This document shows positions 1 through 64,000 of a stretch of 64,000 bases of DNA, piece by piece. The notes beneath the pieces are model-generated. The model had not been told where the DNA came from. It saw only the letters and a list, made by a program, of their open reading frames with translations, and did no database searches. The position numbers and the translations under genes are program-made. The stretch's first letter is position 1, and every line of letters begins with the position of its first letter. The DNA is taken from NCBI GenBank assembly GCA_964016885.1, contig OZ024751.1, forward strand, positions 4,340,001 to 4,404,000. The letters are read 5' to 3'. This DNA is from Eledone cirrhosa (taxonomy: Eukaryota).

Positions 1-232
1 CCACTGGGTTATGAAGTGCCAGGAAATCCCAGTAGAAGGAAGCCATAGTAGAGGTAGACCAAGAAAGACCTGGACAGAGGCTGTGTGAACTGACTGCAAA
101 TAACTGGCTCTCACAGAGGCCATGACAAAGGAGCACGACGAGTTGAAAGATGCCATGTTGAGAAGGACCTGTCCAACCAAGCAAGCATGGAAAAACGGGC
201 ATAAAAACAGTGATGATGTTGATGAAGATGAC
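1..232 (+). mobile_element. 3' end of degenerate RTE-clade LINE
   Basis: Encodes an RTE C-terminal-like motif (KCQEIPVEGSHSRGRPRKTW) followed by a GCATGGAAAA...(GAT)n tail like the other RTE copies in the window. Confidence 0.75.
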
Positions 233-277
233 ATACATGTACACACATACATACACAAATAAATCAAACACAGATAT

Positions 278-621
278 CATTTTTCATCATCATTTCATTT
301 TACGCCCGCTTTTTCCTTGCTTGCAAGGGTGGGACGGGAACTGATTCTGGCTTGATTTCTACAGCTGGATGCCCTTCCTAACACCAACCTCATTTACAGT
401 GAGTGCTGGGTGCTTTTTTTGCCGTGGCACCTCCACGACCACTTTGCAGTGGAATGATATGGACCCTAGTCCTATCATCTCATTTCTACAGCTGAGTAAA
501 CTGGAGCAATGTGAAATAAAGTGTCTTGCTCAAGGAAACAACACATCACCCGGTCTGAGAATTGAACTCACAACATTTCGATTGCAAGGCCAATGCTCTA
601 ACCACGAAGCCATGTGCCTCC
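278..621 (-). mobile_element. tRNA-derived SINE with RTE-type 3' tail
   Basis: The minus strand starts GGAGGCACATGGCTTCGTGGTTAGAGC (A-box-like), then GTGAGTTCAATTC (B-box-like), and ends in a GTTAGGAAGGGCATCCAGC...(GAT)n tail. It is flanked by ATAT/ATAT and is absent from the paralogous sequence at ~63955-63965. Confidence 0.8.
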
Positions 622-789
622 ATATGCACATACTTATATACAAACATATACACACATTTCTACATACATACATACATTCACATATATATAGCGTATGTAA
701 ATTCTGAACAATACAGTTTTGTCAGCACAAGTCTTGGTAACAACTTCTACAAATAAAATGAAAGGAGAAGAATTTCTTAGTAAAACAGT

Positions 790-795
790 TTTATT
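790..795 (-). terminator. candidate polyadenylation signal (AATAAA) of the ZNF gene
   Basis: TTTATT on the plus strand, ~430 bp downstream of the ZNF stop codon and just past the degenerate finger repeats. Confidence 0.35.
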
Positions 796-829
796 CAAAA
801 TATTAACATTGGTGGGACTATTTTGGGTG

Positions 830-1220
830 AGTGATATGGTTTTTATCTTGTCTAATTATGTTGCATTAAGTAATCTTTTCAAGAGAACGATTTATCACAG
901 ACATCACAGTGATATAGTTCAACTCCTGTAGATGTTAGTGTCTAGTGAAGCCACAACATTTAGTGAAGCATTTACCACAGACATCACAGTGATATGGTTC
1001 CTCTCCTGTATATGTTAGTGTCTAGTGAAGCCACAATATTTAGAAAATGATTTACCAAATATATCAAAGTGATATGGCTTCCCAGCTGTATGTATATGTT
1101 TGTGTGTAGTTAATGTAACATTCAAAGAGAATGATTTCCCTCAGATGTCACAATGATATGTATTTGTATTCCCATTAATTCACAAATTTGAGGGAATGAT
1201 TTGTCACTGATGTCAATCCG
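830..1220 (-). pseudogene. decayed C2H2 finger repeats downstream of the ZNF stop codon
   Basis: Remnants of the 84-bp finger unit (CACAGACATCACAGTGATAT at ~896 and ~977, plus variants at ~1055 and ~1140) with stops and indels. Confidence 0.75.
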
Positions 1221-2243
1221 TTATGATTGCTCTTCTGCATGTATAAGTTTGTGAGTAGTTAGGCTACTTTTTCCAGAGAATGATATACCACAAATATCAC
1301 AGTGATATAGCTGGTCTCCTGTATGTATACGTTTATGCTTAATTAAGGAACTACTTTCAGAGAATGATTTACCACAGATATCACAGTGATATGGCTTGTC
1401 TCCTGTATGGGTACGTTTGTGGCTAGTTAAGTGACTAATTTGAGAGAATGATTTACCACAGATATCACAGTGGTATGGCTTGTCTCCTGTATGGGTACGT
1501 TTGTGCTTAGTTAAGTGACTAATTTGGAAGAATGATTTACCACAGATATCACAGTGATGTTGCTTTTCTCCAGTATGTATACGTTTGTGCTTAATTAAGG
1601 TACTACTTAAAGAGAATGATTTGCCACAGATATCACAGTGATATGGCTTGTCTCCTGTATGTATACGTTTGTGCTTAATTAAGGTACTTCTTACAGAGAA
1701 TGATTTACCACAGATTTCACAGTGATATGGCTTATCTCCTGTATGGGTACGTATGTGAATATTTAAGTGACTACTTCGAGAGAATGATTTACCACAGATA
1801 TCACAGTGATATGGCTTATCTCCTGTATGGGTACGTATGTGAGAAGTTAAGTTACTACTTCGAGAGAATGATTTACCACAGATATCACAGTGATATGGCT
1901 TGTCTCCTGTATGTATACGTTTGTGCTTAATTAAGGTACTACTTACAGAGAATGATTTACCACAGATATCGCACTGATATGGTTTCTCACCTGTATGGGT
2001 ACGTATGTGAGAAGTTAAGGCACTACTATCAGAGAATAATTTACCACAGATATCACAGTGATATGGCTTCTCTCCTCTATGTATACGCTTGTGAGTAGTT
2101 AAGTTACTACGTTTATTGAATGATTTACCGCAGATATTGCAGTGATATGGCTTCTCTTCTCTAACCTTCGTCATCTCACTAGGAATACTAAACATTTTCG
2201 ACTGTGTTTCGCATTTAATCATCTTTGTCAATTTATTTTCCAT
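1221..2243 (-). CDS. tandem C2H2 (Kruppel-type) zinc-finger protein, 11 fingers, 340 aa
   Basis: Intact ORF with 11 CxxC-x12-HxxxH fingers joined by TG[D/E]KPY linkers. The ~30-aa N-terminus has no recognisable KRAB, SCAN or BTB domain. Confidence 0.93.
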
Positions 2244-3137
2244 AATTATTTCTTCTTCAACAGAATTTACAAATGTTTTACTTGTAATATTTCTTATATT
2301 ATATTTCTTATTCTATATTTCCCTCAACTGTGATTTCAGTTAATATCTGAAGATAATACAAACTTTTTTTTTCATCCATGTTTAGTTAAAATACAAAACC
2401 ATCTCATAGTGAAGAAAACAAACTCAGTTTTGGGGAAATATTTCACAGTAATACGATGAGTGATTTATATAAACAGTGTTATATAAGTTCTGTTTAGAAA
2501 GTTTTAGTCTTCAAATGATGATAAATAGAGGTGATGTATCCAAGATTGAAAATAATATTTATCCCAATGTCATCTAATATTCTGAAATAAGAAAGAAACA
2601 GTATGAGATAATACAGAATACTTTAGAAGCAGAGATAAATTTAACAGTGGAAATTTTATATTTCTATATTGATAAACTGTAGATATCAACTTTCCTGTCC
2701 AGAGCAATTCTCTCCAATATAAGCAGTGGAATTCCAGCATGCTATATAAATGATATCCTTCTATCTCTTCAGAGGTCTGCTCTATGGCAGTTTAGCAACA
2801 AATTAATTCTTATAGGACTTATAAGAAAGAAAGAGTATGAGATAATAAAGAATACTTAAAATACAGGGATAGATTTAACAGTGGAAATTTTACACTTACA
2901 TCATATTTCCCAGCGTCGAAGACGTTACTTTTTCCCCAATATAAGTCTCAAAAATCTACCATACGTCCTGGAGGCCGAAGGTTGTTTATTAATTTTTTTC
3001 AAAAACTTTGACGACTCTGGCGCCGGTAAATACGGTAGATTGGTAAACTGTAGAAATATACCTGTGTGATGTTTATTTATATAAACCAAGGCTATATATA
3101 AGTCAAACTACAGCTGCACCATCACGATAGCGGTGTC

Positions 3138-3418
3138 ATCTAGTACAGGGCCCCAAAACTGTGGTAACCTTGTGAGATGGGTTTGGCTCGGCCGACTGGC
3201 TACCCTCCCCATAGTGGTGCAGCCAACTGGCCAGCCCTACTCGTAACCATACCATCCAGTACCAGTCCCCATAACTATGGTAACCTCATGAAAAGGTTTT
3301 CGCGCATCTGGCTGGCTACCCCTCCAGTACCAGGCCCCAAAATTATAGTTTCACCGTGAGATGGGTTCAGTGCAGCCAACTGGCCTGTCTCTCCTCATAA
3401 CAGAGCCATCCAGTTCCA
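3138..3418. repeat. degenerate tandem repeat (~3 copies, 70-115 bp)
   Basis: Recurring CCAGTACCAGGCCCCAAAACTATGGTAACC...GAGATGGGTT...CTGGCTACCCT variants at ~3138, ~3255 and ~3323. Confidence 0.55.
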
Positions 3419-3877
3419 CACTGTAAACATGGTTCATGTTAGGAAGGGAATTCAGCTGTAAAATACCCGACCAAATTTACAGACCTCGCCTGAGCAAGGT
3501 GTGACACATGGCCAACCCTGGCCAGACTTGCCTCCTGGCGTGGATGACCTGTCTAACCAATGCCAGAATGGAAAAATGGACGTTAAATGGTGATGACACA
3601 GACATATATATATATCCCGCCCACGCTGTACATGTACACAGCAAAAAGCACCCAGCCCACACTGTAAAGTGGACATGTAGGTGTCTTGGGAAATGCACCC
3701 AGTCCACACTGTCAATGGGGTTGGCGTTAAGAAGCGCATCCAGCCATAGAAAGCTAGCCAGAAACACCCCTATATGAGTTAGACACGGTCACCTGACCCA
3801 AATTACCTCTAAATGGGACCCGTTTAACCCATGCTAGCATGGAAGATGGACGTTAATTGATGATGATGACGATGATA
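3415..3877 (+). mobile_element. two 5'-truncated RTE/SINE 3'-tail fragments
   Basis: Each has GTTAGGAAGGG- or GTTAAGAAGCGCATCCAGC and ends in ATGGAAAAATGGACGTTAA or ATGGAAGATGGACGTTAA plus (GAT)n, matching the RTE 3' UTR at 13060-13219. Confidence 0.65.
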
Positions 3878-6227
3878 TATAATAAAATGTTGTAGTTTAC
3901 TTGAAGCATTCTATATAAAATATAACGTTGAAAGAGATAGAAGGCTAAACAAAGCAAAATGGACTGTAAGATGAGGTAAGGAAAAGTAAAAGTTACCTGG
4001 TAATCTTTGTTTTGTTTTTTGTTGTCCTTATTTTTGATCAATATTGCGGGACCTAAAAGTCATTTCTTCATGGTGTCGATTTTGAGAATGTAAGCAATAC
4101 TTGTCTTTTCTTCTAGTATTATCTTAGTTATGCCAGTCTAAAATTCAAATTCTCCGTTTATTTATATTTACATGTTTCTAATATGTCTCAATCTGTTGGC
4201 TGTTGGTCCCTTCCTAAAAACTAACCTTCTAGTATTGTTATTGAGTAATTATTCTAGAACCTTCCTGCATCTCGCTCCCTGCTTGTAAACACTTGCTCCT
4301 TCTCTCAGACCCCCCCCCCCATGCCTGATCGCAAGTATAAAATAAATCTTGCTAGTCCCAAGGACAGAATTTATCTATCCAATCAATCTTACAGGCGATT
4401 TGTTGATTTTGAGAATGTAAGCAATACTTCTCTTTTCTTCTATCCGTACTCTTCTAAATAAGCAGTGTTTTAACCCTTTCGTTACCAAACCGCCCGTACT
4501 CACACATTCATATTTAAATGAGAATATCAGAGCAAATCTCGTTAGTACATTCTGAAAACACGTTATTATACTGCGTAAACAGTTAAGCTACAGTTTTGGA
4601 CAAATATCGACATGTTATTTTAATTCTGTAAATTTTGGGAGATTTTTTCCAAATTTGTTCCTGTTGTGTTTCGAAAATTTTTAATTCTGACAAAAAATGG
4701 ATACCAATTTCATTCAGTCAAGCAGTGAGTCAGAATTCGAAGGATTTTCTACTGAAGACCTTGAAAAATCTAACTCTATAACTGAAAAAAAAAAGCACGT
4801 GGTATTTGATAATGAATCCGAGAGCTCCGATGACAGCGATAAAGAAAATGAATTGGCACCTGAATGGAGTAAAAATTTATAAACTGGTTCTTTCAGTGAT
4901 TTTTATGAAGAAACTGGACCAAGTCACAGTCTATCCCAGGAGAGCAAAGCTTTAGACTATTTCCTTTTACTTTTGCCTATGAGCTTGTTTGAAATTATTA
5001 CGGCGGAAACAACCGTTACGCTGAAAGTAAACAAAGCGAAAAAAAGGATAGTTTGTGGTTTCCCACAAGCTTAAATGAAATTAGGGCTTATTTTGCCATA
5101 AATGTTATTATGGGCATTAGAAAGCTAGCCAGAATTACAAATTACTGGAGTAGCGATGAACCCTTTGGAGATGAATATGTCTCAAGTATAATGACGAGGA
5201 CACGGTTTTTAAAACTGACGCAGTATTTACATGTAAGAGACACGAGCAGTACACCAGTATGTGGAGAACCAAACTATGATCCCTTATTTAAAATAAGACC
5301 CCTCATTGATTGTGATCAAAACACATATAAAACAGTTTACAAACCAGGGAGATATTTATCTATCAATGAGGGTATGGTGGGCTATAAAGGCCGAGTGCGT
5401 TTTCGACAATATATGCCAGGAAGGCCAACAAAATGGGGTTTCAAAGTTTGGAAGATTTGCGAATCGAATACTGGGTTTGAATTTTATACTGGCAAAAGAG
5501 ACAATTATGTAAGTCAGCATGGCCTAAGGTATGATGTGGTCTGGAATGTATCACTTCCATACCATAACCAGGGCCGTATATTATTTTTTGACCGGTTTTT
5601 CAGTTCGGTCAAACTTGCGGAGAATTTAGATACTGTGGCAACACATACATGTGCTACAGTGATCGCTAGTAGAAAAGGACTGCCGTTGAATATAAAAAAA
5701 GCAAAATAAAAAAATAAGGTGAAATAATTCAACAGCAGAAAGGAAATTTGCTAGCGACCGCATACAGAGATAAGAGGCAGATCAATTTTCTGTCTACCTC
5801 TGCACGGCCACATGTGGATGAAAATGGCACCCCATTTGTGAATCTCGATTATAACAGGTACATGGGTGGTGTAGATCGGATGAATCAGATGATGTCTTAT
5901 TACTCAGTTGGCAGATCGGGGAATAAATGGTGGCGATACCTGGTTTGGTATATAGTAAATATGAATATTACTAATGCGTTTATACTATATACCAAATCGG
6001 GACCGGCTCGAAAGCGATGTGACCATCTGCAGTTCCGAGCAGATATAGCAACACAATTAAGAGCTGGTTATTCCTAAAAAAAAAAATAACTGTAGGGAGA
6101 AAAAACAAAGCCTGCCAGAGAGATATCCCTCTGAATTCAGCCGATCTCCATAAATTAGAAAAAAAAATCGAGGGTCGCAAAAGGCAGTGTCGTGAATGCC
6201 TTCATCAAAAAAGGAAAGCTCCTAGTG

Positions 6228-9200
6228 CAGTGGTCGCCAACATGGGTTCCGCGGAACCTTGGGGTTCCGTAAAACAAACTCCGGGTTCCTTAAAAAAATA
6301 AATATTTACATTACCATTAATATTTTGGGTTTTGTGAAAAAGGTGCAAAGAAAATGCCAAAGGTGCAATGTATAAATGAACAAGTACTATTGTAATGTAC
6401 ACAGTTTCTCCACTCCAATTCGTGGAAAACACTACTTTCAGTTTCTCACTTGAATTAGCAGAAAAACAGTTCTGAGATTCGTGGAAATTGAATACTTTCA
6501 ATTTCACATCAATTCTTGGAAAGACATAGTTTTCTGAATTCCGAGAATTTGACTACTACTGATAATACATTAATTGAACTTAGAAATTGACCAATCATGA
6601 ACACGTAAATGTTGGTCGATGACAGCATAACTTTAAACTGAACACTTCAGTTCAGCGAGGTCTCTCAGCCAAGAGACAGGGTCAGTTCGCTGTTCTCACA
6701 ACGTAAGTTCAGTAGAATGTTTTCAATAGAGAACACGTTTTAATCTGCTGCCCTCACAAAAGCTTTAAAGTCGTCTAAAGTTTCCTCACTGAGTGAACTC
6801 GCTTACTAGTCGTTTTCAACATGCATCCAGTTCCACAGACAATTCTAAATAAGAACACGTTACATTCTGTTGTACTTTGCACAGAAAATATAACGCCTGT
6901 AAAGTTTCGACTACTAACAAAGGTAATTTTGTATTCCATGCATACACTATAAACTTTGCCACACAATTATGTATTCATTTGATGACATCTGCATTCACAA
7001 TTGAGAAATTACTTTATACAATAAATATATATGTCCACAAACATTTGACTAAACTTTATTTGTTCCAATATAATATATGTTTAACGCAGCCTAAAGCCTT
7101 CTTATATATCTGAATTAATTTCCAATACCATCGTCACATCTACACTATCAGCTGATTTGCATTTTTTTCACCTTTTAGTATGGCGGATATTTAAATATAT
7201 TTATATTACCAATAATATTTAATACGACCCTAAAGTAGTATATGCAGGAAGTGCTGGACTCTGAAAAAAATTTCTTCTAGTTGTTCATAAATTTGCACCT
7301 TTTTCAGTAACCCTAATATTTTAATATTATTATAAGACTTTAAGTAATATGTTTGCCATCCTAAAATGGAGAAATTTCAATTTTTAAAATTAAAATTTTT
7401 TCTAACTAGTTAAGTTTTTCCAAATATCTAAAATTAAAGTTAATTTAAGTACTTTTTGTAATTAAAAAAACTGTTAATTTCTCTTGTTTATTAATGTCAT
7501 ATTAAAAATGTTAACTGTAGATAAATAACATTGATATGATGTCTACTGCAAAGAAGCTGAAGTTAGATACCAGCAGTAAGGTTAGACAGTGGTGTGATGA
7601 TTATGTTAGATATGGATTTCAAAAAGCTGACACTAAAAAAGATACACCAGATCAGCTCATGTGTTTGCTATGTTCAAAAGTTCTATCAAATAGCTGTTTA
7701 AATCCTGCAAAACTTAAAAGACACATTGATACTAATCACACCAATGATAAAAACAAGTCACTGGAATACTTTACTTTGCTGAAAAACAACATAAAAAAAT
7801 CACAAGCTAATATGTATGACTTGTTTTGTAAAAAGTCAGATAGAAATATAGCTTTAACAAGAACATCTTTTGAGATTTCACATTTGATTGGTAAAAACAA
7901 GAAACCATTTACATTAGGAGAACAGTTAATTCTGCCAAGTATAAAAATTGCTACAGAGAATCCTTTTGAAAGCTGCAGTATTAAGGACAAAGCAAAATTA
8001 AGCCAGTTACCATTGTCAGCAAATACCGTAAAACGAGGGATAATTGATATTTCTTCTGATATAGAAAATCAGATACTAACTGCACTAAAGAAAAGCCCAT
8101 GTTTTGGACTGCAGGTGGACGAAACTACAGATATTAATAACAAGGCTCAATTAATTTGCTATGTACGGTTTGTAGACCTCGATAAAAAAGAATTAGTAGA
8201 AGAGTATTTGTTTTGTCTGGCATTAGACATCACAACTAAAGGTCAAGATATATTCAATAAAATTGAAGAGTATTTTTTAAAAAATGGTGTATCTTGGAGC
8301 AAGTTGACAACAGATAGAGCAGCTGCAATGACTGGTAAAAATTCTGGTTTGATTGCAAAAATTAAAGAACAGACCCCAAATTGTATTTCAAATCATTGTA
8401 TGATTCATCGAGAGGTTTTGTGTTAAAAAAAATTCAAAGACAGCTGAAAGACATTGTCAAAATTATCAATTTGATCCATGCAAGAGCAAAAAATTCTAGA
8501 ATGTTTGAATCTATTTGTGAATCTTCTGGAAGTAATTATAATAGATTGTTATTGAACAAAGATGTGCGTTGGCTGTCTTTTGGGGATGCTATGAAGAGAG
8601 TTTTTGAACTGAGAAAAGAAATAATAGTTTTTCTAAAAAAACAGAATGATGAAAGAGCAAGTGTATTAGAAACCAATGAATGGAATGTGCAACTCGCTTA
8701 TTTAGTAGACATTTTTGGTGAACTGAACAAACTAAATAAGTGTCTTCAGGGTAACAATGCAGATATTTTTTACTTCAATCAATTTTATTACATATTTTCA
8801 ATCAAAATGAAACACCTTTATAAAAAGAATTGAATTGGACAATTACTTTCAAACCTTGAAATAGAGCTTAAAAAAGAGAGAAAATTTTGACTCCAGCAAT
8901 CTAAAGAAGATTATTCTTTCTCATTTAAATGTGCTTTCCACAGGTTTTTCAGATTATTTTGACTTGATGGAAAAAGATATTGCTAGCGCAAATTTATGGA
9001 TAAAAAACCCGTTCACCGAGTTAGTGTCAGAAAATGACGCTGGAAATTGTAAAAATTTACTACCTGCCTTATTAACTGCTACCTTACTAACTGCTTACAT
9101 CAGTTGATGGATTTGAATTCAAACGAAGACCTGAAAGTGATATTCGAAAGCAGAAAGAAAGAACTATGGATCGACTTATTTTTGATTGGGGAGTTTAATG

Positions 9201-9550
9201 AAATCAGCCAACTTGCATTGAAGTATTTGACTTTATTCCCATCTAGCTATTTGTGCGAAAAAGGGTTTTTGCAGTTGGTGGAAATCTGCACAAAGAAGAG
9301 GAATAAACTGTCAGTAATTGACGAGTGTATGAGACTGGCATTAACTAGTGTTGAACCTCGATTTTCTAAACTCACTGATGAGGCGCAGCAGCAGAAAAGC
9401 CATTGTGTTCGATTACATACACACGCATGAAACACTAAAATAAATAAATACTATATTATTTTTTTTGAAAAGCTTTGTATTGTATAGGTTCCGTAAAGAA
9501 TTCAAAATATTTAGAGGGTTCCTCGGTTTTAGAAAGGTTGGCGACCACTG
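6228..9550 (+). mobile_element. hAT (Buster/Charlie-type) DNA transposon, full length
   Basis: Perfect 14-bp TIRs CAGTGGTCGCCAAC / GTTGGCGACCACTG. The 8-bp TSD TCCTAGTG (6220-6227 and 9551-9558) matches the Buster nnnTAnnn target. Subterminal GGTTCC motifs occur at both ends. Confidence 0.95.
7536..9430 (+). pseudogene. Buster-family (ZBED5/SCAND3-like) hAT transposase, frameshifted
   Basis: BED finger (CLLC...LKRHIDTNH), QVDETTD, TTDRAAAMTG, HCMIHRE, VRWLS and PSSYLCEKGF motifs spread over three ORF pieces. Confidence 0.92.
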
Positions 9551-10440
9551 TCCTAGTGGAAGGTGTGTTGAAACAACTTTCCAATGTGCATTCTGCAAGG
9601 TTGCATTATGTAGAGCAGGGTGCTTTACAAGTTTTCATGATAGGAATATTGTTTGATTTGTATATGTGTGATTTTATTTTATTAATACTTTCAAATTTAC
9701 TTCGTTTTTATTTTTCTTTGTGTAATTTTAATTTACCTGTAAGGTGAGTGACGAGTTTTGATTAATTTCTTTTGTAAATCATTATTGTATATTTCTGCGT
9801 ATCTATGTATGTGGGAGACCTTATTTAATCTAGTTGATGGTGTGTGTGTATTTTGTTTTCTAGTTTTCTTCACAGATAAATTCCAGTCTTTCGTTTTATT
9901 TATACCTTTATGGTACACCTGTCTTTTGTGTGTTTAAATTCACCTGATAAATCCAGTAATGTGCACAACTCTTCTATAGTAAAATTTTGTTGTATACCCA
10001 ATTGAATATTAGCTAATAACATTTTCTATAGCGATGTTTGAACAAAATTTAAATAATTTCATATTTTGTTGAATTTACCTGTATTTACCTGTAATTAGAG
10101 TCACTTTGAGAGAAAAATTATTGAATAGAATTGGTTGAGAACCTTTCGTTAAATTTTTTTCAAAAAATGACATTAATATGTTGATAAATAAAAAAGTTAG
10201 AGTTGTTTAATGAAACCAGACTAAATTTATGATTGTTAGAAATTAATTGAAACACATATTTTGGTTAGAAATATGGTAATGAAAAACTCTTAGTTATGCA
10301 AGTCTAAAATTCAAATTCTCCGTTTATTTATATTTACCTGTTTTTAATATGTCTCAATCTGTTGGCTGTTGGTCCCTTCCTAAAAACTAACCTTCTAGTA
10401 TTGAATTAATTATTGAATAATTATTCTAGAACCTTCCTGC

Positions 10441-13219
10441 AAACAGCCTATCTGTAACACAAACTTCAAAAAACGTGAAAACCACTAGATCACCTATAGA
10501 TCAGGGGAACATGCCAGCCAGATAGATTATATCCTTACTAGAAGACGGGACAACGTATCTGTTGTAAACACTAAATCCCTCCCCCGTGAAGAATGCACCT
10601 CCCAACATAGCCTAGAAGTGAGTGACCTCACAGTCAGAAATAGACGTACTCGACGACAGAGGAGGCCTACCTTGAGGAGAAGAATATGGAAGTTGAAGGA
10701 CCCCATAGCCAGTGATAAATTTAAAAGCTTATTACTTGATGCCTTTGACAATAAGGAAGAGCAATTAGAGACGTGCGATATAGAGGAACAGTGGCAATTC
10801 AAGAAAGTGAACCTGCTGAAAGCAACGGATGAAATCTGTGGCTGGAGCAGACCTATTGGCAGGAGGAAAGTAACTTGGTGGTGGAACAGTAAGGTGGAAG
10901 AGACAATCAAGGCCAAAAAGCAGGCTTGGAAAGTGTGGCAGGATGGGGGAAGTAGAGAGCACTATCAAGTGGCTAGGAGACAAGTGTACCTTGCAAAAAG
11001 GGAATTTTAGGATAGAAAGTTCAAGCATGTTCTAAAATGCGAGGTGTTCAGGATTGCTAGACAATGTGTCAAGGAAAACCTTGATATTGTCGGGGAGAAG
11101 TGTGTCCATAATGATAACGGTGTACTTGCCCTCACTGATGCTGATAAGAAGATAGCCTGGAAGTGTCACTACGAGAGACTATTAAATGAGGAGAATAAGT
11201 GGGAAAAAGATAGTCTGCCCCAAATCGAGCCAATAGAAGGACCAGCGGTGCAAGTTAAAGGTAGTATAATAAGTAAGGCAATCAAAGATATGAAGACAGG
11301 CAAAGTAGCTGGGCCTTCGGAGATAGTTGCTGAGATGTTGAAGGCATCTGGAATGGTGGGACATACTATGGTCACCCGTATAGTTAACCAAGTAATACAG
11401 AATGGGCTCATACCAAAAGACTGGCGTAGCAGCATCATCATTAACTGCTACAAGGGTAAAGGAGATGCTCTAGATAGAGGAAACTATAGAGGCATTAAGT
11501 TAATTGACCAGGTCATGAAGGTCACAGAAAGAGTTATAGCGCAACTAATCAGAGAGAGAATTGATCTAGAAGAAATGCTCTTTTCCTTGTACGACAACTA
11601 GAGAAGTACCTAGCTAAAAGTAAACCCCTCTACTTAGCTTTTGTAGGCCTGGAAAAAGCCTTTGACAGAGTCCCCCGCTCCATTATCTGGTGGGCTCTTA
11701 GAAAACTAGGTGTAGTAGTAAGGTTAGAATTAACAATGAATATTGTGAAGAATTTAGTGTAAAAGTTGGTGTTCACCAAAGCTCTGTCCTTAGCCCCCTC
11801 CTATTTATTATTGCCCTTCAGGCTATAACAGAGGAGTTCAAGACCGGCTGCCCATGGGAACTCCTATACGCAGATGATCTAACGCTCATAGCTGAATCAA
11901 TGGCTGAACTAGAAAAGAAATTCCAAACATGGAAGCATGGCCTAGAATCACAAGGCCTTAAGGTTAACTTGTCTAAGACTAAAGTCCTACTTTGTAGAAA
12001 GGAAAATAAGGCACAGGTACCCTCAGGGAAATGGCCTTGCTCAGTGTGTAGGAAAGGAGTAGGCAGAAATTCAATTTTATGTCCCAAATGCAAAGTATGG
12101 GTACATAAAAGATGTAGTGGGATCACAGGTAAACTATCTAAGAACGTAGACTTTATATGTGGCCGATGCTCAGGTGCAATAGGTAGCAAGTGTCCACAGG
12201 ATACTAGCCCCTTCTATTGCCCAGATGGTTCTATAGAAATAGTAGACACTTTCCGTTACATGACGAAATCAGTAGTGGTGGCGGGTGTTCTGAAAGTACA
12301 GTAGCCAGAGTCAGAACAGGATGGAAAAAGTTCAGAGAGTTTATACCGCTGTTGGCCACAAAAGGTTTCTCTCTAAAAATGAAAGGCAGATTGTATGATG
12401 CTTGTATACGAACAGCAATGCTACATGGCAGTGAGACATGGGCATTGTGTGCAGAGGACCTGCGTAGACTGGAAAGGAACGAAGCATGCATGCTCCGTTG
12501 GATGTGTAATAGTAATATACGTGAACGGCAAAGCATAAATGAACTAAGTGAGAAATTAGGAAGAAGAGAGATCAGATGCTGTTTACTCAAGAGAAGACTA
12601 CGTTGGTATGGCCACGTGATGCGCATGAAAGACGACAGCTGTATAAAAAAATGCAGGGCGATCAAAATTGATGGTAGTTACGGAGTAGGTAGACCCAGAA
12701 AAACCTGGGACGATCTGATAAATTCCGACCTTACACACTTGCACCTCTCTAAGACAATGTCACTGGACCGAGATCTTTGGCGCTATGCAGTAATACTGAA
12801 GACCCGCCTTGCCTATGTACAAAGCGAAACCTAGTCAGTAGGCACCTCTTAACCAAATACACTCCCCTACCCTATCCTCCCACTCCCACCAACACCACCC
12901 CCTCTCTATAAAGTTGGTACCACAACATCCAGTCCAAATAAATGAGATAGAGATCGTGTAGGTGTCACGAGAAAAAAAAAACACACAGTCCACGCTGTAA
13001 TGTGGCCGTGTAGGTAACACGGTAAAAAGTTCCCAGTTCCACACTGTAAATGTGGGTGGTGTTAGGGAGGGCATCCAGCCGTAGATAACCTGCCAGATAG
13101 TCCTATATGAGCAAGACACGGTCACCCGACCAACCTTGCCTCAAGTGGACTCCCGTCTAATCCATGGTAGCGTGGAAAGTGGTAGCGTGGAAAGTGGACG
13201 TTAAACAAGGATGATGATT
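10441..13219 (+). mobile_element. 5'-truncated RTE-clade LINE (end of APE, RT, 3' UTR), disrupted
   Basis: SQIDYIL (APE), then YKGKGDALDRGNYRGIKL, LEKAFDRVP, PWELLYADDL, MLHGSETW, RLRWYGHVMR and GRPRKTW. The 3' UTR ends GGACGTTAAAC...GATGATGAT. Confidence 0.92.
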
Positions 13220-13506
13220 ACTCTATTATATTTCCATGGTAAAGACTTTACCTCACATAACATTTCCATGGTAAAGTCTTTATGTCACATAATATCGAAT
13301 CTATGAGATTTTGATATTTATATTGAGAACAATACCTTAATATCAGTAAGAGTGGCCAGTTACGGCTGGTTTGAACAGAATTCTGGCTGGTTTAAATGCT
13401 GAAGAGTTAAGCAACTTTCAGTGGATATGTTCCAATTTCCTCTTTTCAGGTTTAAATTTTGATTTTGATGAAAATTTTTTCTAAGTCATTTTCAAGCATT
13501 TTATAA

Positions 13507-13830
13507 AATTGATGGAAGCTATGAAGTAGGAAGACCTAGGATGAGGTGATAAAAGCTGACTTCACACAATTGATGGAAGCTATGGAGAAGGAAGACCTGG
13601 GATGAGGCGATAAAAGCTGACCTCACACAATTGATGGAAGCTAACGAGTAGGAATACCTGGGATGGGATGATAAAAGCTGACCTCACACAATTGATGGAA
13701 GCTATGGAGTAGGAAGACCTAGGATGAGGTGATAAAAGCTGACCTCTCACAATTGCACTTCTCAAAGACAATGACACAGCATCGAGATCTTAGGCGTTAT
13801 GCAGTAATATAGAAGACCAGCCTTCCCTAG
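13507..13830 (+). repeat. 61-bp x4 minisatellite derived from the RTE ORF C-terminus, plus continuing RTE sequence
   Basis: AATTGATGGAAGCTATGGAGTAGGAAGACC... starts at 13507, 13568, 13629 and 13690, and is homologous to 12666-12815. Confidence 0.8.
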
Positions 13831-13889
13831 CATTGGTATCAATGACTCCCACAAGGACACCAATACACATCTATATATACTCACGTAAC

Positions 13890-14081
13890 ATATCGAAGAA
13901 CCCCGTCAGTCACGAATGACCATGTGATTTGCAACTAGAAAGTTCCACTCTGAGGCACAAGTCTGGTTCTTTGAGGAAGACCAGCAGTTGCCCATGTATA
14001 CCCGTCTAGCCTCTTCATATCACCAATGATGTCCTAGGGAAAAGCAATGGCTGATACAGCTTGGCACCAGTGACATCACAA
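13890..14081 (-). mobile_element. 3' portion of a tRNA-derived SINE
   Basis: Ends in GATACAGCTTGGCACCAGTGACATCACAAC, the segment that adjoins the SINE head at 16667-16855. Confidence 0.55.
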
Positions 14082-14779
14082 CATATATATATATATATAA
14101 CTTATATCCCAGACATCCATAGATTATTTCTATTCTACAGCTACCTCTCTTCCCCAATTTCAAAATGTTCTGTTTACATTATTATTATTATCATTCACTG
14201 GTTTCCACAACGTATATACTTCGACCTTGTTTTTGATATAAACCATGTTGGACATTGTCTCTTTCTCTACGAACTCATCCCTAAACCCCTGCCATTACCT
14301 ACCCTTTCTCTCACTCATTCATTTCGGTGTTTACGAAGCTAAGTGACCATCTTCGAAATTCTTGCATATCTGCCTTGTCTAATATGCCTACTTGTATCTG
14401 CTAATTTCCCCCGAATCTCCTGTGATGATATATGTCATGATGGCTACCTATCTCACAATTTCCCAATCACCACCATAGGCTATTTGACCAATCAAACCTC
14501 AGCAACATGTTCTTACGCATTACCATCCCCAACAAACTCTGCCATTACTACTACTGTCCTTCTTGCCCTTACTAGCCCCAACAAACTCTGCCATTACTAC
14601 TACTGTCCTTCTAGCCCTGCACCAAAGAATTCTTGTTTACCATTATCTATGGAGGAGCGAAGGATAAATGGAACAACCCCGAATAAATAAATGAATATGA
14701 ATCTGAGTTACCAAGCACCCATGCAAAGCTTTAATTCAGAGACAGGAAGCATACACTCCCCTGCAAATATTCACCCCCT

Positions 14780-16276
14780 CCCACAAATGATGGCAAATGT
14801 CCAAAATTCTGAGTTGGCAGCATCAACATAAGCACAATGAAAGGAAGGGCAGGAGAAATTATAGAGATGCTAGAGTGAAAGGATATTGACGTATGCTGTG
14901 TGCAAGAGACTAGATGGAGAGGAGTGTCCGCTAGAGTCCTTGTAGGCAAAAGTTAGTGCTATAAACTTTTCTGGGTGGGAAATGACAATGGGATGGGTGG
15001 TGTAGGTATACTATTAGCTGACAAATGGGTAGATAAGGTAATAACCACACATATTGTTAACCAGGTAATACTAGAGGGTGTCATACCAAAGGATTGGTGC
15101 AGCAGCATCACCGTCAAATGCTACAAGGGTAAAGGAAATGCACTAGATAGAAGAAACTATAGAGGTATAAAGCTGATGGACCCGGTCATGAAAGTAATGG
15201 AAAGAGTCATAGCACAGTTGATCAGGGACTGGGTAAAACTAGATGAGATGCAGTTTGGGCTTGTGCCAGGAAAAAGCACCACTGATGCCCTCTCCTTTGT
15301 GATGCAGTTACAGGAAAAGTACCTAGCTAAAAGTAAGCCGCTCTACCTGGCTCTTGTCGATCTGGAAAATGCCTTTGACAGAGTGCCCCGTGCTATAATC
15401 TGGTGGGCTCTTAGAAAACTAGGCGTAGATGAATGGCTTGTGAAAGCTGTACAAGCCATGTATAGGGGAGCAGTCAGCAAAGTTAGAGTTAACAGTAACT
15501 ATAGCGAGGAATTTAGCATACAGATCGGTGTCCACCAGGGCTCTGTTCTTAGCCCTCTCCTGTTTATTATAGTATTGCAGGCTATAACAGAGGAGTTTAA
15601 GACCGGATGCCCATAGGAACTCCTATATGCGGATGATCTTACACTTATAGCTGAATCTATGGCAGAACTAAAGAAACAAGCACCATCAATCTCTGAGAGA
15701 GCTCTGTAGAAACAATAGACAGCTTTTGCTACCTAGGTGACCAAATGAGCAGCGGAGGTGGGTGTTCTGAGAGTACAGTATCCAGGGTAACAACGAGATT
15801 GAAGAAGTTCAGGGAGCTACAGCCACTGCTAGCTGCAAAAGGCTTTTCCCTCAAAATGAAAGGCAGACAGTATGATGTGTGCATACAAACAGCAATGTTA
15901 CATGGTAGTGAGACCTGGGCGCTGTCTGTAGAAGACTTGCGTAGACTAGAAAGAAACGAAGCTTGCATGCTCCGATGGACATGTAATAGTAATATATGCG
16001 AAGAGCAAAGCATTAACAAATTGAGAGAGAGACTGAGCATAAGAGGAATCAAATGCTGTGTGCAAGAGAGGAGAGCATATAGACAATGTGCCCCCATCCC
16101 CTCCCACTATAAAGTGGCAGTGGAGGTATCATGACAAAAAAGCACCCATCACTCACTATGAGGTTGGTGTTAGGAAGGGCATCCAGCCAAAATCAGTTTC
16201 CATCTGAGCAAGACAAGGTCACCCTACCTGGCACTGTCAACCTGGAAGAAGGGACGTAAAACGGTGATGATGATGA
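14780..16276 (+). mobile_element. internally deleted RTE LINE
   Basis: The APE N-terminus (CCVQETRW...GGVGILL) is fused directly to the RT region (NYRGIKL, DLENAFDRVP, GVHQGSVLSPLLF, YADDL). A second deletion near 15680 removes the Cys-rich segment. The tail is GGACGTAAAACGGTGATGATGAT. Confidence 0.88.
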
Positions 16277-16288
16277 TATACATATATA

Positions 16289-16327
<39 letters not shown>

Positions 16328-16335
16328 TATATATG

Positions 16336-16389
16336 ATGTCCAAGAGAAAGGCAATGGCCGATACAGCTTGGCAGCAGTGACGTCACAAC

Positions 16390-16423
<34 letters not shown>

Positions 16424-16855
16424 TGTGTATATATTATATATACACTGTGTACAGTATATATACACTATATATATGTCGAAGGGAAAGGTTATGGCCCATA
16501 CAGCTTGGCACTAGTGACATCACAACATATATATATATACAATATATATTATACAGTATGTATACACTATATATATTATACAGTATATATACACTCTATA
16601 TGTTGTCCAAGAGAAAGGTTATGGCCGATACAGCTAGGCACTAGTGACATCACAACATATATATATATGTCCAAGTGAAAGGCTATGGTCGATACAGTTT
16701 GGCACCAGTGACATTATAACTCATTTCTACAGCTGAATAAACTGGAGCAATGTGAAATAAAGTGTCTTGCACAAGGACACAACACATCACCCGGTCCGAG
16801 AATCGAACTCACAACCTTTTGATAGTAAGCTCAATGCTCTAACCACTAAGCCATG
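16336..16855 (-). mobile_element. SINE head with four tandem copies of a ~55-bp internal segment separated by TA-rich tracts
   Basis: The tRNA-like head at 16720-16855 is the same family as 480-621. GTCCAAGAGAAAGG...GATACAGCTTGGC..AGTGACATCACAAC occurs at ~16336, 16473, 16602 and 16667. Confidence 0.75.
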
Positions 16856-16859
16856 ATAC

Positions 16860-17249
16860 CTTCTAGAACCAACTTTGATATAGAGACACCATAAAGACAA
16901 CCGTTGTTTTCATAGTTTAAGCCTTAAAATACCTCTCATACATGCTTTAAGTACATATAAACTCATTAAAACACACTTTTGTATTTAAACACCAAAACAC
17001 AGCCAGTAACGGTCGTAAGATGTCCCTTCCTTACGATATACACTTTAATAACATTGAAACTTATTTAATAAGTTTAAAATTTTAAACTCTTTTTATTCAG
17101 ACGTACCGCGATAAGAAAATAAATATGTTCTAACGAAAAATCTGCGATGCGGCGAGGATTACCGCGATAGGAAATTAGATACGTTCCAAAGAAATATCCG
17201 CGATGTAACGGGACCGCGAAAAGTGAACCGCGATATAGCGTGGGATTAC
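16860..17249. mobile_element. probable pogo/Tigger-like DNA transposon end fragment
   Basis: The reverse complement of ~17222-17249 reads GTAATCCCACGCTATATCGCGGTTCAC, resembling Tigger-like TIRs, with repeated CCGCGAT subterminal motifs. No partner TIR was seen and the left boundary is approximate. Confidence 0.45.
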
Positions 17250-18300
17250 ACACAACATACATCTATCTATATACACACATAACATTTATTTCGATTTTTT
17301 ACTTTAAAATGTTGACTGAGGGTGCGACAACTGTTTCTTGTTTGAGGTTGTTCCAGTGGTTGAAATATAGACGGAGGTATTTTAAATAATAAAGACAGTC
17401 ATGATAACAATATATTTTATATCACATATAACAGTGGAATCTGCTGATTGAAAAATAACACATTGACATTTCAGTTTGGAAGATTTTTTTCTATATATAA
17501 AAGTGGAGGAAGAAATATATTTTTCTAATGTTATATATATTTTCACTTGTATATAATTACTGGATCATTGCAGGGTTTAAATAATTATATTATTTACACA
17601 CATTAATATCGACATTAAGTAAATCTTTGTCAACTTACCTCCTTCAGATATAATCAATGTGTTGTGTTGTTAGTTTTTACTAAACAACCAAAGAAATAAT
17701 CTCTTTATGAAATTAGAAGTTTCAAAGATGTTATCAGCTTTATTTCACATTAACGTTGGTGTATCTTCTTCATCTTTAGTCATAAATTGATATCTTGTCA
17801 GAATGAAGTAGTGAGGCTGACTTTATGTCTTTAGATACAGATTTGATAGGAAATATATATATATTAGGTTGATATGTGGTCTAAAATATATATATTGTCT
17901 ATAATTGACTGATAGTAGATGTTCTGGTGAAATAGTAGTTTTACTACTACAGATTGTAATGGAACTCTTAGTAGACACAATTGTAAAGTAAGAATAGATA
18001 TGACAGTGTAAGACTAATGTCGGGAAAATAAAATTGTGTGTGTGTATATATATATAATTGTTACACAAGATATAATTAGATTAATTAAGGTTATAATGAA
18101 GACAGCAGGTACATGGTGTCATTGGGAATGTTACAACTCTCGTACCGGTGTCATACGTTAAAGGTCCCTGATATAATTTAATACCTTCAGACAGTTCCAA
18201 TCGTATTTAATGGATTGTAAATCAGAAAGTATCAATAAGAAAACCTCTACGTAGTCTCTCTAACTGCTAGAAACAGCAGTGATATTATCCATTACAACTG

Positions 18301-18337
<37 letters not shown>

Positions 18338-18701
18338 GACACATATATGTATGTATGTATATGTGTATATATGGGTATGTATAAGTGTGTACGTGTGTTT
18401 GTATGGTGTGTATATGTGTACGTAGGGTTTTGGTATCTACGTTTGGTGAACATATGTATTTACCTATAAATATGTGTGAGTGTGCATTCTATACGCATTT
18501 ATGCGTGTATATTTATATATGTATATACACACACACAAACATATTTATATGTGTATTTGGTGTATACGTTCGTATGTGTGCGGGTATATGTTTCGCGCCG
18601 GTTTACGTCCGTGTGCGCGTGTTTATGTGTACGTGCACTTATATGCATGCATGGCAAGTGTTTTCGCATATGCACGTGTATAAATGTGTGTATGTATATA
18701 T
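18301..18701. repeat. compound (CT)n(AT)n and degenerate (GT/AT)n microsatellite
   Basis: Dinucleotide runs directly visible. Confidence 0.9.
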
Positions 18702-18709
18702 TTAATTAT

Positions 18710-18815
18710 TATTCGAGGTTAACTTTGCCTTTCATCCTTACGGGGTCGATAAAATAAAGTACCAGTAATGTACTGAGTCATTGATGGCCTTGTGCCAAAA
18801 GTAGAAACAATTATT
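18710..18815 (+). mobile_element. SINE central-domain remnant
   Basis: TTTGCCTTTCATCCTTACGGGGTCGATAAAATAAAGTACCAGT resembles a conserved metazoan SINE central domain. The family was recalled from memory and not verified. Confidence 0.45.
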
Positions 18816-19053
18816 ACTTTTATGATTTTAGTTTCAGAAGATCCCGTTAAGGGTGAAAGCAGCGATTCTCTGCTTAAACTTTAATCTGTTATTTTAATAT
18901 ATATATATATATATAATTGGTTTTGGATGCTTAAAGCGTCCGTATGCGATAGGGCGTTTAAGCACTCGATGCTCTTGTAGCGGTTGTCTCCCTTGTTTTG
19001 ATTGGGATCTAGACGGGAAGTGGAACCCTTTCTGCAACTTCCGGTCAGAGCCC

Positions 19054-19060
19054 TATAAAA
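19054..19060 (+). promoter_or_regulatory. TATA box of the 5' LTR
   Basis: TATAAAA at the equivalent position in both LTRs. Confidence 0.55.
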
Positions 19061-19342
19061 CTAACGACTTTGGGCTTCCTCTCTCTCTTTGCCTTTTCGG
19101 CACCAGGTCAAGAGTCTTCTCATTTGGCTCTGCCATTAATTTGGTCAACAGGCGCCTGGCTAAGGCCAGGCGCCCTCTGCCAGCCGCGTTTGCCTGGCAA
19201 TCAAAACGGTAACTACTAACTTTGGTTCATTCTAACATCTATCTTTGACATGTCAAGTATTCTATCTACCGTTAATTAAATATTATATACACAAACATTG
19301 TCTCGTTTTGTTACATTCATACAACCAGTAATCCCGCTATAT

Positions 19343-19374
19343 TGGTAACCCTGACGTGATACGAACACGCAGCC
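19343..19374 (+). promoter_or_regulatory. primer-binding site complementary to the tRNA-Trp 3' end (extended)
   Basis: Observed TGGTAACCCTGACGTGATACGAACACGCAGCC versus the recalled reverse complement of animal tRNA-Trp(CCA), TGGTGACCCCGACGTGATTCGAACACGCAGCC. Confidence 0.85.
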
Positions 19375-19557
19375 GTTCATCGCTATAAGTGGTCACCCCC
19401 AAAAAAAGAAAAAAATAGCACATCTGGTTTTGTGAGTAACATTACGAATACACAGCAAATTTAGCGACAAACTATGAAAATACTCAAGGACACGCACACA
19501 CGCACATGTGGAATTCGCACAGACATACTTTTTCTCTCACGCATCAATTAACTGTCG

Positions 19558-19760
19558 CATTTCACCAATATATATATATATGTTTCTCGTTTCTTACAAC
19601 GAACACTTTCAAAACAAAAAAAAAACATTTCACGATATATATATATGTTTCTCGTTTCTTACAACGAACACTTTCAAAACAAAAAAAAAACATTTCACGA
19701 TATATATATATGTTTCTCGTTTCTTACAACGAACTCTTTCAAAACACACAAAAAAAAAAA
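19558..19760. repeat. 65-bp x ~3 tandem repeat inside the LTR element
   Basis: TGTTTCTCGTTTCTTACAACGAAC at 19581, 19646 and 19711. Confidence 0.9.
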
Positions 19761-21059
19761 AGTTCTAGTTTTTTGTTTTTTTCCAAAGTTCACACCTATA
19801 ATTATGCTGATTGAAGCCTTTCTTTTTCATCATTGTCACTTTCAAAATTGCACTATCATTTTCTCGCGCGTTAGAAATATTTTTTTTCAACCTTGTATTG
19901 GCACGTGTAGGCAGCATAAATTCTCGATTCACTGAGATGTCTCTTACTCACAGACAGCCGCACGCCAGAGATAGCGTTTCTCCCCCAAGGATTCTTCAGC
20001 CTTAAGCTATATTCTTCTATTTGCCGGTTTATAAATTTACAATGTAAATTTACCGTTGATAACCGCGCATTTATTAAGAATGCTTATTTCTCTGGTCGCT
20101 GGCCTCTTGACCCTTCCAGGTCAACGCATTCTCAACATCGACCATCAACTTCGGCTGCTATTTCTAGCACTTTGCGCAACTCATTTTTTTCTAAAAAAAA
20201 AAATTTTTTTACTGTGAATTTAAACACCGAATACGCTCACTCAGCGAGACAACAGCAGCAGCAACAGCAATATAACAGCAACAGCAATACATCAACACAG
20301 CTTCACCAAAGCCAGAGAATTTATTTTTGCAGCACTCTTCCTGTGAGAAAATCCATTCGGAGGTTGGAAATTTCACGATATACCACAGAACAGAAACCAC
20401 CTGCATTCATTCTCTGGAACACACTTTCTTTCCTGCTGTCATGTGATTGCACACCTGTGAACTATATTTTGAACTTTGAGCTCTTCTATTACTTTTACTT
20501 TATTACATTGTATCTTTGGGTGATGGATAGATGGATGTCCAGTCGTTCTCTGGCCAAGAGCGGTTGGCTACCTTGATATCTATCATTGATTTTTCCAGAC
20601 ATTCTTTTGTCGTAATTTTCATGCCTGTTACAACATTCTCGCCAACTTGCTACATATTTTCATTTCGATTTTTATACACTAAAATTCTGGCGGGAGGTTA
20701 TGTAGCGGTTGTCTCCCTTGTTTTGATTGGGATCTAGACGGGAAGTGGAACCCTTTCTGCAACTTCCGGTCAGAGCCCTATAAAACTAACGACTTTGGGC
20801 TTCCTCTCTCTCTTTGCCTTTTCGGCACCAGGTCAAGAGTCTTCTCATTTGGCTCTGCCATTAGTTTGGTCAACAGGCGCGTTTGCCTGGCAATCAAAAC
20901 GGTAACTACTAACTTTGGTTCATTCTAACATCTATCTTTGACATGTCAAGTATTCTATCTACCGTTAATTAAATATTATATACACAAACATTGTCTCGTT
21001 TTGTTACATTCATACAACCAGTAATCCCGCTATACTCTCATAGAGCAGAGTATGATATC

Positions 21060-21290
21060 ACAGCAAAAGAGAGAATCGGTGTTGTGACGAATGGAATTTA
21101 TTGGACATATTACAATCGTTTCTCTGGCGACCAGCTCGAGGTACGATCGATGTGATGATCGAACCTGAAAATCGCAAGGTCCTCAGATACGTCTTTATTC
21201 TATGAGATATATACATATATCTCAAGGGTGGTGCCCCAGCATAGCCTCAGCCCGATAGCTGGAACAGGTATAAGAATAAAAGAATATAAT
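21060..21290 (+). mobile_element. degenerate SINE-like 3' remnant
   Basis: GGGTGGTGCCCCAGCATAGCC...ending in an (AAGAATA)n-like tail. Confidence 0.35.
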
Positions 21291-21321
21291 ATATACGTGT
21301 ATATTCATATATTGTATTTAT

Positions 21322-22720
21322 CCTCATCACAATTTAAACTCCATTTTACATGCTAGCATGGGTCAGACGAGTTGTCCTGTTGTGTGAAAACTTAGATCAA
21401 ATAACCCTGTCTTGCTCATGTAAGAACCATTTCTGGTTGGTTGTGTTGCTAACATGACCAATCTACAGGGTGGGCTGGGTACTTTTTGTTGTGTCACCAT
21501 CATGACAACCACCACCTAACAGCTGACTTGGTGCTCTTTGTCATGTCACCAATTTGACAACTTCGAAGGCTGCTTCGGGTCCCTTCAGTCTTGCCATTAG
21601 CATGACTACTTTACAGAGTGAGTTAGGGGCCTCCTGTCATGTCTAACTCACAGGGTGGACTGGGTGCTTATTTGTCATGTCACTAACATGACTACCTTGC
21701 AGGGAGGGTTAGGTGCTCTTTTGTCATATTACCTAACAGAGAGGACTCGGTGTTCTTTTGTCACAACTACCTTACAGGGTTTCCTGAGGGTTTAGCCATT
21801 TCAGCAGCATTGGAGGAGAGCATGTTAAGCTTTCCATACTTGTATACATGGGTTGGTCAAGAGAGGTGAATCAGATGTGAAAGTGGGGTGGGGTTGTGTG
21901 TATGTAGGGTGGAGATTGGCGAGGTAGTTCAGGGTGGCGTACTTAGTAGGTGGAGTGTTAAGATGTGGAGAGGAGGAAAATTAGAGGATACTTCAAACCA
22001 CTAAATGTTGTTTCATACCGTGCACATGGGAATGCAGGTCTCCTGCAGTACTGTATAACGCCAGAGATTTCAATCCTGTGTCACCTTTGAGAGGTGCAAT
22101 GGTGTCAGGTCAGTTTTTACCTCCACATCCCAAGCTTTCCTAGGTCTTCCTCTTCCATTTAATTTCAAGGTCAACCTTTTATACAACATCTCTACCTTCA
22201 TACACATCACATGTCCATACCACAGCAATCTCATCTCCTGCATACTGTATCTTATCCCTCTTGTGCTCAGGTTCTCTCTCTGTTTATTTACACTTTGCTC
22301 TTCATGTATTCATATTACACATCCATCGGAGAATTCAAGCTTCATTTCTATCCAATCTACGGAGGTCCTCTGCACACACCGCCCACATCTCACTGCAATG
22401 CAGCATTGCTGTTCATATGCAGACATCAATTTGATGAAACAACCTTTTGTAGCTAGCAGTAGTAGCACCCTAAACCTCTGCCATCTTGTTCTTATTCTTG
22501 TTACTGTACTTTCAGAACACCTACTTCCACTGCTAATTTGGTAGCCCAGGTAACGGAAACTGTCCACTGCTTCTATGGAACCCATTAAATGTTTGATAGA
22601 GCTTGTCTCCTAAAAGCGATTGCTGCTTACTGCTCCAGCACAGTGACCCCATGTAAAACCTACATTCTTAGCTAACTTACCTGGTATGTGTGACAATTGA
22701 GTCCACTTATGGCACCACTG
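21322..22720 (-). mobile_element. degenerate 5'-truncated RTE LINE (minus strand)
   Basis: The minus ORF GSIEAVDSFRYLG..ISSGSRCSESTVTRIRTRW matches the other RTE copies. The reverse-complement tail CATGCTAGCATG...(GAT) lies near 21322-21362. Confidence 0.8.
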
Positions 22721-22901
22721 TTTATTAGGGGAGGCATTCCAAACAGACCCTTCATTAGGCATGCTGACAAATATATTAAAAAGTTCTTTCCTCCAACAAT
22801 TTTTACCCTAAACAGAGGAGAGTTTCATATTGTCAAAAAGGGAGGTAAATCTTTAGTGGAGGAAATGTCAGCCTTAATTACATATGTAACTAGCAGTAAA
22901 G

Positions 22902-22917
22902 CCCGGCGTTGCTCGGG
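22902..22917 (-). terminator. Helitron 3' subterminal hairpin of the terminal unit
   Basis: GC-rich imperfect palindrome CCCGAGCAACGCCGGG, 8 nt upstream of the terminal CTAG on the minus strand. Confidence 0.85.
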
Positions 22918-23192
22918 GTCGCTCAGTAGCTGTGTTAAAGTTACAATGTTAAGTTTCTTTCTTGGCTTAAAAACTGTAGTGTCTACTGTGCAGACTTGCA
23001 TGTGGTGTTTTTGATTAATATTCCCTCAACCAACAATATGCCTTATGAAGTTAAGAAAACATAACGATAACCCGAATGTTATAACAAAAGAGGATGCTGG
23101 GGATAGAAACTGCACTGGTTATTTATTAACAAAGATCGAAAATGTAAACACTGCAACGCAGAGAAAAACATTAGCGTAACCAAATTATCAGT

Positions 23193-23322
23193 TATGTCTG
23201 TCTGCACGCCTATATCACCTCTCTGCACGACTGTCTGTCTGCACGCCTATATCACCTCTCTGCACGACTATCTGTCTGCACGCCTATATCACCTCTCTGC
23301 ACGACTGTCTATCTGCACGCCT
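23193..23322. repeat. internal VNTR of the Helitron unit (first copy), 37-bp period made of 21-bp and 16-bp modules
   Basis: GCCTATATCACCTCTCTGCAC and GACTGTCTGTCTGCAC modules, present in every unit in variable number. Confidence 0.92.
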
Positions 23323-26300
23323 AACGACGAAATATTTGCTTGTTTTACGTAGTCTTTAAATAGACTTGTTTTCAAGTAAAAATATTGTTTTAAAATGCTT
23401 TTAAATGGAAATGAAGCAAAACGGAAGCTTAGTGTTCGAACTGATGAATTTTGCGGGTCAATATTTTGCTGGCTCGACAACTGTCTGTTCGTGTATTGTG
23501 TTAATGTCATTTTAAACGCTGAGAAAGCCAGCGTAATTTTTTACGTAAGACGCTCAATGTAAACAGAACAAAGGGAAATAACTGATAACTTACGCTCAAA
23601 AATCGATACATTATATTCGATTTCGTCACATAGGGTGGGTCAATTTGAAATATTTTTTTCCGATGTCTTCGCTAGGACTCAATGTACAAGTATAGCAATT
23701 TCGGTGCAATTCCGTGAGAGATTCTAAGAGGAGATGTGTGCCAAAAATCGATAGACAGACAGACAACCACAGTTTTATATATATATAGAAGCAGTAAAGC
23801 CCGGCGTTGCTCGGGGTCGCTCAGTAGCTGTGTTAAAGTTACAATGTTAAGTTTCTTTCTTGGCTTAAAAACTGTAGTGTCTACTGTGCAGACTTGCATG
23901 TGGTGTTTTTGATTAATATTCCCTCAACCAACAATATGCCTTATGAAGTTAAGAAAACATAACGATAACCCGAATGTTATAACAAAAGAGGATGCTGGGG
24001 ATAGAAACTGCACTGGTTATTTATTAACAAAGATCGAAAATGTAAACACTGCAACACAGAGAAAAACATTAGCGTAACCAAATTATCAGTTATGTCTGTC
24101 TGCACGCCTATATCACCTCTCTGCACGACTATCTGTCTGCACGCCTATATCACCTCTCTGCACGACTGTCTGTCTGCACGCCTATATCACCTCTCTGCAC
24201 GACTATGTGTCTGCACGCGTATATCACCTCTCTGCACGCCTAATGACGAAATATTTGCTTGTTTTACGTAGTCTTTAAATAGACTTGTTTTCAAGTAAAA
24301 ATATTGTTTTAAAATGCTTTTAAATGGAAATGAAGCAAAACGGAAGCTTAGTGTTCGAACTGATGAATTTTGCAGGTCAATATTTTGCTGGCTCGACAAC
24401 TGTCTGTTCGTGTATTGTGTTAATGTCATTTTAAACGCTGAGAAAGCCAGCGTAATTTTTTACGTAAGACGCTCAATGTAAACAGAACAAAGGGAAATAA
24501 CTGATAACTTACGCTCAAAAATCGATACATTATATTCGATTTCGTCACATAGGGTGGGTCAATTTGAAATTTTTTTTTCCGATGTCTTCGCTAGGGCTCA
24601 ATGTACAAGTATAGCAATTTCGGTGCAATTCCGTGAGAGATTCTAAGAGTAGATGTGTGCCAAAAATCGATAGACAGACAACCACAGTTTTATATATATA
24701 TAGAAGCAGTAAAGCCCGGCGTTGCTCGGGGTCGCTCAGTAGCTGTGTTAAAGTTACAATGTTAAGTTTCTTTCTTGGCTTAAAAACTGTAGTGTCTACT
24801 GTGCAGACTTGCATGTGGTGTTTTTGATTAATATTCCCTCAACCAACAATATGCCTTATGAAGTTAAGAAAACATAACGATAACCCGAATGTTATAACAA
24901 AAGAGGATGCTGGGGATAGAAACTGCACTGGTTATTTATTAACAAAGATCGAAAATGTAAACACTGCAACGCAGAGAAAAACATTAGCGTAACCAAATTA
25001 TCAGTTATGTCTGTCTGCACGCCTATATCACCTCTCTGCACGACTGTCTGTCTGCACGCCTATATCACCTCTCTGCACGACTGTCTGTCTGCACGCCTAT
25101 ATCACCTCTCTGCACGACTGTCTGTCTGCACGCCTATATCACCTCTCTGCACGACTGTCTGTCTGCACGCCTAACGACGAAATATTTGCTTGTTTTACGT
25201 AGTCTTTAAATAGACTTGTTTTCAAGTAAAAATATTGTTTTAAAATGCTTTTAAATGGAAATGAAGCAAAACGGAAGATTAGTGTTCGAACTGATGAATT
25301 TTTCAGGTCAATATTTTGCTGGCTCGACAACTGTCTGTTCGTGTATTGTGTTAATGTCATTTTAAACGCTGAGAAAGCCAGCGTAATTTTTTACGTAAGA
25401 CGCTCAATGTAAACAGAACAAAGGGAAATAACTGATAACTTACGCTCAAAAATCGATACATTATATTCGATTTCGTCACATAGGGTGGGTCAATTTGAAA
25501 TTTTTTTTTTCCGATGTCTTCGCTAGGGCTCAATGTACAAGTATAGCAATTTCGGTGCAATTCCGTGAGAGATTCTAAGAGTAGATGTGTGCCAAAAATC
25601 GATAGACAGACAACCACAGTTTTATATATATATAGAAGCAGTAAAGCCCGGCGTTGCTCGGGGTCGCTCAGTAGCTGTGTTAAAGTTACAATGTTAAGTT
25701 TCTTTCTTGGCTTAAAAACTGTAGTGTCTACTGTGCAGACTTGCATGTGGTGTTTTTGATTAATATTCCCTCAACCAACAATATGCCTTATGAAGTTAAG
25801 AAAACATAACGATAACCCGAATGTTATAACAAAAGAGGATGCTGGGGATAGAAACTGCACTGGTTATTTATTAACAAAGATCGAAAATGTAAACACTGCA
25901 ACGCAGAGAAAAACATTAGCGTAACCAAATTATCAGTTATGTCTGTCTGCACGCCTATATCACCTCTCTGCACGACTGTCTGTCTGCACGCCTATATCAC
26001 CTCTCTGCACGACTGTCTGTCTGCACGCCTATATCACCTCTCTGCACGACTGTCTGTCTGCACGCCTATATCACCTCTCTGCACGACTGTCTGTCTGCAC
26101 GCCTAACGACGAAATATTTGCTTGTTTTACGTAGTCTTTAAATAGACTTGTTTTCAAGTAAAAATATTGTTTTAAAATGCTTTTAAATGGAAATGAAGCA
26201 AAACGGAAGATTAGTGTTCGAACTGATGAATTTTTCAGGTCAATATTTTGCTGGCTCGACAACTGTCTGTTCGTGTATTGTGTTAATGTCATTTTAAACG

Positions 26301-29300
26301 CTGAGAAAGCCAGCGTAATTTTTTACGTAAGACGCTCAATGTAAACAGAACAAAGGGAAATAACTGATAACTTACGCTCAAAAATCGATACATTATATTC
26401 GATTTCGTCACATAGGGTGGGTCAATTTGAAATTTTTTTTTTCCGATGTCTTCGCTAGGGCTCAATGTACAAGTATAGCAATTTCGGTGCAATTCCGTGA
26501 GAGATTCTAAGAGTAGATGTGTGCCAAAAATCGATAGACAGACAACCACAGTTTTATATATATATAGAAGCAGTAAAGCCCGGCGTTGCTCGGGGTCGCT
26601 CAGTAGCTGTGTTAAAGTTACAATGTTAAGTTTCTTTCTTGGCTTAAAAACTGTAGTGTCTACTGTGCAGACTTGCATGTGGTGTTTTTGATTAATATTC
26701 CCTCAACCAACAATATGCCTTATGAAGTTAAGAAAACATAACGATAACCCGAATGTTATAACAAAAGAGGATGCTGGGGATAGAAACTGCACTGGTTATT
26801 TATTAACAAAGATCGAAAATGTAAACACTGCAACGCAGAGAAAAACATTAGCGTAACCAAATTATCAGTTATGTCTGTCTGCACGCCTATATCACCTCTC
26901 TGCACGACTGTCTGTCTGCACGCCTATATCACCTCTCTGCACGACTGTCTGTCTGCACGCCTATATCACCTCTCTGCACGACTGTCTGTCTGCACGCCTA
27001 ACGACGAAATATTTGCTTGTTTTACGTAGTCTTTAAATAGACTTGTTTTCAAGTAAAAATATTGTTTTAAAATGCTTTTAAATGGAAATGAAGCAAAACG
27101 GAAGATTAGTGTTCGAACTGATGAATTTTTCAGGTCAATATTTTGCTGGCTCGACAACTGTCTGTTCGTGTATTGTGTTAATGTCATTTTAAACGCTGAG
27201 AAAGCCAGCGTAATTTTTTACGTAAGACGCTCAATGTAAACAGAACAAAGGGAAATAACTGATAACTTACGCTCAAAAATCGATACATTATATTCGATTT
27301 CGTCACATAGGGTGGGTCAATTTGAAATTTTTTTTTTCCGATGTCTTCGCTAGGGCTCAATGTACAAGTATAGCAATTTCGGTGCAATTCCGTGAGAGAT
27401 TCTAAGAGTAGATGTGTGCCAAAAATCGATAGACAGACAACCACAGTTTTATATATATATAGAAGCAGTAAAGCCCGGCGTTGCTCGGGGTCGCTCAGTA
27501 GCTGTGTTAAAGTTACAATGTTAAGTTTCTTTCTTGGCTTAAAAACTGTAGTGTCTACTGTGCAGACTTGCATGTGGTGTTTTTGATTAATATTCCCTCA
27601 ACCAACAATATGCCTTATGAAGTTAAGAAAACATAACGATAACCCGAATGTTATAACAAAAGAGGATGCTGGGGATAGAAACTGCACTGGTTATTTATTA
27701 ACAAAGATCGAAAATGTAAACACTGCAACGCAGAGAAAAACATTAGCGTAACCAAATTATCAGTTATGTCTGTCTGCACGCCTATATCACCTCTCTGCAC
27801 GACTGTCTGTCTGCACGCCTATATCACCTCTCTGCACGACTGTCTGTCTGCACGCCTATATCACCTCTCTGCACGACTGTCTGTCTGCACGCCTATATCA
27901 CCTCTCTGCACGACTGTCTGTCTGCACGCCTAACGACGAAATATTTGCTTGTTTTACGTAGTCTTTAAATAGACTTGTTTTCAAGTAAAAATATTGTTTT
28001 AAAATGCTTTTAAATGGAAATGAAGCAAAACGGAAGATTAGTGTTCGAACTGATGAATTTTTCAGGTCAATATTTTGCTGGCTCGACAACTGTCTGTTCG
28101 TGTATTGTGTTAATGTCATTTTAAACGCTGAGAAAGCCAGCGTAATTTTTTACGTAAGACGCTCAATGTAAACAGAACAAAGGGAAATAACTGATAACTT
28201 ACGCTCAAAAATCGATACATTATATTCGATTTCGTCACGTAGGGTGGGTCAATTTGAAATTTTTTTTTTCCGATGTTTTCGCTAGGGCTCAATGTACAAG
28301 TATAGCAATTTCGGTGCAATTCCGTGAGAGATTCTAAGAGGAGATGTGTGCCAAAAATCGATAGACAGACAGACATCCACAGTTTTATATATATAGATAA
28401 GAAGCAGTAAAGCCCGGCGTTGCTCGGGGTCGCTCAGTAGCTGTGTTAAAGTTACAATGTTAAGTTTCTTTCTTGGCTTAAAAACTGTAGTGTCTACTGT
28501 GCAGACTTGCATGTGGTGTTTTTGATTAATATTCCCTCAACCAACAATATGCCTTATGAAGTTAAGAAAACATAACGATAACCCGAATGTTATAACAAAA
28601 GAGGATGCTGGGGATAGAAACTGCACTGGTTATTTATTAACAAAGATCGAAAATGTAAACACTGCAACGCAGAGAAAAACATTAGCGTAACCAAATTATC
28701 AGTTATGTCTGTCTGCACGCCTATATCACCTCTCTGCACGACTGTCTGTCTGCACGCCTATATCACCTCTCTGCACGACTGTCTGTCTGCACGCCTATAT
28801 CACCTCTCTGCACGACTGTCTGTCTGCACGCCTATATCACCTCTCTGCACAACTGTCTGTCTGCACGACTGTCTGTCTGCACGCCTAACGACGAAATATT
28901 TGCTTGTTTTACGTAGTCTTTAAATAGACTTGTTTTCAAGTAAAAATATTGTTTTAAAATGCTTTTAAATGGAAATGAAGCAAAACGGAAGCTTAGTGTT
29001 CGAACTGATGAATTTTGCGGGTCAATATTTTGCTGGCTCGACAACTGTCTGTTCGTGTATTGTGTTAATGTCATTTTAAACGCTGAGAAAGCCAGCGTAA
29101 TTTTTTACGTAAGACGCTCAATGTAAACAGAACAAAGGGAAATAACTGATAACTTACGCTCAAAAATCGATACATTATATTCGATTTCGTCACATAGGGT
29201 GGGTCAATTTGAAATATTTTTTTCCGATGTCTTCGCTAGGACTCAATGTACAAGTATAGCAATTTCGGTGCAATTCCGTGAGAGATTCTAAGAGGAGATG

Positions 29301-32300
29301 TGTGCCAAAAATCGATAGACAGACAACCACAGTTTTATAGATATAGAAGCTGTAAAGCCCGGCGTTGCTCGGGGTCGCTCAGTAGCTGTGTTAAAGTTAC
29401 AATGTTAAGTTTCTTTCTTGGCTTAAAAACTGTAGTGTCTACTGTGCAGACTTGCATGTGGTGTTTTTGATTAATATTCCCTCAACCAACAATATGCCTT
29501 ATGAAGTTAAGAAAACATAACGATAACCCGAATGTTATAACAAAAGAGGATGCTGGGGATAGAAACTGCACTGGTTATTTATTAACAAAGATCGAAAATG
29601 TAAACACTGCAACGCAGAGAAAAACATTACCGTAACCAAATTATCAGTTATGTCTGTCTGCACGCCTATATCACCTCTTTGCACGCCTATATCACCTCTC
29701 TGCACGACTGTCTGTCTGCACGCCTAACGACGAAATATTTGCTTGTTTTACGTAGTCTTTAAATAGACTTGTTTTCAAGTAAAAATATTGTTTTAAAATG
29801 ATTTTAAATGGAAATGAAGCGAAACGGAAGCTTAGTGTTCGAACTGATGAATTTTGCAGGTCAATATTTTGCTGGCTCGACAACTGTCTGTTCGTGTATT
29901 GTGTTAATGTCATTTTAAACGCTGAGAAAGCCAGCGTAATTTTTTACGTAAGACGCTCAATGTAAACAGAACAAAGGGAAATAACTGATAACTTACGCTC
30001 AAAAATCGATACATTATATTCGATTTCGTCACATAGGGTGGGTCAATTTGAAATATTTTTTTTCCGATGTCTTCGCTAGGACTCAATGTACAAGTATAGC
30101 AATTTCGGTGCAATTCCGTGAGAGATTCTAAGAGGAGATGTGTGCCAAAAATCGATAGACAGACAACCACAGTTTTATATATATAGAAGCTGTAAAGCCC
30201 GGCGTTGCTCGGGGTCGCTCAGTAGCTGTGTTAAAGTTACCATGTTAAGTTTCTTTCTTGGCTTAAAAACTGTAGTGTCTACTGTGCAGACTTGCATGTG
30301 GTGTTTTTGATTAATATTCCCTCAACCAACAATATGCCTTATGAAGTTAAGAAAACATAACGATAACCCGAATGTTATAACAAAAGAGGATGCTGGGGAT
30401 AGAAACTGCACTGGTTATTTATTAACAAAAATCGAAAATGTAAACACTGCAACGCAGAGAAAAACATTAGCGTAACCAAATTATCAGTTATGTTTGTCTG
30501 CACGCCTGTATCACCTCTCTGCACGACTGTCTGTCTGCACGCCTATATCACCTCTCTGCACGACTGTCTGTCTGCACGCCTATATCACCTCTCTGCACGA
30601 CTATCTGTCTGCACGCGTATATCACCTCTCTGCACGACTGTCTGTCTGCACGACTGTCTGTCTGCACGCCTAACGACGAAATATTTGCTTGTTTTACGTA
30701 GTCTTTAAATAGACTTGTTTTCAAGTAAAAATATTGTTTTAAAATGCTTTTAAATGGAAATGAAGCAAAACGGAAGCATAGTGTTCGAACTGATGAATTT
30801 TGCAGGTCAATATTTTGCTGGCTCGACAACTGTCTGTTCGTGTATTGTGTTAATGTCATTTTAAACGCTGAGAAAGCCAGCGTAATTTTTTACGTAAGAC
30901 GCTCAATGTAAACAGAACAAAGGTAAATAACTGATAACTTACGCTCAAAAATCGATGCATTATATTCGATTTCGTCACATAGGGTGGGTCAATTTGAAAT
31001 TTCTTTTTTCCGATGTCTTCGCTAGGGCTCAATGTACAAGTATAGCAATTTCGGTGCAATTCCGTGAGAGATTCTAAGAGGAGATGTGTGCCAAAAATCG
31101 ATAGACAGACAGACAACCACAGTTTTATATATATAGAAGCAGTAAAGCCCGGCGTTGCTCGGGGTCGCTCAGTAGCTGTGTTAAAGTTACAATGTTAAGT
31201 TTCTTTTTTGGCTTCAAAACTGTAGTGTCTACTGTGCAGACTTGCATGTGGTGTTTTTGATTAATATTCCCTCAACCAACAATATGCCTTATGAAGTTAA
31301 GAAAACATAACGATAACCCGAATGTTATAACAAAAGAGGATGCTGGGGATAGAAACTGCACTGGTTATTTATTAACAAAGATCGAAAATGTAAACACTGC
31401 AACGCAGAGAAAAACATTAGCGTAACCAAATTATCAGTTATGTCTGTCTGCACGCCTATATCACCTCTCTGCACGACTGTCTGTCTGCACGCCTATATCA
31501 CCTCTCTGCACGACTGTCTGTCTGCACGCCTATATCACCTCTCTGCACGACTATCTGTCTGCACGCGTATATCACCTCTCTGCACGACTGTCTGTCTGCA
31601 CGACTGTCTGTCTGCACGCCTAACGACGAAATATTTGCTTGTTTTACGTAGTCTTTAAATAGACTTGTTTTCAAGTAAAAATATTGTTTTAAAATGCTTT
31701 TAAATGGAAATGAAGCAAAACGGAAGCTTAGTGTTCGAACTGATGAATTTTGCAGGTCAATATTTTGCTGGCTCGACAACTGTCTGTTCGTGTATTGTGT
31801 TAATGTCATTTTAAACGCTGAGAAAGCCAGCGTAATTTTTTACGTAAGACGCTCAATGTAAACAGAACAAAGGGAAATAACTGATAACTTACGCTCAAAA
31901 ATCGATACATTATATTCGATTTCGTCACATAGGGTGGGTCAATTTGAAATTTTTTTTTTCCGATGTCTTCGCTAGGGCTCAATGTACAAGTATAGCAATT
32001 TCGGTGCAATTCCGTGAGAGATTCTAAGAGTAGATGTGTGCCAAAAATCGATAGACAGACAACCACAGTTTTATATATATATAGAAGCAGTAAAGCCCGG
32101 CGTTGCTCGGGGTCGCTCAGTAGCTGTGTTAAAGTTACAATGTTAAGTTTCTTTCTTGGCTTAAAAACTGTAGTGTCTACTGTGCAGACTTGCATGTGGT
32201 GTTTTTGATTAATATTCCCTCAACCAACAATATGCCTTATGAAGTTAAGAAAACATAACGATAACCCGAATGTTATAACAAAAGAGGATGCTGGGGATAG

Positions 32301-35300
32301 AAACTGCACTGGTTATTTATTAACAAAGATCGAAAATGTAAACACTGCAACGCAGAGAAAAACATTAGCGTAACCAAATTATCAGTTATGTCTGTCTGCA
32401 CGCCTATATCACCTCTCTGCACGACTGTCTGTCTGCACGCCTATATCACCTCTCTGCACGACTGTCTGTCTGCACGCCTATATCACCTCTCTGCACGACT
32501 GTCTGTCTGCACGCCTATATCACCTCTCTGCACGACTGTCTGTCTGCACGCCTAACGACGAAATATTTGCTTGTTTTACGTAGTCTTTAAATAGACTTGT
32601 TTTCAAGTAAAAATATTGTTTTAAAATGCTTTTAAATGGAAATGAAGCAAAACGGAAGATTAGTGTTCGAACTGATGAATTTTTCAGGTCAATATTTTGC
32701 TGGCTCGACAACTGTCTGTTCGTGTATTGTGTTAATGTCATTTTAAACGCTGAGAAAGCCAGCGTAATTTTTTACGTAAGACGCTCAATGTAAACAGAAC
32801 AAAGGGAAATAACTGATAACTTACGCTCAAAAATCGATACATTATATTCGATTTCGTCACATAGGGTGGGTCAATTTGAAATTTTTTTTTTCCGATGTCT
32901 TCGCTAGGGCTCAATGTACAAGTATAGCAATTTCGGTGCAATTCCGTGAGAGATTCTAAGAGTAGATGTGTGCCAAAAATCGATAGACAGACAACCACAG
33001 TTTTATATATATATAGAAGCAGTAAAGCCCGGCGTTGCTCGGGGTCGCTCAGTAGCTGTGTTAAAGTTACAATGTTAAGTTTCTTTCTTGGCTTAAAAAC
33101 TGTAGTGTCTACTGTGCAGACTTGCATGTGGTGTTTTTGATTAATATTCCCTCAACCAACAATATGCCTTATGAAGTTAAGAAAACATAACGATAACCCG
33201 AATGTTATAACAAAAGAGGATGCTGGGGATAGAAACTGCACTGGTTATTTATTAACAAAGATCGAAAATGTAAACACTGCAACGCAGAGAAAAACATTAG
33301 CGTAACCAAATTATCAGTTATGTCTGTCTGCACGCCTATATCACCTCTCTGCACGACTGTCTGTCTGCACGCCTATATCACCTCTCTGCACGACTGTCTG
33401 TCTGCACGCCTATATCACCTCTCTGCACGACTGTCTGTCTGCACGCCTATATCACCTCTCTGCACGACTGTCTGTCTGCACGCCTAACGACGAAATATTT
33501 GCTTGTTTTACGTAGTCTTTAAATAGACTTGTTTTCAAGTAAAAATATTGTTTTAAAATGCTTTTAAATGGAAATGAAGCAAAACGGAAGATTAGTGTTC
33601 GAACTGATGAATTTTTCAGGTCAATATTTTGCTGGCTCGACAACTGTCTGTTCGTGTATTGTGTTAATGTCATTTTAAACGCTGAGAAAGCCAGCGTAAT
33701 TTTTTACGTAAGACGCTCAATGTAAACAGAACAAAGGGAAATAACTGATAACTTACGCTCAAAAATCGATACATTATATTCGATTTCGTCACGTAGGGTG
33801 GGTCAATTTGAAATTTTTTTTTTCCGATGTTTTCGCTAGGGCTCAATGTACAAGTATAGCAATTTCGGTGCAATTCCGTGAGAGATTCTAAGAGGAGATG
33901 TGTGCCAAAAATCGATAGACAGACAGACATCCACAGTTTTATATATATAGATAAGAAGCAGTAAAGCCCGGCGTTGCTCGGGGTCGCTCAGTAGCTGTGT
34001 TAAAGTTACAATGTTAAGTTTCTTTCTTGGCTTAAAAACTGTAGTGTCTACTGTGCAGACTTGCATGTGGTGTTTTTGATTAATATTCCCTCAACCAACA
34101 ATATGCCTTATGAAGTTAAGAAAACATAACGATAACCCGAATGTTATAACAAAAGAGGATGCTGGGGATAGAAACTGCACTGGTTATTTATTAACAAAGA
34201 TCGAAAATGTAAACACTGCAACGCAGAGAAAAACATTAGCGTAACCAAATTATCAGTTATGTCTGTCTGCACGCCTATATCACCTCTCTGCACGACTGTC
34301 TGTCTGCACGCCTATATCACCTCTCTGCACGACTGTCTGTCTGCACGCCTATATCACCTCTCTGCACGACTGTCTGTCTGCACGCCTATATCACCTCTCT
34401 GCACAACTGTCTGTCTGCACGACTGTCTGTCTGCACGCCTAACGACGAAATATTTGCTTGTTTTACGTAGTCTTTAAATAGACTTGTTTTCAAGTAAAAA
34501 TATTGTTTTAAAATGCTTTTAAATGGAAATGAAGCAAAACGGAAGCTTAGTGTTCGAACTGATGAATTTTGCGGGTCAATATTTTGCTGGCTCGACAACT
34601 GTCTGTTCGTGTATTGTGTTAATGTCATTTTAAACGCTGAGAAAGCCAGCGTAATTTTTTACGTAAGACGCTCAATGTAAACAGAACAAAGGGAAATAAC
34701 TGATAACTTACGCTCAAAAATCGATACATTATATTCGATTTCGTCACATAGGGTGGGTCAATTTGAAATATTTTTTTCCGATGTCTTCGCTAGGACTCAA
34801 TGTACAAGTATAGCAATTTCGGTGCAATTCCGTGAGAGATTCTAAGAGGAGATGTGTGCCAAAAATCGATAGACAGACAACCACAGTTTTATAGATATAG
34901 AAGCTGTAAAGCCCGGCGTTGCTCGGGGTCGCTCAGTAGCTGTGTTAAAGTTACAATGTTAAGTTTCTTTCTTGGCTTAAAAACTGTAGTGTCTACTGTG
35001 CAGACTTGCATGTGGTGTTTTTGATTAATATTCCCTCAACCAACAATATGCCTTATGAAGTTAAGAAAACATAACGATAACCCGAATGTTATAACAAAAG
35101 AGGATGCTGGGGATAGAAACTGCACTGGTTATTTATTAACAAAGATCGAAAATGTAAACACTGCAACGCAGAGAAAAACATTACCGTAACCAAATTATCA
35201 GTTATGTCTGTCTGCACGCCTATATCACCTCTTTGCACGCCTATATCACCTCTCTGCACGACTGTCTGTCTGCACGCCTAACGACGAAATATTTGCTTGT

Positions 35301-38300
35301 TTTACGTAGTCTTTAAATAGACTTGTTTTCAAGTAAAAATATTGTTTTAAAATGATTTTAAATGGAAATGAAGCGAAACGGAAGCTTAGTGTTCGAACTG
35401 ATGAATTTTGCAGGTCAATATTTTGCTGGCTCGACAACTGTCTGTTCGTGTATTGTGTTAATGTCATTTTAAACGCTGAGAAAGCCAGCGTAATTTTTTA
35501 CGTAAGACGCTCAATGTAAACAGAACAAAGGGAAATAACTGATAACTTACGCTCAAAAATCGATACATTATATTCGATTTCGTCACATAGGGTGGGTCAA
35601 TTTGAAATATTTTTTTTCCGATGTCTTCGCTAGGACTCAATGTACAAGTATAGCAATTTCGGTGCAATTCCGTGAGAGATTCTAAGAGGAGATGTGTGCC
35701 AAAAATCGATAGACAGACAACCACAGTTTTATATATATAGAAGCTGTAAAGCCCGGCGTTGCTCGGGGTCGCTCAGTAGCTGTGTTAAAGTTACCATGTT
35801 AAGTTTCTTTCTTGGCTTAAAAACTGTAGTGTCTACTGTGCAGACTTGCATGTGGTGTTTTTGATTAATATTCCCTCAACCAACAATATGCCTTATGAAG
35901 TTAAGAAAACATAACGATAACCCGAATGTTATAACAAAAGAGGATGCTGGGGATAGAAACTGCACTGGTTATTTATTAACAAAAATCGAAAATGTAAACA
36001 CTGCAACGCAGAGAAAAACATTAGCGTAACCAAATTATCAGTTATGTTTGTCTGCACGCCTGTATCACCTCTCTGCACGACTGTCTGTCTGCACGCCTAT
36101 ATCACCTCTCTGCACGACTGTCTGTCTGCACGCCTATATCACCTCTCTGCACGACTATCTGTCTGCACGCGTATATCACCTCTCTGCACGACTGTCTGTC
36201 TGCACGACTGTCTGTCTGCACGCCTAACGACGAAATATTTGCTTGTTTTACGTAGTCTTTAAATAGACTTGTTTTCAAGTAAAAATATTGTTTTAAAATG
36301 CTTTTAAATGGAAATGAAGCAAAACGGAAGCATAGTGTTCGAACTGATGAATTTTGCAGGTCAATATTTTGCTGGCTCGACAACTGTCTGTTCGTGTATT
36401 GTGTTAATGTCATTTTAAACGCTGAGAAAGCCAGCGTAATTTTTTACGTAAGACGCTCAATGTAAACAGAACAAAGGTAAATAACTGATAACTTACGCTC
36501 AAAAATCGATGCATTATATTCGATTTCGTCACATAGGGTGGGTCAATTTGAAATTTCTTTTTTCCGATGTCTTCGCTAGGGCTCAATGTACAAGTATAGC
36601 AATTTCGGTGCAATTCCGTGAGAGATTCTAAGAGGAGATGTGTGCCAAAAATCGATAGACAGACAGACAACCACAGTTTTATATATATAGAAGCAGTAAA
36701 GCCCGGCGTTGCTCGGGGTCGCTCAGTAGCTGTGTTAAAGTTACAATGTTAAGTTTCTTTTTTGGCTTCAAAACTGTAGTGTCTACTGTGCAGACTTGCA
36801 TGTGGTGTTTTTGATTAATATTCCCTCAACCAACAATATGCCTTATGAAGTTAAGAAAACATAACGATAACCCGAATGTTATAACAAAAGAGGATGCTGG
36901 GGATAGAAACTGCACTGGTTATTTATTAACAAAGATCGAAAATGTAAACACTGCAACGCAGAGAAAAACATTAGCGTAACCAAATTATCAGTTATGTCTG
37001 TCTGCACGCCTATATCACCTCTCTGCACGACTGTCTGTCTGCACGCCTATATCACCTCTCTGCACGACTGTCTGTCTGCACGCCTATATCACCTCTCTGC
37101 ACGACTATCTGTCTGCACGCGTATATCACCTCTCTGCACGACTGTCTGTCTGCACGACTGTCTGTCTGCACGCCTAACGACGAAATATTTGCTTGTTTTA
37201 CGTAGTCTTTAAATAGACTTGTTTTCAAGTAAAAATATTGTTTTAAAATGCTTTTAAATGGAAATGAAGCAAAACGGAAGCTTAGTGTTCGAACTGATGA
37301 ATTTTGCAGGTCAATATTTTGCTGGCTCGACAACTGTCTGTTCGTGTATTGTGTTAATGTCATTTTAAACGCTGAGAAAGCCAGCGTAATTTTTTACGTA
37401 AGACGCTCAATGTAAACAGAACAAAGGGAAATAACTGATAACTTACGCTCAAAAATCGATACATTATATTCGATTTCGTCACATAGGGTGGGTCAATTTG
37501 AAATTTTTTTTTTCCGATGTCTTCGCTAGGGCTCAATGTACAAGTATAGCAATTTCGGTGCAATTCCGTGAGAGATTCTAAGAGTAGATGTGTGCCAAAA
37601 ATCGATAGACAGACAACCACAGTTTTATATATATATAGAAGCAGTAAAGCCCGGCGTTGCTCGGGGTCGCTCAGTAGCTGTGTTAAAGTTACAATGTTAA
37701 GTTTCTTTCTTGGCTTAAAAACTGTAGTGTCTACTGTGCAGACTTGCATGTGGTGTTTTTGATTAATATTCCCTCAACCAACAATATGCCTTATGAAGTT
37801 AAGAAAACATAACGATAACCCGAATGTTATAACAAAAGAGGATGCTGGGGATAGAAACTGCACTGGTTATTTATTAACAAAGATCGAAAATGTAAACACT
37901 GCAACGCAGAGAAAAACATTAGCGTAACCAAATTATCAGTTATGTCTGTCTGCACGCCTATATCACCTCTCTGCACGACTGTCTGTCTGCACGCCTATAT
38001 CACCTCTCTGCACGACTGTCTGTCTGCACGCCTATATCACCTCTCTGCACGACTGTCTGTCTGCACGCCTATATCACCTCTCTGCACAACTGTCTGTCTG
38101 CACGACTGTCTGTCTGCACGCCTAACGACGAAATATTTGCTTGTTTTACGTAGTCTTTAAATAGACTTGTTTTCAAGTAAAAATATTGTTTTAAAATGCT
38201 TTTAAATGGAAATGAAGCAAAACGGAAGCTTAGTGTTCGAACTGATGAATTTTGCGGGTCAATATTTTGCTGGCTCGACAACTGTCTGTTCGTGTATTGT

Positions 38301-41300
38301 GTTAATGTCATTTTAAACGCTGAGAAAGCCAGCGTAATTTTTTACGTAAGACGCTCAATGTAAACAGAACAAAGGGAAATAACTGATAACTTACGCTCAA
38401 AAATCGATACATTATATTCGATTTCGTCACATAGGGTGGGTCAATTTGAAATATTTTTTTTCCGATGTCTTCGCTAGGACTCAATGTACAAGTATAGCAA
38501 TTTCGGTGCAATTCCGTGAGAGATTCTAAGAGGAGATGTGTGCCAAAAATCGATAGACAGACAACCACAGTTTTATATATATAGAAGCTGTAAAGCCCGG
38601 CGTTGCTCGGGGTCGCTCAGTAGCTGTGTTAAAGTTACCATGTTAAGTTTCTTTCTTGGCTTAAAAACTGTAGTGTCTACTGTGCAGACTTGCATGTGGT
38701 GTTTTTGATTAATATTCCCTCAACCAACAATATGCCTTATGAAGTTAAGAAAACATAACGATAACCCGAATGTTATAACAAAAGAGGATGCTGGGGATAG
38801 AAACTGCACTGGTTATTTATTAACAAAAATCGAAAATGTAAACACTGCAACGCAGAGAAAAACATTAGCGTAACCAAATTATCAGTTATGTTTGTCTGCA
38901 CGCCTGTATCACCTCTCTGCACGACTGTCTGTCTGCACGCCTATATCACCTCTCTGCACGACTGTCTGTCTGCACGCCGATATCACCTCTCTGCACGACT
39001 ATCTGTCTGCACGCGTATATCACCTCTCTGCACGACTGTCTGTCTGCACGACTGTCTGTCTGCACGCCTAACGACGAAATATTTGCTTGTTTTACGTAGT
39101 CTTTAAATAGACTTGTTTTCAAGTAAAAATATTGTTTTAAAATGCTTTTAAATGGAAATGAAGCAAAACGGAAGCATAGTGTTCGAACTGATGAATTTTG
39201 CAGGTCAATATTTTGCTGGCTCGACAACTGTCTGTTCGTGTATTGTGTTAATGTCATTTTAAACGCTGAGAAAGCCAGCGTAATTTTTTACGTAAGACGC
39301 TCAATGTAAACAGAACAAAGGTAAATAACTGATAACTTACGCTCAAAAATCGATGCATTATATTCGATTTCGTCACATAGGGTGGGTCAATTTGAAATTT
39401 CTTTTTTCCGATGTCTTCGCTAGGGCTCAATGTACAAGTATAGCAATTTCGGTGCAATTCCGTGAGAGATTCTAAGAGGAGATGTGTGCCAAAAATCGAT
39501 AGACAGACAGACAACCACAGTTTTATATATATAGAAGCAGTAAAGCCCGGCGTTGCTCGGGGTCGCTCAGTAGCTGTGTTAAAGTTACAATGTTAAGTTT
39601 CTTTTTTGGCTTCAAAACTGTAGTGTCTACTGTGCAGACTTGCATGTGGTGTTTTTGATTAATATTCCCTCAACCAACAATATGCCTTATGAAGTTAAGA
39701 AAACATAACGATAACCCGAATGTTATAACAAAAGAGGATGCTGGGGATAGAAACTGCACTGGTTATTTATTAACAAAGATCGAAAATGTAAACACTGCAA
39801 CGCAGAGAAAAACATTAGCGTAACCAAATTATCAGTTATGTCTGTCTGCACGCCTATATCACCTCTCTGCACGACTGTCTGTCTGCACGCCTATATCACC
39901 TCTCTGCACGACTGTCTGTCTGCACGCCTATATCACCTCTCTGCACGACTATCTGTCTGCACGCGTATATCACCTCTCTGCACGACTGTCTGTCTGCACG
40001 ACTGTCTGTCTGCACGCCTAACGACGAAATATTTGCTTGTTTTACGTAGTCTTTAAATAGACTTGTTTTCAAGTAAAAATATTGTTTTAAAATGCTTTTA
40101 AATGGAAATGAAGCAAAACGGAAGCTTAGTGTTCGAACTGATGAATTTTGCAGGTCAATATTTTGCTGGCTCGACAACTGTCTGTTCGTGTATTGTGTTA
40201 ATGTCATTTTAAACGCTGAGAAAGCCAGCGTAATTTTTTACGTAAGACGCTCAATGTAAACAGAACAAAGGGAAATAACTGATAACTTACGCTCAAAAAT
40301 CGATACATTATATTCGATTTCGTCACATAGGGTGGGTCAATTTGAAATTTTTTTTTTCCGATGTCTTCGCTAGGGCTCAATGTACAAGTATAGCAATTTC
40401 GGTGCAATTCCGTGAGAGATTCTAAGAGTAGATGTGTGCCAAAAATCGATAGACAGACAACCACAGTTTTATATATATATAGAAGCAGTAAAGCCCGGCG
40501 TTGCTCGGGGTCGCTCAGTAGCTGTGTTAAAGTTACAATGTTAAGTTTCTTTCTTGGCTTAAAAACTGTAGTGTCTACTGTGCAGACTTGCATGTGGTGT
40601 TTTTGATTAATATTCCCTCAACCAACAATATGCCTTATGAAGTTAAGAAAACATAACGATAACCCGAATGTTATAACAAAAGAGGATGCTGGGGATAGAA
40701 ACTGCACTGGTTATTTATTAACAAAGATCGAAAATGTAAACACTGCAACGCAGAGAAAAACATTAGCGTAACCAAATTATCAGTTATGTCTGTCTGCACG
40801 CCTATATCACCTCTCTGCACGACTGTCTGTCTGCACGCCTATATCACCTCTCTGCACGACTGTCTGTCTGCACGCCTATATCACCTCTCTGCACGACTGT
40901 CTGTCTGCACGCCTATATCACCTCTCTGCACGACTGTCTGTCTGCACGCCTAACGACGAAATATTTGCTTGTTTTACGTAGTCTTTAAATAGACTTGTTT
41001 TCAAGTAAAAATATTGTTTTAAAATGCTTTTAAATGGAAATGAAGCAAAACGGAAGATTAGTGTTCGAACTGATGAATTTTTCAGGTCAATATTTTGCTG
41101 GCTCGACAACTGTCTGTTCGTGTATTGTGTTAATGTCATTTTAAACGCTGAGAAAGCCAGCGTAATTTTTTACGTAAGACGCTCAATGTAAACAGAACAA
41201 AGGGAAATAACTGATAACTTACGCTCAAAAATCGATACATTATATTCGATTTCGTCACGTAGGGTGGGTCAATTTGAAATTTTTTTTTTCCGATGTCTTC

Positions 41301-44300
41301 GCTAGGGCTCAATGTACAAGTATAGCAATTTCGGTGCAATTCCGTGAGAGATTCTAAGAGGAGATGTGTGCCAAAAATCGATAGACAGACAGACATCCAC
41401 AGTTTTATATATATAGATAAGAAGCAGTAAAGCCCGGCGTTGCTCGGGGTCGCTCAGTAGCTGTGTTAAAGTTACAATGTTAAGTTTCTTTCCTGGCTTA
41501 AAAACTGTAGTGTCTACTGTGCAGACTTGCATGTGGTGTTTTTGATTAATATTCCCTCAACCAACAATATGCCTTATGAAGTTAAGAAAACATAACGATA
41601 ACCCGAATGTTATAACAAAAGAGGATGCTGGGGATAGAAACTGCACTGGTTATTTATTAACAAAGATCGAAAATGTAAACACTGCAACGCAGAGAAAAAC
41701 ATTAGCGTAACCAAATTATCAGTTATGTCTGTCTGCACGCCTATATCACCTCTCTGCACGACTGTCTGTCTGCACGCCTATATCACCTCTCTGCACGACT
41801 GTCTGTCTGCACGCCTATATCACCTCTCTGCACGACTGTCTGTCTGCACGCCTATATCACCTCTCTGCACAACTGTCTGTCTGCACGACTGTCTGTCTGC
41901 ACGCCTAACGACGAAATATTTGCTTGTTTTACGTAGTCTTTAAATAGACTTGTTTTCAAGTAAAAATATTGTTTTAAAATGCTTTTAAATGGAAATGAAG
42001 CAAAACGGAAGCCTAGTGTTCGAACTGATGAATTTTGCGGGTCAATATTTTGCTGGCTCGACAACTGTCTGTTCGTGTATTGTGTTAATGTCATTTTAAA
42101 CGCTGAGAAAGCCAGCGTAATTTTTTACGTAAGACGCTCAATGTAAACAGAACAAAGGGAAATAACTGATAACTTACGCTCAAAAATCGATACATTATAT
42201 TCGATTTCGTCACATAGGGTGGGTCAATTTGAAATTTTTTTTTTCCGATGTCTTCGCTAGGACTGAATGTTCAAGTATAGCAATTTCGGTGCAATTCCGT
42301 GAGAGATTCTAAGAGGAGATGTGTGCCAAAAATCGATAGACAGACAGACAACCACAGTTTTATATATATAGAAGCAGTAAAGCTCGGCGTTGCTCGGGGT
42401 CGCTCAGTAGCTGTGTTAAAGTTACAATGTTAAGTTTCTTTCTTGGCTTAAAAACTGTAGTGTCTACTGTGCAGACTTGCATGTGGTGTTTTTGATTAAT
42501 ATTGCCTCAACCAACAATATGCCTTATGAAGTTAAGAAAACATAACGATAACCCGAATGTTATAACAAAAGAGGATGCTGGGGATAGAAACTGCACTGGT
42601 TATTTATTAACAAAGATCGAAAATGTAAACACTGCAACGCAGAGAAAAACATTAGCGTAACCAAATTATCAGTTATGTCTGTCTGCACGCCTATATCACC
42701 TCTCTGCACGACTGTCTGTCTGCACGCCTATATCACCTCTCTGCACGACTGTCTGTCTGCACGCCTATATCACCTCTCTGCACGACTGTCTGTCTGCACG
42801 CCTATATCACCTCTCTGCACAACTGTCTGTCTGCACGACTGTCTGTCTGCACGCCTAACGACGAAATATTTGCTTGTTTTACGTAGTCTTTAAATAGACT
42901 TGTTTTCAAGTAAAAATATTGTTTTAAAATGCTTTTAAATGGAAATGAAGCAAAACGGAAGCTTAGTGTTCGAACTGATGAATTTTGCAGGTCAATATTT
43001 TGCTGGCTCGACAACTGTCTGTTCGTGTATTGTGTTAATGTCATTTTAAACGCTGAGAAAGCCAGCGTAATTTGTTACGTAAACGCTCAATGTACAAAAG
43101 GAAATAACTGATAACCTACGCTCAAAAATCGATACATTATATTCGATTTCGTCACATAGGGTGGGTCAATTTCAACTTTTTTTTTCCGATTTCTTCGCTA
43201 GGACTCAATGTACAAGTATAGCAATTTCGGTGCAATTCCGTGAGAGATTCTAAGAGGAGATGTGTGCCAAAAATCGATAGACAGACAGACAACCACAGTT
43301 TTATATATATAGAAGCAGTAAAGCTCGGCGTTGCTCGGGGTCGCTCAGTAGCTGTGTTAAAGTTACAATGTTAAGTTTCTTTCTTGGCTTAAAAACTGTA
43401 GTGTCTACTGTGCAGACTTGCATGTGGTGTTTTTGATTAATATTGCCTCAACCAACAATATGCCTTATGAAGTTAAGAAAACATAACGATAACCCGAATG
43501 TTATAACAAAAGAGGATGCTGGGGATAGAAACTGCACTGGTTATTTATTAACAAAGATCGAAAATGTAAACACTGCAACGCAGAGAAAAACATTAGCGTA
43601 ACCAAATTATCAGTTATGTCTGTCTGCACGCCTATATCACCTCTCTGCACGACTGTCTGTCTGCACGCCTATATCACCTCTCTGCACGACTGTCTGTCTG
43701 CACGCCTATATCACCTCTCTGCACGACTGTCTGTCTGCACGCCTATATCACCTCTCTGCACAACTGTCTGTCTGCACGACTGTCTGTCTGCACGCCTAAC
43801 GACGAAATATTTGCTTGTTTTACGTAGTCTTTAAATAGACTTGTTTTCAAGTAAAAATATTGTTTTAAAATGCTTTTAAATGGAAATGAAGCAAAACGGA
43901 AGCTTAGTGTTCGAACTGATGAATTTTGCAGGTCAATATTTTGCTGGCTCGACAACTGTCTGTTCGTGTATTGTGTTAATGTCATTTTAAACGCTGAGAA
44001 AGCCAGCGTAATTTGTTACGTAAACGCTCAATGTACAAAAGGAAATAACTGATAACCTACGCTCAAAAATCGATACATTATATTCGATTTCGTCACATAG
44101 GGTGGGTCAATTTCAACTTTTTTTTTCCGATTTCTTCGCTAGGACTCAATGTACAAGTATAGCAATTTCGGTGCAATTCCGTGAGAGATTCTAAGAGGAG
44201 ATGTGTGCCAAAAATCGATAGACAGACAGACAACCACAGTTTTATATATATAGAAGCAGTAAAGTTCGGCGTTGCTCGGGGTCGCTCAGTAGCTGTGTTA

Positions 44301-47300
44301 ATGTTACAATGTTAAGTTTCTTTCTTGGCTTAAAAACTGTAGTGTCTACTGTGCAGACTTGCATGTGGTGTTTTTGATTAATATTCCCTCAACCAACAAT
44401 ATGCCTTATGAAGTTAAGAAAACATAACGATAACCCGAATGTTATAACAAAAGAGGATGCTGGGGATAGAAACTGCACTGGTTATTTATTAACAAAGATC
44501 GAAAATGTAAACACTGCAACGCAGAGAAAAACATTACCGTAACCAAATTATCAGTTATGTCTGTCTGCACGCCTATATCACCTCTTTGCACGCCTATATC
44601 ACCTCTCTGCACGACTGTCTGTCTGCACGCCTATATCACCTCTCTGCACGACTGTCTGTCTGCACGCCTATATCACCTCTCTGCACGACTGTCTGTCTGC
44701 AGGACTGTCTGTCTGCACGACTGTCTGTCTGCACGACTGTCTGTCTGCACGCCCAACGACGAAATATTTGCTTGTTTTACGTAGTCTTTAAATAGACTTG
44801 TTTTCAAGTAAAAATATTGTTTTAAAATGCTTTTAAATGGAAATGAAGCAAAACGGAAGCTTAGTGTTCGAACTGATGAATTTTGCAGGTCAATATTTTG
44901 CTGGCTCGACAACTGTCTGTTCGTGTATTGTGTTAATGTCATTTTAAACGCTGAGAAAGCCAGCGTAATTTTTTACGTAAGACGCTCAATGTAAACAGAA
45001 CAAAGGGAAGTAACTGATAACTTACGCTCAAAAATCGATACATTATATTCGATTTCGTCACATAGGGTGGGTCAATTTGAAATATTTTTTTTCCGATGTC
45101 TTCGCTAGGACTCAATGTACAAGTATAGCAATTTCGGTGCAATTCCGTGAGAGATTCTAAGAGCAGATGTGTGCCAAAAATCGATAGACAGAGAGACAAC
45201 CACAGTTTTATATATATAGAAGCAGTAAAGCCCGGCGTTGCTCGGGGTCGCTCAGTAGCTGTGTTAAAGTTACAATGTTAAGTTTCTTTCTTGGCTTAAA
45301 AACTGTAGTGTCTACTGTGCAGACTTGCATGTGGTGTTTTTGATTAATATTCCCTCAACCAACAATATGCCTTATGAAGTTAAGAAAACATAACGATAAC
45401 CCGAATGTTATAACAAAAGAGGATGCTGGGGATAGAAACTGCACTGGTTATTTATTAACAAAGATCGAAAATGTAAACACTGCAACGCAGAGAAAAACAT
45501 TAGCGTAACCAAATTATCAGTTATGTCTGTCTGCACGCCTATATCACCTCTCTGCACGACTGTCTGTCTGCACGCCTATATCACCTCTCTGCACGACTGT
45601 CTGTCTGCACGCCTATATCACCTCTCTGCACGACTATCTGTCTGCACGCGTATATCACCTCTCTGCACGACTGTCTGTCTGCACGACTGTCTGTCTGCAC
45701 GCCTAACGACGAAATATTTGCTTGTTTTACGTAGTCTTTAAATAGACTTGTTTTCAAGTAAAAATATTGTTTTAAAATGCTTTTAAATGGAAATGAAGCA
45801 AAACGGAAGCTTAGTGTTCGAACTGATGAATTTTGCAGGTCAATATTTTGCTGGCTCGACAACTGTCTGTTCGTGTATTGTGTTAATGTCATTTTAAACG
45901 CTGAGAAAGCCAGCGTAATTTTTTACGTAAGACGCTCAATGTAAACAGAACAAAGGGAAATAACTGATAACTTACGCTCAAAAATCGATACATTATATTC
46001 GATTTCGTCACATAGGGTGGGTCAATTTGAAATATTTTTTTCCGATGTCTTCGCTAGGGCTCAATGTACAAGTATAGCAATTTCGGTGCAATTCCGTGCG
46101 AGATTCTAAGAGGAGATGTGTGCCAAAATCGATAGACAGACAGACAACCACAGTTTTATATATATAGAAGCAGTAAAGCCAGGCGTTGCTTTGGGGTCGC
46201 TCAGTAGCTGTGTTAAAGTTACAATGTTAAGTTTCTTTTTTGGCTTAAAAACTGTAGTGTCTACTGTGCAGACTTGCATGTGGTGTTTTTGATTAATATT
46301 CCCTCAACCAACAATATGCCTTATGAAGTTAAGAAAACATAACGATAACCCGAATGTTATAACAAAAGAGGATGCTGGGGATAGAAACTGCACTGGTTAT
46401 TTATTAACAAAGATCGAAAATGTAAACACTGCAACGCAGAGAAAAACATTAGCGTAACCAAATTATCAGTTATGTCTGTCTGCACGCCTATATCACCTCT
46501 CTGCACGACTGTCTGTCTGCACGCCTATATCACCTCTCTGCACGACTGTCTGTCTGCACGCCTATATCACCTCTCTGCACGACTGTCTGTCTGCACGCCT
46601 ATATCACCTCTCTGCACGACTGTCTGTCTGCACGCCTATATCACCTCTCTGCACAACTGTCTGTCTGCACGACTGTCTGTCTGCACGCCTAACGACGAAA
46701 TATTTGCTTGTTTTACGTAGTCTTTAAATAGACTTGTTTTCAAGTAAAAATATTGTTTTAAAATGCTTTTAAATGGAAATGAAGCAAAACGGAAGCTTAG
46801 TGTTCGAACTGATGAATTTTGCAGGTCAATATTTTGCTGGCTCGACAACTGTCTGTTCGTGTATTGTGTTAATGTCATTTTAAACGCTGAGAAAGCCAGC
46901 GTAATTTTTTACGTAAGACGCTCAATGTAAACAGAACAAAGGGAAGTAACTGATAACTTACGCTCAAAAATCGATACATTATATTCGATTTCGTCACATA
47001 GGGTGGGTCAATTTGAAATATTTTTTTCCGATGTCTTCGCTAGGACTCAATGTACAAGTATAGCAATTTCGGTGCAATTCCGTGAGAGATTCTAAGAGCA
47101 GATGTGTGCCAAAAATCGATAGACAGAGAGACAACCACAGTTTTATATATATAGAAGCAGTAAAGCCCGGCGTTGCTCGGGGTCGCTCAGTAGCTGTGTT
47201 AAAGTTACAATGTTAAGTTTCTTTCTTGGCTTAAAAACTGTAGTGTCTACTGTGCAGACTTGCATGTGGTGTTTTTGATTAATATTCCCTCAACCAACAA

Positions 47301-50300
47301 TATGCCTTATGAAGTTAAGAAAACATAATGATAACCCGAATGTTATAACAAAAGAGGATGCTGGGGATAGAAACTGCACTGGATATTTATTAACAAAGAT
47401 CGAAAATGTAAACACTGCAACGCAGAGAAAAACATTAGCGTAACCAAATTATCAGTTATGTCTGTCTGCACGCCTATATCACCTCTCTGCACGACTGTCT
47501 GTCTGCACGCCTATATCACCTCTCTGCACGACTGTCTGTCTGCACGCCTATATCACCTCTCTGCACGACTGTCTGTCTGCGCGCGGATATCACCTCTCTG
47601 CACGACTGTCTGTCTGCACGCCTAACGACGAAATATTTGCTTGTTTTACGTAGTCTTTAAATAGACTTGTTTTCAAGTAAAAATATTGTTTTAAAATGCT
47701 TTTAAATGGAAATGAAGCAAAACGGAAGCTTAGTGTTCGAACTGATGAATTTTGCAGGTCAATATTTTGCTGGCTCGACAACTGTCTGTTCGTGTATTGT
47801 GTTAATGTCATTTTAAACGCTGAGAAAGCCAGCGTAATTTTTTACGTAAGACGCTCAATGTAAACAGAACAAAGGGAAATAACTGATAACTTACGCTCAA
47901 AAATCGATACATTATATTCGATTTCGTCACATAGTGTGGGTCAATTTGAAATTTTTTTTTCCGATGTCTTCGCTAGGGCTCAATGTACAAGTATAGCAAT
48001 TTCGGTGCAATTCCGTGCGAGATTCTAAGAGGAGATGTGTGCCAAAAATCGATAGACAGACAGACAACCACAGTTTTATATATATAGAAGCAGTAAAGCC
48101 AGGCGTTGCTCGGGGTCGCTCAGTAGCTGTGTTAAAGTTACAATGTTAAGTTTCTTTTTTGGCTTAAAAACTGTAGTATCTACTGTGCAGACTTGCATGT
48201 GGTGTTTTTGATTAATATTCCCTCAACCAACAATATGCCTTATGAAGTTAAGAAAACATAACGATAACCCGAATGTTATAACAAAAGAGGATGCTGGGGA
48301 TAGAAACTGCACTGGTTATTTATTAACAAAGATCGAAAATGTAAACACTGCAACGCAGAGAAAAACATTAGCGTAACCAAATTATCAGTTATGTCTGTCT
48401 GCACGCCTATATCACCTCTCTGCACGACTGTCTGTCTGCACGCCTATATCACCTCTCTGCACGACTATCTGTCTGCACGCCTATATCACCTCTCTGCACG
48501 ACTGTCTGTCTGCACGCCTATATCACCTCTCTGCACGACTGTCTGTCTGCACGCCTATATCACCTCTCTGCACAACTGTCTGTCTGCACGACTGTCTGTC
48601 TGCACGCCTAACGACGAAATATTTGCTTGTTTTACGTAGTCTTTAAATAGACTTGTTTTCAAGTAAAAATATTGTTTTAAAATGCTTTTAAATGGAAATG
48701 AAGCAAAACGGAAGCTTAGTGTTCGAACTGATGAATTTTGCAGGTCAATATTTTGCTGGCTCGACAACTGTCTGTTCGTGTATTGTGTTAATATCATTTT
48801 AAACGCTGAGAAAGCCAGCGTAATTTTTTACGTAAGACGCTCAATGTAAACAGAACAAAGTGAAATAACTGATAACTTACGCTCAAAAATCGATACATTA
48901 TATTCGATTTCGTCACATAGGGTGGGTCAATTTGAAATTTTTTTTTTCCGATGTCTTCGCTAGGACTCAATGTACAAGTATAGCAATTTCGGTGCAATTC
49001 CGTGAGAGATTCTAAGAGGAGATGTGTGCCAAAAATCGATAGACAGACAGACAACCACAGTTTTATATATATAGAAGCAGTAAAGCTCGGCGTTGCTCGG
49101 GGTCGCTCAGTAGCTGTGTTAAAGTTACAATGTTAAGTTTCTTTCTTGGCTTAAAAACTGTAGTGTCTACTGTGCAGACTTGCATGTGGTGTTTTTGATT
49201 AATATTCCCTCAACCAACAATATGCCTTATGAAGTTAAGAAAACATAACGATAACCCGAATGTTATAACAAAAGAGGATGCTGGGGATAGAAACTGCACT
49301 GGTTATTTATTAACAAAGATCGAAAATGTAAACACTGCAACGCAGAGAAAAACATTACCGTAACCAAATTATCAGTTATGTCTGTCTGCACGCCTATATC
49401 ACCTCTTTGCCCGCCTATATCACCTCTCTGCACGACTGTCTGTCTGCACGCCTATATCACCTCTCTGCACGCCTATATCACCTCTCTGCACGACTGTCTG
49501 TCTGCACGCCTATATCACCTCTCTGCACGACTGTCTGTCTGCAGGACTGTCTGTCTGCACGACTGTCTGTCTGCACGACTGTCTGTCTGCACGCCTAACG
49601 ACGAAATATTTGCTTGTTTTACGTAGTCTTTAAATAGACTTGTTTTCAAGTAAAAATATTGTTTTAAAATGCTTTTAAATGGAAATGAAGCAAAACGGAA
49701 GCTTAGTGTTCGAACTGATGAATTTTGCAGGTCAATATTTTGCTGGCTCGACAACTGTCTGTTCGTGTATTGTGTTAATGTCATTTTAAACGCTGAGAAA
49801 GCCAGCGTAATTTTTTACGTAAGACGCTCAATGTAAACAGAACAAAGGGAAATAACTGATAACTTACGCTCAAAAATCGATACATTATATTCGATTTCGT
49901 CACATAGGGTGGGTCAATTTGAAATTTTTTTTTCCGATGTCTTCGCTAGGGTTCAATGTACAAGTATAGCAATTTCGGTGCAATTCCGTGCGAGATTCTA
50001 AGAGGAGATGTGTGCCAAAAATCGATAGACAGACAGACAACCACAGTTTTATATATATATAGAAGCAGTAAAGCCCGGCGTTGCTCGGGGTCGCTCAGTA
50101 GCTGCGTTAAAGTTACAATGTTAAGTTTCTTTCTTGGCTTAAAAACTGTAGTGTCTACTGTGCAGACTTGCATGTGGTGTTTTTGATTAATATTCCCTCA
50201 ACCAACAATATGCCTTATGAAGTTAAGAAAACATAACGATAACCCGAATGTTATAACAAAAGAGGATGCTGGGGATAGAAACTGCACTGGTTATTTATTA

Positions 50301-53300
50301 ACAAAGATCGAAAATGTAAACACTGCAACGCAGAGAAAAACATTAGCGTAACCAAATTATCAGTTATGTCTGTCTGCACGCCTATATCACCTCTCTACAC
50401 GACTGTCTGTCTGCACGCCTATATCACCTCTTTGCACGCCTATATCACCTCTCTGCACGACTGTCTGTCTGCACGCCTATATCACCTCTCTGCACGATTG
50501 TCTGTCTGCACGCCTATATCACCTCTCTGCACAACTGTCTGTCTGCACGACTGTCTGTCTGCACGCCTAACGACGAAATATTTGCTTGTTTTACGTAGTC
50601 TTTAAATAGACTTGTTTTCACGTAAAAATATTGTTCTAAAATGCTTTTAAATGGAAATGAAGCAAAACGGAAGCTTAGTGTTCGAACTGATGAATTTTGC
50701 AGGTCAATATTTTGCTGGCTCGACAACTGTCTGTTCGTGTATCGTGTTAATGTCATTTTAAACGCTGAGAAAGCCAGCGTAATCTTTTACGTAAGACGCT
50801 CAATGTAAACAGAACAAAGGGAAATAACTGATAACCTACGCTCAAAAATCGATACATTATATTCGATTTCGTCACATAGGGTGGGTCAATTTGAAATTTA
50901 TTTTTTCCGATGTCTTCGCTACGACTCAATGTACAAGTATAGCAATTTCGGTGCAATTCCGTGAGAGATTCTAAGAGGAGATGTGTGCCAAAAATCGATA
51001 GACAGACAGACAACCACAGTTTTATATATATAGAAGCAGTAAAGCTCGGCGTTGCTCTCGGTCGCTCAGTAGCTGTGTTAAAGTTACAATGTTAAGTTTC
51101 TTTCTTGGCTTAAAAACTGTAGTGTCTACTGTGCAGACTTGCATGTGGTGTTTTTGATTAATATTCCCTCAACCAACAATATGCCTTATGAAGTTAAGAA
51201 AACATAACGATAACCCGAATGTTATAACAAAAGAGGATGCTGGGGATAGAAACTGCACTGGTTATTTATTAACATAGATCGAAAATGTAAACACTGCAAC
51301 GCAGAGAAAAACATTACCGTAACCAAATTATCAGTTATGTCTGTCTGCACGCCTATATCACCTCTTTGCACGCCTATATCACCTCTCTGCACGACTGTCT
51401 GTCTGCACGCCTATATCACCTCTCTGCACGCCTATATCACCTCTCTGCACGACTGTCTGTCTGCACGCCTATATCACCTCTCTGCACGACTGTCTGTCTG
51501 CAGGACTGTCTGTCTGCACGAATGTCTGTCTGCACGCCTAACGACGAAATATTTGCTGGTTTTACGTAGTCTTTAAATAGACTTGTTTTCAAGTAAAAAT
51601 ATTGTTTTAAAATGCTTTTAAATGGAAATGAAGCCAAACGGAAGATTAGTGTTCGAACTGATGAATTTTGCAGGTCAATATTTTGCTGGCTCGACAACTG
51701 TCTGTTCGTGTATTGTGTTAATGTCATTTTAAACGCTGAGAAAGCCAGCGTAATTTTTTACGTAAGACGCTCAATGTAAACAGAACAAAGGGAAATAACT
51801 GATAACTTACGCTCAAAAATCGATACATTATATTCGATTTCGTCACATAGGGTGGGTCAATTTGAAATTTCTTTTTTCCGATGTCTTTGCTAGGACTCAA
51901 TGTACAAGTATAGCAATTTCGGTGCAATTCCGTGAGAGATTCTAAGAGGAGATGTGTGCCAAAAATCGATAGACAGACAGACAACCACAGTTTTATATAT
52001 ATAGAAGCAGTAAAGCCCGGCGTTGCTCGGGGTCGCTCAGTAGCTGTGTTAAAGTTACAATGTTAAGTTTCTTTTTTGGCTTAAAAACTGTAGTGTCTAC
52101 TGTGCAGACTTGCATGTGGTGTTTTTGATTAATATTCCCTCAACCAACAATATGCCTTATGAAGTTAAGAAAACATAACGATAACCCGAATGTTATAACA
52201 AAAGAGGATGCTGGGGATAGAAACTGCACTGGTTATTTATTAACAAAGATCGAAAATGTAAACACTGCAACGCAGAGAAAAACATTAGCGTAACCAAATT
52301 ATCAGTTATGTCTGTCTGCACGCCTATATCACCTCTCTGCACGACTGTCTGTCTCCACGCCTATATCACCTCTCTGCACGACTGTCTGTCTGCACGCCTA
52401 TATCACCTCTCTGCACGACTGTCTGTCTGCACGCCTATATCACCTCTCTGCACAACTGTCTGTCTGCACGACTGTCTGTCTGCACGCCTAACGACGAAAT
52501 ATTTGCTTGTTTTACGTAGTCTTTAAATAGACTTGTTTTCAAGTAAAAATATTGTTTTAAAATGCTTTTAAATGGAAATGAAGCCAAACGGAAGATTAGT
52601 GTTCGAACTGATGAATTTTGCAGGTCAATATTTTGCTGGCTCGACAACTGTCTGTTCGTGTATTGTGTTAATGTCATTTTAAACGCTGAGAAAGCCAGCG
52701 TATTTTTTTACGTAAGACGCTCAATGTAAACAGAACAAAGGGAAATAACTGATAACTTACGCTCAAAAATCGATACATTATATTCGATTTCGTCACATAG
52801 GGTGGGTCAATTTGAAATTTTTTTTTTCAGATGTCTTCGTTAGGACTCAATGTACAAGTATAGCAATTTCGGTGCAATTCCGTGAGAGATTCTAAGAGGA
52901 GATGTGTGCCAAAAATCGATAGACAGACAGACAACCACAGTTTTATATATATAGAAGCAGTAAAGCTCGGCGTTGCTCGGGGTCGCTCAGTAGCTGTGTT
53001 AAAGTTACAATGTTAAGTTTCTTTCTTGGCTTAAAAACTGTAGTGTCTACTGTGCAGACTTGCATGTGGTGTTTTTGATTACTATTCCCTCAACCAACAA
53101 TATGCCTTATGAAGTTAAGAAAACATAACGATAACCCGAATGTTATAACAAAAGAGGATGCTGGGGATAGAAACTGCACTGGTTATTTATTAACAAAGAT
53201 CGAAAATGTAAACTCTGCAACGCAGAGAAAAACATTAGCGTAACCAAATTATCAGTTATGTCTGTCTGCACGCCTATATCACCTCTTTTCACGCCTATAT

Positions 53301-56300
53301 CACCTCTCTGCACGACTGTCTGTCTGCACGCCTATATCACCTCTTTGCACGCCTATATCACCTCTCTGCACGACTGTCTGTCTGCACGCCTATATCACCT
53401 CTCTGCACGACTGTCTGTCTGCACGCCTATATCACCTCTCTGCACGACTATCGGTCTGCACGCGTATATCACCTCTCTGCACGACTGTCTGTCTGCACGC
53501 CTAACGACGAAATATTTGCTTGTTTTACGTAGTCTTTAAATAGACTTGTTTTCAAGTAAAAATATTGTTTTAAAATGCTTTTAAATGGAAATGAAGCAAA
53601 ACGGATGCTTAGTGTTCGAACTGATGAATTTTGCAGGTCAATATTTTGCTGGCTCGACAACTGTCTGTTCGTGTATTGCGTTTAATGTCATTTTAAACGC
53701 TGAGAAAGCCAGCGTAATTTTTTACGTAAGAGGCTCAATGTAAATAGAACAAAGGGAAATAACTGATAACTTACGCTCAAAAATCGATACATTATATTCG
53801 ATTTCGTCACATAGGGTGGGTCAATTTGAAATTTTTTTTTTCCGATGTCTTCGCTAGGGCTCAATGTACAAGTATAGCAATTTCGGTGCAATTCCGTGAG
53901 AGATTCTAAGAGGAGATGTGTGCCAAAAATCGATAGACAGACAGACAACCACAGTTTTATATATATAGAAGCAGTAAAGCCCGGCGTTGCTCGGGGTCGC
54001 TCAGTAGCTGTGTTAAAGTTACAATGTTAAGTTTCATTCTTGGCTTAAAAACTGTAGTGTCTACTGTGCAGACTTGCATGTGGTGTTTTTGATTAATATT
54101 CCCTCAACCAACAATATGCCTTATGAAGTTAAGAAAACATAACGATAACCCGAATGTTATAACAAAAGAGGATGCTGGGGATAGAAACTGCACTGGTTAT
54201 TTATTAACAAAGATCGAAAATGTAAACACTGCAACGCAGAGAAAAACATTAGCGTAACCAAATTATCAGTTATGTCTGTCTGCACGCCTATATCACCTCT
54301 CTGCACGCCTATATCACCTCTTTGCACGCCTATATCACCTCTCTGCACGACTGTCTGTCTGCACGCCTATATCACCTCTCTGCACGATTGTCTGTCTGCA
54401 CGCGTATATCACCTCTCTGCACGACTGTCTGTCTGCACGCCTAACGAACGAAATATTTGCTGGTTTTACGTAGTCTTTAAATAGACTTGTTTTCAAGTAA
54501 AAATATTGTTTTAAAATGCTTTTAAATGGAAATGAAGCAAAACGGAAGCTTAGTGTTCGAACTGATGAATTTTGCAGGTCAATATTTTGCTGGCTCGACA
54601 ACTGTCTGTTCGTGTATTGTGTTAATGTCATTTTAAACGCTGAGAAAGCCAGCGTAATTTTTTACGTAAGACGCTCAATGTAAACAGAACAAAGGGAAAT
54701 AACTGATAACTTACGCTCAAAAATCGATACATTATATTCGATTTCGTCACATAGGGTGGGTCAATTTGAAATTTTTTTTTTCCGATGTCTTCGCTTGGGC
54801 TCAATGTACAAGTATAGCAATTTCGGTGCAATTCCGTGAGAGATTCTAAGAGGAGATGTATGCCAAAAATCGATAGACAGACAGACAACCACAGTCTTAT
54901 ATATATAGAAGCAGTAAAGCCCGGCGTTGCTCGGGGTCGTTCAGTAGCTGTGTTAAAGTTACAATGTTAAGTTTCTTTCTTGGCTTAAAAACTGTAGTGT
55001 CTACTGTGCAGACTTGCATGTGGTGTTTTTGATTAATATTCCCTCAACCAACAATATGCCTTATGAAGTTAAGAAAACATAACGATAACCCGAATGTTAT
55101 AAGAAAAGAGGATGCTGGGGATAGAAACTGCACTGGTTATTTATTAACAAAGATCGAAAATGTAAACACTGCAACGCAGAGAAAAACATTAGCGTAACCA
55201 AATTATCAGTTATGTCTGTCTGCACGCCTATATCACCTCTCTGCACGACTGTCTGTCTGCACGCCTATATCACCTCTCTGCACGACTATCTGTTTGCACG
55301 CGTATATCACCTCTCTGCACGACTGTCTGTCTGCACGCCTAACGACGAAATATTTGCCTGTTTTACGTAGTCTTTAAATAGACTTGTTTTCAAGTAAAAA
55401 TATTGTTTTAAAATGCTTTTAAATGGAAATGAAGCGAAACGGAAGCTTAGTGTTCGAACTGATGAATTTTGCAGGTTAATATTTTGCTGGCTCGACAACT
55501 GTCTGTTCGTGTATTGTGTTAATGTCATTTTAAACGCTGAGAAAGCCAGCGTAATTTTTTACGTAAGACGCTCAATGTAAACAGAACAAAGGGAAATAAC
55601 TGATAACTTACGCTCAAAAATCGATACATTATATTCGATTTCGTCACATAGGGTGGGTCAATTTGAAATTTTCTTTTTCCGATGTCTTCGCTAGGGCTCA
55701 ATGTACAAGTATAGCAATTTCGGTGCAATTCCGTGAGAGATTCTAAGAGGAGATGTGTGCCAAAAATCGATAGACAGACAGACAACCACAGTTTTATATA
55801 TATAGAAGCAGTAAAGCCCGGCGTTGCTCGGAGTCGCTCAGTAGCTGTGTTAAAGTTACAATGTTAAGTTTCTTTCTTGGCTTAAAAACTGTAGTGTCTA
55901 CTGTGCAGACTTGCATGTGGTGTTTTTGATTAATATTCCCTCAACCAACAATATGCCTTATGAAGTTAAGAAAACATAACGATAACCCGAATATTATAAC
56001 AAAAGAGGATGCTGGGGATAGAAACTGCACTGGTTATTTATTAACAAAGATCGAAAATGTAAACACTGCAACGCAAAGAAAAACATTAGCGTAACCAAAT
56101 TATCAGTTATGTCTGTCTGCACGCCTATATCACCTCTCTGCACGACTGTCTGTCTGCACGCCTATATCACCTCTCTGCACGACTGTCTGTCTGCACGCCT
56201 ATATCACCTCTCTGCACGACTGTCTGTCTGCACGACTGTCTGTCTGCACGCCTAACGACGAAATATTTGCTTGTTTTACGTAGTATTTAAATAGACTTGT

Positions 56301-59300
56301 TTTCAAGTAAAAATATTGTTTTAAAATGCTTTTAAATGGAAATGAATCAAAACGGAAGCTTAGTGTTCGAACTGATGAATTTTGCAGGTCAATATTTTGC
56401 TGGCTCGACAACTGTCTGTTCGTGTATCGTGTTAATGTCATTTTAAACGCTGAGAAAGCCAGCGTAATCTTTTACGTAAGACGCTCAATGTAAACAGAAC
56501 AAAGGGAAATAACTGATAACCTACGCTCAAAAATCGATACATTATATTCGATCTGGTCACATAGGGTGGGTCAATTTGAAATTTTTTTTTTCCGATGTCT
56601 TCGCTAGGACTCAATGTTCAAGTATAGCAATTTCGGTGCAATTCCGTGAGAGATTCTAAGAGGAGATGTGTGCCAAAAATCGATAGACAGACAGACAACC
56701 ACAGTTTTATATATATAGAAGCAGTAAAGCTCGGCGTTGCTCGGGGTCGCTCAGTAGCTGTGTTAAAGTAACAATGTTAAGTTTCTCTTTTGGATTAAAA
56801 ACTGTAGTGTCTACTGTGCAGACTTGCATGTGGTGTTTTTGATTAATATTCCCTCAACCAACAATATGCCTTATGAAGTTAAGAAAACATAACGATAACC
56901 CGAATGTTATAACAAAAGAGGATGCTGGGGATAGAAACTGCACTGGTTATTTATTAACAAAGATCGAAAATGTAAACACTGCAACGCAGAGAAAAACATT
57001 AGCGTAACCAAATTATCAGTTATGTCTGTCTGCACGCCTATATCACCTCTCTGCACGACTGTCTGTCTGCACGCCTATATCACCTCTCTGCACGATTGTC
57101 TGTCTGCACGCGTATATCACCTCTCTGCACGACTGTCTGTCTGCACGCCTAACGACGAAATATTTGCTTGTTTTACGTAGTCTTTAAATAGACTTGTTTT
57201 CAAGTAAAAATATTGTTTTAAAATGCTTTTAAATGGAAATGAAGCAAAACGGAAGCTTAGTGTTCGAACTGATGAATTTTGCAGGTCAATATTTTGCTGG
57301 CTCGACAACTGTCTGTTCGTGTATTGTGTTAATGTCATTTTAAACGCTGAGAAAGCCAGCGTAATTTTTTACGTAAGACGCTCAATGTAAACAGAACAAA
57401 GGGAAATAACTGATAACTTACGCTCAAAAATCGATACATTATATTCGATTTCGTCACATAGGGTGGGTCAATTTGAAATTTTTTTTCCGATGTCTTCGCT
57501 AGGGCTCAATGTACAAGTATAGCAATTTCGGTGCAATTCCGTGAGAGATTCTAAGAGGAGATGTGTGCCAAAAATCGATAGACAGACAGACAACCACAGT
57601 TTTATATATATAGAAGCAGTAAAGCCCGGCGTTGCTCGGGGTCGCTCAGTAGCTGTGTTAAAGTTACAATGTTAAGTTTCTTTCTTGGCTTAAAAACTGT
57701 AGTGTCTACTGTGCAGACTTGCATGTGGTGTTTTTGATTAATATTCCCTCAACCAACAATATGCCTTATGAAGTTAAGAAAACATAACGATAACCCGAAT
57801 GTTATAACAAAAGAGGATGCTGGGGATAGAAACTGCACTGGTTATTTATTGACAAAGATCGAAAATGTAAACACTGCAACGCAAAGAAAAACATTAGCGT
57901 AACCAAATTATCAGTTATGTCTGTCTGCACGCCTATATCACCTCTCTGCACGACTGTCTGTCTGCACGCCTATATCACCTCTCTGCACGACTGTCTGTCT
58001 GCACGCCTATATCACCTCTCTGCACGATTGTCTGTCTGCACGCGTATATCACCTCTCTGCACGACTGTCTGTCTGCACGCCTAACGACGAAATATTTGCT
58101 TGTTTTACGTAGTCTTTAAATAGACTTGTTTTCAAGTAAAAATATTGTTTTAAAATGCTTTTAAATGGAAATGAAGCAAAACGGAAGCTTAGTGTTCGAA
58201 CTGATGAATTTTGCAGGTCAATATTTTGCTGGCTCGACAACTGTCTGTTCGTGTATTGTGTTAATGTCATTTTAAACGCTGAGAAAGCCAGCGTAATTTT
58301 TTACGTAAGACGCTCAATGTAAACAGAACAAAGGGAAATAACTGATAACTTACGCTCAAAAATCGATACATTATATTCGATTTCGTCACATAGGGTGGGT
58401 CAATTTGAAATTTTTTTTCCGATGTCTTCGCTAGGGCTCAATGTACAAGTATAGCAATTTCGGTGCAATTCCGTGAGAGATTCTAAGAGGAGATGTGTGC
58501 CAAAAATCGATAGACAAACAGACAACCACAGTTTTATATATATATAGAAGCAGTAAAGCCCGGCGTTGCTCGGGGTCGCTCAGTAGCTGTGTTAAAGTTA
58601 CAATGTTAAGTTTCTTTCTTGGCTTAAAAACTGTAGTGTCTACTGTGCAGACTTGCATGTGGTGTTTTTGATTAATATTCCTTCAACCAACAATATGCCT
58701 TATGAAGTTAAGAAAACATAACGATAACCCGAATGTTATAACAAAAGAGGATGCTGGGGATAGAAACTGCACTGGTTATTTATTAACAAAGATCGAAAAT
58801 GTAAACACTGCAACGCAGAGAAAAATATTAGCGTAACCAAATTATAAGTTATGTCTGTCTGCACGCCTATATCACCTCTCTGCACGCCTATATCACCTCT
58901 CTGCACGACTGTCTGTCTGCACGCCTATATCACCTCTCTGCACGACTGTCTGTCTGCACGCCTATATCACCTCTCTGCACGACTATCCGTCTGCACGCGT
59001 ATATCACCTCTCTGCACGACTGTCTGTCTGCACGCGTATATCACCTCTCTGCACGATGTCTGTCTGCACGACTGTCTGTCTGCACGCCTAACGACGAAAT
59101 ATTTGCTTGTTTTACGTAGTCTTTAAATAGACTTGTTTTCAAGTAAAAATATTGTTTTAAAATGCTTTTAAATGGAAATGAAGCAAAACGGAAGCTTAGT
59201 GTTCGAACTGATGAATTTTGCAGGTCAATATTTTGCTGGCTCGACAACTGTCTGTTCGTGTATTGTGTTAATGTCATTTTAAACGCTGAGAAAGCCAGCG

Positions 59301-62300
59301 TAATTTTTTACGTAAGACGCTCAATGTAAACAGAACAAAGGGAAATAACTGATAACTTACGCTCAAAAATCGATACATTATATTCGATTTCGTCACATAG
59401 GGTGGGTCAATTTGAAATTTTTTTTTTCCGATGTCTTCGCTTGGGCTCAATGTACAAGTATAGCAATTTCGGTGCAATTCCGTGAGAGATTCTAAGAGGA
59501 GATGTATGCCAAAAATCGATAGACAGACAGACAACCACAGTTTTATATATATAGAAGCAGTAAAGCCCGGCGTTGCTCGGGGTCGCTCAGTAGCTGTGTT
59601 AAAGTTACAATGTTAAGTTTCTCTTTTGGATTAAAAACTTTAGTGTCTACTGTGCAGACTTGCATGTGGTGTTTTTGATTAATATTCCCTCAACCAACAA
59701 TATGCCCTATGAAGTTAAGAAAACATAACGATAACCCGAATGTTATAACAAAAGAGGATGCTGGGGATAGAAACTGCACTGGTTATTTATTAACAAAGAT
59801 CGAAAATGTAAACACTGCAACGCAGAGAAAAACATTAGCGTAACCAAATTATCAGTTATGTCTGTCTGCACGCCTATATCACCTCTCTGCACGACTGTCT
59901 GTCTGCACGCCTATATCACCTCTCTGCACGACTGTCTGTCTGCACGCCTATATCACCTCTCTGCACGACTGTCTGTCTGCACGACTGTCTGTCTGCACGC
60001 CTAACGACGAAATATTTGCTTGTTTTACGTAGTATTTAAATAGACTTGTTTTCAAGTAAAAATATTGTTTTAAAATGCTTTTAAATGGAAATGAAACAAA
60101 ACGGAAGCTTAGTGTTCGAACTGATGAATTTTGCAGGTCAATATTTTGCTGGCTCGACAACTGTCTGTTCGTGTATTGTGTTAATGTCATTTTAAACGCT
60201 GAGAAAGCCAGCGTAATTTTTTACGTAAGACGCTCAATGTAAACAGAACAAAGGGAAATAACTGATAACTTACGCTCAAAAATCGATACATTATATTCGA
60301 TTTCGTCACATAGGGTGGGTCAATTTGAAATTTTTTTTTCCGATGTCTTCGCTAGGGCTCAATGTACAAGTATAGCAATTTCGGTGCAATTCCGTGAGAG
60401 ATTCTAAGAGGAGATGTGTGCCAAAAATCGATAGACAGACAGACAACCACAGTTTTATATATATAGAACCAGTAAAGCCCGGCGTTTCTCGGGGTCGCTC
60501 AGTAGCTGTGTTAAAGTTACAATGTTAAGTTTCTTTTTTGGATTAAAAACTTTAGTGTCTACTGTGCAGACTTGCATGTGGTGTTTTTGATTAATATTCC
60601 CTCAACCAACAATATGCCTTATGAAGTTAAGAAAACATAACGATAACCCGAATGTTATAACAAAAGAGGATGCTGGGGATAGAAACTGCACTGGTTATTT
60701 ATTAACAAAGATCGAAAATGTAAACACTGCAACGCAGAGAAAAACATTAGCGTAACCAAATTATCAGTTATGTCTGTCTGCACGCCTATATCACCTCTCT
60801 GCACGACTGTCTGTCTGCACGCCTAACGACGAAATATTTGCTTGTTTTACGTAGTCTTTAAATAGACTTGTTTTCAAGTAAAAATATTGTTTTAAAATGC
60901 TTTTAAATGGAAATGAAGCAAAACGGAAGCTTAGTGTTCGAACTGATGAATTTTGCAGGTCAATATTTTGCTGGCTCGACAACTGTCTGTTCGTGTATTG
61001 TGTTAATGTCATTTTAAACGCTGAGAAAGCCAGCGTAATTTTTTACGTAAGACGCTCAATGTAAACAGAACAAAGGGAAATAACTGATAACTTACGCTCA
61101 AAAATCGATACATTATATTCGATTTCGTCACATAGGGTGGGTCAAATTGAAATTTTTTTTCCGATGTCTTCGCTAGGGCTCAATGTACAAGTATAGCAAT
61201 TTCGGTGCAATTCCGTGAGAGATTCTAAGAGGAGATGTGTGCCAAAAATCGATAGACAGACAGACAACCACAGTTTTATATATATATAGAAGCAGTAAAG
61301 CCCGGCGTTGCTCGGGGTCGCTCAGTAGCTGTGTTAAAGTTACAATGTTAAGTTTCTTTCTTGGCTTAAAAACTGTAGTGTCTACTGTGCAGACTTGCAT
61401 GTGGTGTTTTTGATTAATATTCCTTCAACCAACAATATGCCTTATGAAGTTAAGAAAACATAACGATAACCCGAATGTTATAACAAAAGAGGATGCTGGG
61501 GATAGAAACTGCACTGGTTATTTATTAACAAAGATCGAAAATGTAAACACTGCAACGCAGAGAAAAATATTAGCGTAACCAAATTATAAGTTATGTCTGT
61601 CTGCACGCCTATATCACCTCTCTGCACGCCTATATCACCTCTCTGCACGACTGTCTGTCTGCACGCCTATATCACCTCTCTGCACGACTGTCTGTCTGCA
61701 CGCCTATATCACCTCTCTGCACGACTATCCGTCTGCACGCGTATATCACCTCTCTGCACGACTGTCTGTCTGCACGCGTATATCACCTCTCTGCACGATG
61801 TCTGTCTGCACGACTGTCTGTCTGCACGCCTAACGACGAAATATTTGCTTGTTTTACGTAGTCTTTAAATAGACTTGTTTTCAAGTAAAAATATTGTTTT
61901 AAAATGCTTTTAAATGGAAATGAAGCAAAACGGAAGCTTAGTGTTCGAACTGATGAATTTTGCAGGTCAATATTTTGCTGGCTCGACAACTGTCTGTTCG
62001 TGTATTGTGTTAATGTCATTTTAAACGCTGAGAAAGCCAGCGTAATTTTTTACGTAAGACGCTCAATGTAAACAGAACAAAGGGAAATAACTGATAACTT
62101 ACGCTCAAAAATCGATACATTATATTCGATTTCGTCACATAGGGTGGGTCAATTTGAAATTTTTTTTTTCCGATGTCTTCGCTTGGGCTCAATGTGCAAG
62201 TATAGCAATTTCGGTGCAATTCCGTGAGAGATTCTAAGAGGAGATGTATGCCAAAAATCGATAGACAGACAGACAACCACAGTTTTATATATATAGAAGC

Positions 62301-63297
62301 AGTAAAGCCCGGCGTTGCTCGGGGTCGTTCAGTAGCTGTGTTAAAGTTACAATGTTAAGTTTCTTTCTTGGCTTAAAAACTGTAGTGTCTACTGTGCAGA
62401 CTTGCATGTGGTGTTTTTGATTAATATTCCCTCAACCAACAATATGCCTTATGAAGTTAAGAAAACATAACGATAACCCGAATGTTATAACAAAAGAGGA
62501 TGCTGGGGATAGAAACTGCACTGGTTATTTATTAACAAAGATCGAAAATGTAAACACTGCAACGCAGAGAAAAACATTAGCGTAACCAAATTATCAGTTA
62601 TGTCTGTCTGCACGCTTATATCACCTCTTTGCACGCCTATATCACCTCTTTGCACGCCTATATCACCTCTCTGCACGACTGTCTGTCTGCACGCCTATAT
62701 CACCTCTCTGCACGACTGTCTGTCTGCACGCCTATATCACCTCTCTGCACGACTGTCTGTCTGCACGCGTATATCACCTCTCTGCACGATGTCTGTCTGC
62801 ACGACTGTCTGTCTGCACGCCTAACGACGAAATATTTGCTTGTTTTACGTAGTCTTTAAATAGACTTGTTTTCAAGTAAAAATATTGTTTTAAAATGCTT
62901 TTAAATGGAAATGAAGCAAAACGGAAGCTTAGTGTTCGAACTGATGAATTTTGCAGGTCAATATTTTGCTGGCTCGACAACTGTCTGTTCGTGTATTGTG
63001 TTAATGTCATTTTAAACGCTGAGAAAGCCAGCGTAATTTTTTACGTAAGACGCTCAATGTAAACAGAACAAAGGGAAATAACTGATAACTTACGCTCAAA
63101 AATCGATACATTATATTCGATTTCGTCACATAGGGTGGGTCAATTTGAAATTTTTTTTCCCGATGTCTTCGCTAGGGCTCAATGTACAAGTATAGCAATT
63201 TCGGTGCAATTCCGTGAGAGATTCTAAGAGGAGATGTGTGCCAAAAATCGATAGACAGACAGACAACCACAGTTTTATATATATAGATTAGACACAC

Positions 63298-63917
63298 ATA
63301 GAAGTGGTTGATAGCTTTTGCAATCTAGGTGACTTAATTAGCAGTGGAGGAGGCTGCTCTGACAGATGAATAGCTAGAATAAGGATAGGATGGAAAAAGT
63401 TTAGAGAGCTACTGCAACAGTTGACCACAAAAGGTTTCTTTCTCTGTACAAAAGGACAACTGTATGTCACATGTGGGTGATGTGCAATGATGTATGGTAA
63501 CGAAACAAGGGCTGTGACTGATAAGATATGTAGACTGGAGAGAAATGAAGCAACCATGCTTTGTAGGATATGTTGTGTAAGGTAGAGCTTGGACAAGTTC
63601 AAGAAGAAGCTGGGTTTAAGAGTGATCTGAAGTGGTGTGTAAGAGAGAAGACTGTGTTTGTATGGATATGTGATGCACATGGATAACGACCACTGGGTGA
63701 TGAAGTGCCAGGAAATCCCAGTAGAAGGAAGCCATAGTAGAGGTAGACCAAGAAAGACCTGGACAGAGGCTGTGTGAACTGACTTCAAATAACTGACTCT
63801 CACAGAGGACATGACAAAGGAACACGTGTTGAAAGATGCCATGTTGAGAAGGACCTGTCCAACCAAGCAAACATGTAAAACAGACATAAAGACAGTGATG
63901 ATGTTGATGACGATGAC
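63298..63917 (+). mobile_element. degenerate RTE LINE 3' fragment, paralogous to 1-232
   Basis: IEVVDSFCNLGDLISSGGGCS, GWKKFRELL and GRPRKTW motifs with stops, and a (GAT)n tail. Confidence 0.85.
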
Positions 63918-64000
63918 GTAGATATACACACATACATACACAAATAAATCAAACACAGATATGCACATACGTATATACAAACACAGATACAAATATATAC

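Follow-up and report, generated by a model that had tools for sequence, protein, structure and literature searches.

A young array of 43 non-autonomous Helitron-type units with a single intact 3′ end in Eledone cirrhosa

Tandem Helitron arrays that combine multiple 5′ ends with a single 3′ end were described in plants by Xiong, Dooner and Du in 2016, as covered in a review (PMC12628747), and this pattern is thus already known from plants. According to the available excerpt of that review, the plant arrays, which number several–hundreds of units, resemble the array reported here in their head-to-tail arrangement, repeated 5′ ends and single 3′ terminus, but consist of truncated and decayed units whose terminator was removed by recombination. 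In contrast, the units at the present locus are full-length except for 2 nt, have kept their hairpin, differ by about 1.4% and reside in an animal genome. Head-to-tail Helitrons have also been reported in bat (Pritham and Feschotte 2007, cited in PMC2267711) and maize (Du et al. 2008, PMC2267711). As excerpted, the latter paper proposes insertion at an AT that the host A forms together with the T of the resident; as at the present locus, the 5′ TC abuts the 3′ end of the neighboring element and the host A is absent. The bat and maize junctions are, however, perfect (CTAG/TC, the slash marking the join here and below), whereas the present join lacks the AG and has been amplified 42-fold. Fusarium FoHeli likewise displays several 5′ termini and one 3′ terminus, for which self-insertion and read-through were proposed, but it is a Helitron2-type element whose duplicated part is typically shorter than 200 bp (PMC5148889, in excerpt). 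Helraiser, an experimental autonomous bat element, is comparable in that it displays transposase-mediated end-joining, frequent aberrant junctions and read-through at a weak 3′ signal (PMC4778049, PMC5876387): imprecise circles are in print (Grabundzija 2018, PMC5876387), and cryptic ends in the vicinity are used when Helraiser is deprived of a proper one (PMC4778049). The available portions of these two papers describe no 2-nt-short junction, and that of PMC4778049 does not mention concatemers; the excerpt of PMC4224331 holds no passage on tandem arrays.

Conversion of transposons into satellites is a known path. Expansion of transposable element dimers yields arrays bearing an identical deletion at each junction (McGurk and Barbash 2018, PMC5932611, in excerpt). 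The hobo and Bari1 arrays of Drosophila treated there resemble the present array in unequal exchange, a shared terminal deletion and higher-order repeats, although the elements concerned, of TIR or non-LTR type, have target-site duplications, while the one described here is a rolling-circle element without any. A literature search by title and abstract opening returned no animal array of full-length Helitrons with a 2-nt-short junction; the supplements of Xiong 2016 may hold cases.

The array lies in a window of 64,000 nucleotides, by which we mean the whole stretch of DNA analysed, and is read on the minus strand. Its main features and surroundings are as follows:

22890..63287, minus strand: array in full, with 43 units of a non-autonomous Helitron (HLE1-type) arranged head to tail
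22890..22893, minus strand: single intact 3′ terminus CTAG, then host T, from the sequence
22902..22917, minus strand: weak subterminal GC hairpin in unit 1 (z −0.76), with a bulged 6-bp stem lying 12 nt before the end
23195..23323, no strand assigned: internal 37-bp minisatellite of unit 1
63286..63288, minus strand: outermost 5′ TC with the host A before it, from the sequence
63289..63360, plus strand: decayed LINE reverse-transcriptase fragment in the right flank, like the ORF at 15697, from the sequence
1221..2312, minus strand: single C2H2 zinc-finger exon with 11 fingers, outside the array, from a six-frame scan

The array spans 40,398 bp, with units of 823–1014 bp. Most of the length variation stems from the minisatellite segment (57–247 bp among units), which was set apart while the units were aligned by parts; with it left out, mean pairwise divergence is 1.4%. 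The 5′ outer end reads host TCTAA/TCTATATA and the 3′ outer end TTTACTGCTAG/TTACAT (both minus strand), and comparison of the two shows that the array as a whole occupies an A/T target and that a duplication of the target is absent. The array contains a single CTAG with T after it; CTAG is found internally in 38 of the 43 units. The window holds no further pieces of the element outside the array. A preliminary description had placed the array inside a zinc-finger gene cluster; the six-frame scan of the window yields a single 11-finger exon, 20.6 kb from the array, and one isolated C2H2 pattern match at 63894. The LINE fragment in the right flank presumably belongs to the RTE type.

When measured against the definition of HLE1 in PMC11417382, which includes the 5′ TC, all 43 units carry this dinucleotide, the 3′ CTRR is present as CTAG in unit 1 while the 42 internal units lack AG, insertion took place between A and T without target-site duplication (host A/TC and CTAG/T), and contigs and reads of public runs contain a dispersed multi-copy family. 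The hairpin of unit 1 sits at the position expected for HLE1, although 45 of 200 shuffled sequences fold equally well (z −0.76); of the 43 units, 33 have a perfect 4-bp outer stem and 10 a broken one. The longest stop-free stretch of unit 1 amounts to 83 aa. Near both ends, 80 and 13 nt inside, lies one inverted pair of 11 nt with a 91% match (among the 25 of 49 pairs listed). Assignment to Helitron2/Helentron (HLE2), characterized by short terminal inverted repeats and a T/T target, does not fit the A/T target. These data support a 0.9-kb non-coding, non-autonomous Helitron-type element as the array unit. It may resemble Lep1-type insect Helitrons.

The internal joins between units take the following form:

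23780..23800, minus strand: first internal junction CT/TC, cut between 23790 and 23789; 41 alike, up to 62298
28390..28410, minus strand: variant junction, longer by 5 bases, with further cases near 33957 and 41423

The final AG is missing at 42 of 42 internal junctions, and CTAG is found at none of them. Thirty-three read TGCT/TCTATATA, five AGCT/TC, one TGGT/TC and three TGCT/TCTTA-TCTATA, the latter carrying the 5 extra bases; the unit at the variant junction 28390..28410 bears a 5′-end allele common in the dispersed family. For a random duplication to break exactly at the 5′ base on one side and no more than 2 nt from the 3′ end on the other, the probability is roughly 4e-6, so that an origin of this kind is unlikely. 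The 42 junctions are non-independent observations, and most likely they all descend from one event. The structural part of the preliminary description is confirmed, apart from the weakness of the hairpin, namely 43 units, each beginning with TC, in an A/T target without target-site duplication, internal junctions devoid of AG, and one intact CTAG, confined to the terminal unit of the array (unit 1); its assignment to non-autonomous Helitrons is likewise supported.

The internal history of the array can be read from three segments:

26872..38087, no strand assigned: exact 5,662-bp six-unit block repeated at an offset of 5,554 (26872–32533 = 32426–38087)
22890..42372, minus strand: units 1–20, recently expanded half in which a few haplotypes recur; a single private substitution overall
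42373..63287, minus strand: units 21–43, older half with a star-like tree; 50 private substitutions

The 5,662-bp repeat, at a six-unit offset, points to a very recent in-register duplication. It is the longest of 18 exact repeats of at least 900 bp in the array; the repeated blocks are in register, and none of the 18 includes the CTAG-bearing unit 1. Seven sets of units are fully identical. In the four-gamete test, 48 of 820 pairs of informative sites are incompatible, indicating mosaic haplotypes; homoplasy could account for some of the incompatible pairs. The difference in private substitutions between the two halves (p 1e-6, with units being non-independent) implies that several duplications outpaced one mutation in units 1–20. 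The star-like tree of the older half has 15 of 28 inner branches open and 4 starred. Compared with the internal consensus, the outer arms differ by 1 substitution in 428 columns (5′) and 0 in 307 (3′), against internal means of 3.4 and 1.9, which suggests that they derive from one template or from two very young siblings. The first 20 columns (GACA repeat) were dropped from the four-gamete, outer-arm and private-substitution analyses. The body haplotype of unit 1 is the same as that of units 7, 13 and 17, which are without the CTAG end. Distance between units shows no significant trend with position (rho 0.08, p 0.09). The structure of the array points to local in-register duplication.

Dispersed copies were sought in 6 of 15 listed public runs, comprising short contigs and RAD reads. 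An 88-bp junction stretch is matched by 668 contigs of run X5 and 3,612 reads of run X14, most of which continue into unrelated flanks. As the preliminary description had anticipated, dispersed monomers end in CTAG: in X14, 437 of 462 reads have the C and 438 of 448 the T; in X13, the counts are 772 of 783 for C and 774 of 781 for T; in X5, the CTAG end makes up 97% of the depth. Loose ends of dispersed copies (X5, X8, X14) show T behind the 5′ end and A-CT before the 3′ end; no exact empty site was seen in the run matches. Three junction variants of the array are present as short-read contigs in X5, whose ends, when compared with simulated unitigs, agree exactly in one case, at the left end in another and within 3–4 bases in the third. 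Per window junction, these contigs have depths of 7.9, 9.8 and 14–16, compared with 4–11 in long single-locus-like X5 contigs, so that one array could suffice and other arrays are unneeded; with 8 of the 668 records listed, a two-fold excess could also be accommodated. No X8 contig has the defective junction (at 52005, A accounts for 0 of a depth of 259.5), an absence that is uninformative as X8 is shallow, and X10, with 2 matching reads among 12.8 million, is uninformative as well. In RAD reads, defective junctions and 5′ ends are indistinguishable, with at most 10 of 448 at 52005. In one X1 contig, the 5′ TC of the array family abuts another Helitron-like sequence at its intact CTAG end, suggesting that double insertion at the 5′ boundary occurs in these genomes; a further X1 record (record 2), reaching only 4 bases across the junction, was excluded from the counts. 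In two X5 contigs the left flank (22777) runs into right-flank-like sequence (63318–63347, 28 of 30 bases), and the flanks thus adjoin at an array-free relative locus.

On balance, we favor an origin in which the 42 joins without AG go back to one join, probably made by the transposase, that was then likely multiplied by ordinary unequal recombination. The starting point, on display in the outer ends, is a monomer of the abundant A/TC–CTAG/T family at an A/T site. A second, near-identical copy may then have been joined at the resident's own 5′ nick site, whether by insertion at the host A and the resident T, by strand transfer while the resident replicated, or by an imprecisely closed circle recombining with the resident; the AG would have been lost during the founder join or just after, while one join existed. 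In-register unequal exchange and conversion would subsequently have copied join and body together 41 more times, a process whose pattern is visible in the array. Such copying lets every join inherit the defect and leaves canonical ends only at the outermost positions. Both hallmarks of dimer expansion, identical internal junctions between canonical outer ends on the one hand, in-register higher-order duplications and recombinant units on the other, are found here. The amplification of a single defective founder junction, already proposed in the preliminary description, is supported by the one junction class in 42 of 42 joins. Of the two founder routes put forward there, insertion at the resident's 5′ boundary and an imprecise circle, both are plausible and in print, but the second is insufficient alone: a defective circle holds no CTAG and must have joined an intact copy to give the array. 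A founder join by a two-step route via ATAGAAG in the right flank (63298–63304) was considered but requires more steps. Growth through repeated 5′-end addition was ruled out by the youngest units lying on the 3′ side, and pure microhomology joining of the element's own ends by inspection, since the shared TAG predicts another junction.

Unlikely, though it accounts for several features, is a one-step origin of the kind invoked for the plant arrays in which many 5′ ends share one 3′ end (PMC12628747, in excerpt), whereby a rolling-circle concatemer with an unresolvable junction, some 25–30 units long with one intact end, integrated at A/T and local duplication added the rest. It fits the precise A/T insertion of the entire array, the ratio of 43 5′ ends to a single 3′ end, and the outer arms equaling the consensus, and it too predicts the star-like tree of the older half; moreover, about half of the Helraiser circles had aberrant junctions. 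However, these were depleted among replicated circles, 94% being precise after DpnI (PMC5876387, in excerpt), and the defective circle again calls for an extra step supplying the terminal CTAG. Judging by the left half, local duplication needs no other process to be rapid enough for a star-like tree, and the units have lost 2 nt rather than their 3′ terminator, the hairpin stem being perfect in 33 of 43. On integration as a multimer in one step, the star-like older half and the recent block duplications point in different directions. A further, distinctly improbable reading treats CT/TC as a start unable to stop, a two-base slip having produced a runaway template from which multimers would be copied up to the one CTAG, in a burst of at least 25 units and with arrays seeded elsewhere. 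Were it true, termination would be set by the terminal AG and not by the hairpin, the locus being a natural mutant that reveals this, and an animal Helitron would have a direct route to satellite DNA driven by the transposase.

The amplifier suggested in the preliminary description, a giant element that starts at any internal TC, reads past CT/TC to the lone CTAG and thereby copies and spreads itself, is highly improbable. Every unit has kept its 5′ TC, and Helraiser needs the 5′ end alone, reading through in about 12% of cases and in at least 36% without the hairpin; yet end-less Helraiser stopped at a nearby CTTG, CTAC or AATG with 6–9% transposition efficiency (PMC4778049, in excerpt), while the hairpin and internal CTAG are widely retained here. 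A re-inserted CTAG end appears at none of the 42 junctions, unit 1 is left out of all 18 long repeats, the blocks are in register, the junction depth is compatible with one array, and no autonomous partner with matching ends was found in the window. That the array or its copy number was made by the assembler is hardly credible. At the 5,662-bp exact repeat a read path could have been duplicated, and read support comes from short contigs and RAD reads, with X5 possibly being the source sample; against this stand the private substitutions in most older-half units, the three junction variants in short-read contigs with ends near the simulated unitigs, and the contigs joining both flanks at the array-free relative locus. 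The six-unit duplicate is at most what is doubtful in the assembly.

The array is best explained as a young and passive macrosatellite rather than an active giant transposon. It shows no new mechanism, its ingredients being already published. What it offers is a record, unusually clean and young, of how a transposon turns into a macrosatellite, in which host ends, founder junction and later block duplications are all readable at one locus, and it provides a test case for whether Helitron arrays begin as rolling-circle concatemers or as dimers that recombination expands.

Motif scans between 22890 and 63287 recover 43 5′-end and 43 3′-end motifs, which delimit 43 head-to-tail units of 823–1014 bp. 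Read on the minus strand, the array opens behind a host A with TCTATATA and closes with TTTACTGCTAG ahead of a host T, with no target duplication at its ends; the A|T target proposed in the preliminary description is thereby confirmed. Its account of a single intact CTAG likewise holds, as the last AG is missing from 42/42 internal junctions and CTAG is retained at none of them. The commonest junction, TGCT|TCTATATA, accounts for 33/42, and the minor forms comprise AGCT|TC (n = 5), TGGT|TC (n = 1), and three cases in which five extra bases place an A ahead of TC:

Near 28403, minus strand: internal junction with five extra bases
Near 33957, minus strand: internal junction with five extra bases
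Near 41423, minus strand: internal junction with five extra bases

The units beside these three junctions carry a 5′-end allele frequent among dispersed copies, and the extra bases equal, bar one difference, the first five of the right flank. Another copy is possibly responsible, either as a conversion donor or by its own insertion. Farther into the right flank, at 63298–63304 (10 nt beyond the array), stands ATAGAAG, the seven bases that span an internal junction, either by chance or as a trace of join formation.

Every unit contains a 37-bp minisatellite segment (57–247 bp), and unit 1, at the low-coordinate end, has no stop-free stretch longer than 83 aa. The subterminal GC hairpin, described earlier as a Helitron hallmark, does lie at the expected 12 nt from the 3′ end; as a structure it is weak (z −0.76), and 45/200 shuffled sequences fold equally well. 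Its outer stem is broken in 10/43 units, all within units 22–37 (43300–58550) in the older half of the array, and one stem change is common to seven of these units that form no clade. CpG transitions make up 3/99 distinct substitutions in 22890–63287 despite 27 CpG sites per unit, a deficit which suggests that methylation-driven decay would have been slight.

Dispersed copies were studied in 6/15 listed public runs. An 88-bp junction stretch, used as the query, was matched by 668 contigs of run X5 and 3,612 RAD reads of run X14, most of which continue into unrelated flanks. Counting only those reads that align beyond the 3′ terminus, and with RAD depth biased by locus, CT replaces the array's GA in 437/462 and 438/448 reads of X14; the CT positions are found in 772/783 and 774/781 reads of a further run, X13, and at 97% of depth in X5. 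Loose ends behind the 5′ end begin with T (44 X5 contigs, 2,091 X14 reads), and those ahead of the 3′ end read A-CT (16 contigs, 471 reads). Because loose ends and 3′-end reads agree on A|TC and CTAG|T, the array unit is assigned to an abundant non-autonomous family of Helitron1 type, as defined in PMC11417382. Dispersed monomers thus predominantly end in CTAG rather than CT, and the 2-nt-short 3′ end is an exception within the family. In a 502-bp contig from run X1 (depth 15.3), the family's 5′ TC abuts an intact CTAG terminus belonging to another Helitron-like sequence, which has its own, stronger hairpin; this single unverified contig shows a head-to-tail heterodimer in another organism. 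The X14 consensus past the 5′ end (2,091 reads) looks like the 3′ end of a diverged Helitron (agreement 0.45); subject to the locus bias of RAD depth, related families may often be joined head to tail with their ends intact in that organism.

The join within the array preserves the 5′ T exactly but falls two bases short of the full 3′ end, a combination that chance breakpoints rarely give (about 4e-6) and because of which we infer that the transposase made it. Aberrant junctions occur in about half of Helraiser circles (PMC5876387), and insertion at a host A plus the T of a resident element has been proposed by Du et al. (PMC2267711). The founder must have joined an intact copy, since a defective circle alone holds no CTAG. 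At the dimer stage there would have been a single join, its flaw passing to every later unit, as McGurk and Barbash described for Bari1 and hobo (PMC5932611). Because such a flaw is inherited by all later units, the 42 identical defects most likely represent one event, in keeping with the earlier suggestion of an amplified founder junction.

Units diverge by 1.4% on average, minisatellite excluded. The outermost 5′ arm differs from the consensus by 1 substitution in 428 columns (internal mean 3.4) and the outermost 3′ arm by 0 in 307 (internal mean 1.9), and the founders were therefore one template or very young siblings. The main rival to stepwise growth, a concatemer formed in one step, fits the older half of the array (units 21–43), whose tree is star-like, with 15/28 inner branches open. 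However, the left half (units 1–20) consists of a few recurring haplotypes and holds a single private substitution in total against 50 in units 21–43, so that several duplications there took less than one mutation's time; stepwise exchange can therefore also produce a star-like tree. Divergence shows no significant rise with position along the array (p 0.09). Of 820 informative site pairs, 48 are incompatible with a single tree, which points to exchange or conversion plus some homoplasy.

It is not absurd that transposase copying runs past CT|TC to the CTAG of unit 1, the giant element envisaged at first: Helraiser requires the 5′ end alone, and read-through accounts for about 12% of its events, rising to at least 36% once the hairpin is removed (PMC4778049). 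In the same system, however, elements lacking a 3′ end used cryptic ends nearby and transposed at 6–9% efficiency, and an internal CTAG is present in 38/43 units here. Products of read-through would be expected to end in the CTAG of unit 1, and no such end lies within the array. The 18 exact repeats of at least 900 bp (offsets of whole units; the longest 5,662 bp at a six-unit offset) all exclude unit 1; its body haplotype does recur in units 7, 13, and 17, but none of these has the CTAG end. The giant element thus finds no support within the array, and that a two-base slip creates a start-only junction driving transposase-made multimers seems to us quite improbable.

The array-type junction is crossed by three of the eight X5 records listed among the 668 matched: record 6 (depth 117.8; 48 bases, two of them insertions), record 7 (depth 82.1; 49 bases with a single mismatch), and record 5 (depth 23.6; 60 bases, five of them insertions, plus a single mismatch). 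As all three fall short of the bridging threshold of 31 letters on each side, 31-mer unitigs were simulated using the window together with mock ends of dispersed copies. Record 6 exactly matches a simulated class of 12 junctions (48 bases, of which 30 lie on the left and 18 on the right), record 7 agrees with the left end of a class of 5–6, and record 5 lies within 3–4 bases of a class of three. Depth per window junction is 9.8, 14–16, and 7.9, respectively, compared with 4–11 in long single-locus-like contigs. One array can explain these depths, with which a two-fold excess is also compatible; X5 possibly represents the source sample. Because two X5 contigs depart from the left flank at 22777 and continue into a match to 63318–63347 (28/30 bases, compared by eye), the flanks adjoin at an array-free relative locus that differs from an exact empty site. 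Flank pieces 22778–22889 and 63288–63317 are missing there, and 22737–22839 is itself repetitive (depth 264).

The zinc-finger cluster in which the array had been placed reduces to a single exon encoding 11 fingers, at a distance of 20.6 kb; immediately downstream of this exon, an 80-bp tandem repeat (882–1082) resembles decayed finger repeats. Decayed transposon reading frames, with identities that we presume, follow:

4993–6077: piggyBac-like transposase
7521–9430: hAT-like transposase
10489–12834: LINE reverse transcriptase
14957–16134: LINE reverse transcriptase, further copy

The LINE piece has relatives in which PF00078 is present.

Arrays in which many 5′ ends accompany one 3′ end, ranging from several units to hundreds, are reported from 27 plant genomes (Xiong 2016, as reviewed in PMC12628747) and resemble the present one, as do Fusarium elements with multiple 5′ termini and one 3′ terminus (PMC5148889) and head-to-tail Helitrons of bat and maize (PMC2267711). 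Helitron-derived arrays are known from a cnidarian (PMC11934779) and imperfect Helitron circles from maize (PMC10095026), while the examined text of an octopus repeat annotation with 178 Helitron families includes no such array (PMC13282606). In the mostly open-access literature, main texts only, no published array of full-length, hairpin-keeping, 2-nt-short units was found. Full-length units, a retained hairpin, and the loss of two nucleotides only are what distinguish this locus.
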